Source: Microthyrium microscopicum (taxonomy: Eukaryota). Taken from it: a stretch of 64,000 bases of DNA. The position numbers and the translations under genes are program-made. Location of the stretch: the NCBI GenBank assembly GCA_010405405.1, contig MU004236.1:1928070-1992069 (forward strand). Direction: 5' to 3'. The notes beneath the pieces are model-generated. The model made no database searches. It had not been told where the DNA came from and was given only the letters and a program-made list of their open reading frames with translations. Numbering within the stretch: position 1 is the stretch's first letter; each line of letters begins with the position of its first letter. Shown here in pieces: positions 1 through 64,000 of the stretch.

Positions 1-539
1 CGCCGCCGGTATTAGAATGGCGTTGAGGCGACAAGTGCTCGCGGAGCGCCCGTGTCAGAAACGTGTTGTGTTGTTGAATCTCAAGAACATGTCGCGAATT
101 CTCCTGGAAGGTCAAGACTCCAGAGATGGAAAGAATAGATCAGACTGGGTAGAGACGGGAGGGATGCGGCGAAATAAAGTGAATGGCTGGGAATAATGAA
201 GAGTAATTAATGTACAGATGGATGTGAAGGTGCTTGGCCTGAACGAATGCAGGACGACCTGACTGTCCTGGTTATTTTTGTACACGCCAAGCCGAGGTTT
301 GTCCAATTAGAGATGCGTGTTTCAGCGGGGCAAATGCATACTAGAGAGGAAACGGCTGAAAGAGCTGGGGAGTTATGCACTGAGTAATCAATATAACACC
401 ATCCCAAGCCAATCAACATCCGCGAGCGGCAAGAAAGACAGCAAGCGGTAAGAAAGAAGCCAAAAGTGGCCTGAAGGAGAATAGTGATTCAGTTTGTAGC
501 GCGCCAATTGTGGCAGGCCAGATCAGATGGTTCCTCATC

Positions 540-849
540 GGGGAGGGTTAGCAGCTCAGATTCTGCTCTTTTTGTTAGCTCGTTTTCTAACCAAAAGCAG
601 ACTGATTAGGCCTTTTTGGCTCTAGCATGTAACCTTATTGTTTCCACAAAATATTTAGGCTGGACAGCTTTGAGCGGCTCAACCAATAATAAGCTACAAA
701 TAGTGCCGCTATACCTTTTCGAGGAGTTCAGATTGAGTTCACGGCGCCAGAACTCAGCTCTGGCGCCGTGAACTCGTTCTGATCTACTAGCCGCTTTGGG
801 TGAAGATCGCCAAATAAAAAGAGCAGAATCTGAGCTGCTAACCCTCCCC
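540..849. mobile_element. MITE / non-autonomous TIR element, 310 bp
   Basis: Perfect 34-bp inverted termini GGGGAGGGTTAGCAGCTCAGATTCTGCTCTTTTT (540-573 and 816-849). Flanked by the 3-bp direct repeat ATC (537-539, 850-852). No credible coding content. Confidence 0.8.
735..775. repeat. Perfect 17-bp-stem hairpin inside the MITE
   Basis: GAGTTCACGGCGCCAGA, 7-nt loop ACTCAGC, then TCTGGCGCCGTGAACTC. Confidence 0.9.
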
Positions 850-1531
850 ATCGAGACTCCTCACTGCTCACTGCTCACTGCCAATTCGCTCCTGCTCAGT
901 TGCTCGACAAGCTGCAGACACTCAGTACTGGAAGGAGCAATCCACAGTCAGTCGGTCGTTCCTTCTTTCTATCGCCATCAACGACTCCTTTGCTCTTTCC
1001 CAAAATATTCACTCTACCAAATCCCCAACACCAACTACATCTCCTCGAATTTGTTTATGGCTCTGTGAGCTTCCTCTAATACTCCTTCATCTTCCTCTTC
1101 AAACCCCGATTTGCGAGTCAATCTTTGCGACATACACCTGTTCGCCCTCCAGACCCCATCTATCACCAACACTATTTTCCATTGCGCCAACCGTTTGCCG
1201 TTGGAATCCTGCACCTGTGAGCTCCTACATCGCGGCGCTTAGAGGATCAAATCCGCCTATACCATTCCTTTCTTCCTTTCTATCTGTCAATTCATTGATT
1301 GTGCTCGGTATGTTGGTTCTGTGCCGCAACTTCACTTCCCTGCCCGCCTATTACTCCTTTTGTTTCATGCCGCATTGCTCATGCCAACCTGCAAGTCGTG
1401 TTTCTGTCTGTTTGCACTCTCTTGTCCCTAAGTCTCCTTCTTCCTTCCTTCATCTTCACTGAGCAGCAGTCTCAACTACTTCATCTCCTGTTGAGCTGCT
1501 CACGCTTGCGCTGCTTTCCTTGCCTTCATAC

Positions 1532-4500
1532 ATGCCGTCAACTTTCGCCATGTCTTCCACTACCGTGTTTTACGAAGCTGACAGTCCTACGCTGAAAAGG
1601 TCCAAATCTGAAAACGACAGTCCAACCTTTTTCGCCTTGTGTCCAACTCCAAAGAAAGTCGAATTCACTATTACTGCGCTCCCTCTACCTTCTCCCACTC
1701 CCAGGACGCCGCGTCGAACCTACGAATCTTCACATCGCAGAAAGGCCAGCATCGAAAAGTCGGGAAGGAAAGTTACAAGCCGGTCTTCCAACATGCAGGC
1801 ACAAAAACCGTCGGCGTTTGCCATGCAACAAGCACCTTCCTTCATGACCGTCTTTCAAAAATCCAATGCCAGCGAGACAAACTCATCAACGCATAGTTCC
1901 AATACCTCACAATCAGATTTATCCAAAGACTCGCATGGACCAGATACGATATTCAGCCCCATAGAGCCTACATCCTTCAACCCATTCCACCAACCGCGGA
2001 ATAGCACTTCAACATCTGCCTCAGAGTCCACCGATTCTTCACCAACTACTACCGTGTCCCTGGATTCATCGAGTATGACGGAACCTTCGCCTGGACCATC
2101 CCCTCAGTCTCCAACCGCCATGCAATTTGCCATGACCGAATCGAGGTTCACGCCAATAGAGGCAGAAACAAAGCCAATGCTACCACCAACGCTTCCTGTA
2201 TTTGAAATGAAGCCCGTGCCTACCTCTTCATCGAGAAAGCCACGGAACCTGAAGAATCTAGCGGTCAATACCACAGCATCTTATAATCTTGGTCGCGCAA
2301 TCGCAACTGCTCCTCTCAAGACTCAAGATACGAGTTCCCGAGTTTCGGCGCCCGCTTCTCCAGCCTTTGTAAAGCCGCCCACTCCTCCAAAGCGCAAACT
2401 AGGGAAGATGAGCTTGACGATAATGACCCCGGCAAACAGTAACCTTAATCCTCTAGCCATACCGGCTACACCCTCAGCAATCAATCGTCCAATGACACTG
2501 AGACATTTCCAATCCTCTCCTTCGCTGCCGTTGTATACTGCTGGCGCTGGACCAACTGGTGGAATGACTCTACCTGCAAGACGAACACAACCGGCGCCAC
2601 GAGGATTTGCAGTGATTCCACAAGAAGTCGAGGAGGAGGAAGATGAATTTAACTACGACGTCCCACAGTCTCGAGAAGAAAAGCCGGAGAGCTATCCCAA
2701 CGGACCCATCCGGATATACGAATCGGGTGTTGATCTTTACTACGAGCCGAGCGTCGAAGTCGCGTCAAGGTACGACGTGATCATGAACGTCGCAAGCGAA
2801 GTCTTGAATCCGTTTGATGTTGCCGAAAAAGCCGCACAAACACTACAGATTTCTCAACCAACATTGAATGTTGGTGTACTTAGCGCAGAATCCTCGAATG
2901 CAGGATCACCAACTACGCCAAAAGCCACTCCAATCACCACCAATGCTCCATCAAATATCTTCACTACTCAGCGAAAGCGCCCGGAGTACATTCATATTCC
3001 TTGGGAACATAACACTGACATAGTTCCTGAATTGCTACAATTAGTAAAAGTCATTGATGATCGCGTAAAGCAGGGAAAGACTGTTCTTGTGCATTGCCAA
3101 TGTGGTGTCAGTAGATCGGCAAGTTTGATTGTGGCATATGGCATGTACACAAATCCTCAACTATCTGTTCAGGAAGCGTATGATGCTGTCAAAGCGCGAA
3201 GCAAATGGATTGGACCCAACATGAGCCTTATTATGCAACTCCAGGAATACCGATCAGCAATGCTTCGAGAGGCTCGTCAAGATCAGGGGTCACAGAACCA
3301 AAGCTTCCCTCACCCACGCAAAGTTTCTACTGGACAAATGTCTTCTACTACCGACTCTTTCGATGTCAAGACACCTAGTGAGCCTGCAACGCCTCGAACT
3401 GGTGCCTTTACCCAAGGACGACCAACTTCTCCACAAAGATTAAACTCCTCGGATTTCGGTCCATTCTCAGCTGGCCCCGTAGAGCCAGGTACTGGATCAA
3501 TCTGGGATTCTGCTTTCACACGCTCTTGGGGTACTGGCCGTGCTAATAATGACGCATCAATGCAAGATGTCTCGATGGTCCCTGATACCAATTACGTGGA
3601 CACCAAAGGACATGTTGTTCCTGTAGTCACAATGGTACAAACTGAGCCTTCGCCCGAGAGAAATACACGCCAAAAGCCAAACCCACCTCCTATCTTCTCA
3701 CGGCCTCTACCTTTCCGAAGGGACTTGGATAATGATACACAAATGTCTGATGCTCCACCAATGGAGGAGCCACTGATGAGTCCTCGATCTACCGAATTTC
3801 ATATGACTTCAATATCACCACCATCTAACGTCGAATCTAACGACACATTTCACATTCTATCTCCCACAACAACGGAGTTCCCCACACATCCCGCTTTCCC
3901 CTTGACGCTTCCTCGTGCACCAGCTCCAGCCTCTACTCCTATCGAGGCACCAATACGGTCTCAGATTCCTCCACCTCCACCAGCTCGCGCAGCTCCCTTG
4001 CCTCCACCCAGGAGAGAGGTTCAAATGGAGTCATTGGATTCCATATTCTCGCCTACTGTGACAGGTTTTCCGGAATGGCCTTTGAGCAACTCCCAGCCTA
4101 TCCAAAATGGCCTTGCGCCGCCTTCAAGACCAGCGCAGAGAGTCGACTCTTTAATACCGGACTCTCCTCCTATGAGCCTCGGTGATTCGCCAAAGCCAAA
4201 CATGCGTTTAAGATCAAAGTTCTCAGCGCCCAACTTATCGGAATGCATCAAGCTACAAAAAATCCAGACGGATATCGCCAACAAGCTACCACAAAAGTCG
4301 GCCGAAGCTGAAGAAGCACTGCTTAGTCCCAGAGCTTACAACTTTGTTGCTAATCCATTCCATCGCGTCCCCACTCCGGTCGCTGAGGAGCCTTCCTTGA
4401 CTATACCTGTGGTTCGGAAACAAAAGTCGGCTGATACGCTCACAACTCCACCTGCCACGAGTGACAGCCCATCAACTCCAACACCGAGCGATCCTAGAAG

Positions 4501-4555
4501 TCCCGCTCAGTTTGGCATTAGTCCCATCAATCGAAATATCTGGGGCATGATCTGA
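1532..4555 (+). CDS. pmp1: Dual-specificity (MAPK) protein phosphatase, Pmp1/Msg5-like
   Basis: Single ORF of about 1007 aa from the first ATG (1532). Catalytic HCQCGVSRSAS (HCx5R), WEHN loop, IGPNMSLIMQL motif, long S/P-rich flanks. Confidence 0.9.
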   Translation: MPSTFAMSSTTVFYEADSPTLKRSKSENDSPTFFALCPTPKKVEFTITALPLPSPTPRTPRRTYESSHRRKASIEKSGRKVTSRSSNMQAQKPSAFAMQQAPSFMTVFQKSNASETNSSTHSSNTSQSDLSKDSHGPDTIFSPIEPTSFNPFHQPRNSTSTSASESTDSSPTTTVSLDSSSMTEPSPGPSPQSPTAMQFAMTESRFTPIEAETKPMLPPTLPVFEMKPVPTSSSRKPRNLKNLAVNTTASYNLGRAIATAPLKTQDTSSRVSAPASPAFVKPPTPPKRKLGKMSLTIMTPANSNLNPLAIPATPSAINRPMTLRHFQSSPSLPLYTAGAGPTGGMTLPARRTQPAPRGFAVIPQEVEEEEDEFNYDVPQSREEKPESYPNGPIRIYESGVDLYYEPSVEVASRYDVIMNVASEVLNPFDVAEKAAQTLQISQPTLNVGVLSAESSNAGSPTTPKATPITTNAPSNIFTTQRKRPEYIHIPWEHNTDIVPELLQLVKVIDDRVKQGKTVLVHCQCGVSRSASLIVAYGMYTNPQLSVQEAYDAVKARSKWIGPNMSLIMQLQEYRSAMLREARQDQGSQNQSFPHPRKVSTGQMSSTTDSFDVKTPSEPATPRTGAFTQGRPTSPQRLNSSDFGPFSAGPVEPGTGSIWDSAFTRSWGTGRANNDASMQDVSMVPDTNYVDTKGHVVPVVTMVQTEPSPERNTRQKPNPPPIFSRPLPFRRDLDNDTQMSDAPPMEEPLMSPRSTEFHMTSISPPSNVESNDTFHILSPTTTEFPTHPAFPLTLPRAPAPASTPIEAPIRSQIPPPPPARAAPLPPPRREVQMESLDSIFSPTVTGFPEWPLSNSQPIQNGLAPPSRPAQRVDSLIPDSPPMSLGDSPKPNMRLRSKFSAPNLSECIKLQKIQTDIANKLPQKSAEAEEALLSPRAYNFVANPFHRVPTPVAEEPSLTIPVVRKQKSADTLTTPPATSDSPSTPTPSDPRSPAQFGISPINRNIWGMI

Positions 4556-5442
4556 AGCAATCTATAACAACGAGTTACGACATAACGGATCTTAAGGCAC
4601 GCTAGCAACAGGATACGCTGCTCACACCACTGTACGATAATAAAAGCAACGAAGACGAAGAAGAAACTCCATGGTCCAATGTGACCAAATCCAAGCCGCC
4701 CATCCACTCCAACCAAACTTCCGCGGGGCCCACCCAACTTATCAATCCCAAATAATGAAAATACCTATTCACAGTCACACACATATACCAATATATGGTT
4801 ACTTACACGTCAACATTTCCTACCATTTGATTTTTATCTGCTATACCCGCGCTCCTACCCGTGAGACGCACAACCTGTACAATGCAAGCATACGGGAGTC
4901 CTCTGATCGATCTTGGTTTTTCTTTTGTACACACTCCTCCTACATACTCACAATGACGGCCAAAATGCCTTGGCATCTGAAACGGTGCATGGTATTTGGT
5001 GCTGTGAAACTTGTTCTTAGTTTATAACTTTTTACTTCCATCAATGTGTTGGATGCGGAAATATTTATTGGGATGGGCTGAGATGCCCTTATGGTGCCAT
5101 ATGAGTACTCTTTTGGTGCCGATTTGAGCGCCAAAGGTGGGCCTTTTGGTTGGGCGGTGATGGATTTTATGATGGGATGGCATTGGGATGGGAACACGAT
5201 AGTATTGAGTTTAAATTTAATTTATCCACTTCTCATAAGATCATTTCCCGCAATCGAGTAGAGACTGAACATTAACCATCGCATGAAGGTCAAGAAACAG
5301 ATACAAGTCTTCGATATTGATAATGCGCGAATACGTAAAACTACATAGCCTAGATCTCAAACACCAAACTCGAAAACCTAGAGTAAGCGATGGAACCAGT
5401 CAGTCATACTACACATCTCTTCAATCCATCCGAACCATCCTC

Positions 5443-5921
5443 CTAACAATAAATCTGGAAAGACCGTCTCACACTAACGTCCCAACAAGTCCTCGTCTCA
5501 ATCAAATACGCCGATTCTCCAGTCCAATCCGAGCGATTAAACACTCTTACTATAAAAAGCCCACAGTCAGTACAACCATCAACGTCAACAGCGCAGAGTT
5601 TGCCAAATCAAGTCAACGAATTAAATTTCACGTACCTTCGCAACCGCCTGCTAGGCTGTCTATCTTCATAGATGTCGAGCTATCTGGATAGCATATCCCG
5701 TCATTTACGTACGCTGTTCGGCCGGATCCGGCACAGCGGGGACTTCCACAAAGGTCTAGCTCTGCTGTGTATTGTGGCGCTCGGCTGGTGAGATGGGGAT
5801 GCTCATATAAGGTGGGAATTGAAGATGTGTCTGTGGAGACTGGGTTGAAAGGGAGTACTGAGATTGCTGTGGCTAGGAGGGCGAAGATGGGGAGGATATG
5901 GGTGATGGGAAATTTGGACAT
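5443..5921 (-). CDS. Small secreted cysteine-rich protein (130 aa, 6 Cys)
   Basis: Exons 5921-5636 and 5549-5443; intron 5635-5550 GTACGT..TACTGAC..TAG. Signal-peptide-like MSKFPITHILPIFALLATAIS, pro-region ending LTSR, protein ends QIYC*. Confidence 0.75.
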
Positions 5922-6817
5922 GGTGGTGATGGGAGTCGTGGCGATGATGGTGGATTGTGATGGAATGAATTCGAACTCTATTGGCGAGGCCATGGAGGAG
6001 ATTTATACGGAGAGACGAACAATTGACTCATCGTTTGTGCCACTATGCCTACCAAAGCGAGATGTCATATCTATAGTAGAATTGTCACACTTTAGACATC
6101 GAACCCACCGCCTTCTGTCTCCCCGATCCCCAAGACGTTTCATACGCGCCGAAGCGATTGATCTTGAAAAAGGTGATGATAGGTGTTTAGTTGGTGAGTA
6201 CTATCAACCCAACCTCTCGTGAATCACCATGACTTGGCTGGGTTGGTCAACATAGGCACGAAAGTAAGCGGTGGAGACGAAGTACAATAATCACTTGGGT
6301 CGGTCTGTACCTGGTCTGGCTATACTTGATGGACAGCAGCTGTTGGAGCAACTTTGCTAGCTTCTCAACATGTATCAATATCATGAATCACGTTCGTTTG
6401 TGTAGCTTTCGTATATGGCCTTGTCTTGGCCTCCAGATTCTGTAGGCCATTTACTTGGATTGAGTTAGCCGAAAAATTTATGTGCACAAATCCGAGCCTT
6501 GTGTAGGTATTTAAGTAGAAACTTCAAGTTCCTCATCTTTCAATAGATATGAAGATTCCGACTCAAACTGAAAGGATTATCATGGCCTGGGCGGCCAATA
6601 TTCGATGGCTTCGAACACTCATCAGTAACCTGCTGTCAGTCCTACGAGATATTTTTCATCTTGGAGCACATCGTGTATTTCTTAGATAGCAGACAGTCGT
6701 CCAATCGTACCCAACCAGAGAATATGATGGCTGAGCCTTTTCCAACTTCATCCTTCTTTTACAGAGCGGCCGTTTTTTCCCGGGAGTGATCTCATTATCG
6801 CACCCCAAAGCTCATTC

Positions 6818-7578
6818 TTGGTCCTCCATGCTTCGATGTCAGAATCAGAAGATACGGAAGCAGCCGCGGACATGCCTCAAGGCCTGGACTCAACATTTTC
6901 TAATGAGGCGTGTGCGCACCCATGGCCAGCGAACCAAGATCACCTTTCCGGGACGGCCAAACTCGAAGATTCTGGGAACTCACTCTGCCTTGCCTATCAA
7001 CAGCTAGACCTCGATGAAATGTATAGGCCCGGATTCATTTGCCGTTCAGACGACCCAGCCCGCGTCGAAAAACTCCCAGGTAATGCTGACTGTCAAGACT
7101 GTGCACTTTGCCGCTTCATATTTCAGCTCAACGCTTCGATACCAGGAAGCAGAAGACACCTAGAGCTTGATGCTGGTACGGCTGCTTGACGGAGCCTACT
7201 CTGCGGGTTGCTGTGGAACGCTGCTGGCTCGTTATAAGAGAGACGGCTTTCCTAGCTGGAGCTGGGCAGGATGGCGTGGTAGATTGAACGATATGGAATT
7301 TCTTTCGCATAACTACCTATGAGCCGGCGACAGGATATATCGGCGTAGCCATGGAATCAAGTAACAGTGACTGGATGAAATGGCATGATTCGCAGACTAA
7401 AACTATAAGAGAATACCATTACATTTGGCAAAACGACATCCTGTGCTTTATATTCCAGCATTTGTGGACGTTGACTTCATTGAGAACGACGAGGTATCAT
7501 CGAGTGCCCAACCTCGCGCATTCCGCACCGGCGCTTGTGTCGATGGAACCTATCTTGGTAGATATAATTGAAATGTAA
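6818..7578 (+). pseudogene. Degenerate HET-domain-protein remnant
   Basis: CxLCRF N-terminal motif, then GLLW and FPSWSWAGW (7248-7274) in different frames with stops between. These motifs are typical of the C-terminal region of HET-domain proteins. The HET core itself is not visible. Boundaries approximate. Confidence 0.55.
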
Positions 7579-8637
7579 ATAACCTTGGCGATCGACCCCG
7601 ACAAAGCCATTGTAAATGTCACCAAACAATATCGCTGTCACAAATCCTGTTGGTTAGAAGACTTGTAAGCAGCTCGCACTATGAGCGAATTGGTTCAGCT
7701 AGCTTGAGTTCTTCGGGAGTTGAAGGCTTTTGCGGTTTGACTGGAGCAGAGATGGAGGAAATAACCATGAAGTAGTATTTCTAGCCGGTATCAACGGTCC
7801 TTTTATGAGGTTGGATGGATTTCGCTACGACATTTAGGGTCTGTCAAGGGTTTTCGGATGGACGCTCGTACCTACCAAAGAAAAATGAGTTGGAAGCGAA
7901 AGCAATGAAGCGTTCATCCGTCAGCGCGAGAGACTGTTTCAAATCGTTTGATATTAACTGTCTGTTAGTTCAGCGCAACGGGATATTGCTGGGAGTCAGC
8001 AGGATCAAAATCAGTCACTAGTACGTCAAGTAATACCAAATAGAGATCATATCAGTTCATTCCATTCATCCGTCCATTCAAGAGGACAGACGTTTATCTA
8101 CAGAGCATTAAAAGCGTACTACTGCAACAACAGGGGATTTATCATATCATTTCGCCATGGACCCAAAAACCCGAAAAGGACGGACCCCCTGAAGATAAAG
8201 CGCCCATGGAAATAAAGTAATCCCAATGAAGCTCATTTGAGCCATACAAAATCGTTATTGAGGTACATGGAACTTCGCCATGGATAAACCTTAAGTTTCC
8301 AAGCAACGCCAGCAAAATGGTTTAATACGAGAAAAAAAGAATTATGTAGCAAGAAAAGCGGCTCAAATGGCCGAAGTAGAGGATGATTCAGAGGAGGAGG
8401 AAGTAGTGTCGTCAAGCGGCTCGCCAGAAGTCCGATACTATCGAACAGATGCTTTGCGCGTAGACATGACTGGCCGACGGGGTTTGGAGTTGCTCGCTGA
8501 AGCAACCATCGACGGTCTTCGGACGGGGGTTGGTCGGGGATCATGCTCGACGTTTCTGGGACGACTGCTGCCGGGTTCTTCAACATCTGCACCACAAATA
8601 CAATATTAGCCCTGCTCTTTAATAGCCATACGCTTGC

Positions 8638-10770
8638 CTATTGCGTGGAAATTGGATAATTTCTGCCTGTACGCATAGAGGCAAAAGGATTGTAGTCCTT
8701 AGCGGTACTGCTAGTTCGCCTGCTGCTTGTAGGCCGGCTAAAGGCGATGTCATCATTGGTGAAGCGCTTACTGTAGGAGACTGGATAATCTTGGTTGGAT
8801 GGGTAGGACGGAGTGGATGGATATCCTGGGGTCCGCTCGCCGTAGAGTTTATCGCGTGAGTAGTCTCTGTCTCGGTCTCGGCGTGAAGATCGCTCAGGGG
8901 AGCGAGCTCTTGGAACTGCGCGTGAGCCAGCGGAAGTTGACGGCCTCTTTTCAGTTCCATAGGATGATGAAGGACGGCGTGCCTCTCCTCGTGGAGGGAC
9001 CATGCTGGCAAGAGTATGCATCTTTGTGGCGGTTGCTGACGGACGCTCCACCGAAGGACTTCTTCGCCGGGATGATGCCGTGGTTGGGACTCGGGTTTCT
9101 GTTTGATATCGTGGATCTACTTGGACTGGGCGGGCAGATGACCCGCTTGGTTCTTGCTGTGCATAGAGATAAGACGTTGTCTTCACAGGTTTCGCTGGTC
9201 TTTGGGCCTTGGCCGTTCCTGAGCCATTGGTTCCAGAACTCGAGTAGCCAGAATCTGGTAGAACAGAATCTCTTAGCTTAGATGATGCAGTGGCAGTTGC
9301 GTTTCGTCGCGCAGAAGTGTTGGATGTTGGGACTGAATCCATTGTTCGGGCACGGGGCATGCTTGGATAAGGGGCTTCGCTCGTTGGTGGCTCTGTTCGA
9401 TGTCTTGTAGGGGCACCATAATCAGAATTAACAATAGGCGGAGAAGAATTGTGGTGTTGAAGAATTGGCGGACGCTTAGTGTATGGTTCGACGTTTTCTT
9501 TTGTGGTACGTTGTGGAACAGCGCCATCATCTCGTTCAGCCCGTCGTCGGGCTTTCTCACGATCATCTCGTAATCGACGTTCCTCGGCTTCGCGACGAGT
9601 AGTTTCGCGCGCCTCAGCGCGTTGTTGTTCCACGCGAGCATCTTGTTGTTGTTGAAGCTTCTCGGCTTGGATGCGAGCCTCACGGGCTTCACGTGCCTCG
9701 CGGTCACGCTCTGCTGCTAGCCGGTCGCGTTCGGCCTTTTCGGCTTTTCGTGCTGCTCGGTCTCTTACATAGTATTCGTTGCGTTGCCTTTCCTCTGCTG
9801 CCCGCTCGCGCTCGCGCTCCAGTTGCTGTTGGAGCCTAATTCGTTCTCGTTCCTCGCGCGCTAGTTTTTCCCTTTCAACTCTGGGATCTCGCTCTGAAGG
9901 GGACCGACGAGCGGAGCTTCGCGTTGGATCTCTGGTTGATGTTCGACGAGTCATACCAGGTCGTTGTGCAGTCGTAGGTGGTTTCGATCGATTTGACTCT
10001 GTATATTGCTGGGCGGTCTCTGCCATACTGGCATATTTGTGTCCAAGATCGTTGATATCAATCTCAGGATCAGCCGTGCGAGGAGGAGGAGCAGCAGCAG
10101 CGGCGCGTCTCTTCCGTTCCATGTCATCACGTTGACGCTTCTCCTCCTGCCATTGTGTATAACGTTCTTGTTCAGCTTCTTTTCTTGCACGCTCTTGGCG
10201 GATCTGATCTTGACGGGCTTGGTCTTCTCTTCTCCGTTGATCGCGACGTCGCTCATCGTCACGATCAGCGCGAGGGCGCTCTGCTGGCCGGGAAGCCCCG
10301 CCAGCAGGACGTCTCGATGTGCCGAAATAGTCTTCATTATGTTGTCTTGAGTAGTCGGGGATGTCGGTTTCGTCCGCGTAGCCACGAGGAGCTCGGTCTT
10401 GCACATTTGTTGGTCCTCTTGAAGTGTATGCTGTTGTGTTCGCGGTGGCCGGGTAGGCAAAGGTTTGCGCTCTTTGTAGTCCGCGTCCTCCAGGTCCTGG
10501 ACCCCCCATCCGAGCTCTTTCTTTCCTTAACGCCTCTAATCTCATGAGCGCATCATAACGAGACCGCTCATCATCATCTCCAAGGATGGCATAAGCCTGG
10601 TTTAACCGCTGAAATTCATCAGTTCTCTCCTGCCTTAATTCGTCATCCTTGCATTTATCAGGATGTTTTTGAAGCGCGAGCTTGCGAAATGCCTTTTTTA
10701 TAACAATAGGCTCTGCGGTCCTATCCACTCCAAGGACTTCGTAAGGGTCGAAATTTGGAAGATCGGCCAT
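8638..10770 (-). CDS. DnaJ/Hsp40 J-domain protein with a long charged, low-complexity C-terminus
   Basis: N-terminal DPYEVLGV...AFRKLALQKHPDK...FQRLNQAYAILGD J domain with the HPD motif; 710 aa. Confidence 0.9.
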   Translation of the reverse strand: MADLPNFDPYEVLGVDRTAEPIVIKKAFRKLALQKHPDKCKDDELRQERTDEFQRLNQAYAILGDDDERSRYDALMRLEALRKERARMGGPGPGGRGLQRAQTFAYPATANTTAYTSRGPTNVQDRAPRGYADETDIPDYSRQHNEDYFGTSRRPAGGASRPAERPRADRDDERRRDQRRREDQARQDQIRQERARKEAEQERYTQWQEEKRQRDDMERKRRAAAAAPPPRTADPEIDINDLGHKYASMAETAQQYTESNRSKPPTTAQRPGMTRRTSTRDPTRSSARRSPSERDPRVEREKLAREERERIRLQQQLERERERAAEERQRNEYYVRDRAARKAEKAERDRLAAERDREAREAREARIQAEKLQQQQDARVEQQRAEARETTRREAEERRLRDDREKARRRAERDDGAVPQRTTKENVEPYTKRPPILQHHNSSPPIVNSDYGAPTRHRTEPPTSEAPYPSMPRARTMDSVPTSNTSARRNATATASSKLRDSVLPDSGYSSSGTNGSGTAKAQRPAKPVKTTSYLYAQQEPSGSSARPVQVDPRYQTETRVPTTASSRRRSPSVERPSATATKMHTLASMVPPRGEARRPSSSYGTEKRPSTSAGSRAVPRARSPERSSRRDRDRDYSRDKLYGERTPGYPSTPSYPSNQDYPVSYSKRFTNDDIAFSRPTSSRRTSSTAKDYNPFASMRTGRNYPISTQ

Positions 10771-13700
10771 TATCTAGGACTTGTGGACTGGATCCGATTC
10801 TCGTGCCCAAGCGATGGGTTGGGACAAAGGGGAGTTTCCGGAGGCGGTGAGACTGTGTAGAACGGGGTGGTATTAAAGTGCATGAAAGCGCAACTGGCGG
10901 AAGCAGTTCGCTTAATTAGGGAGGAGTAAGTGGCGAGCCAGTCAACCACGATGCGTTAAATGGCGGATTGATGGCAGTGGCGGGTGTGTTTGGAGACTGA
11001 GCGATTTTTCTTGTTGCCTCAGTTGCCTCTGAGGTTGTATGGGGTCTGGTGGAGCCAGGCAGAGGTTGGGTACGATTGGAGGGGGCGAACTAGGCTCGTC
11101 GGGTGATGTAGGTACGCGCGGGTTGCTGGCTTGTGGTGAAGCAGGCAAAGCCACAGCTTGCGTGTGTGATATGAAGTCGTGTCGGAGGTTATTGGGATTA
11201 GAAAGTAAGAGTCCTAGTCGCGATATTATATGGGGGAGAGATGTTGGAGTTGAGTTGAGTTGAGTTGAAAAGAGTCGGGAAGTTTGAGACGGTAAGAGCG
11301 GGTGATGGATGGGTGGACCTTTCCTAAAAGGGGGGGTGGGTAGTACTTGTGCTCGCAGCTCAAATACAAGAAATGGTCCGAGCTCGGCTTAGCTAATGGA
11401 TTATGGCCCGATTACAAGTAAGAGATGAGTTATGATGCCAAGTTGCCAACTGATTCACAATGAGACTGCACACCTGGCCAAGCCGATTATGCACTCTGGG
11501 AATCTCTGTCTAGACTGTGCGGTGGCTTCGTTGTTCTTTTCCAAATATCTCCGATTGAGTATTTGTCGTCGCGTTTTGCTCGCTCTTTGTTACCCCGTTT
11601 GATACCGTATACGGTACCTGGCACGGAATTGCGTGGAATCGATCGCTGCCAACTTATTTTAGCCACTGCCTCTCAGGCCAAAGTTAGGCATGATCATCTT
11701 ACCACAATTGGCTCGTCAAGCGTACGATATACGGAAGCAATCGCTCTCAATTCCCTTGACAATTTTCTTTCACCGTATGTGGCTCAGCTCGTTGTACACG
11801 CAGACTCAATGAATTGATATCCCACTTTGGACTGTTAGGCGATTCTTCGGATGACAGCGGTCTATTCGGGGTTCACCACGGCGCCGGCGATTGAAAAGCT
11901 GAGGCAGCGCAGTGAGTGCGGCGGATACGGTATGACCGTGCCGAGGATTCCCAGTCTACAATGGCTGTCAATTATCTTTGATGTTGTAATCTCGCCAGGG
12001 CTGGGCTGCTGAAAAGTCGGTGTTAAGGCCAGGGGGATTGTAAATTGGGTGACAATCAGCTTGTTTCCAAAGCAGTTTCTCTGCAGTGCTCGGTCCGATG
12101 ATTATTCAACTGCGCAATTATTCACCTATTCCTGGAAGATAGGAAACTTATGGAAAAAGACTCTTCCAAAATGATATGGCAGCATAAGCTAAAAGATCCA
12201 CGGGGACAATTACCAAGCGAGCCATGTGCTGTGAAATGGTTTCTATTATATCTTGATCTGATTGAAACCAACAGCCTGATGTGCCTGGCGCTTTCATTCC
12301 CATCACATTGGCATCAACCCAGAAGCTCCCGCTTTTAGGCTCTTCTTGCTCATTCTCACACTCTACACACCCCCCGTGCCCCCTAGCTATCCTCGAAACT
12401 GTTGAAAATAGCCTCTTTATTCTTACTTGGATGTGCCTGTTGAAAGTGATTCAGCTAAGCCTACCCCACCACCAAATGCCTCACATCTTTACCAGTAAAA
12501 CTCGAATCACTTCCCAACTCATACACTCATACATTAACCTATTGCCCATCACCATCAAAACCCATTCCGATCATCTAGCAATTATTGCAGCCCAATAGTC
12601 ATCGCCTCATATGTGCCATAGCATCATTGCGCAACGGTAGAAGTCTGCCTTTGCGTCATAATCCTATGCCAACACCATGTCTTTGCTGGAGTGAACCAGC
12701 GCTGTCCCACCACGTTGTTCCAACGGCTGCAGGCCCAGTCGACAAAAAGGAAAGCTGCCAATCATCCGACACGTCCAGGATTTTCTGTCTCTTTCTCACT
12801 TGTGTGATCAGCCCGCAGACTCAGCGCTTCATCCCTTCTGTTGGGCCATATTGGTCCACTGAATCTTCGTGTTAAGACCAGTCTTATACATGTCTTGGTC
12901 GTTTCTCCCTAGTCACCGCATCTATCCCATGCCTTCTATACCCTCTACGATTACATCCAGTAAAAGATGTCACTATACGCAGCCTCACGCACAATATCCC
13001 TCCACACATATTTCTTCCGCTCATATCCATAGCAAGCCACAGGCGAACATGCCCAAGTTCGATGGCAACTTTTCAACGCCTTGCGACATGACAGGTCAAA
13101 CGCGCATATCGGGGACGACGGAACTTCATCGATCGATTCTCTTTCGTTTCCTTCACCAAAGCACTACTGCATCACCTACATTAGGTCTGACCAGTAAGCA
13201 CCCGCCAATCCTTTCCTCAACAACACCCCAACACCCGCCTTCCCTCCAAAGCATTCCTCTCACAGTTCTACTTCTGGCCTCGCACATGACATCCCATCAT
13301 CCATCAACCCCTCGCTCGTCTGTTCCCCAGCTTATTCGCACGGTCCCCCCAGTCACCGCTCCAATTCTCCACACCCCGCGCAACAAGTGATTGACAGGCC
13401 CTCCCATTTCGCTCTATACATCCGTCTACCAAAGTTTGAAAAAATAAACCGCTCGTGCGTCGAAGCTCCTGGAAGCTACCTCTTACGTTCTCTACGGGGG
13501 TGTTGTGTGGTCCATTAACGTGGCCAATCGCGGGGCACGGGTTAGCACTGCCTCCTTGTCCGCGTGGCCAATCGCGTGCCCTTAACTTTATGTACGTACC
13601 TTTTACGGAGTACGAAGGTAGAAATGGGGAACACGAAATCGCTTTGATGGGGCAGTGTTCATGAAAAAGATGAACCGAGGCCTCAAATATCGACCGGACG

Positions 13701-16700
13701 TGGATTGGCGTTGATTTGGCCTCTATGGCCTCGTATGTAAAGATGAGTTTGTGAGTTCGTGGCATGCGCTGGATGGTGTAGAAGCATTTCTGGATATGCG
13801 TGAATAGTGATGCGGACCAATCACCATCAAGGGGTATGGAATGAACCACTCATGTTGACATATGCATTGCGCTGCGTGAATCGTGAGGCCTAGACTGGTC
13901 TGACAGGACTGGTCTTCTGTCTGTGGACTAGGTTCGCAGTATCGTGAGGCAGATGGTAGTAAGATAAGTGCGTTATTTTCGATATCTTTAGGGGTATTTA
14001 CGAAGCTGCTCCGCCTCAGGGGTGAAGTTAGGGGTTTATTTGGTTGCCTCATTGCTGGTTTGGGACCGAGGAAGGCCTCAGCCTGATGGGTGGAGATGCT
14101 ACGTTTTTGCGCACGGGCTTTGTTCAGCCTTGTGGACAGCCTTGCGGTGGATTAGATTTGGGGGCTGTTCAATGTTGGCGATTTGGAAGATTATACCGTT
14201 AGGCTGAGATAGGCTGTTGAAATTGACGTTTGTCGCGATATGCTGTTGGAGAGTCAATTGTTGCGCCGTTTGCTTCTGGGTATTCTGGCAATGACAATAC
14301 CTCCGTGGCACGGATTGTGGTCTTCAAGCTTGACAAACTGTTCCGTTCCGCCGGACTGAGCATGACTTCTCAATTATGCTTCGGATAGAGTATATGTGTT
14401 ATTTGAGCGATTACGTGCCATTTCCGACTAGTTCAAACTCGGTCAAACAATAGTCATGGTGCTCTATGGCGGTTTTCTTTCTTCCATCACAGCGCAAGCA
14501 AAACGACTTGCTTCTCAGAGGGCTGACTTCTGTGGAAACAAACTGTCGACACAAGATTTGCTTTTCTGTTCTCAATCTTCGTCAACGGGTGTTGCTTCGT
14601 GTCTAGTTCTGATCGACAAACTAACGAGAACTTTGTGTGCGAGCAAGGCCAGAGCCTATCTCAGCATGTGCTCAAGAGAAGTCGAGTCAAAAAGGCCCAT
14701 CAAGGATCAACTCAAGACTTGATTATTGATTGCGGACAAGGCTTTGGCTCTCTCGTCAAGCTTTCAGGACTCGATATGTCTACACAATGCAAGAGAGCGC
14801 GGCTTATGAGGCGGCGCTGGAGAAGGCGTGTATCTACACAAATTCCTATACAACTCTTTTCTATAGCGTATTTGCGCACTATATAGCAATCTCCAATTCC
14901 CAGAACTAAAGTTTCATTTATGTTTTCGTTAATCATGTGATTTCAAGAGCCTTTCTACCTATAATATGGCAAATATATCTCATTTCATGCTGTAACACGC
15001 CTAAGATGCATCCTTCTTTTTAACACGCCTATATAAGCGCATTCCCTACGAACGCTACCATCTGTTCCTAGTTACTTCTTGCTGCGGGAATTGTGTTCTT
15101 TTCCGGCATGAAATTTTTACCGCTACCGAGGTTACTGGGCTTCTATATAGGATAATGCGGATACACTTGTCATCACCGATCTCTGAACTACCTCGAGTCA
15201 TGCTACTCAGCACCCTGCTGGGCCAGAATTCACTTTGATCTACTTCGCTTAGTGATTGTTCTATGGTCCAAGCGTTCCAGAGATTGTATTTAAACTTTTG
15301 CCAAAATTCCAACTTCATCCTTTCTTCCTCACAGGCAATCCACATTCATGGATTTGCCTGTGGTATTGTTTCTAAAGCTGCGTCTGCAGCTATTTTGAGT
15401 CTGGATGAATTTGGGGCAGCTTTGAAAGGAGCAAGATGCGATGTGGTTCCATAATCATGCAGTGTTCAGGGAATCCAATACAAACCTTTCAAGGCCGAAT
15501 ATCGTGCCGCGCACATTTCTTTTCGAATTGGCGGCAATGTCTTTGGCCATATTTAAGTTTGGATGAAGTTATACTATGCGCACAGCTGTGCTCTCGTGCG
15601 CATCCATGAGAGCTTGGAACTATCTTAGGCTGATAGCAATAAAGTCGTCTTGCATTGAGCAACACAAGCACTTGTTCTTACTCAACTAGACTTATGCGAT
15701 GGATTCTAGACATGGAAAGAGCTTCTGATCTCTGGTACATCCATGCCTGTACAATGCCGCATCATTAATTGGTGCAGAATATATTTACCACCTCCAACTT
15801 GGCGCAATTGCCTAATCGGGTAATATGCTATGGTTTCAGGGGCACCCAACTTCACTGTCACATAATCCTCCGAGAAGTGACTGTCAAGTCCTGGACCAAG
15901 CTCCCGAGCTTCTCAACAACTGGTTTTATGTCTCCGGCTTCATTTTCAATTCTGTTTTCCTCTCCCACCCACTTCCCAGCTTTCTGCCCTTTTGTCACGA
16001 CAGCTTCTACCAACACTGCCTTCAACGAGTCTCACGAGACACTCTATACTGCCGCTATCATTGCGATATTGCTCGATTCTATTACGGCCTTCTATTGTGA
16101 CAGTACGAGAGAGCACATTTCATTTGGTAAGTCATTCCCTTCGAATCTTCGCGTCGACAGCTTGGGCATAGCGCATCAGCCCAACGTCACTGCAACATTG
16201 TGCCGCGAGGACGCGGGTTGAAGCGACTGTTGGCCCATTGATATCAGCCTCTTCTTGTTCTTAGACTCTGCTCAAGACTTCTGTCGCACACCACCACTCC
16301 CACCAGTTTTCCCATCTCTCATTCCGCCGCCCTGAGCATTTCGAGGATTCTTCTGCAGCTACTAAACTCCATTTGCGCAGATCCCTGGTACTTCTCAGCT
16401 TCTCTAGCTTCCTCTCGCCATTGTGCGCCATATCGGTAAGTCCATTGTCCCTGCCTCTTGACTATCCCGTTGCTGTGGTCGCGAGCGGCTTCCATTCACT
16501 ACACTCCACCTCAACATCAAAACAACCGAGTCCACCTGTGGAGAGACCGCAATAGTGTTAGACTGCGTCTCTCTTGGCGAGCGTGGCTTGATTCCGTTGC
16601 TGTTTTCTGTTGCACTCATTACTCCTCCTTCTCCAAGTCCCGGCACCCTCACAACACAACCTCTTCCACACCACCAAACCCCCAACCCACATTTCCGCTT

Positions 16701-16824
16701 CTCTCTATCACACTCTCCATTGCCTCAGCAATTGCCATTGATTCTAATTATCCTCCAGCTTTCAAAAGCTATCATAACTCCAAGGAGTTTCTCTTGAAAT
16801 CATTCGCCTCTTTCTAGGTCAAAG

Positions 16825-16919
16825 GTACGTGGTCTTCTTGCCTCTATCGCCCACATCCTCCATCAAAACAAGCATGCTGTCTTGGACTACCATTGATCAA
16901 TCAACTAACATCTCCCTAG
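16825..16919 (+). other. Probable 5'-UTR intron of kinase paralog 1
   Basis: AAG|GTACGT donor, ACTAAC branch site and CCCTAG acceptor, ending 88 nt before ATG 17008. Confidence 0.6.
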
Positions 16920-17007
16920 ACCTACAACCACATCAATCACCCTCTTCGGCCATTGAGCCTTCCTCTTACAACCGGACGTTCCATCAACTCCTCCTCCCGA
17001 TATCACG

Positions 17008-20000
17008 ATGTCGTCGGCATTGGGCTCTGCTTCCTCCGCCGATGGCGCTCGCGGCCTACGAGCCAAGTTCTCCAAATTCGAAAAGCGGACCTTGAAGAAG
17101 GTCTCCAAACTATTCAAACGCGCAAAATCCTCCAGGGCGCATCAAAAATACACCGAAAAGGTCTCCGATTCAGATCAATCACCCCCAGAGCCGTCACGAC
17201 CACCTCCCCCGATTCCAGACCTAGCCTCTTCTCCCCACGACTCTCTTTCTCCTACCAATGCAGTTGAGACTACCTCGGTCAACTCAGCTGTCGTACCCGT
17301 TTCAACGGCTGGCTTCATTCGGCCCGATGGCTACCCTGTGCGAACTTCCTCGCTAAGACAGACCGAGGGGCCTGTTACGTTATATGATGGACCCATTGAA
17401 ACCAACTACACCGCATTCAAACAGCAGTCGTCTTCCGATCAGCACTATTCTCCAAAGCTGGACCCTCTGATCGAAGAAAACGACGAAGAAGAGTGCTCTG
17501 CGCCTACGCAACCCGCATCTTCACAAGTCGAAGGCGCAGCTGCAACGTTCTCGACAGAAGATGCTTTCAAGCAGTTGTTATTGAGACTGGATATGCTGCA
17601 GGAGCGCGTTGCCGCAATAGACGCCAAGATTGACCGACGCGAATATAAATCGATTGGGACACAGACAGAGGGCAAAGAATTGGCAGAGCCAACACCTCCT
17701 GAATCAGTCAAGGGCGATCAGTCAGAAGGCTCTAATTCCCACAGAGAACAACGCGATGCTTGCGTGGCCCCTCAGAAGGAAGAGACTACGTCTCGATCAG
17801 GCTCCCTAAAACCGAATGAGACATCCAGTTCGGCTCCAGTTGTGTCTTCGAACGCTGCGGTTGTTCTACCAGAGGAAGAAGTTGCGCCCGAAGAGGAGGT
17901 TTCTCAAGAACAGGTCGTTCAAGAACAGCAGGTCGTTCAAGATGAACAGCCTTCTCTTAGTGCTGCGGCGCCTCCTGCAATTGCGCAGTCCTTTTGGAAT
18001 GTTGTTCTAGATCAGCCATCGCCCAAACAAGCGGACAACCCAAAACCAGAACTCCTTGAATATACCCAGCTGCTCAATAACATCGAGGAATTTATGGGCG
18101 AGGAGGTTGCGCCTAAGTTTGCGCCTGGTGATGCAGAAGCCTCTGGATCCAATCCTGGAGATGAAAATGGGCACTTGGAGCAACGAAGCCTACAATTCCG
18201 CCAGTTCCACCCACATGAGCCCCTTCCGCTTGCCTCCGAGGAGCTCAATGGAGTCAGTCTGGCAGGATATGTCTTCCCAGCCAGCCCTTACCCCGTGGTA
18301 CGGGAAGACTTCTCTTCCATGGCGCGCATGGCCACCTCCGCTGAATCCCCTGTGACTGCTGTTCAGCTCCCCCAGGCCACAGCTGTCCAAACTCCGGTCG
18401 TTCCAGCTACGGTCGCGCCTTCCGTCGTCTCGCTGGCGGTTCCTCAAAAACGAAAGGCTCCGTCCCCTCAAACAGCCGAAGAACGCAAAGCAGAGCCTGA
18501 GCGCAAGAAGAAACGTTCTGCTGCGGTTGCTGCGGTTGCGGTCGCTCCTGTTGTGGTCGCTCCTGTTGCGATTGCTCCTGTTGCGATTGCTCCTGTTGCG
18601 ATTGCTCCTGTTGCGGTTGAGCCAGCTGTGGCTGCTCAAGCTCCAGAATCCCCATCGGAGCTCAAAGAACGGGAGGACCGCGAGCGATGGGGAGAAATTC
18701 TGGAATTGAGAAATAGGGACATTGCACCGGTCATATACGATCTTTTCCAAGGTGCTAAGGTCATCCAGATGATTGGTAAACGGGGCAGTTTCCATCGCTG
18801 CTGGATTGTCACATTTGAGAGTCCTACGGAAGGCGAGATGAAAGTCGTCGTTCGCATTTCGATCCGGGCTACACGTGAGCGCTGGACTGGAGAAGACGCT
18901 TGGAAATTGAAGAACGACAGCCGTCAGCTCAAGTGGCTGAGCCCGCGCTTCTCATGTGCTGCCAAAGTCTATGCCTTCAGCACTGACTTTGATAATTCAA
19001 TTGGGCGGCCTTACCAGATTCAAGAGTACAAGGAGGGAATATCTCTTGACCGAGCATGGAATGCTGATCCAAGACACTTCGGCTTCTCAACGACTTTCGC
19101 ATTGCAAAAGCAGTTGATTCTAAACGTGGCTGAGAAGTATAGGGAGCTGAGCCATCTGGGGGATTTCCGTGCTTCTGGTGGTCTCTATTTCAATACAGAC
19201 GACCCCAACGCTCCTCCTGAAGTAGGACCATTTTTTCAGGAAGGTTGCCATGAGCGAAACCTGGAGCCTCGCTTCTCTCCTGGTGCGGCTGACTTCGGGC
19301 AAGTCCTTGCCAGCAAATTTGCGAAAATGCATGAAATTACTTCTACAAAGCCATGCAAACCCGACGAGGCCTTAGTCCGCACTGGAGCTGTTTGGTTGAT
19401 CAAGTCCTTTTTGAAAAAGGTCTACCCATCGCTGACTGATGATGAGGTTGACCGGCAGCGTGAGATGCTCGAGGACGATGAAGAGGAGGTTCGAGTTGAA
19501 TGCTGGCAAGAAGCTCTGGGCCAGATCATCCGCCATTCATCCGACGATACTACACTGCCACGATTTTTGATCAAGCATCCTGATTTCAATTGGCAGAATA
19601 TCTTGATCAACGACAAAGGTGAAGTCGTTGCGTTCATTGATATGGACCAATTAAGCGTTGTTCCAGCGGAGCTTGCTTGCGCAGCGCCCCCGTTTTTCAT
19701 GTACCCGGACTGGAATCCGTGCTACAAACACCTCATATACGACCCTAGCATCAAGCGCTCCTCCCTACAAGATGCTAAGATGAACCGATGGTTCTATGCG
19801 AAGTGCCTTGAGAACCAGCCAACCGCGGGTTCTCAGGACCTATACAAAAAGGGTTGGGCTCATGTTCTGGCTGCGATATGGGAACCCTTGAAAGAAGGGA
19901 ACATGAACTGGCTGATTATGGTAGCCGAAGAGATGCTTGCGCAACGATATTCGGAGTCGAGCGAAAAGAGTATCGAGGCCAAGCTCATGTTTCTTGGTGG

Positions 20001-20130
20001 TAAGTGTCCGGATTTGACTGAGTCGGTTCAAAAAGGAGTCATGGAGGTTATCGGCACATGGATGGAGCAGGAAAATGCAGATTTTGCCGATGGATTTGGG
20101 ACGGTATTGGAGGCTGTATTCAGCACTTGA
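17008..20130 (+). CDS. APH/choline-kinase-like phosphotransferase, paralog 1, with about 560-aa low-complexity N-terminus
   Basis: GSFHRCW loop, VVVR, IGRPYQIQE, catalytic HPDFNWQNILI and FIDMD motifs; 1040 aa. Confidence 0.85.
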   Translation: MSSALGSASSADGARGLRAKFSKFEKRTLKKVSKLFKRAKSSRAHQKYTEKVSDSDQSPPEPSRPPPPIPDLASSPHDSLSPTNAVETTSVNSAVVPVSTAGFIRPDGYPVRTSSLRQTEGPVTLYDGPIETNYTAFKQQSSSDQHYSPKLDPLIEENDEEECSAPTQPASSQVEGAAATFSTEDAFKQLLLRLDMLQERVAAIDAKIDRREYKSIGTQTEGKELAEPTPPESVKGDQSEGSNSHREQRDACVAPQKEETTSRSGSLKPNETSSSAPVVSSNAAVVLPEEEVAPEEEVSQEQVVQEQQVVQDEQPSLSAAAPPAIAQSFWNVVLDQPSPKQADNPKPELLEYTQLLNNIEEFMGEEVAPKFAPGDAEASGSNPGDENGHLEQRSLQFRQFHPHEPLPLASEELNGVSLAGYVFPASPYPVVREDFSSMARMATSAESPVTAVQLPQATAVQTPVVPATVAPSVVSLAVPQKRKAPSPQTAEERKAEPERKKKRSAAVAAVAVAPVVVAPVAIAPVAIAPVAIAPVAVEPAVAAQAPESPSELKEREDRERWGEILELRNRDIAPVIYDLFQGAKVIQMIGKRGSFHRCWIVTFESPTEGEMKVVVRISIRATRERWTGEDAWKLKNDSRQLKWLSPRFSCAAKVYAFSTDFDNSIGRPYQIQEYKEGISLDRAWNADPRHFGFSTTFALQKQLILNVAEKYRELSHLGDFRASGGLYFNTDDPNAPPEVGPFFQEGCHERNLEPRFSPGAADFGQVLASKFAKMHEITSTKPCKPDEALVRTGAVWLIKSFLKKVYPSLTDDEVDRQREMLEDDEEEVRVECWQEALGQIIRHSSDDTTLPRFLIKHPDFNWQNILINDKGEVVAFIDMDQLSVVPAELACAAPPFFMYPDWNPCYKHLIYDPSIKRSSLQDAKMNRWFYAKCLENQPTAGSQDLYKKGWAHVLAAIWEPLKEGNMNWLIMVAEEMLAQRYSESSEKSIEAKLMFLGGKCPDLTESVQKGVMEVIGTWMEQENADFADGFGTVLEAVFST
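18538..18612 (+). repeat. Coding minisatellite, 5 x 15 bp (AVAPV/VVAPV/AIAPV)
   Basis: GCGATTGCTCCTGTT three times exactly, preceded by two variant units. Confidence 0.9.
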
Positions 20131-20619
20131 TTGGGATTGCTTATTGCTATGAGCGTTGGTTTTGCTCATGTTGGAGAATTGTTTACTTGTTTTGAGGAAG
20201 TTATATACCCACTGGAATACTAGCAAGGAGTTGGGCTTTGATTGGGCAGTAGAATATATATTAGACTCTCTTGCAATTAAAACAATTGCAAAATTTCTGG
20301 TTATCTGTGAGTAATGTTTGGCTCGATAATCACAATCCCATGAGGACACTGACAGTTTGTTCAATTTATGCTTCACTAACTGGGCACAAAACATGATATG
20401 GTCAAATCATGATACTATTGAATGCTCTCAGGCTGTTATTAGACAAACATGACAAACAATGGTCAGAGCTGCCTGCAGTGTTGGCTCTACTTGAGACGGA
20501 CGATGTCAACTACAACGAGATTTCGCTGAGTCTGGAAGACTTGCACTAAATTAGCTACATGACTTACATATTTAAGGCGGATTAGATTATAGACTATGGT
20601 TTCCGCTATCATTCGAGTC

Positions 20620-21675
20620 CATCTATTGCCTCGTTGAAGAAATCTTGTCTGGGAGGTCTGTTGGCTGCCCATCACAACATCCATCCAGGAATTTTATTTG
20701 CACCATCGCCAAATGGCACGAGATATTGATAAAGTCTCCAGCCAAGTCGTTTGCCTAATATAGGGATTTGTTGGGTGCGACAGCTTCGGAAACTTCTGAC
20801 TTCCGCAAAAATGCTATGCAAACTGAAGTCGGCCCATTCTACCACGAGGGCATTCATGAGTGGCAAAAGCCGCCATGCTTTACGCCTGGCGGAACCGACT
20901 TCACCAAAGTCCCAAAAGAATAATAAGGACGAATGAACGTACGCATACAGCAAAGCAACACTAACAGAACTATGGCCTCCCGAGGCCGCGTATGTGGGTC
21001 GCTCTTGCTGCTGGAAAAGGTCCTCAAGTACTAGCTCCCCAGTTTCAGCCTCAATACTGCCAGTCTTGAAGCCACCAAAATGATGAAGCCGGGCGCTGAG
21101 GATGTCTTGAGAGTGGAAGATCTCGGCAAATATATTCCACTGCAGAGTAACATGTGACCGGCTCCCGGTTTGGGCTATCAGGTCTTCAATTGATACACCG
21201 GGACATAGGTTGGCAAAACATATTTGTCAACGAGAAGGGCAAAGTTGTCGCGTTTATTGATTGTGATGAGCTGGACGTTCTAGCCGCAGCAATGGGTTAC
21301 GTTGCTCCGCCCATTTTCTTATACGCAAATTGGGTTTGCGGGTATTACCACTTTGTCGACAGTCTTACAATCCTAGAAAGCTCCATCAAGGAGATGAAAG
21401 CCAACCCCAAGCGCCTCAACGTCTTTCTCTTTCAACAGGAAGGAGTGAGCGAGCAGGACCTGCGCCATGCTCGTCTGTCCCATGTCCTAGCTGCAATATG
21501 GGCAGTTCTGAAGAACGAGTTCGCCACAGGCGGTCTGGAGTGGCTTATCATGAAGACTTTGTCTCAATTCCTGCTATTGAGTTCGACTAATGAGGAGAAG
21601 TGTCTGGAGATCTTGCAGACTCAGGAGAGCGTTCTGACAGTGGTCAATGCATGGATGGAATTTGAGAGCCTTTGA
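20620..21675 (+). pseudogene. Pseudogene of the same APH-like kinase family (paralog 2)
   Basis: LVEEILSGRSV; EVGPFYHEGIHE (from 20825) followed by TAA TAA, a later TAG and a frameshift; then HRDIGWQNIFV, FIDCD, SHVLAAIW. N-terminal extension missing. Start approximate. Confidence 0.8.
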
Positions 21676-23062
21676 GCTAGGTTCCGGTGCCTCTGGCATA
21701 ATCGTAGATGAGGATTGAAATTTTGGGAACTATTGGGCGAGCTTACGAATCATGAGAGAGGAATTCAACAAGACAGTTTTGACCATAAGAGATAATGTCA
21801 TTCTATTCAAGGTCAATGAACTACTTGTGGGCAGCTAGAGTAGCATCTCAAATACGACATTAAATACGTTTGATTTCCAGGTCATTTGGAAAGCAAGCAC
21901 AAACATGGCATACGCCCCGTTAAGCTGCGCAATACTAACAGTAAACTTACTATCTATGAACAATGGAGAAACTCCAGAATTCTGGCTCAATATGGTGTCC
22001 CTTATCTCAGAATATTGCCTGCACTTTCCCTGCCAGCGTTCCTGGCTCCGTTGGCTTGCTAAAGACATATGCCCTTTAAGACCCTCAGCTGACCTTTTAA
22101 ATTTGCAATGTACTATGTCGACTACCTAGGTATACTTATAGGATGGGTTGGAATGCAATGAAGTGTAAAGAAATCGGGGCAGATGCTTCGACCTCTGGTT
22201 TGGCAAGACTACCTGCAAAGCCCATTGCATGGTCACTGATCGTTTTCTAGCGACTTAATACAATAGTCTTAATCGAAACTTGACCATCTCAATTCCCAAG
22301 TAGTTATAAAAACCTATTACTTCGTTGTAAGTAAATAAGACAAGTGTCGGCGAAGCTTTGGCTCAGTGATGCGGAAGAATAAAATTCCCTCCGCTATCTG
22401 CGTGAAGAGTCTGGGGTTACTTTTTATGAGCATGCACGCCGACTCAACTTGTATGATCATTCATGAGGAATTGAACTGGGCAGAGAAGCATCAGTAACTT
22501 ATGCAATATCAGTACTTGATTGATCTTTTGATATGATCGAAGGATCTTGGCCAAAGACCTATAGACTGACCCCCATAAAATTGACACCAGTGGAACTACC
22601 AGATAGGCACTTATATATTCTATAGAGAAAGCCACGCCTCTTAGCTGGCTTGTTGAAATAAGTGATTATGCTGGAAATAGAATCGTTATCTCTAGATGCA
22701 ATGCCGCCTTTATCAAAGAATACAAGTCTACACCTACTCGTGATGGCACTGTTACTTGCTTATGCCCCGAATCAGACTCTCTCAAATCAGATACTAGACG
22801 TTCATTCGAGCCGTAATGTGCGCCTCCATGTTTCTCAGCTCGTTTGTTTACATCAATGTCGAGGCCTCTACGCGTGGTCTTCACCTCAAAATTTACGACG
22901 CATTTACGACGCGTTCGCGTGTCAACAGAGAGCTAGAATATTTCACTTCATTCATCCCAACCTAGAGCCTATAATTCCCCGGCTCGTCAATAGATTCTTT
23001 GCTCAGACCTTCTCCACAACATGCACTCCCATCCTCGACTACAGTTCCAACCACCACTCGAA

Positions 23063-25840
23063 ATGCCATCAACTCAAAACCTCGTGCTCAAAGAGCATAG
23101 CACACGCAGTCTTCGCAGCAAGTTCTTGCTTTTTCGAAACAAAGCCTCGAATAAGCTGCGGAAAACATTCAACAAAGGGAAATCGACACTTCAAAACTCT
23201 CAACCACCCACCAAAGATGATCCCAGCAGGCAGCCTCGTTCTTCTCAACCAGGACTGAACATAAGCTACCCTCCTGTCACTTCATGTGACCCACTAGCAC
23301 GCCCATCGGCTATCAGCCAACCTTCAAAACCCTCAAGCTGTCAAAAGACGCACGTTAACGACTCAACTTCTGCTACAACATCTGCGGGACATGCGAAGCA
23401 ATTGGGCTCGACTTCGCCTGATATAAACCAAGTCCAAGCAGTTGTACCATCCAAAGCGCCCCAAGTTGACACCTCTGAGAAGCCAGAAACCCTCTCTGAG
23501 CCTGATTGTGAGATTCAGTCAACAGAAGACCTGAAGACTCCCGGAGAGCCAGCCAGCTCTGTCAAGTCAACAAATCAGGTTAAATCAAAGAGCAGTACCG
23601 AAACGATAAAGCCTCTCACGCCCCCCTGTTCGAATGAAGAACTCAAACAAATACTACTTCAGTTGCAAGTATCTTTCTCATCTAGTGTTCAGAAGAACGC
23701 AGAGCAGATCACAGCCTTAAGGGCGGTTGTTCAACAAAACACAGACCAAATAGGAGCGCTGAAAGCAGATGTTCAGCAGAATACAGAGCGAGTATGGGCT
23801 TTAGAAACAAGCATTGAACAAATCTCAGAGCAAATAGCAACTGTAAAAGCAGAATTTCAGCAGATCCATATAACAACAACAGCAACAATTGAAACCCCTC
23901 CCGAATCAGTCAAGAGCGACCGAGAGAGCGCCCAAGAGGAATCTCCCGAACCTCAGACTGCCATATATAACCCCAAAGTGGCCATTTCAAAGAAGAAGGC
24001 AACAAAGACCTCGCATCATTCCCCTCGGATCGCGATTTCTAACGCGGTCGATATTTTTCACGACCAAGCGACTGCCCCGCGAGATGCTGAAGAGCCTCAT
24101 AATCTTGATTCCTCACCGGGGAAGCCACAGACCGCTTTTACACAAGCTATTACGATTGTATCCGATAAGAGTACAGAGTCTCTACCTTTCGACGAGGAAC
24201 AGAAGAATGAGGATACTCGTCCTGCGAACGGCGCTGTGTCTACAAATTCTCCCTCGAACCCAAAACCTCAGTCTGGTGCGCAGCCTCCTATCGAGACTAC
24301 TTTACCTTGGTCATTCTTACCTGGTCCAATGCTTGAGCAGCAGGATGACGAATCTACATCCGCTGTGAAGACAGCCACATCTGCTGCTACTTCTATCCAA
24401 GCAGTTGATCGTTGGGGGCCCGAGTTTACTCGAAAGAGCATTCCTGACAAGAAAGTAAAGAAGCTCATGAGACAGTTTCTGGGACGGGCGGCTCATAAAC
24501 GTCATATGCATGTCACCCGAGTCAAAGGCAGCTTCCACCAATGTTGGATGGTTGTTTACGACGGAGAATTCGACGTTGAAAAATTGATTGTTAGAAGCTC
24601 CATTCGCGCGACAAAACTGCGCTGGACCAAGAACGATGATTGGTATTGGAATAATCAGTCTCGTATGCTGGAGTACTTTGATGAAAGCAATGTCGACTGG
24701 ACACCTCAACTACTTGAGTCCAGCACAAGCTTTGACAATCCCATTGGTCGTCCTTATATGATCCAATCGTTTTTGCATGGGATGAGCCTGTGTAAGGCCT
24801 GGAATATGAAGCCACGTCGCATTCCTAATGGGCTGACTCAAGAGAAATGGCACGATAAACTACTGAAAAATCTGGCCGCTTTCTCCATAAAGTTCGGCAA
24901 CACGATTAAAGCCAGCGCCGCAGGCGGTCTTATATTTCTGGATCCTGCGGAAGGCCAAGAGACCCCTAGACTACGGATCGGCCCTTTCTTCCATGAGGGA
25001 GATCATACAGAGAACCGCGAGCCTCGATTTACTCCTGGAGCTCGGGACTTCGACATGATTCTGGCCGATAAGGTTGCACGAATGATGATTAAGATAGACC
25101 AGGAGCCGGCAAATGATAACTCCATATGTTATGGAGGCGCACTTTGGCTCTTGATTCAAGTCCTCAGCAAGGTTTTCCCTACCTTCAATATGAGTCTTGC
25201 TAGTCATGCTTTTGAAGATATGCAGAAGCCAGACTATGACCATATCAAAGACAGCGAGGATGTGGAAAATCACATCATTACCATGGCTCACCATGCCCCA
25301 GTATCTGGCCGAGCATGTTATAAATTGAAGCATCCAGACTTCAATTGGCAAAACATAATTGTCGATGAGGATGGGAATATTGTCGCAGTAATTGACCTGG
25401 ACCTGTTAACTGTAATGCCACCCTCCTTTGGGTACGCGGTACCTCCATACTTTTTGTGGCCTGAATGGCATCCATGGTATCAGAATCAGGTCGATAGTCC
25501 AAGCATTGCACGCGGATCACTGGAAGCCATCAAGGAGGATCGGAGAGCCTACATTGAGCACATGTTCGACGAATCCGGGGACGACAAGAGCGACCTGGCT
25601 CACGCTCGCATCTCCCATATTCTGGGTGCCATTTGGGAGCCTCTGAGCCGTGAGAACCCGGAATGGTTGGTTTGGGTTGCCAAGAAGGTTTTGATTGAGT
25701 CTTCTAAGAGCGTGGGTCTAAATATCAACACGAAGACCACTCTAGTCGACCTAAGCGATGAGGAATCACCTTTTCTGGCCCAAGAACAATCACAAACTTG
25801 GACCCGGGTTTCCCACTGGATGGATATGGAAGGCCAATAG
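23063..25840 (+). CDS. APH-like phosphotransferase, paralog 3, with coiled-coil N-terminal region
   Basis: GSFHQCW, IGRPYMIQ, IGPFFHEG, HPDFNWQNIIV, VIDLD. Start is either 23021 or 23063. Confidence 0.85.
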   Translation: MPSTQNLVLKEHSTRSLRSKFLLFRNKASNKLRKTFNKGKSTLQNSQPPTKDDPSRQPRSSQPGLNISYPPVTSCDPLARPSAISQPSKPSSCQKTHVNDSTSATTSAGHAKQLGSTSPDINQVQAVVPSKAPQVDTSEKPETLSEPDCEIQSTEDLKTPGEPASSVKSTNQVKSKSSTETIKPLTPPCSNEELKQILLQLQVSFSSSVQKNAEQITALRAVVQQNTDQIGALKADVQQNTERVWALETSIEQISEQIATVKAEFQQIHITTTATIETPPESVKSDRESAQEESPEPQTAIYNPKVAISKKKATKTSHHSPRIAISNAVDIFHDQATAPRDAEEPHNLDSSPGKPQTAFTQAITIVSDKSTESLPFDEEQKNEDTRPANGAVSTNSPSNPKPQSGAQPPIETTLPWSFLPGPMLEQQDDESTSAVKTATSAATSIQAVDRWGPEFTRKSIPDKKVKKLMRQFLGRAAHKRHMHVTRVKGSFHQCWMVVYDGEFDVEKLIVRSSIRATKLRWTKNDDWYWNNQSRMLEYFDESNVDWTPQLLESSTSFDNPIGRPYMIQSFLHGMSLCKAWNMKPRRIPNGLTQEKWHDKLLKNLAAFSIKFGNTIKASAAGGLIFLDPAEGQETPRLRIGPFFHEGDHTENREPRFTPGARDFDMILADKVARMMIKIDQEPANDNSICYGGALWLLIQVLSKVFPTFNMSLASHAFEDMQKPDYDHIKDSEDVENHIITMAHHAPVSGRACYKLKHPDFNWQNIIVDEDGNIVAVIDLDLLTVMPPSFGYAVPPYFLWPEWHPWYQNQVDSPSIARGSLEAIKEDRRAYIEHMFDESGDDKSDLAHARISHILGAIWEPLSRENPEWLVWVAKKVLIESSKSVGLNINTKTTLVDLSDEESPFLAQEQSQTWTRVSHWMDMEGQ
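23687..23854 (+). repeat. Degenerate 4 x 42-bp coding repeat (14-aa double heptad, coiled coil)
   Basis: VQKNAEQITALRAV / VQQNTDQIGALKAD / VQQNTERVWALETS / IEQISEQIATVKAE. Confidence 0.75.
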
Positions 25841-26396
25841 TTGGAGTTCCAGGCTCTCGTCACTGTGAGCCATGCCGCGCCTGTGCTTTGTACGATTAAG
25901 TAACTTATTACATTTCAAGTTAATGTTTTTGAATTTTACGGCACAAGATTGGGAGCACGATACTCACCTAAGAACTTAGGTAGGCATGGGCTACTCCTGT
26001 TGCTGGACTGTTGGCATGTTTAGGAAGTTGTATACCCTTCTGAGGATTGTTGAAGTTTAGATTCAAAGCGAATGGAATATTGGGCATCAGTCAGTCCTAG
26101 ACAAGCGCGCTTAATCCCTATCTGCTTATGCTGTCCCCGAATTTCGGCGTCTTCACCAATTTGAAGTACTTCATACAAGTCCATACAGGGAAATTGCAGC
26201 TGCGCATCGCTCAATATTGATCGCATTAGTATATACTAGAAGTGACCGCACCTTACTATTGAGGTAGATTTCGGTGATAACCTGGATCCGTTTTCATTCT
26301 ACCTGAAAGCTTCCGTATTTGATAATCTCACCTCGAAACATTAGACGCGTTAGTCGGTCACTTGAAATCTCTCGGCATTCACCTTGAGCCTCCATA

Positions 26397-26432
26397 TTCA
26401 TTGGGACATCTGACTTCATTGGGACATCTGAC
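26397..26432. repeat. Exact 18-bp tandem duplication upstream of paralog 4
   Basis: TTCATTGGGACATCTGAC twice. Confidence 0.9.
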
Positions 26433-26600
26433 TTTTGATCAACAAAGCCTTTCTTTCCCAGCTTTCTCCACGACTATCTCCATTCACACAGCATCTTCCT
26501 TTCGAAACGCTACTCAGGCAGAGATCAAGTCAATAACAGAGAGCAAGTGTGCAGGAAATCGACCGTCTGCCCTTGCACCCAAATAAAACTCTACAACTAG

Positions 26601-28469
26601 ATGGAGCAATCTCGTTTTGATGCTGATCTAATGGGTGAGGCCTTGCTCATGCGAGAAATCGCAGCAACTCTGGAGATAGACATTAAACGTGTCTCCAAGG
26701 CCATTACTCCCAAGGGGCAATCGACCAACATGAACACTACTCAGACTCAGTCGTTGTCTATACACCAGTCAACGACTTCTCTGAAGTCAGCAGGCCATAA
26801 GTCAGAGCGCGCACTCGACCCTTCAGCCGCGGCAATTCGCAAGCAAGAGAACAAAGAGTTTCCGGAACAGATAAAATCCCAGCTCGAGAACGAGCATAAG
26901 GAAAAGCTTCCTCCACCTAAAATGCCTGCGAAGCAAGGTCAGAAGCAGCCTGCTGCAGAATCGAGTTGTAAAGACATCCCCAATGGCCCCAAACAACCAA
27001 TCAAAGTCCCAGTAGACGACCCAGAAGAGATAGCTCACAAAAAGCGTTGGGGTGAGATCCTGGAAATCGAAGACAAACAAGTGATTGATCTCTTGTTCAA
27101 AGTCTTTTACTCGAAAGCTGTGATCACAGACAAGCGCCTGGGGGGTTTCAATCGAGTCTTCATAGCAGTGGTTATGCGACCATTTACTGCTCCAATTAAA
27201 GTTGCTGTGCGAATCAATATCCGAGCAACGAACGAAAGATGGACTAAACTAGATGCATTCAAGCTTCAACAGCAAGTTCGAACATGTAACTGGATACACA
27301 AAAAGTACAATCTTGCTCCCAAGGTCTGGTCGCACGATACTGGTTTCAAGAATAGCCTCAAGCGACCCTACATGATCATGAATTGTGTCGATGGACGTCC
27401 ACTGAACTATGAGTGGCATGCTCCTCTCGGTGCTTACGGCAAAAAGAAATTTCAAACCTTGGAAAAGAAGCAAGCACATATCATGAAGAGTGTTGCCCAG
27501 GCGGTCGCCAAATTGAGCGCGAAAACCTTCAATGCTGGAGGTACACTCTACTTTCCAAGCGATGATGCGACCAAAGACCCTCAAGTTGGTTCTTACTTCC
27601 ATGAAGGGAACCACGAGTCGGATTCCCCACCGTTCTTTACGCCTGCTTACTATTCGTGGACTGATGTTTTGGCGGACAATTGGGCTCGAATGAAATTGAA
27701 GCAATCGCGAAATAGCTCACCAGTACAACAGCTGAAAACTGATGGAGCTCTATGGGTAGTTGAAAAAGTCTTGCACACAATCTGGCCAGGCTTCAATGAA
27801 GCGTGCATTCACCGCCTTCGGAAGACATTATCAAGCAATCCACATCGATTCCAAACCTCGGAAGAGGTCATGAAAACACTACATCCAGCTACCAACGATC
27901 CCGACAGCGGACAATTTCATATCAAACATATGGATCTGGGCTACCAAAATATCATGATTGATCACCTTGGTAACGTAACCCAATTCATTGATTGGGATCT
28001 GATCAATACTGTCAATGAGCATGTTTGTTGTACTGCTTACCCAACTTGGCTTTCAGCAAATTGGAACTTCTACTACAAGGACCGGGTCGGCGACGGCCAC
28101 CCACACTTTCCTAAGAACTCCAAAGTCCACCTTGAGAGATACCGAGAATAGTACGCTCAGTCACTCCTTGGCGTGAAAGGCGAGGATAGCTCGGCTCGCT
28201 TGATTCGAGGATCCCATGTTCTAGGCAGCATAGTAGAACATGTAAGCTTCCATGATATTTCCTCATTGGTATGGCTTGCTGGACAGATACTATGCCACGC
28301 GTCGCTGAATATCGATGCTTCCAGCGACGCAGCAACCCAGCTTTTGATACTGATAGGCCATGAAGAAAGCACGAATCAGTCGGCTACGAAACAGAAAGTT
28401 ATGATGCAGTTCCAGAAATGGTGGAATGATCTATTGAAGCCAAAGAATATCCCCCCGGAGCTAGATTGA
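26601..28469 (+). CDS. APH-like phosphotransferase, paralog 4, interrupted by one in-frame TAG (28149-28151); 622 aa if decoded
   Basis: GGFNRVF, RPYMIM, VGSYFHEG, HMDLGYQNIMI, FIDWD. After YRE* the same frame continues YAQSL...SHVLGSI...LVWLAGQIL...KWWND, matching the C-termini of the paralogs. Confidence 0.75.
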
Positions 28470-30354
28470 AAACAGCTTTTGGCGTATCTGTTGCTTTTCG
28501 TACGCTCACAAACGAGAGAGAAATTATGCAAGCACAGATTCAGAAGTAGTCTGTTCTTGAGAAGAACTAATCGTCCTGCCTCCACACGTTCAAGCTACAA
28601 ATTTCAGACACTACGTTGTCCTTTGAGGAGTATCCGACTAGGTCTACATAGAGTGGAAATGAGAAGACTCAAATGTTTGCAGAGTGGTTCGCCCGAAGTT
28701 ATGAATAGGTTAGGAACACTAGAGGAAGGAATAAAAGTAAATGACAGAATCGTAGCACACAAGTTTCTTGCCCAAAAAAAAAACCATGTTCACGTCCAAG
28801 AGGGATATGTATCTTACCATAGTGTGAGCCGGTTGTAAGCCCATGCCGATAGCAATAAGTGTCTTGAAGCAGAGGATTAGTGACTATCTAGATCAAAACT
28901 AGAAGAGTAAAGTCGTCCAACCGTAAGCAGACATCATTGTCGGTCGTTCCATATTTCAAAAGACTATCATGATAAAGAGTAGATGTATTGTCTATTAATA
29001 GCAACACAAGCCTACATTTGTATTAGGTCTACATGATGAGAATCCAAGATGAAGTCAGCAGCTATGTGGTGTTTATGATATTGCTTCTATGAGGTAAAAT
29101 TGAAAATACTTTGGTGAGTTAGCTTTGCTTCCTGGACCTGATACACATCTTCTAAACAGAAAAATGTAGGTTTTAACCTTGTCCGAAGCCATTAAGCTAA
29201 AAAGATTAAACTTCTAAATATCAAAAAAGAATTGTGATACAGGCCCGAATCGATCGTGTTGAATGTGGAGAGGTGAGTTGTATTCCCTAGACACTCAATC
29301 AAGTGATGCGCCAAACTCGTCTCGGAAACTTGTACCAGCACTACCACCGCGAGGTGATGATTGGTACATCGGATTATGGATCAGAGTGAGAACTCCCCCA
29401 CGTAAAACCTGCTGGATAATCAAAAACTGACAACATTGTGAATATATACAGCGCATTATGCTAGTTCTGATTTCATAATGTACAACCCAAAAACTTCCAG
29501 CTGAAACCAAGCCAAGAGATAATCAAGCATATACTGTTGGTAGGTATTCTGACACTTAGAGCTATGTAGATGCTGGAATTCGATGATTACTATCGTCAGC
29601 TTCAAAATCGCCGTTCATCTTGTGAACTATGCGGTTTAAGTCGATAGATAAAACCTTTGGGAAAGATGATGATACTAGCACAAGGAGAGGAAATCAACCG
29701 TTTGTCCACTTCAAGGGCATGTAGTAGGAAGGAACAATGGCGATTGCTAATTACTTCCACGGCCTTGCTACAACAGCTCTCGTCCATCTCCCCGTCTACC
29801 ATCTGCCAGTGTTTTCATTAAGTCGCATCCGATTCGACACCTAGCGTACGACCAGCCTCCATCAAGCCTCCGTTTTCCATGGCTCAAGCGCTCTGAAGCT
29901 AACAACGTTGAGGCTGCCGACAACATGATTCATTTCACGGCCACAGCCGTCCCACTGTTGAGGTTCAGTATTGCATCTCCGGAGAGAGCCATTCCTACTA
30001 TCGTCCATTTCCGTGGTGGATTGTGTAACTCCCACACTGCATTTTCAGTCTCCCTGGTGAGATAGATGTCGACTGCGAAATGTTAGACAAAAAGGCAATA
30101 CTCGACACCAAAACACTAAAAAGTTGAACCATACTAGCAGTGATTAAATGGTTCAATGGAGCCGAAGGACGCCGAAGCATGTGCCCCCGAACCGGATTGA
30201 AGATAGCTGGACGGTGAGTAATGCAATGAGAATTTTTTAGAGTATATACCAATACGACCCCAGTAGGTATCAATGCTATCACCATCTATGAATCCCCATC
30301 ATTACAGCAACTGAATTAACCAACCAGCTACAAGCCTCCAGGTACAAACTTCAT

Positions 30355-32393
30355 CTAATCCTGCAGCACATTTTTCAGCGCCTTCTGGAAATCGAAGATA
30401 CCCATTCCAGTTACAGCATCCCACCCTTTAGTCGCGTTCCAGAAAGCACCGGGAATGATGGCCGAGCCATTGGTGGTTTTGCCATTTTGGTGATTAGTAC
30501 CATCACAGCCACGGGCAGCACCCTTGGTGATATCGACCAAGAACTCTTCTCCTTGGTCGTAGAGCCAGGGGTTGATGAAACCGAGCGTGGGCATGCCTTT
30601 TCGAAGACGGGCATCGTTGAGTAGACCGAGGATCGCGGCGACGACGGGTGATGCGGCTGAGGTTCCTCCACTTCCGGATAATATCCCTCCGTAGACGACC
30701 TTGTACACTGGATAGAGGGAATGGGCTGATACATCCGGGAATCCACGGCCGTTAGGATTGAAGTATCCGCCATCAAGGAAGGCACCGACTTGTTCACTTG
30801 GTAGCTCCCCAAACAGGTAATCGCGAACATGTCGTTTCTGGTATCGTGGTTGAGCGAAGTAGTAGGAGAAGCCGCCAGAGCTATCACGCCAGGCGATTTC
30901 GGGGCTAACACCTTCAGTACCGCCAATACTTGTCACCCAGGGGCAGGTACTAGGAAATTCGGGCAAAAATGTAGCATCATTGGATCCGTCATTCTTTCGG
31001 CAGTACGAACCTATGCCGGTGTCACCAGAAGACTCCAGGACCGAAATACCACGAAGTCCCATCATGGCAATCATGAGGCAAGTTCGAGCAGCATAACGAT
31101 AGGGAACAGTCTGTTCAGGCTCGCCATAAGAGTTGGAGATAACTTGAGGAAGTTCCGAATTCTTTCGGGAGAGGAGATATTGATAGTAGGGAACGTAGGG
31201 TTCGTTAGTATTCTCACTTGGAGTTGTTATTTCCAAATCTGGCATGAAGGGAGGTTTGCCAGCAGTGAGATATTCAAACACGGAGATGTTTGAGGGTGAT
31301 AGCACTCCAATAATGTTTTGGGCCTTGTTAGATTAGCATAAATTCATCAAATGACGAGAAGGGATCTTACGTCCAAACCTGCTTCGCCAGATAATTCGGC
31401 CGCCACGTTGGGATCCTGGTTGTTGACGGCATTATTTACGAATATTTTAGTCCAGTTTTTGTTGTTCAGTCTGAAATATTTCTCGTACAGGAAAACGTCT
31501 TCGTAATTCGCAGATTGGTTGAGGAAACTGCTAAATCCCACTCGACTCTTTGACGGTCCGGAAGTGCTATAATTCCCGATATTGTACATTTGCTTGAGAC
31601 AGCTGGGTCCTACGCCATTGTTACAAGAAGGATCGACGAAAAAAGGGCCTTTTCCAGTAAGAGCCTCTGGAGGTGCATTTCCTTCCCCAAAGCCAGATGG
31701 AGTATTTGGTGCAGGTGGGGGAGCCTGGCGGCGGTACAATGACCCAACGTGCTGCTTGCGATATGGGGCATCTGACTGGGTTCGGCTAGACTGGCGACGG
31801 ACTGATCTGGCGTGTGCCTTGTCTTCAGGATAGTAGGTAGGTGTGAATGCTTCTGTTTTGCCAAAGAAAGTGGTCGGATGGATGATGTCGATATGGTGAA
31901 ATACATCCTGCGGAACAGAATACTCCATGGTGCGGATCTTGCTGACTCCACGGCGTTTGTATTGTTTGAAGTTGGCGTTGAGGATACGGTTGGCGGTTTC
32001 CACTGTGGTTGTAAAGGAGACCCAGGTATTGTCAGAGTGGATTTTCGTGACGCCCTCAGCCTTGAGCCAGTTCATTACGGCAGTATTGGCTTCCTTGCTG
32101 GGCTGGACCAAGTGATTGACATCATCACGATCCATCCATTTTCCATAGCTCTTTGATTTGGGATTTGAAGTGTCTAAAAGCTTGGATATCATGGTATCTG
32201 TGTTTTGGAGAGTAAGACCGATCTGCAAGGTAATTTCTTCCTGGGGTACGAGTACATGAGATTGTGCTGCTGCCCAGCCCTGGGCTGCGAGAGAAGACTT
32301 TTGAACTGACTCTACCATTTTCATGTTGGTCGCTGCATTGCTCAAGGAGGCCAAAGTGAGCGCCAGCAGCGCCACTGAGCCTCGGAGAACCAT
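30355..32393 (-). CDS. Secreted tripeptidyl-peptidase / sedolisin (peptidase S53)
   Basis: Exons 32393-31371 and 31323-30355 (47-nt intron). Signal peptide, pro-domain, catalytic EAGLD, SSGDTG, GGTSAASP, GWDAVTG. Confidence 0.93.
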
Positions 32394-34011
32394 TGTTTTG
32401 ATCTAACTTGGTAAGAATTGCTATTGAATGGGAAAGTAAATAACAGGAAGGTAAGTAATGAAAGTGGTATGAAAAATAGCCGATGGTTAGAGGCCAAAGA
32501 ATGGAATAGCCCAGATACTGAATAATCTGGTGCTTGATGTTGATGTTGTTTTCCAAGAAGCGAGTGAGGTTGGAGCCAACAAACAAGATCCGAAATTAGG
32601 CTGTAGCTTCCAATCAAGGTTGACCAAGGTTGACCAGTACTCCCGCCTCACAAGAGTGGCGGCAATAGATGGAAGGAAAGAACGAGTGGTAGTGAAGTAG
32701 CAACGGAAATCGCGAATTGCAAAGATCAGACTTGAGGCAGGAATGTTCGGCTGAACCTGAAGCTTGGTCTCACACCTTAACTGGAAACACCGATGCAAAG
32801 TTAGAACTCTGAACCAAAAAATCCACAGACAAACAACCACAGTAGTAGCGCGACCACTACTTTAAGCACTCGATATAGCGCGGAGAAGCTAACCGGATGA
32901 CAGCTTGGTCCTGATTCCTACCAAATATAAACATCCTGTTCATAGACAAGAACAGAAAAAGGCGGTTGAGCTGTGCCACCTGCTCCGGGATACACTCCCG
33001 GCGCCGTTAGGGAACAAGCTGCGGGCAAACGAGCCTAATTGCATTCTAACTTCTAGGTCCGCGGTCTTGAGCATATATCGTCAATCAATGCGCGGGAAAT
33101 AGCCAATGGGGGTTTTCCTGTGCTATGGACATAGAGTGAATAGGAGCCTCCGAGTGCCCTATGTCGGGTTGACTGCGACATGGTTCATATTGCTAATGCC
33201 GCTTGGAGCATTTTTGTATCCTAAACCTTCGTGTGTCGTAGCGGAGGGATCCAGTAATTGATCAATCGCATTCCCCAAGTGCAGAGCGATTGGCATCATC
33301 TTGGCGGGTAATCTCGATGCGTGTGACATAGTTCGTTACCGCTTTGATGGGATCTAGGCGCATCTTGGGTAAAATCGCCTAGAGGCCCAGATATTAGGAT
33401 TATATCACTGGTGAGGATTCAGTACGACATAATTTTAACTCATTATAGCTCCTTGCAATGGTGATCTGGCGAGATCTACAGCTCAATCGTTCTGCACCCT
33501 AGACTGATTTGTTGAGTTGTCCATTGGAATTGTGCGGTGTAACCCGGAGCCTCGGTCTGATTGGGAGCCCTGAGAACTTAAAACATTGGCTCTCAAAACC
33601 AGCATTCCTAAGTAGTCAGAGACAACATAAGTACATGCCAGCTGCCGTAGCATGTTCAGTTCTGTAAGACGCTTACATCTAAATCAAGATTTTGTTGCTT
33701 GACTGTGCTAGGTGAGTCGATGGTTTCAGTGGAGGCTGCGTCTTGATGAGATCCAACAATGCCATCCTCTCTGATTGCGGAATATAATCAGTGCTGTGCG
33801 TTGGTTGTATCTGGGGTCAAGCTCACACCCTGATCTCCTAAACATGATGATCAGCCGCAAATTAGCAAATATCAGTCTCTCTGCGAGAACAGCCAGAACG
33901 TCAAAAAGGTGCGAAATGATGCTGAGCGCTAAATTTCTCTATTCGCACTACAGGAACTGTATTGACAAGGGAGGCCTATCATGTATCCGCCATTCGTTTG
34001 AGGGCGCGAGC

Positions 34012-34559
34012 TTAGTCCAACTTAGATGGGAAATTACCATTTTCTATTGATCAGTTAGCCTCCTTGACTGGAACCATTTGAGGAATCATGATATTTCACT
34101 GACCACGCTGCTCGTCCCATCGCTCTGTCCAACTGCTGTGGCACAAAGAGTGATACGCGAAGTAGAACTATAATCTTCCGTCAGTCCCAGTTGCAACTCG
34201 TTCTAGATCCAATTTTTCCGCGTACCTGCTTGCATGGCTTGAAGTCCTCGCCCTTGGCATTGATGCATTTGTGATAATCGACATAGTTTTGCCAGCAGTG
34301 CTTGGTCTGGTTGACGTTGGGGAAGCGGGCATCGAAGCCTTGAGATATCCAGTTAGTAAGTATGTCCAACCACCGCGAGATCAATGTGCGTTTTGTCCAG
34401 AGATGCGTGAAATCGGAAGCTTTAGAGACTCGACATACCAGCTATAACAGTGTTAGTTCAAATAGTGATCAGTATTGAGCTGTATATCAACGTACCTGTT
34501 ACCCACTTCCACGGCATGGTAACGCGCTCCTCAGAGCCCTCGGATCCTTCGTCAGACAT
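34012..34559 (-). CDS. COX12: Cytochrome c oxidase subunit VIb
   Basis: Exons 34559-34496, 34441-34439, 34338-34226, 34167-34104, 34043-34012. DARFPNVNQTKHCWQNYVDYHKC...SLC...WDEQRENGNFP. Confidence 0.93.
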
Positions 34560-34813
34560 CGTGAAGCTTTGTCGAGAAGTAGATGGGTGATTTATTGAGA
34601 CTTTGAACTGTCAAAGGTAAAGTTGGGTGTAATTGAGAGCAGTTGATACAGTCAAAAGAACGTAGAAGGTTGCCCGTTGACATTGCCGTAGTCGAGACGC
34701 TCGGACCATCTTGAACCTCTCCAACTTCAAATGTTCCATCCGAACCGCCATCAAAACTTCAATCTTCTTCAATCGACTCTACCAACCTCAAATCACCCTG
34801 ACGATTCGCCAAA

Positions 34814-35383
34814 ATGATCTCCGCTCAACGACCAATTGCTCGCGCAGCTCCCCAGCTGCTGGCTGCCGTCCGCCAGCGCTCTGCTGCTCGCCCGACCCAA
34901 TTCTTGAAGGCACAAACTCGGCTACTTTCTATGCGGCCAACTGGCCGGACTATGCGTGAAAAGGTCCGTTCAAGTCGAACTTGAGATGCTCAATTGAATA
35001 GATATGCTAACGAATGATGCTCAGGAGGACGAAAACCGAGGTACGAACACATATTGAGCTGGAAATATATCTAGACAGCGAACACTAACCATATTAAAGC
35101 ACACACTGTCACACAACGACTAGGTCAATGGAGAAAGATCCCAGTTGAATTGTACCCGATCGGTATGTAAAATTTTACGACATTAGTTGCTATGTGCTAA
35201 CTCTGCCCCAACAGGTGTTGTCCTTGCGTAAGCTCTTCCGCGATTCTGTGTTGACCACCAAACTAACGATATTGAAGCATTGCCATTGCTGCCGCCATAT
35301 ATTCTCTTTTCGCTAAGCTACGCAATGACAAGACCCTTCGTCTATGGCGTAAAGGCAAACCTGCACCTTCCAGCGACCACTAG
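34814..35383 (+). CDS. NDUFA4/MLRQ (B12D)-like small mitochondrial membrane protein
   Basis: Not in the ORF track. Exons 34814-34963, 35025-35040, 35100-35162, 35215-35227, 35278-35383, all GT-AG with CTAAC branch sites. Arg-rich presequence, then KIPVELYPIGVVLAIAIAAAIYSLFAKLRNDKTLRL. Confidence 0.8.
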
Positions 35384-35647
35384 AGTAGTTGAGGAGGGGC
35401 TGGTGTACTAGTCTATTGGCTTTGTTGTGGTGGTTTTGAACCGGCGTTCGATGTCGCCCTATTGCATCTGTATTGACAGTCTCTCGGCCGTCTCATACTG
35501 TAGATTTGTTCCAATAAAACCTATCGGTTGCCAACATGCCAAATTTGTATAGCCAAGCGATCAATCTGCTGTGGTGTTTGCGAGTGTAAATGTGTGCCAG
35601 CGATGGCCGATCCATGTGAAAGTCCTGTCCAGTAGCAGCAAAAGCGT

Positions 35648-36154
35648 TCATCTATCTTTCGGTCCGGCAACATCCAGCGCTTCCAGACCCTGCATTGGAT
35701 CCGGTTCAATTTCCGCGCCTTGTACCTCACCACCGCCATCCTTCTCACCCAACGTATCCACTTGAAATCCTTCCTACACGACCATTAGTCTCTCTTAATA
35801 CCCTTCCCATATCCAAGATTTCAAATAACTCACCTGCTCCCATAGTGCAACTTTACTACCCAGTCCCTCGCCCACATTCTTCACCGGTTTTGCTGGCGCG
35901 CACTTGATCACGCGCCCAAACAGCTCACTCTGGTCCATATTATCAATCGCTTCCCGCGCATCATCCGCAACTTCAAACTCAATGTATCCGAAGCCGCGGT
36001 GTGGATCGCGGTTTGACGGTAATTCGGGCTTGGGGAGCGAGATGTCGACGATGTCGCCAAAGGGAATGAAGGCGCTGTGGAGGGTTTGTGTGGTTACGGC
36101 GGGGTCGAGTCCTCCCACATAGACAGTCGATTTTAGACGTGCGGCGTCGGACAT
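35648..36154 (-). CDS. RRM-only protein related to the cyclophilin E (Cyp33/PPIE) RNA-binding domain
   Basis: Exons 36154-35834 and 35773-35648. RNP2 VYVGGL, RNP1 RGFGYIEF, AIDNMDQSELFGRVI. No PPIase domain. Confidence 0.85.
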
Positions 36155-36418
36155 TATGGAAGGTTAGGATGGGAGTTTGGTCGAATGGTTATGGTGGGGA
36201 TATTTGTGTCGAAGTTTTGGATGGTCGCATTCAACTTTTTGGGATCAGATGTGGTTAGTCAGCAGGAGTAGCGGGATTAGTCAGCCACCACTACAGTCTA
36301 TTTCACTTTTTGCTACTCTCGAAGTTCAAACAACAGTCTACGGGGATGTAATTGGCTTATCATTTGATATGGTACGTTGACTAAAACCACAGCGGTTTAA
36401 TGCAATCTGAGGTTCATT

Positions 36419-37246
36419 TCATGGTACGTCCTTACCATCGGCATAGAATTTGATATCGTTAGCAATTCTGCCGAGAAGTTCCGCCAGATCGTGTTCACTG
36501 CCCATAAACTCAATCTCCATATCCCGATGAATTATGGCAACAGCAACCCAGTTGGCCAAAGTGGTGGCCAGAGCGTGAGGACTAAGATACGCATCCTTTA
36601 GCATCTCGTTCGCTGCACGCTCTCCACAAGCATAGTGTGGTGCTATCGATTCGGGGAGGATATTGACTGGATCTAAGCTGGGCGTTATGAAGTTTACATC
36701 TAAACGCGCCAGAGACATTGCTTCATCGACATTTACTGACTTGGGAGCACCCCATCCGCACCGCAGAATGCGTTCTAATATGCTAGAGAAACGCCAAATG
36801 GAACGTAGGCCCTGGGGTGGAGCCTCTTCGAACCCCGACCGACCTTCTGTCGCAATACCGCTCATGCGAACAGTAACATTTAGCGCCATGCCATGAATGT
36901 TTGGCGCGGGCGGTACGAAAGTCCAGGTCGGCCAAAGCTCATCTTCATTAACGAGAAGTATATCCAGCTCTACTTTGGTATGGGTAATGTGGCGCCGCAC
37001 TTCGAGTGTATCCCTATGGAGTTGTTTGCAGGTCAAGAGTAGGGGAATGGGGTCGGTTGATGGGACAGTAGGTGCCCACAGGACGCCATGACTTTGAAGC
37101 CGCGAGAAATACTCGATATCGTTGAGTTCCACTCGACCTTTGCGATGAGATGCGCCTCCGTCCAGAGCAGCGATGTCGTGGTGGGTGATGGAGTATTTGA
37201 TAATGATGTCACGCAGCTCCTGAGGGAGAGACAGGAGAGGCGACAT
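36419..37246 (-). CDS. Hypothetical protein with F-box-like N-terminus
   Basis: 275-aa ORF beginning LLSLPQELRDIIIKY; LWPTW motif. The 3' end may be spliced. Confidence 0.7.
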   Translation of the reverse strand: MSPLLSLPQELRDIIIKYSITHHDIAALDGGASHRKGRVELNDIEYFSRLQSHGVLWAPTVPSTDPIPLLLTCKQLHRDTLEVRRHITHTKVELDILLVNEDELWPTWTFVPPAPNIHGMALNVTVRMSGIATEGRSGFEEAPPQGLRSIWRFSSILERILRCGWGAPKSVNVDEAMSLARLDVNFITPSLDPVNILPESIAPHYACGERAANEMLKDAYLSPHALATTLANWVAVAIIHRDMEIEFMGSEHDLAELLGRIANDIKFYADGKDVP

Positions 37247-37586
37247 CGGCTGAGTACTCTATGGTTCATTCGTCACAGAATCTTGAGAGTCCGGACTCTG
37301 GATAGATAAGTTGATGTTAAAAAGGTCGGAGGTGGAAAGCGTGCATCCGGGTTTGAGAAGTAGTAATAAGAATTTTATTGATGATGTCAATAAGGGGCTG
37401 CGACGCCATTGTCACTGCCGATATCCTGTAGCCGCCCGATTTTGAAACGTGCAGGATTAGAGTAACTACCTACCTAGTGCGGCGAGGACTAGAGTGACCC
37501 ACCTACAAAGGTAGTACAACTGTTGCTACTATTCATAAAACCCGCCTGCATTTCTCCTGTTCCTGTACTCTCAACTAGCCGTCACG

Positions 37587-39205
37587 ATGAATTCAATTTC
37601 AGTCAGACCAGGAATTTGGCTACTCCCGGTTGAGATCATCGTGCAGATTCTCACAGAAGTATTAAGGCATAGCTTAGGACTCCGTCTGCGACTAGTCTGT
37701 AGTAAGTCTGCTGCCAGCAAGAAAGGAAGACGTTAATGAAGGCTAACTGCGATTCAGAGTTCTTCAGCAGAGAGGTGCTCCGACTTTTGTGTCTGCCCAT
37801 CAACAAAACATTTCTACACCCAAGCCAGCTAAGAAACCTACATTTTCGGCAGATATTTCATCGACACAAATTGATCAGCGGACGCCTCCTTGAACAGATT
37901 TGCCTTGGCAAAGCTCCAAATCCTTTTTTACAAGAGCTCATTGCTGTTATCAATCGAGTTAAATCCAACGAGCGTCCTGGGTTGGACGAAGAAAGCTCTC
38001 TCCGGGTTGCTCGAGTCGTCTGTGACACCGTTTCTATTACGATGTCACGAAGTGCAAACAACTCGATCCTCCAAGCCCTTCCAAGTGCACTAGCGTCCAA
38101 CGATTCTGTTCCGCCAAGCCTGCAAGTCAAAGGGATTCCTCTCGCGTTAGCAGCAGCTTTGGGAATGGAGGATCTTGTGACCACTCTCATGGATGACACA
38201 AGAACAGATTTGACTCACGACCACCCAGTGTTTGGAAATGCTATGCAAGCGGCTGCGTATCAAGGGCAAGACAACGTCGTGAAACTACTTATCGGCAAGG
38301 GATTCAAAGTCAAACCATTGTACGAATGGTATATTGGCGACTATGATGACGAAGACGATCCCTGGGCCTTCCCTCAGGAGTTGTCTCCGCTGGACTTTGC
38401 TGCAAGGGCCGGACATGTCGATACTCTTAAGCAATTACTCTTGCCAGAGAGTTTACCCTTTCAGCTGGATTCGTGGTCTGGTAGATTCTGGGTCCGGCAT
38501 GCGGCGGCAGTGTCTATCTACAATTTCCAGCTCCATAGTCTTGAATTCTTAGTTCCTTATTTGAATTTCACCGACGATCAGGGCGTATGGCAGCCGTATT
38601 CTCAACTGGCTGGAGCATTGGGCATAGCTGCGAGGAACGGCGCAATGGAGATTGCTCGTTTCCTTTTCGATAAATTCGCCAAAACCATTCAACATGACAC
38701 TTTTAACTGCCTCGTGAGAAGATGTAGCTTCTGTCGCACCATCTCGAGTTTTATGTGTCAAGCAGCGCTACGTAGCCATGATATCCTGGAATACATCTTA
38801 AGCTGTGGCTACAATCCAGACTTGTTTAGTCGGGATCATCGCGCACGAGCACTGGACTGTGCAGAACAGTTGCGTTCTATCAAGCTCATACATGAGTTTG
38901 GTGGGAATCTTTCTACAAATATAGATCGCCGACTTGCGAGTTGTGCTAGAAGAAACGATATGAAGGCGTTGGAGTATTTTATGTTACATGCATGCGAATT
39001 AGACGCGAATGCTCTCCATCGTCCATTATGTGCGGCTGTGTACGCATCTACTGTCGAAATCGCGCAACGGCTTGTGAACGCTGGTGCAGATCCCCATAGA
39101 CGAGGAGGCTACTATACGGGTTCACCTTTGGAAATAGCGTTGAAGCGCGGCAACATGGAAATGGCTCAAATGTTCCAACAGGAACTTGAAAATAAAGAAC
39201 AATAA
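37587..39205 (+). CDS. F-box-like plus ankyrin-repeat protein
   Basis: Exon 37587-37701, intron GTAAGT..GCTAAC..CAG, exon 37758-39205, giving LLPVEIIVQIL...LRLVCKFF. Ankyrin repeats NAMQAAAYQG, SPLDFAARAGH, SPLEIALKRGN. Confidence 0.8.
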
Positions 39206-39254
39206 GATTGCGACTCTAAACAGCACAACAAAGGAACAAAAAACTCTGCCAACC

Positions 39255-39650
39255 TCACCCCCAATTGACCATATTCTTATACTCCTTTTCTGGCACAGCT
39301 ACATTTTCATAATCAGCACGACGCTTCAACTTTGGATCCCCACGAGTCCTGGACGTTTTGACGTCAAAGCAGTCATGGTCATCATCCGTCATGCAGAGAG
39401 GCCAAACTCGTTTTGCCGACATGTCGCAGTACTTGTTCTCGCTGAGCGATATAAAATCCGGACCCACTGAGCTATCACAACCACAGAGATCGTGAGCGCT
39501 ATGGCTGTCGCTTTCGCTCTTTATTAGAGTCCTGTTGATGAAGTTGGCTCGTCTTTGACTGAACTCTTTTGGCGACGGTCGCAATTTGACCTCACGCTTT
39601 TTGAGCTTGTGTAGCAGCTCAGGATCATTGTTCACACCGGGGACCAAGAC
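39255..39650 (-). pseudogene. C-terminal fragment of a Cys-rich fungal protein
   Basis: SAHDLC..SSVGPDFIS..ENKYCDM..VWPLC..CFD pattern. In-frame TAA immediately upstream, with no ATG or convincing upstream exon. Confidence 0.5.
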
Positions 39651-40455
39651 TTAGGAAGATCCTGAAAATGGGGCCCCGAGCCTGAGCAGCCCATGAGTGA
39701 GCGAACAGACCTTGAGCAGATCTTGAGCAGCCTGAGGCCAGTTTGATCAGTCGTTGACTAGAACTTGAACAGACGGAGCGGCCAGAGCAGCACAGGATCT
39801 GAGCCGAAGCAGTATCGACGCAAGTATAGAAAGAAGTGATTAGGATAATGAATGGGAGTTTGAAAGTTTATGTAGCAAATCTCCATGGGGAGGGTATGTA
39901 CTGGGCCAAAGCATACCTACATACACAGGTAGCAGCGAGGGCCTCTAATCGCCTAATCCGAAAGAGGCAGCGCAATAGGACAGAGTTTACTACACTGAAA
40001 TCCGATATGCATGAGAAACTCATCTCTAGACAGTCCAGAGGGTGAAATACTCGCCTTTGTTACATACTTGAACAAAAAGAAGATTTTGAATTGTGGTTAA
40101 TGTGTAAGGTATGGAATATTTATGGTCGTTGAGTTTCAATGTTCCGGCAATCTGATTGAAGTTTGTGAAGTCAATCGTGAAGTATTGGAAATTTGGTGCC
40201 TGGTTGCCCTAGCCTGAAGCTGTTGCCTCAGGTTCGCCTTCTAAACCCTTAGGCAGCAAATGCCACAGTTGCTGAACGAATATGGAAGTGACGGCATGCT
40301 GTGAGTCTCAAGCGATCTGTCACGACACTACAGCTCTTGCGAAGCTCATTTTAGACTCGTCTCAATCCATCCCATCTCTCTTTATGCTCTTGCGTGGTTA
40401 TTTGACATTGATGTATCGTAATTCCACCTAGGTGCCCCATCGCAAGCTCATCAAC

Positions 40456-43400
40456 ATGGTTCGACTTCGCGAAATTCCTAGGACAGCGGCCTTTGCTTGG
40501 TCAACTGGTGCTGCCTCTCCTCAACTGGTCACTGGAACCAAAGCTGGAGCTGTCGATGCTGAATTCTCCAATGAGACTGCGCTTGAGCTCTGGAACCTTG
40601 ACTTTGAAAACCCAAGCGCTGGTGTTGAGTCCAAGCCAGCTGCCTCCTTACCCGTCGACTCGAGGTATTATCATTCTGAGTTATATCTGGCTTAAGGGCA
40701 AGGTTCTAATGCATTGATAGATTTCACGCGATTGCCTGGAGCACACCTACTGATACCTACAAATCTGGAATCATTGCTGGTGCTTTAGAATCTGGCTCAT
40801 TGGATCTCTGGGACACCTCCAAGCTTGCATCTAATGGCAGGTCAGTACTACCCATCTGCAATTCTTGTACTCTACTAATCGAAGCAGTAATGCCACAATT
40901 GCCAGATCTACCAAGCACAGCGGTGCAATTAAAACCCTTCAATTCAACCCACATCGAGATGACCTTCTTGCGAGCGCCGGCGTCAAAGGTGAACTATACA
41001 TTACCAACTTGACCAATCCTAGTGATCCGTTCAGACTAGGTACAGGCGCAGCTCGAGCTGATGACTTTGATGCATTGGACTGGAATAAAAAGGTGGCGCA
41101 TATTCTGGTAACGGGAAGCAATGGAGGCTTTGCAACAGTCTGGGACGTTCGGAACAAAAAGGAGTCATTAAACTTGAACAACTCCGGCCGTAAACCAGTT
41201 AGTTCGATAGCATGGGATCCTACAACCCCTACGAAGTTGGCCACTGCAACATCATCTGATCAGGAACCGGCGGTGTTCGTATGGGATCTACGAAACTCCA
41301 ATGCCCCTGAGAAGACGTTGAGATTGCACGATCAAGGCGTCCTATCTTTATCATGGAGTCAGTGGGATCCGCGATTACTACTTTCTTGCGGCAAGGACAA
41401 CCGCACTGTCTGTTGGAACACGCACACTGGAGAGGCATTTGGAGAATTCCCCATTGTCACAAACTGGACATTCCAGACCAGCTGGAATCCACGTCATCCC
41501 GGCCTTCTCGCTACAGCATCTTTTGATGGCAAGATCTCGATACAGACAATTCAAAACACCAATCCGGATAGCTCAGATTCGGCCGCTGATCAAGCTCTTG
41601 ATGGCGCTGATTTCTTCGCCAGTGCCGGCACTAGACCTCAAGGTGTTTCATTTTCTCTACCAATCGCTCCAACTTGGTTGCAACGCCCAGTCAGCGCCAC
41701 GTTTGGATTTGGCGGCAAATTGGTCAAGGTTGGACCAGTCGACGCTACCTCGAAAACATCAAAAATCAGTATTTCTACCTTCGTGTCCGATCCATCGATT
41801 GGCGAATCGTCTCAAAAGTTTGAAGAGACTATTAAGGGAGGCGATCTGAAAGGGTTTTGCGAAGGAAAGATCTCGGATGCCAAATCGGACGACGAAAAAG
41901 CAGACTGGACGGTTATTGAAACACTTATATCCGGTTCTCGCCTCAAATTAAAGGAGTACATCGGATTCGCGGAGGAAACGCAGCAAAATGGCGATATCGT
42001 CGCTGAGAAACCCAAAGCTGCAAGTGGAGATGACGCTTCCTTCTTCGACAATGCTGAGGGAGATGATAACTTTCTCTCCAATCTGGCTGCATCAAAAGGA
42101 GCGAAAACCAATAATCCATTCAATGTCTATACTGGGTCCGAGTCCGACTCTGACAAGAGCATAACACGGGCCTTGATACTGGGAAACTTTGAAGACGCAC
42201 TCGATGTCTGTCTGAAGGAAAAGCGTATGTCGGATGCTTTTATGATTGCCATTTGTGGGGGTGATAAATGCATCGAGAAGGCCAAGGCTGCATACTTTAA
42301 ACAAGTATCTGATGGTCCCAACTATCTACGCCTTCTTGCTTCATTTTCGGGCAAGAATCTTTGGGATGTTGTCTATAACGCCGATCTCAAGGAATGGAAG
42401 GATGTGATGGCAGCTATTTGCACATATGCCAATGAAAAAGACTTCCCCGATTTGTGTGAAGCGCTGGGAGATCGGCTGCAAGACCAAACCACAGCCGAGC
42501 ATAAAGATGCTTCTTTCTGTTACCTTGCTGGGTCCAAACTTGAAAAGGTCGTCACCATATGGCTTCAAGAACTAAGAGATAAGGAAAAGTCGTCGATCAA
42601 GGAGGGTGGGGAAGAATCGAGCTTCTTCTCCATTCATGCCAACAGCTTGCAAGAATTTATCGAAAAGGTCACGATCTTCCGTCAAGTCACGGATTTCCGC
42701 GATGGGGAGGCTTCAAAGACAGAAGATTGGAAGCTGGCACCCTTATACGCCAAATACGCTGAATATGCCGACATTCTAGCTTCTCAAGGACATCTATCTA
42801 GCGCCGAACGATATCTTGATCTTTTGCCGCCTCGATATCCTGCTGCAGAGGTCTCAAGAAACCGCGTAAAAAATGCTACTCGCAAAGCTGCTGCTACAAA
42901 CCAACGCGGTGGTGCAACCACTACTACAGCCCAGCGAGGACAGCGCGTCGTCCAAACCTTCCAACCTGCAGCTCCTGCAAACAACGCATATGCTCCGACA
43001 GGTCCTTCAATACCACAACCATCAGCCTTTCAACAACCCGCAACATTCCAGCCAGCTGCCGCTCCAACAAGAAATGTGTACGCGCCAGCTGGTATGCAGC
43101 AGCCTCAACAGGGCTACCAGCAACCAGGCGGGTATCAACAGCCATATGGCTCCGCGCCCTATGGTGGTTTTGGAGCACCACCTCAGCAACCGCCTCCTAC
43201 TTCTGCTTCCCCATCTGTCCCGCCTGCCTTTCGAGCATCTGACCTCCAACAGTGGAATGATACTCCTGACTTTGGACCGAAGGCCATTCCGCGCAGAAGC
43301 ACACCAAGTGTCCAACCTCCAACTCCATCTCCATATGCTCCTCAACAAGTGGTCTCACCAGGTCAGGCAAATGCCTATGGTGCTCCTCCACCAAAGTCAG

Positions 43401-44485
43401 CAACCCCTCTCCCTCCTCCACCTAAAGCTGGAGCTCCCCGTATAACATCTCCGCCCAACGTTCCTCTCGCTAGTCACGAGCCAAGACCAACATCAGCAGC
43501 AGCAAACTCTTATGCACCTCCAGCTGGAATTCCTGCAGCAGTGCAATCACACATCACTACTCCACGAGGAGCTTCTCCTTACAACGCACCGCCTGCTGGT
43601 GGACCTCCCAGCAATCGTTACGCGCCCGCCCCAGGGTCACAGCCATCGGCGCCGACTGGGTATGCTGGAGGACCTCCTCCACCAAGACAGCCAGCCGCGT
43701 CGCCGTATGCTCCACCGCGAACCAGTTCGTATGGCGCCGCCCCTCCGGCACCTCAAGCTTATGGCGCTGCTCCTCCACCACCAGCTGGCTCATATGGAGC
43801 CCCACCACCAGGAGCTGCTTCATATGGTGGTCCACCCCCTCCAGTAGCCTCTCAAAACGTGCCACCACCTGCTCCTCCACCAAAGGGACCTGCGCCACCT
43901 CCACGAGTCAATCCGCCGCCTCAAGGACCTCCTGCATCACGAGCGATCAATACACTACCATCGCCACAACCTTCGGATTCGCGCCCAGGGTCACAGAATG
44001 GGAGCAAGCAACTTCCGTCCACACCACAGTATCGTCAGTAGTATATGCCCCCATTTAATGCATACCCACTAACTCGCCACAGCGTCTGGTGATCGTAGTC
44101 ATATTCCGCAACATTCACAGCCAATTTTTGAGATCTTGAATGGCGAGATGCAACGCATCAAGGCCAAAGCACCGGCCGCCTACCAACAGCAGGTCATTGA
44201 CACGGAAAAACGCCTGGGCATCCTCTTTGACCATCTGAACAATGAGGATTTGCTAAGACCAGACACAATTGGGCAGATGCAGCAGTTGGCGAGCCAATTA
44301 CAAGGCCGACAACACGCTCAGGCTACACAGTTGCTAACGGAAGTAATGACCACAAAAACGGATGAAGGCAGCAACTGGATGGTAAGCTCCCTAGACTTCT
44401 CCTAGGTGTTAATATGGAAACTAATATCATGCTACAGGTTGGTGTCAAACGACTGATCATTATGAGTAAGGCAACTCCACTGTAG
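40456..44485 (+). CDS. SEC31: COPII outer coat protein Sec31
   Basis: Exons 40456-40664, 40721-40840, 40888-44033, 44083-44381, 44438-44485. [18 protein letters not shown]40 repeats, FGFGGKLV, Pro-rich linker, LFDHLNN...WMVGVKRLI. Confidence 0.96.
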
Positions 44486-45054
44486 GACCAAGTTACCAAC
44501 AGGCCGACAAAGTAAATCTTAGATGAAGGTAGTAAGTAGCTGCAGCACAGATCATGAATTAAAAGCGCATTGTATTTTGATGAATCATACAATTCTACAT
44601 TTTGGTCAATCGAATGGGCAGTTTACATGCAGAGGTAGTCGAATGCAGCACACCCCTGTCGCACGCTAACCTCACGTCGTATATCGAGCTCTACCAAGCT
44701 CCAGAGCAGATCTTAGCTGTTATCGCCGACATAGTTACGCCGATGTATTCGGACTTTGAATGGTAGAGATTCCCGCTGATGGGTCCATCATATTTGAAAA
44801 CCGGCATGTCACCCCAAGATCGGACAGTCGGTTGATCCTAACATCCGGAATCCTCAAATCAGGCACACTATCTCCCCTTAACACCGTTCTTCTCTCGGAG
44901 AAGCTTCATTGAACGATCCACTGTTTACATTTTATGGCGCTTCAGCTAAATATAAATATGGACCAGCCCTCCGATTTAGAAACAGACTCAAAAACAACTA
45001 ACTGCTCAATTCATCCTGATCCCATCACACCATTCCACAATCCCTAACCCAACA

Positions 45055-46076
45055 ATGTCTCCCGCTCCAGCCCTCCAGAAAGTCGCCATCGTCGGCGTAA
45101 GTAACATCCAGCTTCACTAAAGACATCAATCTCTAACATCTTGTAGGCCGGTGGCCGTGTAGGCGGCGAGTTCGCCAAAGCCCTCCTCAAAACAGGAAAC
45201 CACACCGTCACAGCCATCACCCGCGCCGGCTCCAAATCTAGCCTGCCAGACGGCATCCAGACCATCGAGGTCAACTACGATGACGAAGAGTCCATCGTCG
45301 CCGCCTGCAAAGGCCAGCAATTCCTCGCCATCACCCTGGGCGTCACTGCACCACCCGATCTCCATGGCAAAATCGTCAAGGCTGCTGTGAGCGCTGGTGT
45401 CAAATACATCATGCCCAACGTTTACGGATATGACCCCGAAAACATCAATCTCACGTCTGGAAATAGCTATTCCGCCATGTCTGCGGGACGCTTGAAGGAG
45501 GTCACCAGTGCCGGCGGTACCTACATTGCACTTACATGCGGTTTCTGGTATGAGTGGAGTTTGGGTCTGGGCATGTACGGCATTGACATTGCAAACAAGA
45601 CCGTCGTTCTTATGGACGATGGCAAGACGAAGATCTGCACAAGCACTTTCCCACAGTGTGGTCGTGCCTTTGCGGCGCTGCTGAGTCTGCCTGAGTCTGG
45701 CGCGTCGCCGTGTCTGGCTGACTGGAAGAATAAGCCGGTGTATATGAACAGCTTCCTAGTCAGTCAGCGGGACATGTTGGATAGTGTGAATCGTGCGAAT
45801 GGTACGAAGGATGAGGATTGGACTATCACGCATGAGGGCAGTGAGCAGCGTCACAAGGATGCGATGGAGAAGATGAAGACTGGGGATCGCAGGGCATTTG
45901 CAACGGCAATGTATTCGCGAATGTTTTTCCAGAATGGCGATGGAGACTACACGAGTAGGGGTTTGGCGAATGAGGTGTTGGGATTGCCAAAAGAGAATTT
46001 GGATGAGGCCACGAAGGTGGTTGTTAAGATGGTTGATAAAGGGTACTCGTTGGCTACTGTCGGTATGGGCTCTTAG
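45055..46076 (+). CDS. NmrA/isoflavone-reductase-like NAD(P)-binding oxidoreductase (CipA-like)
   Basis: Exons 45055-45096 and 45147-46076. Rossmann motif KVAIVGAGGRVG; CGFWYEWSL. Confidence 0.88.
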
Positions 46077-46200
46077 ATATGTATAGAGACAGATCACTTA
46101 AAGTGAGCTAGCTATATCCCGCAGGAGTAATTACAACATGTTGCAAGAAATTGAGGACTTGCTGGGCACAACACCCAGAAACTTCTTACTATTGTATTCA

Positions 46201-46999
46201 CTATCGTCGCTTAACATCCTCCATATCATCACCAAACACTTTCCGCTCCAAACTGCACCTTAAAACCCTTCTTCCCTTGATAATGTTCTTCAAGCCGTTA
46301 TCATCCCTATCATAGTAGATTGACCAGGTATCCTTATCTTCCTCCACAGCCACAAACCCTTCCCATTCCTCCAGCATCAGCCCAAGTTCATCGTCAGTCC
46401 AATCCCATGGCCCTAGAATGTGACCATCGGCAGCTGCTCGACTGCCATATTTGACTTCAAAAGTGTTTCGATCGATATATATCCAGTTCAGTGTGGGTGG
46501 GTCTTCTGATATGGTACTGACCAATCCTCGGAATGGTGGCGGTTGATTGAGTCGCTCGAAGATTGAGTTGGATGTAGCAGCTGTTGGTTGGAAGTCGAGG
46601 AAAAACCCGTTAAATAGATGGGGTGGCTCGTCGGCTCCTGGTACTGGTATTGGATCGTCTGTTTTTGGGTCGACTTTGGTGAGATACAGCTATTTTCAGA
46701 TGGTAAGTCTAAGATTTTTGAGGAGATATGTTGGAAAAGTTTGATGTCTTTTACATAGTAACAACAATATAGAAGTGGAGTTTACTTACTTTTTCATCTC
46801 TCAAAACAACTATACTGTTGTCCACTTGATCCCGCTTTCGAGATTCTGCATCACAAAAGACTTCAATATGGAAGTCCTGCATTCGATGATCATCTCGGTC
46901 TTCTTCTCGGTCTTCTTCCAGCTCTTTATTATGTCTGATGCCTTCCGCGGTTGCCACTGAAACAGGAAGTCCAAGGAGTCCCAGTAATTCGAGAACCAT
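46201..46999 (-). CDS. Hypothetical fungal protein
   Basis: Exons 46999-46790 and 46689-46201 join three ORF fragments: GLVSTISEDPPTLNWIYID, GPWDWT, WEGFVAVEE, YYDRDDN. Confidence 0.8.
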
Positions 47000-47457
47000 T
47001 TTCAACTCTGGTTAGACTAGTACTTGCAAGGTTGCTTTAGTCTGCGCTCAACTCCCAAGGGTCTCGTCGTTGGTGTTGCTAATGGCATCAGACCAACCAG
47101 GGAATATTTCATTGAGGTTATAATCTCATGTGATCTCTGCTGATCCAAAAAGCTACCTTGATATGCTTCCAGACGTTATTTTCCTCTCACAAGGAGATTG
47201 TGATCCAAGATTCTGTTGCCGAGGGCTGGTTGGCGATGATGTCATTCCCATTTTCCGTGACACCAAAACACCAAAGGCATCGTGACTTTCTCTTATTCTC
47301 AGAAAAGCGCAAAAGTGTAGAAAAGGTTCATCAAAAAGTTATACATGCTAGCTCCTAGATACGGACATAGAATAGTTTGACGGCTGGATTAGGACGCGAC
47401 AAGCTAGGCATAATGATTAAGTATTGTATTGTATAAGGACCCAGTAAGTTCTGAACA

Positions 47458-48526
47458 TTATAATTTTAGGATTGTCTGTACATGAGCCCATCGCTTTGAT
47501 CTCATCGGATCGAGCCGTTGCAACTCTGAAAGCCATTGACCTACCTCGTCTTTAGGCGTCGAGACATAGGCTGCGAAATCTGCGTGGTATTGTAGCAGAG
47601 ATTGATATATCCATTTACAGTCATCATAATCCTCAAGAATTTCTTTGATTCTCTCAATCTCTTGCTCCAGATATCTTTGCCTATCCGAGTCAAGCAAGTC
47701 AGTGATGATGAGGTCGGCCGCAGGATATGCACAATCCAAAGTGCTCATAAGGTATTGATGGTAGAACCATGCCGACTGATTGAATGGATCGATCAGGGCC
47801 TCCTGCATCATATCGAGTTCCTGATCAAATAGTTTCCGCCTATCAGTGTTCGATGCGTTACGCTCGCTCAAAAGACGTGGAATGAGCTTGCTTCGATAGT
47901 GAAGGGCCGAAAAGTTCTGCAACGCCTTCCGGATCATTTTGGTGGTATATTCAAACTCGGATTCCACCATTGACACTTGCTGCAGTTCTTCTAGTTGCAA
48001 AATGACATGTCTTCGATAGTCCCAGCCATGAAAGTTACGTTCGTCTCTGGTCAACATCTTACCAACCAAGCCAACCTCCTCCTTCCAGAACTGAACAGCT
48101 TGATCAAGCTCCAGGTGTGTTTTTACTTGATCCAAAAGCCACATACGATAGTTCCAGATCCAGTAGCATTTGGGATATTGGACCATCAGAGGAACGAGGA
48201 ATTGTAGATCTGAGGCGATGAGATTGGCAGGGGGGGCACCTTCGCGGTTAAAGAGTGCCTGGAGTACGCGACGTCGATAATTCCAAATGGTGTAATACTC
48301 TGGATTCTTTGCGAGCAATTTTGAGATTGCGTTTAGTGTATTGGATGAAAATTCTGGGGCGCGCATTTGTTCCTCGACTTGCGCCACCAAGCCGCGATAG
48401 TCCGCAATGTTCCTCCTTTCCTTCTCCAGGTCGCGTTCCCGCCCTCCCGAAACTCGAGGTATTCCATGCTACAACGCGTCAACTTTTCATCCATTCGCAT
48501 CGATCAGGGAGAAAACTCACACTCAT
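47458..48526 (-). CDS. BET4: Rab geranylgeranyltransferase (GGTase-II) alpha subunit
   Basis: 6-nt first exon ATGAGT (48526-48521), intron, exon 48468-47458, giving MSHGIPR. PPTA repeats NPEYYTIWNYRR, PKCYWIWNYR, RNFHGWDYRR, NFSALHYR. Confidence 0.92.
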
Positions 48527-48843
48527 GGCTCTGTCTTTGATGAGCTCGATTCTTTTGTTGATGGAAAATGATGGACTTGCAAGAGCGAGGATACGAGAGG
48601 AGGAAAGGATCAAGGAGGGTTCGCAGCAGGCAGCGACGGCTTGATGGTCGACGGCAACATCGAACCACCATGTCAGGTCATCAAAATCTCTCGAATCTCA
48701 TCTTCACTTCTCTCTCCTATACTTGGATGTGATCCATACACTTATTATTCCGAGCAAATAGTACTAACCTATCTAGCAACCGATGCCTGGCCTTCCATCC
48801 ACCACCCTCGCGCCCAGTCTCTGGCCATTGCCTCCGTATAGCT

Positions 48844-51675
48844 ATGTCATCTGAGTCTCTCAAGATCCGTCATCGTAGCGTTGCAGCTCGATCATCATTC
48901 GAAAATGAGCCGGCTCTATCTCTTTCTTTTGACTCTAGCCCGCCCTCCGCCAGGCATAGCCTGGACTCTGTCCCAACTCCATCAAGCAATCACATTCGGG
49001 ACGACAAAGCATACTTGAGCCTTCACAGCCGTCATGTCTACCTTCCCATCGGCCAGAAGAACTTTCAAACAAAGGTTTATCGCGTGTTCAGTGAAAGCAT
49101 TTTCGATCCACTCCGCGGAACACTTACCACAATTCCGGTGAATCCTAACAATCGTACGAAGGCAATACTCTGTGATCAACTAGTCAAACCTATTCCACAA
49201 TTTGACGGCCAGTCTGGGGACACTACTCCGTCTGGAGAGTCATCTTCATCCTCTCGATCATCCATTTTCAAACAGAGGATATCACATAAACCACAAACAG
49301 TCAAACATCACGAGCGTGTTGAGCTGAGGTCCCCATCCAATGCCACATTCGCTACTCCACCAGTTGAGTTAGAGGATCCAACGCCATCAGCACAAGCATC
49401 ACCGGCCATCAATGCTTTCCCGTTCCCGAGCACAGGAGAACTACCCAGCCCACTGACGCCCTTCTCTACACGCCTTTCAAGCTCACCTCTTCGTCCAAGC
49501 CAAAGACATACGCCTCGATCGTCCAGCTCACGTCTTTCCACACCCACGCGGACACCAGACCGTTTCATTCCACTTCGGCCAATTAGGAGCGCGAGGGATA
49601 GCTATGAAATCAGTAGGTCTCCGGAAAGACTCACTGACCAGGAGAAAATTGTTCGCTCCGTGGAAGTCGCTCCTGATCCCTTCAGTCGGAGATTGCGTGC
49701 AAATGCTGCTCGTCTAGTATCGCGAATCAGGGGAACTCCTTCCCATCCTATCAATCTTGGATCTCGAGGTTCCAACAGCGTAGTCACGCTTCGCAGAAAC
49801 TCTACTGGATCTGCTGCCCGAACTTTTAGCCCCGGTGCCATATAGAATGTTGGCGGCATGAACGCAGCATCAAGTGACTCAGTGAATAGCGTTTCAGATG
49901 GCAGAGGAGGCTACATGACAAGTGGTAGCAATGCTCCCTTGTATTCAGCCAATTTCTTTGCTTCAACAGACCCTGCTACTGAACGCGACATGCACGAGCG
50001 AAGGCTTGCTCTAGCGCTGGATATCGATCCCTCCACTCGTTTGTTCAGTCCCTCATCTCCCTCGTCCGGCAGTGGATCGCTTGATAATAGCCCAGAGCAA
50101 GGGCTTGGTGCATCCGGAAAGCTTGTTTGGAAGAACAACGAATGGAACAGAGAAGGATCAATTACATGTAAGTTGTGCCCTTCGAGCGATAATTCTCTGA
50201 CTAATCAGATGACAGCACCTCTACGAGAAGAGAAGAAAAAGAAAGCGGTACCAATTATACCTTTTAGATAAGTTTCTTCGATGTTTTTGAGACTTTTACT
50301 GACCTTGTCTACAGTGCTTAATGCACCGGCTCTGAGAGATGATTTCTATTGCTCCGTATTGGCCTATTCTCATTCAGCAAAGGTTCTGGCAGTCGGTCTC
50401 GGTAACACGGTTTATTTTTGGAACGAATCCGGAGGTGTTGAAAGTCCACCAAATCTCAATCCACCAAGCAGTTCCTACGTTTCTTGTCTATCCTTCTCAT
50501 CACGAGATGGAGGAAAGGGTATCCTAGCCGCTGGTCGATCCAATGGTCATGTCGTTCTACATAGTCCTCATGAGAGTCAAACTCGCTTCGACATACATCA
50601 GCCTAGTCCGATCTGCTGTGTAGCATTTCGACCAACCTCAAGAAGCAAAGACTCCATGCGGGACCGTTATATTTCGGTCAAGACAGAAGACCTTCTGATT
50701 GGTGATGAGGCGGGGCACGTCTACTTTTACTCTGTTGAGTGGCCAACAGAGACTGAGCGAGACTTGTTCGACTTTCGCGGCTGTGTGACTTTGATAGTTC
50801 GTCTGACGATGCACACTCAGCAAATTTGTGGCATTGCATGGGCCCCGGATGGAGACACCTTTGCTACCGGTGGTAACGATAATCTATGTCATCTTTGCGA
50901 TACTCGACGAGTCATAGCTGAAGGCAAACCTGATACAGCTCATCTCACTTCATCATCCTTCCCCTCATTCAACGTGGACAGGCAAGTCGATCTTACCTTA
51001 CCACACTTCAACATCTCCGCCCTATTTGCCCGCCACTGCTTCACTGTAGCAGCGGCTGTAAAGGCCATTGCCTTTTGTCCCTGGCAACGCGGGCTCCTAG
51101 CCATTAGTGGAGGCTCCAACGACCGACGCATTCATTTTTTCCACACTCTCTCTGGCGCAACTCTTGCCACTGTAGATTGTCATGCTCAAGTCACCAGTCT
51201 TGTCTGGAGTACCTCGCGGCGCGAAATCGCTGCTACTTTTGGCTTTGCCCAGCCCGAGCATCCTTACCGCATTGCCGTTTTCAAATGGCCCAGCTGCGAA
51301 ATCGTTGTCAAGATTCCTTGGTTCGATGAGCACCGTGCCCTCTTTGCCATTCCTTACCCAGGCGGTCCTAATATCTCCCGGTCCCATGAAGACTCGGAGC
51401 TAGATGCACGTGGACGCGATCGCCGTGGGCGTGCACGCTCTCGCTCAGGACTCTTTCGTTCGCGCGATTGGCGACGTGAGGGTGGCTTATGGTGGAGCCG
51501 CACTGAGGAGGAAGGCTGCTTGGTCGTAGCCACCAGTGATTGCAGCATCAAATTCCACGAAGTCTGGGCTGAGGAGCGCAGGGCTACGGGAGAGCGAGGG
51601 GGGATGTTGGGTGGAAGTGATATCTTGGATCTGATTCACGGAATTGAGCGAGATGATGGTGAGATTATCCGCTAA
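48844..51675 (+). CDS. AMA1: Cdc20/Fizzy-family APC/C activator, meiosis-specific Ama1-like; in-frame TAG at 49843-49845 and a putative AT-AC intron
   Basis: C-box TPDRFIP, IPFRVLNAPALRDDFY, WD40 (TGGNDN, AVKAIAFCPW, GGSNDRRI), C-terminal IR tail. Exons 48844-50167, 50216-50267, 50313-51675. The three ORF-track pieces share one frame. Confidence 0.85.
50268..50312 (+). other. Putative non-canonical AT-AC intron (45 nt)
   Basis: AG|ATAAGT ... TACTGAC ... CTAC|A. Removal restores F-R-V-L-N-A-P. Confidence 0.65.
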
Positions 51676-53284
51676 AAACTGAGAAGGCTACGCCGTGCTC
51701 ACAGACCAAATTGCAAGTCTTTGTTCACTGCTCGGGGATCAGTGAGCAACCTTTCTTCCACATTTCCTAGTCGTCCGTTTTGCGAAGCTTGGGTTGTTTA
51801 TTCCTGTTAGGGTTGAATTCATTGCTACGATACGCTGGCGGTGTGCTCCTATTCTTGCTCTTCCCTAAGGCATATGAGTCCTAGAAATCGATCACTGTCC
51901 TATTCTTTGCTTGTCATGCTTCTTCTGTCATTGGAGTCTAAACTTGAGGCTGAAACTAGTCTTAGTCGTGCAATATATCTCTTGCAATAGATGCGATCCT
52001 ATCGTGTAATTTCATCTACCAGCCTCCCTGACAACTTATGAGATGCGTAAAAATATTTGCTTCCGGATTTGGAAGAAATAAGCGAAAAGATCTGGCCAGC
52101 GTATTCGGGATCATGCTCTATACGATCTCACAGGATCGCTTACAATGCTGTCATCTTTTCCAGCCTCAAATCTGGTGCCAGTAGTACAGTGGCAATGAAT
52201 GGTACTCCTTGGATTTCATGTTACACGTCTAGATTCCTTAGGCCTGCTAGTCTTGGCTTGACTTGGCTGTCAGTGATATGAAGTAAGATTCCAAGTCTTC
52301 CTGGTAGGAGAAGGAGTAGCTCAGTACCAAGGGCGTGAGATTGGGGCCATTATCTCAATCATCGGATTCTGAGTCCATCGTGAAGTCTTTCCTGCCAGGC
52401 ACTTGTTCACAACTAGTACCCATGGTCCTTGTCGTTTTCTCTGCGTTGAATAAGTCTCTACCAGCTCACATACACTGGATCGACCTATTTAGCTCGTATG
52501 GGTTACATCCTCTCGAAAGGGATATTTTGTGGACCGCTGTCTGTATCCTGCTTGACATCGACTTGACGGCCAGCCCGAAAATATATTTTGCAATGCTCAT
52601 ATTGATCAGTGATCACACTCTAGAACTTGATTCATCGTGGAAAAGATATCCCTGTCCACAAGCACACGTGGAAACTCAACGTGAATGGTCTATTTTTAGA
52701 TTCTCACCTACCTCTCTACCAAAGTACTCAGCCTCCAAAATGCAACGCCTTTTCCATTTCAAATCAAGAAATAAACAGAAATTAGCCCCAAAATGACCTA
52801 TTCGGGGGCAATTAACATAAATTGCGACTCAGCCCAATTTCCAAGACTTTACTCTACCGACATCGCCATCCGGCGGACTGATCTCCGAGCATCAGCCAAT
52901 TTCAGCTGTCTCTCGTGGCTGGTGAGCTTACCGTCTTTTCTCACCATAATGTATGAGCTCTCATCGTGACTGGATGAGCCCTGGCAGCATGGCATTCCCC
53001 ATTTGGCTCTGGCGGATTAGAGCACGATGGCTAGTGAGACGAGGCTGCGCTCAACGCCGCGCTCATTTTAGACGAAATTGATGTTACGGTAATATCATAG
53101 TGAAGATGTACTTCGAGAAACATGAATACACATTCTGTATATAGGATCAGTATGGCCTTGGACTAAATATTTCATTCTCATCATCACAACCAACAACTAC
53201 TACTTCAACAACAGCATTCCAATCACTTTCACTTCCAACTTCTTAACTTACCACCACCAAACAACTTCCAACAACACTATCAAA

Positions 53285-53851
53285 ATGTTCTCCATGACTA
53301 TGATCTCTTTCGCGGCTGCTGCCATCTTCTCCGGTGCCATGGCTGCCCCAGCTCCAACTCTTTCTACCGTCGGAGTTCCATCTTCCACGGTCTCTCTTAC
53401 CGGAGTCACCCACACTGTCGCTGCTGGCCGCGCTGGTCTTCACTTCGACCCAGAGAACGTCGTCGCCAACATCGGTGACATTGTTGAATGGCACTTCCTC
53501 CCCATGAACCACTCCGTCGCTCAAAGCTCCTTCGACGCCCCCTGCGTTCCCAACGCCAACGCCGCCTTCTCCGGCTTCCAGCCCATCATGGCCAACGTTG
53601 CTCCTCAAGCACCCAACGTCTTCCAGGTTGTTGTCAAGGATCAATTGCCATTCTGGTACTACTGTGCTCAGACCAAGGGCTCCCATTGCCAGATGGGCAT
53701 GGCCGGTGTCATCAACCAGAACTTCAACAGCCCCAACACTCTTACTGCTTACAAGGCAAAGGCTGCTCTTACTGAAGTCTCTGTTGCTCCACCAATTGTT
53801 GGCAACGGTGGAAAGGTCATCCCAAACCCCCAGCCTCTTGCTGGAATCTAA
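53285..53851 (+). CDS. Secreted cupredoxin-fold protein
   Basis: Signal peptide; NHSVAQSSFDAPC; WYYCAQ...HCQMGM with His/Cys/His/Met type-1 copper ligand pattern; strong codon bias. Confidence 0.88.
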   Translation: MFSMTMISFAAAAIFSGAMAAPAPTLSTVGVPSSTVSLTGVTHTVAAGRAGLHFDPENVVANIGDIVEWHFLPMNHSVAQSSFDAPCVPNANAAFSGFQPIMANVAPQAPNVFQVVVKDQLPFWYYCAQTKGSHCQMGMAGVINQNFNSPNTLTAYKAKAALTEVSVAPPIVGNGGKVIPNPQPLAGI

Positions 53852-54317
53852 ATGTTTCTTTTGGAACAGTCTGTATAACACTGTGCTCGGGTTTTGATTT
53901 TATTGCATAGCATCACGGTTCACATTCCTTTGGGATTGCATGGCGATGGCGTTTTTGGTTTATAGTATAGAAGTAACTTAGATCACTGATAATCAACTAC
54001 TGGCTGTGATTCACTCACAGTGCTTCCTAAAAATATCTTCTGTTGTCAGCGATTGGTCACCTTGTGACTGTGATTTATTACCTAACATATCACTCATCCA
54101 ATTCTCCTGGTGATCTCAGAGATTTCCGAATATGAGAAATCCCGAGCAAACACCGCCCCTTGATAACCCATGGGGAAGGTCTTCCTTGCATCTACTGATA
54201 ATTAATACAGCACCACAATACATGCCTTAGGGGTCCCATACCGTCAAAGCTCTGGCGTATGGACAATGGTAATGTAGCCTTGGTAGCGACCATTACTCTC
54301 TTAAACTTCAAGTCACT

Positions 54318-54962
54318 TCATAGTTGAAATGACACGCTCATGTCGCGTGGATCTTCCACCTGTTTTACCAATACAGTCGCCGTCTTCTTCACCACGAAAT
54401 GTATCGGCGCATTGTGAACTCTCTCGCCCCACCAGCCCCACAAGTTCGCTGTTGATGGGGCATACTTCCACACAGAGATGCACCTATCGCTTGGTACAGA
54501 TATGTCGTATGTCCCAGTCTCCAGTCCAGTAGTGCCATACCATATTCCACCTTTCGGACTGGCGTCTGTGTGTGTCTGGTCCGTCAACACTCCGCTGCTG
54601 CCGCGAAATGGGCCCAAGGTGTGTATGAATAATTGCTCCTCATTCGGCTGCAACGTCGAAACTTTATGCGTAGAGAAAGCATTCGTCGCGCTTGCGGAAA
54701 AGCTGCAAACCAAGCCATCGGGAGAGCGACGAGCAGCTTTTCCAGTCTTGACGCTGGTGAAACTCAAACCGCAATCATGTATTGCTGTACTGACTTCAAA
54801 GATTGTGTTTGCGCGAGGAAATGTGATCGGCCGGTCAGATTTGAGAGTGGCGGTTAGGATGATCTTGAAAGTTTCGTCCCCAAGAATGTCAAGGGTCGGA
54901 GTTGATGTGGAGATGAATATTTCTATTTGGGGGAGAGGTTGCTTAGATTTGTTGGTGGCCAT
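54318..54962 (-). CDS. Hypothetical protein (214 aa)
   Basis: ATG in good context (AAAATGG), globular composition; family not recognised. Confidence 0.6.
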   Translation of the reverse strand: MATNKSKQPLPQIEIFISTSTPTLDILGDETFKIILTATLKSDRPITFPRANTIFEVSTAIHDCGLSFTSVKTGKAARRSPDGLVCSFSASATNAFSTHKVSTLQPNEEQLFIHTLGPFRGSSGVLTDQTHTDASPKGGIWYGTTGLETGTYDISVPSDRCISVWKYAPSTANLWGWWGERVHNAPIHFVVKKTATVLVKQVEDPRDMSVSFQL

Positions 54963-55290
54963 TTTTAGTGTGGAGTAGTGATGCTCTTCAAAATGAAGAG
55001 TGGTTTAGGTGCTTGATATCTTAAGAGCTTGCTCATGCCAGTTGATGTTTGAAGAAATTGCGGAAAAATTGGGGAGCCACGAACTATTACATTGATTGGA
55101 CGCGAGTCGTTGGTGTCCTTTAAAGTTTTGGTCAGAATGTAGCTGCCTGGCATGATGCGATTAGCTGGCGGCGAAGCAATGGGCCTCATAGTAAGTGCTG
55201 CGATTCATTCAGTATGTCATATGGGTTCCTCGACCGTGGTACGCAAAGTCTATGATAAAGGTAGTACTGAATATTCCTGGAAAGAAGTAC

Positions 55291-55691
55291 CTAGGTTATC
55301 ATCCGCCGTCTTCTCTTGGTCTGGCTCCTTGTAAACCTCAAGCTGGCAGACTGACCAGCACATAGTTCTCCCAAGTAGCTGTTCAACCATGCTTGCCCAG
55401 ATTGGTCACAGCTACTCGTGCCACATTGTCCAACCAATCGATTTAAGTCTTGATGTGAGCAGAGACAGGTCTTGTCAAGTTGTCCAGGGTTACATTTCCA
55501 CTCTTCTGTTGAAGTACGTAGCAGCTCATCCAGACATAAACTCTGTTCCAAGATTAAGTAATTGGCTCTCGTTCTGTATTGTAAACAAAGTGACTCACTG
55601 CGCAGTGTGGAGTGTTAGCAACTTCACTCTGAGCCTGGCTATTTGCCCCCGACACCGCCAATGCTATCAAAAAAGAAGTTCGATATAGCAT
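55291..55691 (-). CDS. Small secreted CFEM-domain protein
   Basis: Exons 55691-55599 and 55542-55291. Signal peptide MLYRTSFLIALAVSG; 8 Cys with CFEM spacing PHCA..CL...C...D..CLC...C....C...LC. Confidence 0.7.
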
Positions 55692-56604
55692 ATTCGATAC
55701 AGAGTAGTTGATAGTAGTTTTGCTCCGGGTGTAATGAACAATTCAGCTTGATGGCTTGCGAAGATTCTGTCTTTCACTATCAGGTGGTTGTGCTCAATTG
55801 CAGCCGTTGCTCTTTGGGTAAGGAGAATTAGCAGTAGCTGCACGTCATGTCGGAGATATTATCTCCAGTAGTCTCAAATCTAGAGATTAACGAGAAACCA
55901 TCCAAGGCCCGTTCTGCACAGACTATTGCGTGTATTTATGTCTACTTCGCAGACGATAGCAAAATCTGTTATAGGGTTCCACAGGCTTGTTGCAGTCATA
56001 GTACCCTTCCATCAGGCACGAAAGAGCCCCAGATTAGATCGGCTTGAGCCAGCAGTGTCAGGGCACAAGGAATCGAATGTGCTCTGACTGGCCCTTCCGA
56101 CAACCATCGGGTAAGGTGTGAATCTCCACGGGTACATTCAAGGTTCTAACTTCTGAGGTTGAGACGCAAGATTCAATGCCTGTACCGGGCACCCTGGCTC
56201 GCCTAGCCTTTGAACCTTGGAACAAACGATGATGCAGGTTGTTGGACATGCGGTCCGTCATCTTCAAGATCGCTGGTCGTTGACTGGTAAAGATGCACTT
56301 TATCTTGGAAGATTGGACCCAAGCCACGGGGAATTCGCGTCACAACCACGCGATGCTAGTGGCTGTTTCACGCGTGGCATCCAAGATCGACGCCCCCATG
56401 TCCATTTTAGGAAGTCTTCCTGTGACGTCACAAGGCTGAAGCCTGATTTGCACGCAAGAAACAACGCATACCAGTACTAGTATATATCATATGCTCTAGT
56501 GTAGATGGAAATGAAAACTTGCAAAATCGCAATAACTCTCTCATACCCTACACAAATCAAACCTACTCTCACAAATTTCACTACAATCATACAACATCAT
56601 CATC

Positions 56605-57161
56605 ATGACGGAACGAGCAGATTTCTCCAAGCTTACTCCACAACAAAAGGAGGAAGTGGAAAAGGAGGGGTGGACAGCATGGTCGAAGCGACACTATAAC
56701 ACCCAATACGAGAACTGGATGCCTTGGATTGAAGACCAGTATCTAAGCTGGTTCGGCAAGGACAACAAGGCATCATATGCCACAAAGCGTAACTATTCCC
56801 CACAGTCAGAGCAAATAACATGCTAATCAGTGTCACAGAGCAACTCGACAAAAGCAAAATCACCGGCATTGAACAAGTCGATAATCTCCAAGATGGCGTC
56901 AACAATCTAGTCGCCGGCCAAGTAGGCAAAGGAGGCCTCGCACAGCCTGCTGGCGATTACCTTTCCAAAGAAGGAATCAACAGAGCGGAGCGTGGAGGGA
57001 AAGACGACAAGGGCGCCTGGGCTCCAGGTCCAGCAAACACGGTCGCGCAGCCAGTGGCCGAAGGTGTCCAAGGAGCAGGCAGCTCAGTCGCTGCTGGTGC
57101 AAAGGGTGCCAGCGGATATGTCACTGGTCTCTGGGGCGGAAAGAAGGAAGAGAAGAAGTGA
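56605..57161 (+). CDS. Small hydrophilic hypothetical fungal protein
   Basis: Exons 56605-56788 and 56839-57161. YENWMPWIEDQYLSWF, DNKASYATK, SKEGINRAERGGKD. Confidence 0.8.
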
Positions 57162-58277
57162 TTTTAACGACTCGACGATAATGATATTATGATAACCCTT
57201 GGAGGCTTGAACTCAGACTGGAATATCTTACTTTCTCAAGTATGATCAAATGTTCGATTCGGATATAATGGTTAGCTTAGCGCACATAGTCACATGAATA
57301 TTATTTTATTCACTTGTTCTATGCACATCGATAAGAAGATGAGACTTCTCTTGCCTCATTGGCATTCCCAGAAGCTACGCTAATATTTGATAGGAGAGCT
57401 GACCCTTTTCAAATCCCACTGGCTTTGAACTGACAACTGCAAGTCATTAGTCCATCGGCGCCACCATTTCAAGTCGAATCAACCTATGGAAAGAATCTCT
57501 ACGGAAGAAACAAAACGCCATTGATATTCTGCCAATTGTCTCTACCAACTCTAACCCTCCAATAGGCAGCAAACTTGCAATTACTATCATGCTGCCTTCT
57601 AAACCCAATTCAGCTACCATCAAGGACGCATACAGTATAAACCACCAACGCCGACCTAGACAATTTTTGTTCATAAAGACTCCCAGTTTGCTAACCCGGG
57701 AACCATATCATCAATTAGCTTAACAACTGAATATAGTGCCGCGCGTCCGTTCTGCCATTTCGACATTCCTGTCTGAATAGAGAAACGAATCTACAGCGCG
57801 GAAGCATCAAGTTCGACGGCTGCCACTAGCCTTTCGAATACAAGTTCGCGTGTTTTGCCAGAGATAGTTTGATATCCAGCGGCTGCAATCACATCTCCAA
57901 AATTTGTTCTCGTAGGACTTCTAATCAACTCTTAAGCTTCGATAGGAAAAAATATCAGTTTATACTTTTCCAGCTTAAGAAGGCTAGCGGGTAGCGGGAC
58001 GGGCCGGGACGTGAGCGGGCCGCTTAAACCTTCCCAAAAGGATTAGGCACCATGTTTTCACTTTCTCGACTTCGACTCTATCCTGCCGGATCGCCGCTTT
58101 GCCAGACATCAGCAATGTCGATATTATGCGTGCGTCATATAGAGAAAGAATCAGTCTGAATGATTCGTCACCCAAGCGTTAGGTTATCCAAAAAACAGGC
58201 AGATCTATTTCAACGCCGTGCCACATAAAGCTCCCTAATAAAAGAACCTCCAAAAAATACCAATGTTATGCGGGTAT

Positions 58278-61200
58278 GGGCATTATTAGCCAGCGCTAGG
58301 ATTTTCATTAACCAGCGCCAGAATATTCGTTAACTAGCGCTAGAGCTATACTAGATTAGTAATATTATAGAGCCCTAGGCTATAAGTAGTATAGTAGCCT
58401 ACCCTAACCCTATAGTCTAGCCTAATATAGTAATAATTTTATAAAATTAATTTACTAGTATTAAACATCTAACTTTACCTTATTACATTATTTTTAAGTC
58501 TTTAAGTCTTTAAGTCTCTACTACTAAATTTTTAATCTATAATAACTATAATTCTACTAATATACTATAGAATACAAAGTAATTAAAGTATATTCTATAG
58601 ATATTTACTTTAATATATAGCAAGAAGCAGAAGAATTAGTTAAAAATTATATATAGATATATAAATTTATAATAAAATATAAATTAAAATCACCTTCTAA
58701 TAAACCTAATATAGAAATACAAAATATCTATATATAGTGCAAGAAAGAGGGAATATTTTAGTCTAAATCTTAAGAAATTTATTAGATAGAATTATAAAAA
58801 GATAAGTATCCTTTTTAAATTAAAATTTATTAAACTTAAGATTAATTCTTATAACCTAAACTAGCGCTTTAAAAGCCATAAGAGATTATTATTAAAAACA
58901 AGTATATATATCCTCTACTTAAAGTATCTTTATTTACTTCTTATTACTAATATAGAATTAATACTAATAACTTATATAAAGAGATTTAATCCCTTTATAA
59001 GTCTAATACTAAGCTAAAGTAGATTCTTTACAAAATTAAAGAAAAATACTCTAAAGTTAACATTAAGATAGAAAATATTTATAATATTAATTAAGCTATA
59101 AGAAGTACTTAATTAGTAAACTATACACTCCTAGAAGCGCTTCTTAATAAGTTAAAAGACTATAATAAATTTATATTAGTATTTTATCTTAATTCTAAGA
59201 ATTATTTAAAGAACCTATTCATTACTACTAAAGCTTAAATTACTCTTTATTACACTTACTTAAATATCTTATTATTTAACGTAATATATTAAACAAACCA
59301 CTACAAAATACTACTTCTTTACATTAGCGCGTTAAATTCTATATATAAATACTTCTTTATAGTATTCTATTTTATAATAGCTAAAGATAAGTATAAATAT
59401 TAATAGGCTTTAAAAACCTTTAACAAAATAATACAAGATAGATAAAATATAAAGCTTCTAAATGTCGTTCTTACTAATAGCTATTAAGCGCTAAAGAATA
59501 CACTAAAGACTACTATTCCTTCTCTATAGCTAATTTATTAATATTATTATAATAAGAATATTAAATTATAAGTTAAGGAGATATAGTAAACTATAAATTA
59601 TATATTAAGTTAAGACGCTTAAGATAATACTTAGAAGCTTTAGGATTCTATAATATTAATATAGAAATAGGTAAGCTAAACTTAGCTCTTCTAATAGTCG
59701 TTTTACTAACAAATTTATAAGTAATTAACGCCCTTACTAAGTAAGCCCTAGACATTGCCTAAAATATCCTTAAAAGCTAATTCACTAATACTAAGAGCCT
59801 TTAATTTATTAAATACCTTTAAGATAACTAGATACTATATAAAGAAGAACTATGCTATACTTTTATATATATTCTTATATATTATAATGCTATTATAATA
59901 TTACTATTAGAAAGCCTTTATTTAGCTTTAAAGGAATAAATTACTTTAAATAATAATCTTCTTAAAGTAGTTAATTTAATACTAAATTATATCTACAATA
60001 TAGTTAAAAAGTTATATAAATAGATAAAGAAGGATACTAATCGTAAGAATCCTATCTTAAAAGGTAATAATCTTCTTATTCTTTACTCCTTATTTATTTA
60101 TTATATTAGCTTATACACATTAAAAATAATTATAACAAAATATTAAAAGTATAAAAGTAAAGAATCTAGTAGAATATTACTAATAGAATACTTAAATACC
60201 TTTAGTAAGATCTTTAGATTACCCTATAGCTATACTATTAAAAAACACCTATTCTATGACAATAAATAGCAACTTTAGAAGAAAGATATTAATATATATT
60301 AGTACTACAATTAAATTAAGTCTAGAGTTATAGAAGAAGAAGAACTTAAAGAATTAGAGTATCTTATTAGTCTAGATTTACTACTACTAGCACTCTTATT
60401 ATAGATTTTATCTCCTTAATATATATTAAGTAGTAGACGTCTATAATTATCTTAGCCTAATCGTAGTCTATAGCCTAATCGTTATCTAATAGCTCCTTTA
60501 GATTAAATCCTCTTTATAAATAAAATTCCTATACTAGCATCTTATAATATTACTAATACTATAGCGTCAACATAATCTACAAAGTAGGAAACATTATAAA
60601 TATCTTAGGCTAAATAGTAAGTAATTAATATATAACAATAGGCTTAAGATATTATAAAAAGACATTAATAAATAAAGAATATTATACACAAATTAGAGGC
60701 TATAATAGCTTAATATAATAAGACACACACTAAATAGTATAAACGCTATAGAGACTACTAATACTATAATAATTAGCTTAAAGAACTTAATTCTAATAAA
60801 GAATAAGAAGCTTATAATACTTTAGAACTATTATAGTAAGAATATCTTAATCTTTAAGAATATAATAGCTAAATACTACCATAAAAGCTTAATTAATTTA
60901 ATATTATACTTATTAAAGATTCCTTTACTAAAAAGACTACTACTAATATACCTAAAGTTATTAAACTCTCCTTAAATTCTAGTAGCTCTAAAGAAGAAGA
61001 ACTAGCACTAAAACGCTACTATACGGCTTATATAGGTCCTTTATTAAATAAAACCCTTTAAGAGAAGGTTAATCTATAAGAAGATAAGATTAAGAGATTA
61101 TAATAGGCATTAGCTACTATAAAAGTAGTATCTTTAGCTTTAGTAGCTACTCTACATTTAATTCCTATACCTATAGTTATTACTATTACTAAGATTACTT

Positions 61201-61709
61201 TATAATTTAGCATTACTACTACTTTAATAACTATAATACTAGTTTTCTCTTAAAAAAAGTAAGGAAGACTTATTAGTTCTAAGAATAAGGTATAATTAAA
61301 GCTAAAAGACATAAAGAAGCTATAGAAATAACTTTTCTTTAGACTTATAGGTTAGAAAATATAAATATACTAAAAATAGGATTAAGATAGGATAAAAAAT
61401 AACTATAAGAGGACATAAAAATAATAATAGGATATAGAAGAGATAAATCTCTTTAAAGGCGTATTTTAGGTACAAAATTACTATTAAAGAAGTTAATCTA
61501 CTAAACTAGTCTTATAGGCTTTATCTATAGTAAAAGCGTTAATATTTTATACTTTTTTTAAACCTACTTTATAACTAGTAAACTAATACCAAGATTTCTA
61601 TATTTATTTCCTATTTAGGCATAGCCTAGAGCGCTATATATTCCTAGCGCTAGTTAACGAATATTCTGGCGCTGGTTAACGAATATTTTGGCGCCAGCTA
61701 ACAATGCCC
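58278..61709 (+). mobile_element. Mutator-like (MULE) DNA transposon inactivated by RIP
   Basis: 9-bp TSD TGCGGGTAT (58269-58277, 61710-61718). TIRs start GGGCATT and end AATGCCC. Very AT- and TpA-rich interior with transposase ghosts on the + strand: TNHYKILL (about 59300), NVVLTN..ALKN (about 59460), FRLPYSY (about 60215; ancestral GLPCxH). Confidence 0.9.
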
Positions 61710-62368
61710 TGCGGGTATTTAGGTTTAATATAGCTAGACCTTTATAGGCTAGGGAGTAAATCGGGGCTGATATAGTCAAGATCACACCTCCCAGCCCAAA
61801 CGGATCGGATGCGTAACTTAAAAGAAGAGATGCATAACATGTTCTTTCTATGCCTGATGAACCACGTGGGTATTCGTATCATAATCTCCACAATCAGTAT
61901 ATATGCTTAATGCTGAATACCTCCGAAAGAAAGGGCGCAACACATATCTGATCCAAGGGAAACAAAATTTACAAGCGTACAATTACATTTTTGGGTATAG
62001 GGGTATGTAAAATCTATCTATCCTCGATTATCGATACTATTCAAGTCTACTCTGGAAGCATCATAGCCATCACAGGGCTAGCTTCGAACCTTGGGATTCA
62101 ACAAATCCATTCGTAGTGCAGGAAACAAGACGAGTTGCCACGTTCCTACGCCACCGGATATTCATAGAATCTTCAACATTGTCGTGGGTGGCAAACAGAG
62201 CATTTAGCAAGGTGTATTTTTAACGAAGGCCCGCAATCCATGGCAGTATACAATCCATTAGCGATCCTCGTGGACTGTAACATTCAAAGTTCGGCTTCGC
62301 ACTCGTGCAGTCAAGTCAAGACAACTCAAAAGACTCTGCAGCTAAACAAGAAAGCCTACTTCAAACGA

Positions 62369-64000
62369 CTAAGGGCGAGGGAATGGCGCACCATAATAAT
62401 GGGCTTGAGGCATGGCAGTTCCGGCAGGCGAAGCAGAACCATGAGGACTACCCGCATTGGCATTTGGAGGATTGGCCGAACGTGCAGGGAAGGGTGGAGC
62501 TTGAGGCATGACACCATTATTTGCTCGCTGGAAGGAAACTCCATTGTGCGGAACTTGAGATGTGGCAGCACCTAGAGGTAAAGCCAAGTTTTGTAGCATC
62601 GGGTTATGAGTTGCAGCCTGACGAACTGCGACTCCGGACTGCTGTGCTTGTCGAACTCCAGCAATATTTTGAGCTTGGGAATTCGCGAGACCGAAAGTTC
62701 GAGTTTGAGGGATCGCTTGGCCGCGAGGCCGAACTGAAAGCAGAGATACGCCAGCACCAGAAGCTGCCAGTCGTTCAGTGAGAACACTAATTTGGCCTAA
62801 TTTCGGATGGGCAGAGCTGGCGAACTGAAATTGAGGATTGAAATGTCCAGTAGGTAGACTCAGATCACGGATACCGAAGGAAACAGGACCTTGAGCATTG
62901 GCTGAGGTAACAGATTCTTGAGCATTGAGTGAAGAGGTGGCCTGTGTGGTTTGTTGAAGACATGGCATTCGTGCCAATGCTCTCAATCTGAAGCGATGAC
63001 CACGATGGCTAACTGATTGAATCTCATACTCCAATTGTCGTTGAGATGCTAGGGTCATAATCAGCTCGAGCTGTTCGATGTCTTTGACTACGCCAGATCC
63101 GGAATGTGCCAATTGTCGAGCACGATTCCAAACATCATTTTGAGAATAGCAGCCAAGGAAAAAGCGCGTATCGCTAACCTGATCGTCTATATCTTCCAGC
63201 ATTGACTGGACGAATTTCTGGTAGGCCACTTCCACTCCTGTCAAATCATAGTTTCTCACGATCTGTGGAAGTTTTTGTGGTCCCTTGATCACTGTTGCGC
63301 GAAAGTCAAAATATTCCGTCAGAGGTCCGAATGGTTCTTGACTGTCTGGAGAATATATCAAGGGGTATCGATAACGAGGCCGGGATCCTTGAATACGCAG
63401 TATCTACAAGGAGTTAGAAAATCGACTTCAAGAAGATAGGAAAAGCGTGAAGATCCAGGTAGAACACTTACCTTGGAGTGAAGCTTTGGTAGAGTCACAA
63501 AGAGAACAAAGTCGTTCTCTGTGAATTGTTTGGTGGCTTTGTCGGTGGCAATGTATGGCACAAATATACCAAATGGTAATAACATGTTGCCATGTAGGTC
63601 GAGGTGCTGAAATTTGATATATGTCGGATCGATTGCGCGTCGGAACTTTAACACATCAATAAGTTCTGACTGATGCTTTGCTAACTGCTCGATGCTGCAT
63701 GTTCTTCGGAATGAGCGATGCTGGGTGATAAAGGAAATCGAGACCCCTGTGAATTGGCATTGCGCAACGAATGCACGACTTAGAGCTCGTAGACCCTCAA
63801 GCAGGGAGTAGAATTCGACGTCCCAAGCTATGTCCAGGGATGGGGTATAGTTGACCAGCTTGACCATCAGGTTAACATGACGTGCTTGTGTCATTGCATA
63901 AGGCAGCGTCATCGTTGAATCAGAATAAATAGCCGCGCGCCGAAGATCCTGTTGAGCTATGTCTACCGGAAAGCTATACATGTTACCACAAAACCGGAAG
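62369..64000 (-). CDS. Hypothetical protein, probably 5'-truncated by the window edge
   Basis: Intron 63471-63404 (GTAAGT..CTAAC..TAG) joins the 207-aa and 330-aa ORFs in frame. The frame stays open to position 64000. Q/A/P-rich C-terminus. Confidence 0.7.

Follow-up and report, generated by a model that had tools for sequence, protein, structure and literature searches.

A probable lineage-specific tandem expansion of divergent APH-type kinase genes in the fungus Microthyrium microscopicum

The window analysed here is a 64,000-nucleotide stretch of DNA, whose segment from position 17008 to 28469 carries four co-oriented paralogous genes (c1, c2, c3 and c4) on the plus strand. An earlier note on this DNA had placed four such paralogs there, and open reading frames, tblastn comparisons and a profile scan all support this placement; in a six-frame HMM scan of the full window, no remnant besides these four copies was detected at E <1. 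The copies are 31–39% identical to each other at the amino acid level, a degree of divergence that bears out the claim that they are old duplicates. Pairwise tblastn searches connect c1 with c3 (35% identity, 441 columns, E 6e-76), c1 with c4 (30% identity, 474 columns, E 5e-62, in an alignment that continues across the TAG of c4), c3 with c4 (28% identity, 457 columns, E 3e-42), and c1 with c2 (E 5e-31). Judged from these alignments, the likeness among the four copies is far above chance. As the positions of their reading frames and stop codons reveal, the genes are in differing functional states, just as had been proposed: two are intact, one is decayed, and one is interrupted by a single TAG.

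The first intact gene, c1 (17008..20130, plus strand), is a single open frame of 1040 amino acids that is identical to the database model P0001. Its kinase domain (481 amino acids; 18685..20127, plus strand) is the part of the protein that was modelled; it contains the catalytic loop HPDFNWQN and the metal-binding motif IDMD. The profile match spans residues 558–1023 and is preceded by a low-complexity N-terminal extension of about 560 residues, within which Tandem Repeats Finder and a repeat search located a 15-nt tandem repeat of about 6.8 copies (18518..18637, plus strand) corresponding to APVAI-type pentapeptides. The second intact gene, c3 (23021..25840, plus strand), is likewise one open frame; it comprises 939 amino acids, the length of the database model P0002, in which the profile match covers residues 464–939. 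The kinase domain of c3 (24425–25837, plus strand) follows an N-terminal extension of about 470 residues that begins with a basic N-terminus and continues into a heptad-like, Q-rich stretch. Neither gene requires an intron, in keeping with the earlier description of the copies as intronless. The N-terminus of c3 resembles that of the paralog P0004 (residues 2–53; E 1.5e-4), and similarity between the N-termini of c1 and c3 was not detectable by tblastn. Long extensions with a basic N-terminus are a repeated feature of the family, with a net charge of at least +5 in the first 45 residues of 38 of 143 relatives. The notion of long and variable N-termini hence applies to c1 and c3 but not to c4, in which the corresponding segment is only about 140 residues long.

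Between the two intact genes lies c2 (~20702..21675, plus strand), a pseudogene of which only the C-lobe is left and whose tblastn matches are distributed over frames 2 and 1. The frame-2 part contains five in-frame stop codons (at 20756, 20921, 20924, 21032 and 21155), and the frame changes near position 21170. The final 174 codons (21151–21675) are open and have retained the motifs HRDIGWQN and IDCD; no remnant of the N-lobe was found by the six-frame HMM scan of the window. c2 is a dead remnant.

The last gene of the array, c4 (26601..28469, plus strand), consists of 516 codons, an in-frame TAG (28149..28151, plus strand; context GAA TAG TAC) located within the kinase domain, 105 further in-frame codons, and a final stop that aligns with the C-termini of the paralogs. 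In the alignment column of the TAG, a Trp residue is present in P0005 and P0011, the other paralogs possess F or A, and the P0004 model has a gap. c4 is the sister of P0004 (49% identity) and has kept 27 of 35 family-conserved positions, as compared with 25–29 of 36 in the intact paralogs. The segment following the TAG is 28.8% identical to P0005, and the same comparison between P0004 and P0005 gives 25.3%; by this measure, the c4 tail appears no more diverged than that of the intact P0004. c4 was probably inactivated recently by a single TGG-to-TAG transition that replaced a Trp codon with a stop codon, which would make it a pseudogene of recent origin or, alternatively, a null allele. Because only a single assembly represents this locus, the TAG could also reflect an error in sequencing or a polymorphism of the strain. 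The database model P0003 bypasses the TAG through a 174-nt in-frame "intron" (28151–28324) that starts with GTACGC. This putative intron is most likely an annotation device, as its removal would excise the coding sequence of the conserved SHVLGSI helices, which can be aligned in all paralogs. One presumed RNA run provided a single 296-nt contig (28314–28609) that shows no differences to the DNA; the TAG is outside its span, and its overlap of 11 nt with the putative 3' splice site of P0003 is too short to judge splicing.

The catalytic-loop and metal-binding motifs are present throughout the array. The signature HxDxxxQN is found exactly in all four copies (HPDFNWQN in c1 and c3, HRDIGWQN in c2, HMDLGYQN in c4), and so is ID(M/C/L/W)D (IDMD in c1, IDCD in c2, IDLD in c3, IDWD in c4); the motif IRATxxRWTxxD is exact in the three long copies c1, c3 and c4. 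In each of these instances, what had been read from the sequence at the outset was correct. The status of the motifs regarded as private to the array is mixed: IRAT is indeed confined to the M. microscopicum clade described below, at a position where the family consensus is IRVPxxG, but RWG, which is found in c1, c3 and c4, recurs in the distant family members P0009 and P0010. GxFxHEGxHE and SHVLxxI hold as consensus patterns but not as exact motifs, since each copy deviates by about one residue (e.g., GPFFQEGCHE and AHVLAAI in c1, and SHILGAI in c3).

The family to which these proteins most likely belong, as divergent members, is that of the APH-type kinases (PF01636; "Phosphotransferase enzyme family"), as the term APH-like in the earlier note implied. 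PF01636 is matched by 77 of 79 aligned relatives at E<=0.01 (best 2.1e-18). The window copies themselves score 18.5 (c1), 20.2 (c3), 14.8 (c4) and 17.3 bits (c2), and the c1 kinase domain taken by itself reaches 22.6 bits, against a gathering score of 23.2. Because the copies stay below this threshold (14.8–22.6 vs. 23.2), their membership rests on the profile, the relatives and the fold taken together. The nearest Atlas clusters are APH families of the Ascomycota. In the AlphaFold model of the c1 domain (pLDDT 89.7, pTM 0.90), the predicted fold is bilobal and protein-kinase-like, of the APH/choline-kinase type. A Foldseek search with this model gave E<=0.001 for 228 of the best 500 matches; all 44 of the matches listed are APH-fold kinases, with APH(2'') and APH(4) at the top (E 2e-7). 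The best 46 VIA-align matches are APH/choline-kinase-type enzymes, nearly all of which act on small-molecule substrates; they include 3dxp (Z 18.2), the macrolide phosphotransferase MPH-E (7w15; Z 17.7), a type II homoserine kinase (Z 17.1), APH(2'')-IVa (4dbx; Z 17.0), a 25-hydroxysteroid kinase (Z 16.7), and 3tyk (Z 16.4). Among 141 relatives, the D and N columns of the catalytic loop are conserved to 96% and 99%, respectively, and this loop aligns with the H-D-N residues of 3dxp and 9o56. The column of the metal-binding Asp, the equivalent of the DFG motif, is 98% D in the relatives and aligns with the "DWE" of 3dxp and 9o56. A weak profile match (i-Evalue 1.9) pairs the "viRvPatG" consensus of the family with "vLRRPPLG" of 9o56; at this candidate site for the basic β-3 residue that holds the ATP phosphates, an R is present in the window copies (VRISIRAT, VRSSIRAT and VRINIRAT).

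An exhaustive profile search recovered 1495 relatives; word-index searches with the c1 kinase domain found nothing among proteins of 261–833 amino acids, and only c1 itself among those of 572–1820 amino acids. The four best profile matches from outside the window are named as Microthyrium microscopicum proteins, and we infer from the species given in their records that they belong to the same genome as the window. In trees obtained by "quick" IQ-TREE searches, c1–c4 and these four outside paralogs group together in a single eight-member clade (SH-aLRT 100) with a long stem, and the profile score falls from 304 to 178 bits at the next-best proteins beyond this clade. Two subclades, (c1,c2,c3) and (P0005,(c4,P0004)), each have an SH-aLRT value of 99. 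None of the eight copies, not even a dead one, has lost the catalytic Asp and Asn of HxDxxxQN or the aspartates of IDxD. One-to-one orthologs from other species are absent among the relatives recovered by the profile search, as all eight copies fall into one clade. Synonymous sites are saturated because the paralogs are only 27–49% identical in protein sequence. The clustering of eight copies on a long stem supports gene birth and death; together with the lack of one-to-one orthologs elsewhere among these relatives, it makes birth-and-death evolution, the mode suggested before, a fair description.

Taken together, we consider it likely that a divergent subfamily of the APH-type kinases of fungi (PF01636) has undergone a lineage-specific expansion in tandem in this region, where c1 and c3 are active, c2 is dead, and c4 was lost recently. 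The array would have grown through local duplication, as c1, c2 and c3 make up one subclade, and the closest relatives of c4 appear to be further copies in the same genome outside the window. c1 and c3 are most likely active ATP- or GTP-dependent phosphotransferases that would modify a hydroxyl group of a small molecule (a metabolite, a xenobiotic, or an antibiotic-like compound) or, with lower probability, of a peptide or protein. The disordered and fast-changing N-terminal extensions of c1 and c3 probably determine localisation or interaction partners rather than catalysis. Two observations speak against a small-molecule substrate: some APH-fold enzymes in the list of structural matches act on proteins or peptides (YihE/SrkA, fructosamine-3-kinases, LxmK and TvaE), and disordered N-termini of 470–560 residues with a heptad-like stretch are atypical of detoxifying enzymes. 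No characterised member of the subfamily formed by the window copies was found among the relatives or in the literature searched. The two intact genes, along with the high-confidence model, provide concrete entry points for substrate screening.

The family at large is known from fungal genomes. According to the available portions of the respective reports, PF01636 is present in 33–47 copies in outgroup fungi and in 98–258 copies in most Onygenales (PMC4751544), it exhibits copy-number variation and raised PN/PS values in Coccidioides (PMC9782707), and it is enriched in some lifestyles of the Dothideomycetes (PMC7082219). As far as these sources extend, tandem expansion accompanied by pseudogenes is the usual pattern of PF01636 in fungi (PMC4751544, PMC9782707, PMC7082219). 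Since expansion and turnover are already documented for this family in fungi, the array is an ordinary gene-family expansion, and the verdict that it does not correspond to a described system was too strong with respect to what these same portions report on a recognised, expansion-prone fungal family (PMC4751544, PMC9782707, PMC7082219). The eight M. microscopicum copies, of which at least two are dead, add a documented case of such turnover.

Among the alternatives, the one that fares best, although we regard it as unlikely, is that the APH-like domains have proteins or peptides as substrates, which the long, disordered, coiled-coil-like N-termini would recruit in a signalling or scaffold function. 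The list of related folds does include enzymes that act on proteins or peptides, namely YihE/SrkA (Z 16.6), FN3K (Z 14.1) and the lanthipeptide kinases LxmK (Z 13.4) and TvaE (Z 10.2), and extended N-termini with a basic start recur in the family, as noted above. However, the highest structural matches are mostly kinases of small molecules (3dxp and the macrolide, aminoglycoside, homoserine and steroid kinases), the match to Pkinase is marginal (c4; E 0.047), and the coiled coil in c3 depends on weak Pfam matches (E 0.19–0.97).

Somewhat less probable still is the proposal, put forward in the earlier note, that the kinases are parts of a conflict system for non-self recognition, spore killing and resistance, or toxin inactivation, in which an arms race would drive the turnover of the genes. 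The species-restricted clade with its long stem, the old and divergent copies with at least two dead members, and the hypervariable N-termini are all compatible with this proposal, as are the raised PN/PS values and copy-number variation of PF01636 in Coccidioides that the available part of PMC9782707 describes. The closest folds include APHs that inactivate antibiotics, so the inactivation of a toxic small molecule is compatible with the expansion that we favour. Yet no typical partner of a fungal conflict locus is encoded by the large open reading frames scanned in the window: a Pfam scan of c1–c4 and of 17 window ORFs outside the array detected no HET, NLR, nuclease or toxin domains. These 17 ORFs include a DnaJ protein, a Cdc20-type WD40 protein, a WD40 protein with a Sec16-type domain, a prenyltransferase alpha subunit, a dual-specificity phosphatase and a sedolisin-type protease, and seven of the 17 have no match. 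A link between "aminoglycoside phosphotransferase" and spore killing was not found in the literature searched. No observation made here connects the array with non-self recognition, meiotic drive or the inactivation of toxins, and its pattern is the one that the accessible parts of the three genomic reports describe as usual for PF01636 in fungi (PMC4751544, PMC9782707, PMC7082219).

Very improbable, finally, is the idea that c4 is alive because A-to-I mRNA editing turns its UAG into a Trp codon, or because the UAG undergoes readthrough, in a stage-specific manner, e.g., during sexual development. The TAG is situated exactly at the Trp position of P0005 and P0011, the 105 codons beyond it are open, extend to the C-terminus typical of the family and show no unusual divergence, the conserved positions are largely kept (27 of 35), and in the minimum-energy fold the A of the TAG sits in a 9-nt loop. 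All of these features are, however, equally expected from a recent nonsense mutation. The loop in question is closed by just 3 bp, the centroid stem also has just 3 bp, and the RNA around the TAG does not fold more stably than shuffled sequences do (−9.6, against −10.7 as the mean of the shuffles; z 0.42; 132 of 200 shuffles equally stable). The context consensus known for leaky stop codons is CAR-YYA; the sequence 3' of the TAG, UAC-GCU, is not of this type. A suppressor tRNA was considered as well, and no tRNA gene is present within the window. In Fusarium, edited premature stops arise most commonly at Trp positions, and restorative A-to-I editing is described solely for the Sordariomycetes, with an independent origin in the Pezizomycetes, according to the available part of a 2024 paper (PMC10776026). 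The records of the paralogs name a Dothideomycete, a host class outside this range as far as that source describes it (PMC10776026), and the accessible portion of PMC13123824 contains no report of A-to-I mRNA editing in Dothideomycetes. The sexual-stage role once attached to the TAG-locked copy accordingly finds no footing, with editing known only elsewhere in the part of PMC10776026 at hand and a local fold that is unexceptional. Should c4 nevertheless be decoded conditionally at its ancestral Trp codon, it would be a stage-locked member of a fast-evolving kinase array, and stage-specific stop-codon correction would extend past the fungal classes in which it is known; the evidence makes this unlikely, and for such decoding in a Dothideomycete we see scarcely any chance.

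When the preferred reading, an expanded and partly decayed array of APH-type kinases, is set against known systems, the bacterial APH-fold kinases (3dxp Reut_A1007, the macrolide 2'-phosphotransferases, APH(2'')-IVa, APH(4)-Ia and the 25-hydroxysteroid kinase) share with the c1 domain model the bilobal kinase fold (Z 16–18, 259–319 aligned residues, rmsd 3.7–4.3) and with the window copies the HxDxxxxN loop followed by the metal-binding Asp. They differ from the c1 domain in that identity is only 9–13% and in that the c1 domain is about 180 residues longer (481 vs. ~300 amino acids) and possesses extra helices. The ecdysteroid-kinase-like genes of insects (EcKL; PF02958) encode APH-related small-molecule kinases, occur in fast-turning tandem arrays, and have a proposed function in detoxification; they offer an analogy for the workings of the array, from another Pfam family and another kingdom. 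With the edited "PSC pseudogenes" of Fusarium graminearum, as presented in the available part of PMC10776026, c4 has in common a lone premature TAG at the Trp position of its relatives in an otherwise intact frame; it differs from them in a host class without known editing and in the absence of a significant hairpin. With the PF01636 family as expanded in fungi, e.g., in the Onygenales and Coccidioides, the array shares the fold and the catalytic motifs; on the basis of the accessible portions of the respective reports (PMC4751544, PMC9782707, PMC7082219), this family is known in fungi to expand in particular lineages, to vary in copy number and to evolve fast. What sets the M. microscopicum copies apart from this family is their private, one-species clade just under the gathering score, the replacement of IRVPxxG by IRAT, and, in c1 and c3, the disordered N-termini of 470–560 amino acids.

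Four related genes occupy positions 17008 to 28469 on the + strand of the window, and in this array a divergent subfamily of APH-type kinases has undergone a lineage-specific tandem expansion. Judged from their sequences, its members (c1 to c4, numbered from 5' to 3') would comprise two live genes, one dead one and one that was freshly stopped. The first (c1; 17008-20130, +) is one open frame of 1040 codons with the same sequence as the database model P0001, and the third (c3; 23021-25840, +) is one open frame of 939 codons; its database model P0002 has an equal length and matches the family profile with residues 464-939. Introns are unnecessary for either gene. The c4 copy (26601-28469, +) contains 516 open codons, a TAG at 28149-28151 and then 105 in-frame codons up to its stop. 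The c2 copy (about 20702-21675, +) matches the kinase domain over its C-terminal two thirds only, carries five in-frame stops (20756, 20921, 20924, 21032, 21155) and changes frame near 21170; its final 174 codons remain open. The public model of this remnant (P0007; 177 aa, 21035-21675) splices out its HRD catalytic-loop codons and is likely a mis-annotated pseudogene.

The copies match each other in tblastn comparisons with E values from 5e-31 to 6e-76, and their identities with c1 amount to 35% (c3), 31% (c4) and 39% (c2 tail). A six-frame HMM scan of the whole 64 kb detected c1 to c4 only, with no fifth copy at E below 1. The array of four paralogs described in the earlier note is thus confirmed, and the catalytic motifs named there are exact in all four copies, as is IRATxxRWTxxD in all three long ones. 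The additional motifs GxFxHEGxHE and SHVLxxI hold as consensus patterns but not as exact strings, with about one departure per copy.

Each copy is matched by the Pfam APH "phosphotransferase enzyme family" (PF01636), every time slightly below the gathering score of 23.2 bits (whole proteins 14.8-20.2 bits; c1 domain 22.6 bits). When a profile built from the copies was run against 1.84 billion representative proteins, it matched 1495 of them with E values of 1e-3 or less, of which 717 had 1e-10 or less. Among the 79 aligned family members, 77 have a PF01636 match with E<=0.01 (best 2.1e-18), and the nearest Atlas clusters are Ascomycota APH families. An AlphaFold2 model of the c1 domain, computed with the 79-member alignment as input, reached a pLDDT of 89.7 and a pTM of 0.90. 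Foldseek returned APH-fold kinases in all 44 matches listed, and in a structural search against representatives the best 46 matches were all APH/choline-kinase-type enzymes, among them 3dxp (Z 18.2), macrolide 2'-phosphotransferase (17.7), type II homoserine kinase (17.1), APH(2'')-IVa (17.0) and 25-hydroxysteroid kinase (16.7). All eight copies of M. microscopicum, that is c1 to c4 and four paralogs encoded elsewhere, retain the catalytic Asp, the catalytic Asn and the two IDxD aspartates. Because of these profile matches, the modelled fold and the retained catalytic residues, the copies are predicted to be divergent APH-type kinases, and c1 and c3 would most likely be active. A few protein- or peptide-acting enzymes of this fold (YihE/SrkA, fructosamine-3-kinases, LxmK, TvaE) are also found among the structural matches; any substrate class ascribed to the copies would be one that we infer.

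Residues S, P, A, Q and E abound in the N-terminal extensions of c1 and c3, which have no alignable similarity to each other. Both extensions start with a basic segment similar to the N-terminus of the paralog P0004 (E 1.5e-4), and a strongly basic N-terminus is present in 38 of 143 relatives. The c1 gene contains a 15-nt tandem repeat coding for APVAI units, while c3 possesses a Q-rich, heptad-like stretch with weak coiled-coil-type Pfam matches.

The best matches from outside the window (388 to 148 bits) are the four further paralogs, P0004, P0005, P0006 and P0011, publicly named hypothetical proteins of Microthyrium microscopicum that are not encoded within the window; their accessions end in 702, 704, 707 and 709, which suggests that the scaffold of the window carries a further tandem group. 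The P0011 model (340 aa) lacks the entire N-lobe, and this model and that of P0004 (945 aa) may conceal further lesions. The next-best proteins score at most 178 bits and stem from Venturia, Glonium, Verruconis, a Pleopsidium MAG and others; no close relatives of c1 elsewhere were found in a 5.8-billion-protein index. A tree of 148 domain rows groups the window's three long copies with the four outside paralogs in a single clade (SH-aLRT 100). A quick tree search with 31 rows, which included the c2 tail, likewise united all eight copies (100), and the stem of their clade measures 1.23 changes per site; the subclades (c1,c2,c3) and (P0005,(c4,P0004)) are each supported at 99. Hence c1 to c3 are local duplicates, and c4 groups with copies outside the window. 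The clade of eight, its long stem and the far weaker outside matches therefore bear out the proposal that these are old duplicates in birth-and-death evolution.

Among family members from other fungi, P0008 of Venturia inaequalis (1301 aa) contains two complete kinase units in a single predicted protein, which reflects either the fusion of tandem duplicates into one gene or the merging of two gene models. The 90% cluster of P0019 (Zymoseptoria) also contains models that carry an MFS transporter label and are neighbouring or fused, among them a 1011-aa protein of Z. brevis; this hints that the Zymoseptoria kinase gene adjoins a transporter gene.

The birth-and-death turnover of the array had been read in the earlier note as the mark of a conflict system, a role that we consider unlikely. 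A Pfam scan of the copies and of 17 large ORFs outside the array, seven of them without a match, found no HET, NLR, nuclease or toxin domain with the kinases; the neighbours include a dual-specificity phosphatase, a DnaJ protein, a sedolisin-type protease, an ankyrin protein, a WD40 protein with a Sec16-type domain, a prenyltransferase alpha subunit and a Cdc20-type WD40 protein. Gene turnover by itself does not point specifically to a conflict function, because PF01636 is already expansion-prone and variable in fungi: it is reported to rank among the most expansion-prone fungal families, with 33-47 copies in Neurospora and Aspergillus as against 98-258 in most Onygenales (PMC4751544), to vary in copy number and have raised PN/PS in Coccidioides (PMC9782707), and to be enriched in Dothideomycetes in connection with lifestyle (PMC7082219). 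The protease gene (30355-32402, -) lies directly downstream of the array and encodes a Pro-kumamolisin activation domain (E 5e-38) and an S8/S53 catalytic part. Further away, 58001-62000 is sharply AT-rich (GC 0.25-0.26 vs 0.43-0.53 elsewhere) and resembles a repeat island degraded by RIP.

At the alignment column of the c4 TAG, P0005 and P0011 carry Trp, c1 Phe, and c3 and P0006 Ala, while the P0004 model has a small gap exactly there. A TGG-to-TAG transition would be the simplest history, because P0005, with Trp, is the outgroup to the c4/P0004 pair. Of 35 positions conserved in the family, the c4 copy has kept 27, as many as the intact paralogs do (25-29 of 36), and its tail after the TAG is no more diverged from P0005 than that of P0004 (28.8% vs 25.3% identity); therefore, either the lesion would be recent compared with the duplications or translation may still extend into the tail. 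The database model P0003 removes the TAG by a 174-nt in-frame intron (28151-28324) that starts at its G. Because helices conserved in every paralog would be lost, this intron is most likely not real but a device of the annotation to get round the stop.

Conditional decoding of the UAG, by restorative A-to-I editing, is what the suggested sexual-stage role amounts to, and the reported derivation of edited TAGs mostly from TGG would fit c4 (PMC10776026), but we regard such decoding as highly improbable. The same report places the origin of the system in the Sordariomycetes ancestor, with an independent origin in Pezizomycetes, and a Dothideomycete falls outside both classes. Moreover, a 61-nt stretch around the TAG is no better folded than shuffles (z 0.42), and a search of the window for tRNA genes found none. 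The array adds to a fungal gene family of an already known kind.

Follow-up and report, generated by a model that had tools for sequence, protein, structure and literature searches.

A lone in-frame TAG in an APH-like kinase gene of Microthyrium microscopicum and a second in the nearby AMA1 orthologue: possible sites of sexual-stage restorative RNA editing

A stop codon inside a reading frame that is otherwise open raises the question of whether the gene has begun to decay or whether its message is restored before translation. The question arises here for the fourth in a series of kinase copies (paralog 4) on a stretch of 64,000 nucleotides (the window) from Microthyrium microscopicum, a leaf-litter fungus of the Dothideomycetes (order Microthyriales). 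TAG is the only stop that is turned into a sense codon by A-to-I editing, and the initial annotation of this DNA proposed such a repair for paralog 4, with the full-length protein being made only in fruiting bodies. Here, we consider the gene, its relatives and a second stop of the same kind in the window, and weigh the explanations that may account for them. The gene and its landmarks are as follows.

26601..28469, + strand: kinase paralog 4, read through the stop (516 sense codons, TAG, 105 codons and a TGA at 28467-28469)
28149-28151, + strand: lone in-frame TAG, codon 517, with A28150 as the candidate edited base
28140..28157, + strand: family motif Y-R-x-stop-Y-A, its codons reading Y R E stop Y A
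28152..28466, + strand: post-stop segment of 105 codons, comprising the five C-terminal helices of the kinase fold
27927..27950, + strand: catalytic loop H-M-D-L-G-Y-Q-N (H443..N450), intact
27987..27998, + strand: I-D-W-D metal-binding motif (residues 463-466), intact

Apart from the one TAG, paralog 4 is intact. The paralogs at 16957-20130 and 22994-25840 align without gaps across its stop (NRWFYA and DRRAYI), which bears out the pairing of these two motifs with YRE-stop-YA that had been made from the sequence at the outset, and the 105 homologous, lesion-free codons that had been claimed after the UAG are indeed there, ending on the TGA and sharing 38% identity with the closest paralog, P0005. 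The tail stays open beyond what chance would allow: when the 105 codons after the stop are shuffled, only 50 of 20,000 versions remain open, and the remaining two frames of the same region contain 13 and 4 stops. An in-frame UAG, an open reading frame that is otherwise intact and a homologous downstream part, as expected of a restoratively edited gene, are thus all present in the kinase. Read without repair, the genomic sequence encodes a protein of 516 residues that lacks the five C-terminal helices and is probably inactive.

The closest database entry to paralog 4, and its sole close match, is BT63DRAFT_440860 (P0002, 554 aa) from M. microscopicum, and a word-based search for orthologues gave a single match among 4203 candidates, namely the stretch's own model. 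A profile of the four kinase copies in the window found 1486 relatives at E <= 0.001; among the matches listed, the nearest relatives (P0003-P0008 and P0012) all come from a single scaffold of M. microscopicum (2.4 Mb), and Venturia comes next. Neither the profile nor the word-based search showed a close kinase orthologue in another named species, within a library of relatives that is clustered at 50% and may conceal nearer ones. This scaffold carries at least eight copies of the APH-like kinase, four of them in tandem at 16957-28469 (+), and by these comparisons the kinase cluster is a lineage-specific expansion. Most of the copies on the scaffold have long, low-complexity, disordered N-terminal extensions of 450-850 residues.

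Pfam returns no match for paralog 4, which stays below the gathering score of PF01636 (APH), and two of its sister copies score 18.5 and 20.2 bits against the cut-off of 23.2. The AlphaFold model of residues 140-622 reaches a pLDDT of 92.3 and a pTM of 0.91, and Foldseek relates it to 25-hydroxysteroid kinase, APH(4)-Ia, macrolide phosphotransferase and choline kinase (probability 1.0, E 6e-8 to 1e-5). The features that define the APH/choline-kinase-like fold are found together in this model: it is bilobal and has both the H-x-D-x4-N loop and the D-x-D metal site. By its fold, paralog 4 is a kinase of this small-molecule type, unlike the eukaryotic protein kinase PUK1.

Few signs of decay are seen in paralog 4. 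The gene has one lesion in 1869 nt, and in the family columns that are at least 80% conserved it retains 34 of 42 residues, as against 30-36 in the full-length sisters P0003-P0007; if it is decaying, it has barely begun. In an alignment of 61 relatives, picked from 150 matches listed among the 1486, the motif around the stop is widely shared (Y at -3 in 53, R at -2 in 58, Y at +1 in 55 and A at +2 in 42), and paralog 4 has all four of these residues. The stop column itself varies among the 61 (D 15, A 9, V 8, L 5, I 4, F 3, R 3, W 3). In the seven sister copies it holds W twice (P0006, YREWYAQ; P0012, YRKWWLS) and F, A, A and R in four others, and the residues that flank it in P0006 are identical to those in paralog 4. 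Since P0006 and P0012 have W at this column, a change from TGG would be the simplest origin of the kinase TAG and is a plausible one. The closest paralog, P0005 (BT63DRAFT_456348, on the same scaffold), has a gap of 5-6 residues at the TAG column, and its model shows no trace of the Y-R-x-x-Y motif, which may reflect a true deletion or a second modelling work-around.

Repeat-induced point mutation (RIP) is indicated by a TpA/ApT ratio above 0.89 together with a (CpA+TpG)/(ApC+GpT) ratio below 1.03. The two indices are 0.57 and 1.46 in the gene and 0.75 and 1.30 in the window, on the non-RIP side in both, and a RIP origin of the kinase TAG was rejected. The initial annotation had listed a RIP-type TGG-to-TAG change among its alternatives; the TGG origin remains plausible, with W in two of seven sisters, and its attribution to RIP falls away. 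The kinase cluster evidently loses copies, because paralog 2 is dead and P0012, a family member of 340 aa, is truncated.

20702-21675, + strand: paralog 2, dead copy, with its N-terminal half gone, three TAA, one TAG and TGA stops, and a frameshift

In the public annotation, this dead copy stands as a protein of 177 aa (P0008).

The window was also scanned for lone stops that lie between two open stretches of no fewer than 90 codons. This yielded 13 sites, of which only the kinase TAG and a TAG at 49843-49845 lie in convincing coding frames; the frames translated at four of the sites had a non-coding look when judged by eye. Seven flanking frames from four lone-stop sites, the N-terminal pieces of AMA1 included, gave no Pfam match, and a looser scan produced 117 candidates that are mostly noise. 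At 842-4555 (+), an open frame of 206 codons lies upstream of and in frame with the ORF of a dual-specificity phosphatase, with one TGA (1460-1462) between the two; the 206-codon frame has no Pfam match and a non-coding look, and is probably due to chance or a 5' leader. A DnaJ-domain gene at 8236-8640 (-) has TAG as its apparent normal stop (8638-8640), after which 134 in-frame codons are open and look non-coding. No tRNA gene, and hence no suppressor tRNA, was found within the 64-kb window.

The second TAG lies 21.7 kb downstream of that in the kinase and belongs to the AMA1 orthologue.

49843-49845, + strand: second lone TAG, in the AMA1 orthologue (coding sequence about 48844..51675), with 49844 as the candidate edited base

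This gene encodes a meiotic APC/C activator of the CDC20 family and reads SPGAI-stop-NVGG around the TAG; its orthologues bear the name AMA1 in Dothidotthia, Cucurbitaria, Paraphoma, Dendryphion and Stemphylium. The stop falls in a column (GA[VI]-W-NVGG) that holds W in 101 of 103 aligned homologues and F in one, while one terminates there; the alignment covers P0159-P0262 of the 110 ids P0158-P0267, with the own models P0158 and P0260 excluded and P0263-P0267 outside the range. Both halves of the gene are conserved, including the D-R-F-I-P box, up to the C-terminal I-R. In the public annotation, the gene is broken at the TAG and appears as two neighbouring entries, KAF2668784 and KAF2668785. 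Among the candidate introns that would eliminate the stop, none combines a sound 5' site with a branch; the two AMA1 introns that are supported by homology measure about 53 nt (GTAAGT) and about 45 nt, and both have a CTGAC branch. The 45-nt intron (50268/50269-50312/50313, +) joins IPFR to VLNAP, a junction that orthologues confirm, and permits no GT..AG placement; slid to the only position that yields a known type, it has the ends ATAAGT...CTAC and looks like an AT-AC intron, one whose TACTGAC branch is normal.

One record, P0262 (a JGI metagenome contig of 1524 nt), extends from Met-1 to the residue just before the AMA1 stop, with 241 of 338 residues identical (71%). A contig would end on that codon by chance about once in a thousand cases, and it is far more likely that the stop is common to the taxon of P0262, although this sharing is read from the end of the protein and not from the codon. 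If two proteins that have diverged by 29% did share the stop, selection would have to have kept the roughly 600 codons downstream intact, and the stop would therefore be bypassed. Beside the kinase TAG, the AMA1 TAG suggests, short of proof, that such stops are mended in the RNA of this fungus.

The public model BT63DRAFT_440860 deals with the kinase stop in another way. It begins at Met-11 of the paralog 4 frame and reads ERYRE-Y-DAATQ, which requires that an intron be removed at the TAG.

28151..28324, + strand: 'intron' of the public model, 174 nt, in frame and open (GTACGC...CCAG), its GT made up of the G of the TAG and the next T
28314..28609, + strand: one contig of 296 nt (depth 3.3) from the public run X1, the sole X1 piece on the gene, short of the TAG

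The intron consensus used here consists of a 5' site like GTRNGT and a CTRAY branch near the 3' end. The modelled intron has GT..AG ends and begins with GTACGC, but it contains no CT[AG]A[CT] motif 8-45 nt from its 3' end and is 174 nt long, while the two homology-supported introns of AMA1 measure about 53 and 45 nt. It does not resemble non-coding DNA either: its frame is continuous with the gene and runs through without a stop, as it does in 1217 of 20,000 shuffles, and it encodes residues 518-575, that is, three of the five post-stop helices, with a pLDDT of about 90. The segment includes the family block SH[VI]L..I.E / W.A..IL, and 20 of 52 of its residues are identical to P0005 and 19 of 58 to P0006 (33-38%). 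Within 400 nt of the kinase TAG there are 64 in-frame, stop-free GT..AG pairs; a gene caller will therefore always find one, and a single find means little. Because the stretch that it removes encodes three confidently folded, family-conserved helices, the public 174-nt intron is very probably an annotation artefact. The shorter option of 39 nt (GTACGC..TAG, 28151-28189), which had been described at the outset as weak and devoid of a branch site, is present and likewise has no CT[AG]A[CT] 8-45 nt from its 3' end. The run X1, whose RNA nature is a guess, was compared with positions 16500-29500 and contains 0.11 of the words; the first 11 nt of its contig belong to the end of the modelled intron and pass into the exon without a splice. 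With 11 letters against the 31 needed to count as bridging, this is a weak hint against the 174-nt intron.

The sequence around A28150 reads A A U [A] G U A C, and the U at -1, the G at +1 and the A at +3, which the initial annotation had taken as a fit to the fungal editing preference, are correct as stated. However, U at -1 and G at +1 come automatically with any TAG, and independent information is given by the +3 position alone. For F. graminearum, the published descriptions consulted give as preferences U at -1, purines at +1, +3 and +4, C or U at -2 and G at +2, with an importance that decreases from -1 over +1 to +3. The A28150 site matches these three top-ranked positions, and its A at -2 and C at +4 are depleted bases. 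It is predicted to lie in a hairpin loop of 9 nt on a stem of 3 bp with a centroid energy of -0.9 kcal/mol, which is no better than shuffled sequence, 132 of 200 shuffles folding equally well (z = 0.42). These signals are compatible with editing and non-diagnostic.

According to the sections of the literature consulted, mRNA editing is listed for Fusarium, Neurospora, Sordaria and Pyronema, and none is reported from A. nidulans cleistothecia or B. cinerea apothecia, with the rest of the Pezizomycotina treated as an open question in reviews. The same sources mention single species of other classes that have premature stops at equivalent sites, with editing "yet to be determined", and place the origin of the Ame1-Tad3 interaction in the Sordariomycetes. 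No report of editing in Dothideomycetes or in pseudothecia came up in a search of the literature. F. graminearum has 71 edited premature-stop genes, and in the accounts at hand PUK1 and 69 other edited Fusarium genes had been concealed by false introns in automated annotation. FgAMA1 is presented there as a gene whose restorative editing is proven and in which a TAG arose six times independently at one site in the Sordariomycetes, and FgBUD14 illustrates that an edited stop can also fall within an alternatively spliced intron. The tables of one such study, as far as consulted, locate edited sites by genome coordinates (PMC10776026).

We consider it possible, at a probability of roughly 0.4, that the kinase TAG is subject to sexual-stage UAG-to-UGG restorative editing, and are equally tentative about the wider proposal that Microthyrium has such a system, with AMA1 and the APH-like kinase as two of its genes. 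In favour of editing are the restriction of the damage to a single TAG, the W in P0006 and P0012, the preferred bases at -1, +1 and +3, the predicted hairpin loop, the very probably false intron of the public model, the second lone TAG in AMA1 and the proven editing of FgAMA1. By analogy with the 71 edited genes of F. graminearum, fixed edited stops would be expected to outnumber unedited single-TAG alleles once an editing system exists. Against editing speak its genome-wide documentation, in the sources consulted, solely in Sordariomycetes and Pyronema, the Sordariomycete origin given for Ame1-Tad3, the weak hairpin, the depleted bases at -2 and +4, the variable stop column and a family that loses copies. 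Several of these points would fit a young nonsense allele or incipient pseudogene, in which a recent and unrepaired G-to-A change, probably TGG to TAG, struck one copy of a redundant cluster with fast turnover, as the first step of decay or as a loss specific to the isolate; we regard this as a serious possibility that falls short of an even chance. Any pseudogene begins with one lesion, the cluster is an expanded one with a dead copy 5 kb upstream and a truncated member in P0012, and the unconserved stop column, the non-significant hairpin and the want of reports on editing in Dothideomycetes all agree with it. For the kinase TAG taken alone, in an unstudied class and beside a dead copy, the odds would be perhaps four to one for a young pseudogene. 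However, the lesion would have to be very recent, as there is no second one in 1869 nt and residues are kept as in the sisters, and a young allele in the kinase leaves unexplained the lone TAG of AMA1, which replaces a near-invariant Trp and is apparently common to another taxon. The AMA1 case raises the belief that the fungus bypasses UAG to about an even chance or slightly better.

The remaining explanations are much less probable. That the stop is spliced out, with the 174-nt intron, the 39-nt intron or a regulated alternative intron as in FgBUD14, is unlikely: the GT..AG ends, the G at +5 of GTACGC, the presence of the 174-nt intron in the public model and the FgBUD14 precedent are to be set against the abundance of equivalent GT..AG options, the missing branch motifs, the short AMA1 introns with CTGAC branches, a length of 174 nt that is a multiple of three and encodes 58 residues in paralog-like helices, and the weak hint from X1. 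Some full-length protein could also arise without editing, by UAG readthrough or a suppressor tRNA, and two lone TAGs in conserved frames, which need some bypass, would both fit readthrough. A C after the stop makes a context leaky, but the base is U in the kinase and A in AMA1; with no tRNA gene in the window and with TAG apparently serving the DnaJ gene as its normal stop, we hold such a bypass to be very unlikely. Least probable of all is an error of sequencing or assembly, or a mutation acquired in culture, with a sense codon in the wild fungus. Only one assembly exists, which leaves room for it, but a single-base error would rarely create a stop exactly at a W-compatible column, the window has a second TAG of the same type, and that of AMA1 is seemingly shared with an independent metagenome record.

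The TAG of paralog 4 most probably arose from TGG. If editing takes place, A28150 would, during the development of the ascoma, be converted in the mRNA to inosine by the Tad2/Tad3 tRNA deaminase pair together with a stage-specific cofactor. The edited UAG would be read as UGG (Trp), the kinase of 622 residues would be produced only at that stage, and the AMA1 TAG would be repaired by the same mechanism. The editing system would then extend beyond Sordariomycetes and Pezizomycetes into at least one lineage of Dothideomycetes, so that a system of a familiar type would gain a member from another class and another family of proteins. The reviews consulted leave open in which classes of filamentous ascomycetes mRNAs are edited, and the current model has the machinery arise in the Sordariomycetes. 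Positions 28150 and 49844, within 22 kb of each other in a culturable Dothideomycete, make the question of editing cheaply testable. If there is no editing, the public kinase model of 554 aa still has a very probably false intron, and AMA1 is still wrongly divided into two genes.

Paralog 4 resembles different known systems in its fold, in its lesion and in its neighbourhood. With the superfamily of APH, choline kinase and fructosamine-3-kinase (PF01636) it has in common the fold and the H-x-D-x-x-x-x-N and D-x-D motifs, whereas paralog 4 and its sisters score below the Pfam cut-off and the sisters have long disordered N-terminal extensions. As in a unitary nonsense pseudogene, there is a single stop in a multi-copy family with a decayed neighbour; in contrast to one, paralog 4 has neither further lesions nor a loss of conserved residues, and AMA1, an essential sexual gene, is hard to fit into that comparison. 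PUK1 (FGRRES_01058) and the 69-71 'PSC pseudogenes' of F. graminearum, as described in the publications at hand, also have a UAG in an otherwise intact frame with a false intron over the stop, U at -1 and purines at +1 and +3 as at A28150, and TGG as the ancestral codon in most dated cases. The parallel with PUK1 that the initial annotation drew thus holds for the false intron and the context and fails for the protein, since PUK1 is a eukaryotic protein kinase with two tandem UAGs, while the gene described here has one UAG and an APH-like fold. Editing of the Fusarium PSC genes is proven by cDNA, whereas paralog 4 is known from genomic sequence in a host whose class lies outside the documented editors. 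For the second TAG, the counterpart is FgAMA1 (PSC33), the meiosis-specific APC/C activator: the orthologous gene carries the Microthyrium TAG, a likeness that is established for the gene, and in the accounts consulted AMA1 is a gene that repeatedly became dependent on editing in the Sordariomycetes.

Follow-up and report, generated by a model that had tools for sequence, protein, structure and literature searches.

Can a stop codon inside a conserved meiotic gene be a functional element rather than a sign of decay, and, if so, how would it be opened? The locus analysed here, part of a stretch of 64,000 nucleotides of Microthyrium microscopicum DNA (the whole stretch is referred to as the window), raises this question for two genes at once. 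A first-pass annotation had taken an in-frame TAG in each of them for a lock that is released in the sexual stage, and had joined to these a non-canonical intron and a RIP-mutated transposon as parts of one possible unlocking programme. Both TAGs were found at the positions given, 21,694 bases apart (claimed as 21.7 kb), and the suspected Dothideomycete origin of the DNA proved right: public protein models of Microthyrium microscopicum (Microthyriales) are 100% identical to the readings from the window (in gene 1, outside a stretch that the model skips). The taxonomy matters, as mRNA editing in fungi is at present ascribed to the Sordariomycetes, with a separate origin in Pyronema, and is reported as not found in one Eurotiomycete and one Leotiomycete (PMC11156358). 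The coordinates of all features are collected in Table 1.

Table 1. Positions of the features in the window (position 1 is its first nucleotide)
Feature	Position	Strand	Evidence and remarks
Gene 1, divergent APH-like (kinase-fold) phosphotransferase	26601..28469	+	start of the public model: 26631
In-frame TAG of gene 1, context GAA-TAG-TAC	28149..28151	+	the annotated intron begins with its G
Candidate 174-nt GT..AG intron of gene 1 (public model)	28151..28324	+	model skips read-through residues 517-575
AMA1 (meiosis-type APC/C co-activator)	exon 1 48844-50167, exon 2 50216-50267, exon 3 50313-51675	+	TAA stop at 51673-51675; exon joints agree with public model P0157
C-box DRFIP, 5' of the TAG	49558..49572	+	translation and DNA
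TAG for invariant Trp (residue 334), motif R-x-x-S-x-G-A-[VI]-W-N-V-G-G	49843..49845	+	W in 319/323 homologues
AMA1 intron 1, 48 nt, GT..AG, branch CTGAC/CTAAT	50168..50215	+	RNA-like contig piece ends exactly at 50167; public model joins GSIT/S/PLREE
AMA1 intron 2, 45 nt, AT..AC, U2-type signals (ATAAGT ... ACTGAC 10 nt before the 3' end)	50268..50312	+	sequence, public model joint, depth drop
IR tail I-I-R (...EIIR), 3' of the TAG	51664..51672	+	translation
AT-rich block with RIP dinucleotide signature	58201..61800	.	dinucleotide indices
Weak MULE (Mutator-like) transposase relic (PF10551) inside the RIP block	59272..59526	+	E 7.8e-5, 23.5 bits, below the cut-off of 27.6; X at every stop

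Identity and structure of AMA1

The second of the two genes was assigned, from the matches of its N-terminal region, to AMA1 and not to CDC20 or CDH1. It contains a CDC20/Fizzy WD40 domain (PF24807; E 2.1e-57, 195.1 bits against a curated cut-off of 200, residues 2-360 of reading P0002), which is also given in the precomputed Pfam listing for the public model P0157; it has both the C-box and the IR tail that mark Ama1/Cdc20/Cdh1 co-activators; and its N-terminal, subfamily-specific region matches NCBI-named AMA1 proteins (Cryomyces, Dothidotthia, Cucurbitaria, Boeremia and others) as well as Bcama1. By definition the C-box (DR[FY]IP) is N-terminal and the IR tail C-terminal; the C-box is needed for APC/C activation in the Cdc20/Cdh1 family, and co-activators of this family need C-box and propeller in one chain. 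In the present gene the C-box lies upstream of the TAG and the WD40 propeller downstream of it. The public annotation splits the gene accordingly into P0270, which ends at the stop, and P0157, which begins at Met339; both halves of our reading are 100% identical to two public models of M. microscopicum. The identification of the gene as the counterpart of PSC33/FgAMA1, the published editing-dependent gene of Fusarium graminearum (PMC10776026), is thereby borne out.

A stop codon in place of an invariant tryptophan

The set of homologues comprised 331 proteins, to the exclusion of the window's own readings and of the three public models of the M. microscopicum genome; eight of them start beyond the TAG, which leaves 323 that cover the site. 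Residue 334 is W in 319 of these and F in one (1/323), within a poorly aligned stretch; in the other three (3/323), residue 333 is the very last of the reading frame. AMA1 of the window (context ATA-TAG-AAT) thus has an in-frame UAG where its orthologues have a sense codon, usually Trp. The three ended frames (P0005, P0025 and P0096, all of metagenomic or environmental relatives) close in ...GAI, to be compared with ...GAI-TAG-NVGG in the window; they are known as protein frames up to this residue, and the stop itself may be any of TAG, TGA and TAA. At least 330 codons upstream of the stop are open in these relatives, at 72%, 41% and 36% identity, and in the window the 574 codons 3' of the stop form an intact frame with 63% identity to the W-bearing relatives nearest to it.

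A quick IQ-TREE phylogeny with SH-aLRT values, built from 33 rows that were chosen by hand from the homologue matches, placed the window and its three stop-bearing relatives in one clade, as two well-supported pairs: the window with P0005 (96), with the W-bearing P0006 as sister (96), and P0025 with P0096 (97), on end branches of 0.46 and 0.86 changes per column. The DNA of the relatives was sought in metagenome contigs, where a profile search for AMA1 relatives gave 85 matching stretches without a relative among them, and the degenerate pattern G-A-[IVM]-TAG-N-V-G-G was found at 21 loci, of which 0/21 encode an AMA1 relative according to tblastn. Judged by the homologues that cover the site, the position of the AMA1 TAG is more than a matter of chance.

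The AMA1 transcript and its AT-AC intron

Public contigs were compared with the window over 31801-51800. One run, X5, was termed RNA solely on account of its spliced contigs, which show GT..AG and CT..AC joints across neighbouring genes. A contig of 3,968 nt from this run covers 48521-50167 with no other letters, stops at the end of exon 1 and reads A at 49844, as the consensus of a sample of unrecorded stage and tissue. The DNA run X6, from another study, covers 49504-50020, likewise with no other letters and with the TAG present, and no difference from the window is seen in X1 and X4, its likely source; the TAG stands in contigs of three studies, RNA included. The depth of X5 in the bin 49810-50476 was 84.8 versus 98.5 alongside, which is what the removal of 93 nt (48 + 45) from a bin of 667 nt gives, so both introns had been removed. 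In this one RNA-like run, then, AMA1 mRNA is made and freed of both introns while its consensus still reads UAG, and the gene forms a single transcription unit whose genomic sequence has UAG for the invariant Trp codon. A-to-G conversion at 49844 was not seen in this sole RNA-like run (a contig consensus, tissue unrecorded), which is weakly negative for editing at most.

The non-canonical intron is real: it is 45 nt long and ends at 50312, as first noted. It has AT..AC ends, but otherwise the 5' site (ATAAGT) and branch (ACTGAC) of the major spliceosome, like the U2-type AT-AC introns described in PMC1557818 and PMC7072748, from which we found no difference; the class is rare but known (0.019% of annotated fungal introns in Table 1 of PMC7072748). 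The boundary could equally sit one base to the right (TA..CA), as an A repeats at both ends. The intron contains an in-frame TAA (50269-50271), and its removal from the RNA is read from the depth and from the joint in P0157 (...IPFR/VLNAP...). Its supposed part in an unlocking programme has to be given up: it is already gone from an RNA whose TAG is unedited, and it is therefore no lock.

The TAG of gene 1

For gene 1 a single match was recovered, BT63DRAFT_440860, which is M. microscopicum's own NCBI model (100% outside the skipped stretch; query P0001). Its translation displays HxDxxxxN and IDWD motifs, which we take to be of the APH type. The Pfam APH domain (PF01636) scores E 0.043 and 14 bits, below the gathering cut-off of 23.2; by Atlas features, APH clusters of Ascomycota score 0.98 (TM 0.51-0.55), which provides leads only; a PDB sequence search gave a chance match alone (E 0.38); and an AlphaFold2 model made without alignment, with the TAG read as W, was unusable (mean pLDDT 35, pTM 0.22).

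The TAG stands in frame between open stretches of 516 and 105 codons and straddles the 5' boundary of the intron in the public model (TA/GTACGC). The donor GTACGC is the same as that of the RNA-verified intron 34168-34225, a near-consensus branch (CTGAA) precedes the 3' end by 16 nt, the acceptor is CAG, and the skipped stretch has a codon score of -0.103, which is close to the non-coding mean (-0.083) and stands at the 4th percentile when 248 coding windows are ranked. This TAG is probably the donor of an ordinary GT-AG intron; and as it coincides with the donor of the public model, a UAG lock is doubtful in this gene. The claim of two UAG-locked genes is not supported: AMA1 has its TAG at an invariant Trp, whereas the TAG of gene 1 is explained most simply as the place where a GT-AG intron begins.

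It is, in our estimate, unlikely that both genes are locked all the same, i.e. that the 174 nt are coding, that the public intron is an annotation device and that editing restores Trp in gene 1 too. [quoted passage not shown] Against these points stand the splice signals and the codon score just given, the want of gene-1 homologues that show a Trp at the site, and the open frames that occur past true stops in the window: 134 codons past the J-domain gene and 122 past gene 1's own TGA. Moreover, the AT-AC intron in the AMA1 model of the same annotation suggests that its models were transcript-informed.

The shared A-U-A-G-N-A context, which had been put forward to tie the two genes together, is indeed fitted by both TAGs, but it carries little information: the TAG codon itself dictates U at -1 and G at +1, so only -2 and +3 are free and agreement is expected by chance in about 1/16 of cases. 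In F. graminearum, moreover, A at -2 is depleted, not preferred (PMC9600606).

Other single in-frame stops in the window were considered as candidates and rejected. TAG serves as an ordinary stop at 8638-8640, where the J-domain gene ends normally and a chance-open frame follows; the stop at 5689 lies in non-coding-looking sequence; and the remaining ones are off-frame or antisense to known genes.

The RIP block

The RIP signature reported for the window is real. Over 3.6 kb (58201-61800), TpA/ApT is 1.52, (CpA+TpG)/(ApC+GpT) is 0.32 and the GC content is 23.5%, versus 0.67, 1.34 and 48% in the rest of the window; RIP is commonly indicated by values above about 0.89 and below about 1.03, respectively. 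The block resembles known cases of RIP of transposons in its skewed indices, low GC content and MULE relic, from which last, a transposase match below the Pfam threshold, its repeat nature is solely read. It shows past sexual cycles and nothing beyond that.

Discussion

Upstream of the AMA1 stop the frame is still open despite much divergence, and parts on both sides of the stop are required for a working co-activator; the stop is therefore better explained as a maintained gate than as decay. The gate would most likely be opened by A-to-I editing in the ascus; as a whole, with the TAG of gene 1 as an intron donor, this explanation is to our mind about as likely as not. The UAG would be kept as a gate, and the transcript would be made and spliced with the stop in place; during ascus development A-to-I editing would convert UAG to UIG, which is read as Trp and would yield full-length AMA1. 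The opening step is modelled on PSC33/FgAMA1 in Fusarium graminearum.

According to PMC10776026, FgAMA1 needs UAG-to-UGG editing, the stop at its editing site has six independent origins within the Sordariomycetes, with most such TAGs derived from TGG, and the supplement table shows the editing level of PSC33 going up from 0 to 63%. The Microthyrium gene resembles it in belonging to the same Ama1-type family of APC/C co-activators, in its single in-frame TAG and in the presence of unedited transcript, which in Fusarium is found outside the sexual stage and here at an unrecorded stage; the repeated rise of a TAG at one site among relatives, mostly from TGG, is a feature of the Sordariomycete case. 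It differs in its host, a Dothideomycete, for which editing and the equivalence of the sites are putative. The reported preferences are for U at -1, for A or G at +1, +3 and +4, for C or U at -2 and for a hairpin loop (PMC9600606). Measured by the preferences of Fusarium and Neurospora, which are those of another class, the AMA1 site has preferred letters at -1 (U), +1 (G) and +3 (A) and, unlike Fusarium sites, depleted ones at -2 (A), +2 (A) and +4 (T); its A was not found in a predicted hairpin loop, in a fold no better than shuffles (z 0.93).

The conversion of UAG to UIG would fall to the Tad2-Tad3-Ame1 machinery (Feng et al. 2024, PMC11087585; Bian et al. 2024, PMC10962958), for which the U at -1 is built in. 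The Ame1-Tad3 interaction is, however, reported to originate in the Sordariomycetes, which counts against an easy transfer to a Dothideomycete host (PMC11087585, PMC11156358), and the same sources report that no editing was detected in Aspergillus nidulans and in Botrytis cinerea. Editing in Pyronema is regarded as an independent origin (PMC11087585, PMC10962958), and which fungal classes edit is treated as an open question in reviews (PMC11156358). The supplement table of chromosome positions and editing levels of PMC10776026 has no entry for Dothideomycetes or Microthyrium. Premature stops at several editing sites, each in single species of other classes, were described by Qi et al. 2024, with A-to-I editing there 'yet to be determined' (PMC10776026), which softens the taxonomic novelty of our case. 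In yeast the same gene is gated to meiosis post-transcriptionally, by the meiosis-specific splicing of an AMA1 intron (Cooper et al. 2000, via PMC10776026). In Microthyrium, by contrast, both introns are already removed in an RNA contig that still carries the stop, so that splicing is not the gate.

The conserved stop at the AMA1 Trp of a Dothideomycete thus hints at RNA editing in a new fungal class, without proving it, and AMA1 is a well-founded candidate for restorative editing outside the Sordariomycetes and Pezizomycetes. This one candidate is what is left of the proposed sexual-stage unlocking programme, which is supported in part but not upheld as a programme. By analogy with Fusarium, a Dothideomycete clade would have mRNA editing. 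More tentatively, we picture a clade around Microthyrium with a sexual-stage A-to-I editing of its own, either of a third independent origin or much older than the Sordariomycete ancestor, in which the AMA1 Trp would have been locked convergently, with toggling between TGG and TAG among close relatives, as in the Sordariomycetes.

Three readings do without editing. Translational readthrough, in which a near-cognate tRNA occasionally reads the UAG and the stop acts as a damper on the dose of full-length protein, would suit a conserved stop in an mRNA that was unedited in the sole RNA-like run, and editing machinery is not known from the Dothideomycetes (PMC11087585, PMC11156358). As a damper the stop might stand at any codon, but in four lineages it is found at this very one, for a residue that 319/323 homologues keep as W. 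Readthrough of UAG in yeast inserts mainly Gln, Tyr or Lys rather than Trp, which would leave the protein without its invariant residue; AAU-GUU, the context downstream, is to our knowledge none of those that promote readthrough, which also counts against this reading. No tRNA genes were found in the window, hence nothing that bears on a suppressor. Taken together, we regard readthrough as improbable.

We rate as equally improbable that AMA1 is a split or shortened gene, with an N-terminal protein of 333 aa (carrying the C-box) and a C-terminal one of 574 aa from Met339, or with only one half that matters. The public annotation has exactly two such models and an ATG stands five codons past the stop, but in the homologues listed the place of Met339 is taken by residues other than Met, mostly S, P, A or T, one contig spans both halves (although a contig is no proof of a single transcript), and the C-box and the propeller are required in one chain. 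Re-initiation after a frame of 333 codons is, in addition, inefficient in eukaryotes. Finally, that AMA1 is a pseudogene in decay, or that its TAG is a mutation of one strain or an error of sequencing, as a single nonsense codon in a gene dispensable for vegetative growth might suggest, is very hard to reconcile with a TAG present in contigs of three studies, RNA among them, with three diverged relatives whose open upstream frames end at the same residue, and with the intact, conserved codons downstream.

The stop kept at the invariant Trp of AMA1 in several Dothideomycete lineages provides a cheap and precise site at which to test for editing in this class. The public annotation halves AMA1 into two models; the same split is to be expected from automated pipelines in related genomes. 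Should editing be true, the published view of the Ame1-Tad3 machinery as a Sordariomycete invention would be reopened, and the idea of AMA1 as a recurrent trade-off gene, repeatedly gated to meiosis, would be strengthened.

AMA1 gene structure and its in-frame stop

The in-frame TAG of the homologue of the meiosis-type APC/C co-activator AMA1 separates the C-box, on its 5' side, from the WD40 propeller (PF24807; E 2.1e-57, 195.1 bits against a cut-off of 200 bits) and the IR tail, both on its 3' side; in this co-activator family, one half alone, from either side of the stop, is not expected to activate the APC/C. The public annotation divides the gene into two adjacent models within 48671-51675: BT63DRAFT_456425 (375 aa), which begins upstream of this start, with an ATG near 48671, ends at the TAG and, judging from the model's sequence, appears to omit a short stretch near 48730-48780, and a 'WD40 repeat-like protein' of 574 aa whose first residue is Met339. 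Five more homologues that reach the C-terminal end (P0231, P0232, P0233, P0238 and P0266) begin just past the site, and other genomes may conceal the same split.

Features of the AMA1 gene, the APH-like gene and the RIP block
Feature	Position	Strand	Remark
AMA1 start ATG	48844	+	window sequence
C-box DRFIP	49558-49572	+	5' of TAG
In-frame TAG of AMA1	49843-49845	+	between ...SPGAI and NVGG...
AMA1 intron 1	50168-50215	+	48 nt
AMA1 intron 2	50268-50312	+	45 nt, AT..AC ends
AMA1 stop TAA	51673-51675	+	window sequence
Intron of public APH-like gene model	28151-28324	+	exon end ...GAA TA, intron start GTACGC
RIP block	58201-61800		clear RIP signature, sub-threshold MULE transposase relic

The two AMA1 halves match two further Microthyrium microscopicum models at 100%, and the sole database relative of P0001, the translation of the APH-like gene (26601-28469, +) read through its TAG, is the NCBI model BT63DRAFT_440860 of the same species, identical apart from one skipped stretch. 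The first-pass annotation had guessed a Dothideomycete-like organism, rightly, as M. microscopicum belongs to the Microthyriales, an order of that class. The neighbouring genes are ordinary (a dual-specificity phosphatase, a J-domain protein, a sedolisin, an ankyrin protein, a SEC31-like protein, an NmrA-like protein and a prenyltransferase alpha subunit). Two long open frames at 16957-20127 and 22994-25837 (+), of 1,057 and 948 codons, match no Pfam family at E 1e-5.

Conservation and history of the site

The first exon served as query of an exhaustive HMMER search, which two word-based searches complemented. Once the readings of the window itself and this genome's three public models were set aside, the collection held 331 distinct homologues, 323 of which cover the site (the remaining 8 begin past it). 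The TAG that had been reported for AMA1 was borne out as the replacement of a kept Trp, which is found in 319 of the 323. One other homologue has Phe, within a badly aligned stretch, and in three (P0005, P0025 and P0096, whose identities with the query are 72%, 41% and 36%) the frame terminates exactly at residue 333, each with ...GAI. These three derive from metagenome or Logan contigs, and their nearest relatives by BLAST are one another, the window and the W-bearing P0006.

In a fast maximum-likelihood analysis, run on 33 rows hand-picked from the matches (SH-aLRT support only), the window groups with P0005 (support 96), with P0006 as sister (support 96), and P0025 groups with P0096 (support 97); both stop-bearing pairs, P0006 and the W-bearing P0009 form a single, poorly resolved clade. 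On this tree the stop arose either twice, or once with a reversion. In both pairs it persisted past a speciation, with the 330-odd upstream codons still open. A conserved stop behind an open frame, with the C-box and the propeller and IR tail on opposite sides, speaks against decay and in favour of a gate to be opened by recoding.

Sequencing runs over the AMA1 TAG

Run X5 was classed as RNA because its contigs are spliced, with joints of GT..AG and CT..AC type in the SEC31-like gene and elsewhere; none of the runs listed is recorded as RNA. Its contig of 3,968 nt spans 48521-50167 with zero differing letters and zero gaps, leaves the A of the TAG unaltered in its consensus, and has its piece stop at the final base of exon 1, 50167. 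The X5 depth in the bin 49810-50476 is 84.8 versus 98.5 in the flanking bins, which by depth arithmetic matches the loss of both AMA1 introns (98.5 x (667-93)/667 = 84.8). Run X6, of low depth and from a different study, spans 49504-50020 with no difference from the window, and runs X1 and X4 are identical to it and probably the source of the assembly. Since all these contigs agree with the window, the AMA1 TAG is real DNA, and it is transcribed. The consensus A of X5 neither shows nor excludes stage-specific editing, because edited molecules, if in the minority, would not show in contigs, and the sample may come from any stage.

Elsewhere, an X6 contig of depth 147 shows three A>G and one T>C at 34274-34289 and then jumps to 42656 and 44358; this is probably a conserved gene from another organism in the sample and not editing. 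At 34043-35833 (-) the RNA-contig depth is 3,500-5,200 versus about 100 in the neighbours, and three joints skip 156, 133 and 113 nt and leave 2, 13 and 11 letters between their sides, a pattern suggestive of micro-exons, or of complex splicing, in a strongly expressed gene.

How the AMA1 stop might be overcome

A-to-I editing would turn UAG into UIG and restore Trp, to our knowledge the only route that does so, whereas translational readthrough of UAG mainly yields residues other than Trp; on this ground we give editing an even chance of being what opens the gate. According to the available text of PMC10776026, F. graminearum AMA1 (PSC33) is among 71 genes with in-frame UAG to UGG editing, in perithecia only, its editing level going from 0 to 63% (supplement table). 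In the same text, Qi et al. describe six independent origins of a stop at the PSC33 site within Sordariomycetes, TGG as the source of most such stops, and single species of other classes that also have premature stops at several editing sites, where editing is 'yet to be determined'. The likeness of the window gene to FgAMA1 lies in the gene family and the in-frame TAG, and is drawn at the gene level, not by residue alignment; in the supplement table FgAMA1 is FG3G26160, edited at position 5461540 of chromosome 3.

Several points count against editing here: the contact between Ame1 and Tad3 reportedly originated in Sordariomycetes, and editing was looked for in A. nidulans and B. cinerea and none found (as given in the accessible parts of PMC11087585 and PMC11156358); the predicted RNA fold places the site outside any hairpin loop; and 3 of the 6 flanking letters are those depleted in Fusarium (PMC9600606, same proviso). 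For the binding of Tad3, a Met-Val pair of Ame1 (DUF726) is reported to be essential. Literature searches on A-to-I editing and Dothideomycetes found no report of editing in the class, and those on M. microscopicum had no editing title among the matches listed.

The APH-like gene and its TAG

By its sequence, this gene appears to encode an APH-like protein of the kinase fold that has diverged very far (Pfam match to APH at E 0.043 only; Atlas feature score to APH clusters 0.98); the databases held no homologue except its own public model, and structure prediction (pLDDT 35) gave no usable fold. The TAG at 28149-28151 overlaps, by its G, the stretch that the public model skips, which is probably an intron: its donor has the same sequence as the donor of the RNA-verified intron 34168-34225, a CTGAA stands 16 nt upstream of the CAG acceptor, and its in-frame codon score (-0.103 per codon) ranks at the 4th percentile among 248 coding windows, whose mean is 0.076, and near the non-coding mean of -0.083. 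The CTGAA argument is weakened, because an RNA-verified intron of 100 nt at 46690-46789 (-) has no CTRAY branch motif (the closest is CTTAC) and branch variants are thus tolerated in this species.

That the TAG is an exonic lock followed by 174 coding nucleotides is unlikely, even though the stretch is divisible by three and without a stop codon, stop-free windows of 57 codons make up just 10.6% in unmasked DNA, and 174 nt exceeds each of the 12 introns listed (45-100 nt); long open frames also follow true stops by chance in the window, one of 134 codons beyond the J-domain gene and one of 122 beyond the TGA of the APH-like gene. The former, at 8236-8640 (-), continues in the same frame straight after that gene's TAG, and its translation is non-coding in look. 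A retained-intron or truncated form takes the remainder of the probability.

A proposed sexual-stage programme

The first-pass annotation had joined two UAG-locked genes, a non-canonical intron and RIP into one possible programme, which is unsupported. The AMA1 lock is well founded; the TAG of the APH-like gene is more likely part of an intron donor, given the donor match and the codon score. The A-U-A-G-N-A context shared by the two adds little, because two of its four letters are fixed by the codon and, as far as the available text of PMC9600606 goes, Fusarium editing sites disfavour A at -2. AMA1 intron 2 does begin with AT and finish with AC, while its 5' site (ATAAGT) and its branch point (ACTGAC, 10 nt from its end) are of the major type; AT-AC introns make up 0.019% of annotated fungal introns in Table 1 of PMC7072748. 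Intron 2 is not a stage lock, because it is already removed in the same contig that retains the unedited TAG. The RIP-mutated transposon was soundly taken as a sign of past sexual cycles, as the block shows past pre-meiotic RIP, its MULE transposase match being below threshold. M. microscopicum is known from its asci, and past RIP is thus unsurprising. The AMA1 TAG offers a good, inexpensive place to test for mRNA editing in Dothideomycetes, a class from which none has been reported.

What the first reader, a model, noticed from the sequence alone, without database searches (positions are those of the whole stretch)
50268..50312. AT-AC intron as a second lock on AMA1
Seen: donor ATAAGT (a U2 GTAAGT with A at +1), branch site TACTGAC, acceptor AC ten nt after the branch A. 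Of the options I tried, only this excision restores the Fizzy-family motif P-F-R-V-L-[DN]-A-P. Using the adjacent AG frameshifts to a stop, and retention hits an in-frame TAA. The donor is not the U12 ATATCC consensus, and Pezizomycotina are thought to lack the minor spliceosome, so this would be a rare U2-type AT-AC intron. Known parallel: yeast AMA1 has Mer1-dependent meiotic splicing. Inference: splicing-regulated activation layered on editing.
Basis: partly seen in the sequence, partly recalled or inferred. Interest (0 to 1): 0.75.

Follow-up and report, generated by a model that had tools for sequence, protein, structure and literature searches.

The report
Conserved AT-AC intron in fungal AMA1
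A 45-base intron with the rare ends AT...AC is really spliced out of the AMA1 cell-cycle gene of this fungus, and the same odd intron sits at the same spot in the gene of many distantly related fungi, so it is an old, stable exception to the GT...AG rule rather than a one-off switch.

Summary
Window 50268-50312 is a 45-nt intron with donor ATAAGT, branch site TACTGAC and acceptor AC 10 nt after the branch A. One transcript-like contig of run X5 joins 50267 to 50313 exactly as predicted (TTTAG|AGTGCTT) and also removes the upstream GT-AG intron. DNA contigs keep both introns. The public gene model P0001 (Microthyrium microscopicum) uses the same junction.

It is not a one-off. Among 80 AMA1 loci from metagenomes plus the window, the intron at this exact position has AT-AC ends in 24 distinct sequences. 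These fall in Dothideomycetes (including an Alternaria-identical locus), Leotiomycetes and Lecanoromycetes. It is GT-AG in 12, AT-AG in 2, AT-AA in 1 and absent in 16. First and last bases co-vary (A..C 24, G..G 12, G..C 0) while the intron interiors have diverged freely.

None of the 24 has U12-type signals, and Ascomycota are reported to lack the minor spliceosome. It is therefore best read as a U2-type AT-AC intron.

The "second lock" reading is not supported. The intron is spliced in the same contig that still carries the unedited in-frame TAG, and no Mer1-type enhancer is present.

Gene predictors often skip the 52-nt micro-exon upstream of the intron.

The parts
48844..49842 (+). 5' part of the AMA1-like coding frame (333 codons from the first ATG), with the C-box DRFIPLR near 49556 and a PDPF motif
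   Evidence: Open frame 48733-49845. The motifs align with DRFIP...PDPFS of relatives. Covered without a joint by the X5 contig. No Pfam hit.
49843..49845 (+). In-frame TAG at a conserved tryptophan codon (GAI*NVGG versus GAVWNVGG)
   Evidence: 32 of 32 other loci rows where the motif was found have W/TGG. The TAG is unchanged in the X5 contig and in DNA contigs (no other letters).
49846..50167 (+). Continuation of exon 1 in the same frame; public model P0001 starts at the ATG at 49858
50168..50215 (+). Intron 1: 48 nt, GT-AG (GTAAGT...CAG), phase 1; open and in frame if retained
   Evidence: Joint 50167>50216 'GT..AG' in the X5 contig. Retention reads through without a stop.
50216..50267 (+). 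52-nt micro-exon encoding (S)PLREEKKKKAVPIIPF(R)
   Evidence: Separate piece of the X5 contig. Present in P0001. Micro-exons of 46-58 nt, length 1 mod 3, were predicted in 28 of the 31 AT-AC rows.
50268..50312 (+). The finding: 45-nt AT-AC intron, phase 2
   Evidence: Joint 50267>50313 'skips 45, AT..AC' in the X5 contig. Homologous AT-AC introns in 24 distinct sequences.
50268..50273 (+). 5' splice site ATAAGT (U2-type consensus with A at +1)
   Evidence: 5' splice site in the 24 AT-AC introns: A24 T24 A24 N G24 T23. Published U2-type AT-AC consensus /ATAAGT (PMC5029451, passage).
50297..50303 (+). Branch-site match TACTGAC; inferred branch A at 50302
   Evidence: The distance from a CTRAY-type motif to the intron end is 10 nt in 16, 11 nt in 4 and 12 nt in 1 of the 24 AT-AC introns; no motif was found in 3. 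The branch point itself is inferred, not mapped.
50311..50312 (+). 3' splice site AC, followed at once by an unused AG (50313-14)
   Evidence: The acceptor is AC in 24 of 24. L038 and the cut locus L047 have AC|GG, so no adjacent AG is needed.
50313..51675 (+). Last exon: CDC20/Fizzy-type WD40 propeller, ending in the IR tail (...GEIIR) and a TAA stop
   Evidence: Open frame to 51675. Pfam PF24807 covers residues 123-481 of P0001, E 5.6e-57, 193.7 bits against a cut-off of 200. 100% identical to P0001.

Best explanation
Window 50268-50312 is a genuine spliceosomal intron with AT...AC ends in the AMA1-type APC/C activator gene of Microthyrium microscopicum. It is removed by the major (U2-type) spliceosome.

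Inferred mechanism:
- U1 and U6 recognise /AUAAGU through positions +2 to +6.
- The branch forms at the A of UACUGAC.
- In the second step, the intron's first A pairs non-canonically with its last C, in place of the usual G-G contact. The AC 10 nt after the branch is therefore chosen over the AG two bases further on.

The intron is old. The same position carries AT-AC in orthologues from Dothideomycetes, Leotiomycetes and Lecanoromycetes, with the first and last bases changing together.

It behaves as an ordinary, efficiently removed intron in the data at hand. It is most likely kept because going back to GT-AG needs two matched changes (a frozen state), not because it acts as a switch.

Shown: excision in RNA, the exact junction, conservation and co-variation of the ends, and absence of U12-type motifs. 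Inferred: dependence on U2, the A-C contact, the branch point, constitutive splicing, and the reason for persistence.
For: Splicing in RNA:
- One X5 contig joins 50267>50313 (AT..AC) and 50167>50216 (GT..AG) with 0 other letters. DNA contigs X1 and X4 are unspliced.
- Only 1 base of overlap at the joint argues against reverse-transcriptase template switching.
- On the other strand the two joints would read GT-AT and CT-AC, so the + strand is the spliced one.

Gene model:
- P0001 reads ...AVPIIPFRVLNAP.
- The Pfam CDC20/Fizzy domain starts at the residue after the junction.

Orthologues (one search gave 80 loci):
- Of 81 rows: AT-AC 31 (24 distinct introns), GT-AG 14 (12 distinct), AT-AG 2, AT-AA 2 (1 distinct), no intron 23 (16 distinct), cut 2, motif not found 7.
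- First/last base: A..C 24, G..G 12, A..G 2, A..A 1, G..C 0. Fisher p = 1.2e-7; the rows are related, so this is descriptive only.
- Intron interiors are unalignable while A-T-A-N-G-T and AC are fixed.

Placement (tree, 100 rows):
- The L031 frame is identical to the Alternaria P0078 cluster.
- L043/45 sit inside Lecanoromycetes (support 99).
- L038, L039 and L048 sit in Leotiomycetes.
- All 8 distinct Sordariomycete-clade loci are GT-AG.

Not U12-type:
- 0 of 24 have ATATCC and 0 of 24 have TCCTTRAY.
- Minor splicing is reported missing in Ascomycota/Pezizomycotina (PMC10639083 and PMC2846911, passages).

Mechanism from the literature:
- An engineered AT-AC intron splices in yeast (PMC5029451, passage citing Parker and Siliciano 1993).
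- An A-C contact can replace the G-G contact (PMC11585973, passage).
- The U2-type AT-AC consensus is /ATAAGT (PMC5029451).
Against: - The RNA evidence is a single assembled contig from one run. Its RNA nature is the tool's guess, although the two exact intron-sized gaps make cDNA the simple reading.
- Contigs drop minor forms, so retention or exon skipping at lower levels cannot be excluded. The growth stage of the sample is unknown.
- Splicing of the AT-AC intron was not seen in any other species.
- The taxonomic placement of the metagenome loci rests on a quick tree of one protein.
- AT-AG (L033, L040) and AT-AA (L036/37) relatives with intact reading frames do not fit a strict A-C pairing rule. 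How they are spliced is unknown.
- No genome is held for the window. The absence of U11/U12/U4atac/U6atac genes in this fungus rests on the literature only.
- That a rare state persists in three classes could also mean it is useful, which the frozen-state idea does not explain.
Confidence: 0.82

Rival explanations
1. Regulated 'second lock': the AT-AC intron is a deliberately poor substrate. It is removed efficiently only in the sexual stage, by a stage-specific factor as with Mer1/Nam8 for yeast AMA1. Functional Ama1 would then need both TAG correction and splicing.
For: - AMA1 of budding yeast is spliced meiosis-specifically through a weak 5' splice site (PMC3082912 and PMC11585973, passages).
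- FgAMA1 of Fusarium graminearum carries a premature stop restored by sexual-stage editing (PMC10776026 and PMC4817773, passages).
- The AT-AC state is kept in three classes in a sexual-stage gene.
- Retention gives an immediate TAA.
Against:
- 0 of 24 AT-AC introns hold the Mer1 enhancer motif.
- The introns are 45-53 nt with no conserved interior, leaving little room for a regulator's site.
- The intron was lost outright in 16 distinct loci and is GT-AG in 12. The AT-AC state is therefore dispensable.
- TAG and AT-AC do not co-occur elsewhere.
Confidence: 0.12
2. The normal product skips the micro-exon. The real intron would be 50168-50314 (GT-AG), giving ...GSITLLNAP..., and the AT-AC junction would be a minor by-product.
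For: - The skip is in frame.
- 30 of 60 named gene models of relatives lack or misread the micro-exon. Their junction residue is always L, I, M, V or F, as expected if the AG two bases after the AC is used.
Against: - The X5 contig includes the micro-exon; no skipping contig was laid.
- The micro-exon encodes the conserved ...VP.IPF(R/K) segment. This segment lies in one continuous reading frame with the WD40 exon (no intron before V-L-D-A-P) in 16 distinct intronless loci.
- The skipping models are predictions that cannot use AT-AC.
Confidence: 0.03
3. U12-type (minor spliceosome) AT-AC intron.
For: - AT-AC ends.
- Short branch-to-3' distance (10 nt).
- Varied 3' ends among relatives with A at +1 (AC, AG, AA), which recalls U12-type flexibility. 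This last point is recalled, not tested.
Against: - 0 of 24 have the ATATCC 5' splice site or a TCCTTRAY branch site.
- The branch sites are the usual fungal CTRAY type.
- Minor splicing is reported absent from Ascomycota/Pezizomycotina (PMC10639083 and PMC2846911, passages).
Confidence: 0.02
4. Artefact: an assembly or sequencing error at the intron ends, or a template-switch gap in cDNA.
For: Non-canonical junctions are often artefacts. The DNA runs may be the assembly's own source.
Against: - Identical sequence in the DNA contigs of two runs and in the flanks of the X5 contig.
- Only 1 base of microhomology at the joint.
- The same ends occur at the same codon position in 23 other distinct introns.
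Confidence: 0.01

Closest known systems
U2-type ('type II') AT-AC introns of animals (SCN4A/SCN5A and the 15 human, 6 mouse and 3 fly cases listed in PMC1557818)
   Same: - AT...AC ends with an otherwise ordinary U2-type 5' splice site. The published consensus /ATAAGT (PMC5029451) equals the window's donor.
- Borders are conserved over long evolutionary distances.
- No U12-type motifs.
   Different: - It lies in a fungus whose phylum is reported to lack the minor spliceosome altogether.
- It is very short (45 nt) with a fungal CTRAY branch site 10 nt from the end.
- At the same position relatives show GT-AG, AT-AG, AT-AA or no intron, so the change of state can be followed within one orthologous intron.
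- U2 dependence was not tested here.
Engineered /AU...AC/ introns in yeast (Parker and Siliciano 1993, as cited in PMC5029451 and PMC11585973) and the nested RPL30 AT-AC intron of S. cerevisiae
   Same: - They show that a first-base A is rescued by a last-base C in a cell with only the major spliceosome.
- The natural co-variation found here (A..C 24, G..G 12, G..C 0) is the evolutionary counterpart.
   Different: - The yeast cases are artificial, or account for 1-2% of transcripts and lack the /ATAAGT consensus (PMC5029451).
- Here the AT-AC junction is the form in the only contig assembled, and it is needed for the reading frame of a conserved protein.
Mer1/Nam8-dependent meiotic splicing of S. 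cerevisiae AMA1
   Same: - Same gene family (meiotic APC/C activator).
[quoted passage not shown]
   Different: - No Mer1 enhancer (0 of 24).
- No evidence of stage-specific removal.
- Homology of the intron position to the yeast intron was not tested.
Premature-stop genes restored by A-to-I editing in Sordariomycetes (PSC33/FgAMA1, PMC10776026)
   Same: The same gene carries an in-frame TAG, at a conserved tryptophan codon in this window.
   Different: - This is a Dothideomycete.
- Editing was not seen (the contig shows TAG).
- The TAG is a separate feature from the intron.

Membership tests
U2-type (type II) AT-AC intron | Intron begins AT and ends AC | tested here: met
   A 1-base ambiguity (TA..CA) gives the same mRNA.
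U2-type (type II) AT-AC intron | Excised from RNA at exactly these ends | tested here: met
   One X5 contig, joint 50267>50313. Single run; its RNA status is the tool's guess.
U2-type (type II) AT-AC intron | 5' splice site fits the U2-type consensus except at +1 (/ATAAGT) | tested here: met
   ATAAGT at 50268-73. A-T-A-N-G-T in 24 of 24, with T at +6 in 23. Consensus taken from the PMC5029451 passage.
U2-type (type II) AT-AC intron | Removal depends on the major spliceosome (U1, U2, U4, U6) | not testable with these tools
   Inferred from the reported absence of minor splicing in Ascomycota (PMC10639083, PMC2846911). No genome is held for snRNA scans.
U12-type AT-AC intron | 5' splice site /ATATCCTT | tested here: not met
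   0 of 24 AT-AC introns start with ATATCC. The motif is as given in PMC5029451.
U12-type AT-AC intron | Branch site TCCTTRAY close to the 3' end | tested here: not met
   0 of 24. The motif is recalled, not taken from a call.
Mer1-regulated meiotic intron (yeast AMA1 type) | Intronic enhancer AYACCCUY within about 25 nt of the 5' splice site | tested here: not met
   0 of 24 AT-AC and 0 of 12 GT-AG introns. The motif is from PMC3082912.
Mer1-regulated meiotic intron (yeast AMA1 type) | Splicing restricted to meiotic or sexual cells | tested here: inconclusive
   Spliced in the one RNA-like run. The stage of that sample is unknown and the TAG is unedited in it.
AMA1/Cdh1-type APC/C activator (the host gene) | CDC20/Fizzy WD40 propeller | tested here: inconclusive
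   PF24807, E 5.6e-57, 193.7 bits, just under the curated 200. 1379 homologues at E <= 0.001.
AMA1/Cdh1-type APC/C activator (the host gene) | N-terminal C-box (DRFIPxR) and C-terminal IR tail | tested here: met
   DRFIPLR lies in the frame upstream of the TAG and the protein ends ...EIIR. That these motifs define the family is recalled.
AMA1/Cdh1-type APC/C activator (the host gene) | Orthology to AMA1 rather than CDC20 or CDH1 | tested here: inconclusive
   Relatives are named 'meiosis-specific APC/C activator protein AMA1' by a source. No tree with CDC20 or CDH1 outgroups was made.

The most novel reading that the evidence does not exclude
The AT-AC state of this AMA1 intron goes back to an early ancestor of the filamentous ascomycetes (Leotiomyceta). 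It has been kept for hundreds of millions of years in a lineage without a minor spliceosome because slow or factor-dependent second-step splicing times Ama1 production in sexual development. This would be a splicing checkpoint parallel to, but mechanistically different from, yeast Mer1 control and Fusarium stop-codon editing. The GT-AG, AT-AG and AT-AA relatives would be lineages that relaxed or rewired that control.
Probability: 0.12. Interest if true: 0.8.

Novelty: new member of a known kind. Interest (0 to 1): 0.6.

Why it matters
**Natural evidence for a rare intron class.** U2-type AT-AC introns are very rare: 24 among about 610,000 introns in five animal and plant genomes (PMC1557818). 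For filamentous fungi they were only hypothesised, for xylanase genes (same paper). This case offers three things:
- RNA-supported excision.
- Conservation over three fungal classes.
- A within-intron series of states (GT-AG, AT-AG, AT-AA, AT-AC, loss). This is natural evidence for the first-base/last-base contact of the second splicing step, and shows how end dinucleotides switch.

**Annotation.** Half of the named gene models examined (30 of 60) lack or misread the conserved micro-exon. Only 4 of the 22 that I take to be Dothideomycetes have it right. Automated models of this meiotic regulator are therefore often wrong, those of Alternaria included.

**The in-frame TAG.** The transcript contig shows that the mRNA runs across the in-frame TAG with its flanking frames intact. 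This sharpens the separate question of whether a Dothideomycete edits or reads through that stop.

**Prior reports.** My searches for a prior description (AMA1 + AT-AC; AT-AC + Pezizomycotina; AT-AC + fungi terms) found none in the held library. That library lacks most subscription journals.

Tried and rejected
- **Genome scan:** The genome search on the window's own genome for U12 snRNA failed because no genome is held. No snRNA scan was possible.
- **Sequencing runs:** The look-up of sequencing runs listed no holder on record as RNA; X5 is 'RNA?' by guess. X6 (organism C, small share) covered only 10 of 30 bins and not the intron, so it says nothing here.
- **Protein atlas:** the look-up for L043 gave only phylum-level taxa and was not used for placement.
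- **L015/L059 lineage:** the third homologue search (L015) found no close named relative (best named about 62%). The class of the L015/L059 AT-AC lineage stays open.
- **Second-species RNA support:** I looked for it among database proteins. P0138 (90.6% identical to L038) and P0019 (80% identical to L005) carry the correct junction, but they could come from intronless genomes. They are not counted as evidence.
- **A-to-I editing of the first A (to mimic G):** rejected. The last base co-varies to C, the base before the A is G or A rather than the U preferred by fungal editing (PMC11156358, abstract only), and the adjacent AG would then give a frameshift.
- **Antisense GT-AG artefact (the CT-AC problem of PMC7072748):** rejected. 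The reverse strand would read GT-AT here and CT-AC at intron 1.
- **Pattern misses in my own scripts:** the first pattern missed 17 loci and a looser one recovered 10. 7 remain without the motif, probably because the match starts inside the gene. L015 needed a relaxed micro-exon pattern.
- **Earlier findings of this scan:** three look-ups returned nothing.
Full report
**What is there.** The window holds a gene of the CDC20/Fizzy family.

- The best database match to its last exon is a 574-aa protein of Microthyrium microscopicum (P0001, 100% identity). This fungus is a Dothideomycete. Relatives are named 'meiosis-specific APC/C activator protein AMA1' by one source.
- Reading the sequence gives one frame from an ATG at 48844. 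It contains a C-box (DRFIPLR), an in-frame TAG at 49843-45, and a 48-nt GT-AG intron (50168-50215).
- This is followed by a 52-nt micro-exon (50216-50267), the 45-nt stretch of the finding (50268-50312), and a last exon to 51675 that ends ...EIIR.
- Pfam's CDC20/Fizzy WD40 domain starts at the residue right after the disputed junction (E 5.6e-57; 193.7 bits, just under the cut-off of 200).

- The donor is ATAAGT at 50268. TACTGAC lies at 50297-50303. The AC at 50311-12 is 10 nt after the presumed branch A, and an AG follows directly.
- Translating each splice variant from the window confirms three claims. Only AT-AC excision gives ...AVPIIPFRVLNAPALRDD. Using the adjacent AG gives ...PFSA-stop. 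Retention gives ...PFR-stop.
- One correction: skipping the micro-exon with GT 50168 and AG 50314 is in frame (...GSITLLNAP).
- The cut can be drawn one base to the right (TA..CA) with the same mRNA.

**RNA evidence.**

- Of seven public runs that hold the region, four were laid on 48600-51900.
- Run X5, which the tool guesses to be RNA, gave a single 3968-nt contig (mean word depth 98.5). It covers 48600-50167, 50216-50267 and 50313-51900, with two joints, 'skips 48, GT..AG' and 'skips 45, AT..AC', and no other differences.
- DNA runs X1 and X4 cover the stretch without joints. They may be the source of the assembly.
- The junction is therefore exactly the predicted TTTAG|AGTGCTT. On the opposite strand the two joints would read GT-AT and CT-AC, so the + strand is the spliced one. 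One base of overlap at the joint is too little for template switching.
- Limits: one run, an assembled contig, unknown growth stage, and contigs drop minor forms.
- The public model P0001 has the same junction.

**Relatives.**

- A scan of metagenome contigs with an alignment of 12 homologues matched 321 stretches. Of these, 172 encode relatives and the best 80 were kept.
- I located the V-L-D-A-P start of the WD40 exon and the P-F-(R/K) end of the micro-exon in each locus, then classed the intron between them, allowing for equivalent cut positions.
- Of 81 rows (80 loci plus the window):

| State at this position | Rows | Distinct |
|---|---|---|
| AT-AC | 31 | 24 intron sequences |
| GT-AG | 14 | 12 |
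| AT-AG | 2 | 2 |
| AT-AA | 2 | 1 |
| No intron | 23 | 16 reading frames |
| Cut by the contig end | 2 | 2 |
| Motif not found | 7 | 7 |

- The 24 AT-AC introns are 45-53 nt long and their interiors cannot be aligned. All begin A-T-A-N-G-T (T at +6 in 23) and end AC.
- A CTRAY-type motif lies 10 nt (16), 11 nt (4) or 12 nt (1) from the end. No motif was found in 3.
- First and last bases co-vary: A..C 24, G..G 12, A..G 2, A..A 1, G..C 0 (Fisher p = 1.2e-7). The rows are related, so this is descriptive.
- L038 and the cut locus L047 have AC|GG, so use of the AC does not rely on a neighbouring AG.
- The upstream micro-exon is 46-58 nt, always 1 mod 3. It was predicted in 28 of the 31 AT-AC rows.

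**Where in the fungal tree.** Two quick maximum-likelihood trees of the WD40 part were built with named proteins as markers (LG+G4, SH-aLRT support only).

- AT-AC loci fall in Dothideomycetes. Every locus of the Pleosporales clade is AT-AC, and L031 is identical in this part to the Alternaria cluster P0078.
- They also fall in Leotiomycetes: L038, L039 and L048. The relatives of L048 are named Cadophora, Botrytis, Erysiphe and others.
- They also fall in Lecanoromycetes: L043/45 group with Caloplaca and Letrouitia, support 99.
- One further lineage (L015, L059) has no close named relative.
- All 8 distinct loci of the Sordariomycete clade are GT-AG.
- Mycosphaerellales-like loci lack the intron. 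One of them (L069) has a GT-AG intron shifted by two bases.
- Within one tight Leotiomycete group the states are GT-AG (L051/55), AT-AG (L033 and L040; L040 is 97% identical to Stipitochalara longipes) and AT-AA (L036/37). All have intact frames.
- On the gene tree at least 4 switches between A-first and G-first are needed. The tree is unrooted, so gain and loss cannot be told apart.

**What kind of intron.**

- None of the 24 has the U12-type 5' splice site ATATCC or a TCCTTRAY branch site.
- Two surveys report no minor introns, and loss of the minor snRNAs, in Ascomycota including Pezizomycotina (PMC10639083 and PMC2846911, passages read).
- I could not scan this genome, because none is held.
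- The donor ATAAGT equals the 'very strong /ATAAGT consensus' of known U2-type AT-AC introns (PMC5029451, passage).
- An engineered AT-AC intron splices in yeast (same passage, citing Parker and Siliciano 1993).
- In the exon-ligation step the first and last intron bases pair (G-G), and an A-C pair can take their place (PMC11585973, passage).
- The natural co-variation found here fits that mechanism. It also explains why the AC, not the AG two bases on, is used when the first base is A.
- U2-type AT-AC introns are known but very rare: 15 human, 6 mouse and 3 fly cases. For filamentous fungi they were only hypothesised, in xylanase genes (PMC1557818, passages).

**The 'second lock' idea.**

- The yeast parallel is real. 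AMA1 there needs Mer1 and Nam8, a weak 5' splice site and an AYACCCUY enhancer (PMC3082912, passages).
- Fusarium graminearum AMA1 has a premature stop restored by sexual-stage editing (PMC10776026 and PMC4817773, passages).
- No enhancer motif occurs in 0 of 24 AT-AC or 0 of 12 GT-AG introns.
- The intron has been lost or is GT-AG in many lineages.
- The TAG is private to this fungus: the aligned codon is W in 32 of 32 other rows where my pattern found the motif, and 48 rows had no match.
- I therefore rate regulated retention at about 0.12. I rate a stable, ordinarily spliced, 'frozen' AT-AC state as the best reading. Leaving that state needs two matched changes, although the AT-AG and AT-AA relatives show that intermediates can exist.

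**Practical consequence.**

- Of 60 named gene models examined, 29 have the correct P-F-(R/K)-(V/I)|L-(D/N)-A-P junction. One has no motif.
- The other 30 lack or misread the micro-exon. Their junction residue is always L, I, M, V or F, which is what an xTN codon gives if the predictor uses the AG two bases beyond the AC.
- Two models (Trichodelitschia, Trypethelium) read 'RYVS' into the intron, as expected from AG|ATACGT.
- Among the 22 models I take to be Dothideomycetes (class assignment mostly recalled), only 4 are right: Microthyrium, and three from lineages whose related loci in this set are mostly intronless.
- The two Alternaria models closest to AT-AC loci are both wrong upstream of the junction.

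**Novelty and verdict.**

- The kind (U2-type AT-AC) is known. This is a new, RNA-supported and deeply conserved member in fungi, with an unusual natural series of end states.
- Searches of the held library for AMA1 with AT-AC, AT-AC with Pezizomycotina and AT-AC with fungal terms found no description of it. Most subscription journals are not in that library, and the supplements of the cited papers were not opened.
- The junction itself is already implicit in the public gene model P0001.
- Interest 0.6: a solid and fairly surprising case for splicing evolution and annotation, but not a new mechanism. The regulatory reading that made it exciting is not supported.

Noticed in passing
window 49843-49845: In-frame TAG at a tryptophan codon that is TGG in 32 of 32 other loci rows where the motif was found. 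The C-box lies upstream and the WD40 domain downstream in the same frame, and one transcript contig spans both with the TAG unedited. This is a candidate for A-to-I restoration, as in Fusarium FgAMA1, but in a Dothideomycete. Alternatively the gene may be inactivated, or translated from the ATG at 49858.
   Followed up: partly
window 50168-50215: Intron 1 (48 nt, GT-AG) is a multiple of three with no in-frame stop. Its retention would insert 16 residues (CKLCPSSDNSLTNQMTA) without breaking the frame. It is spliced in the X5 contig.
   Followed up: partly
L033, L040, L036/L037 (homologous intron): Close Leotiomycete relatives have AT-AG or AT-AA ends at this intron, with intact downstream frames. 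Their nearest neighbours L051/L055 are GT-AG. How these are spliced is unknown. They may be intermediates in switching of the end bases.
   Followed up: partly
L069 (homologous intron): A GT-AG intron shifted two bases downstream relative to the AT-AC position (CGAG|GTATGT...GCAG|TA). This looks like a conversion that adopted the AG lying just beyond the old AC.
   Followed up: no
Named protein models P0010, P0014, P0017, P0018, P0020, P0025, P0075, P0077, P0078 and others: Public gene models of AMA1 in many Dothideomycetes, some Leotiomycetes (Stipitochalara, Rutstroemia, Botrytis) and some Lecanoromycetes omit or misread the conserved micro-exon. In the lineages where matching DNA loci were seen (the Alternaria and Stipitochalara relatives) the intron has non-canonical ends (AT-AC and AT-AG) that predictors cannot use; for the others this cause is inferred.
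   Followed up: partly
window 50313-51675 versus relatives: The window's protein sits on a long branch (0.6 against a median of 0.2). It has changes at otherwise near-invariant sites (LNAP for LDAP, ISGG for IGGG, LHSP for LWSP). Together with the TAG, this may mean relaxed constraint on the gene in this fungus.
   Followed up: no
P0002, L001/L002 (closest relatives of the window gene): The nearest relatives (70% and about 63% identical) have no intron at either micro-exon border and have TGG at the tryptophan codon. For L001/L002 the absence of both introns was read from the DNA; for P0002 it is inferred from its continuous 678-aa protein model, as its DNA was not seen. Intron loss at this site is frequent (16 distinct intronless loci).
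   Followed up: partly
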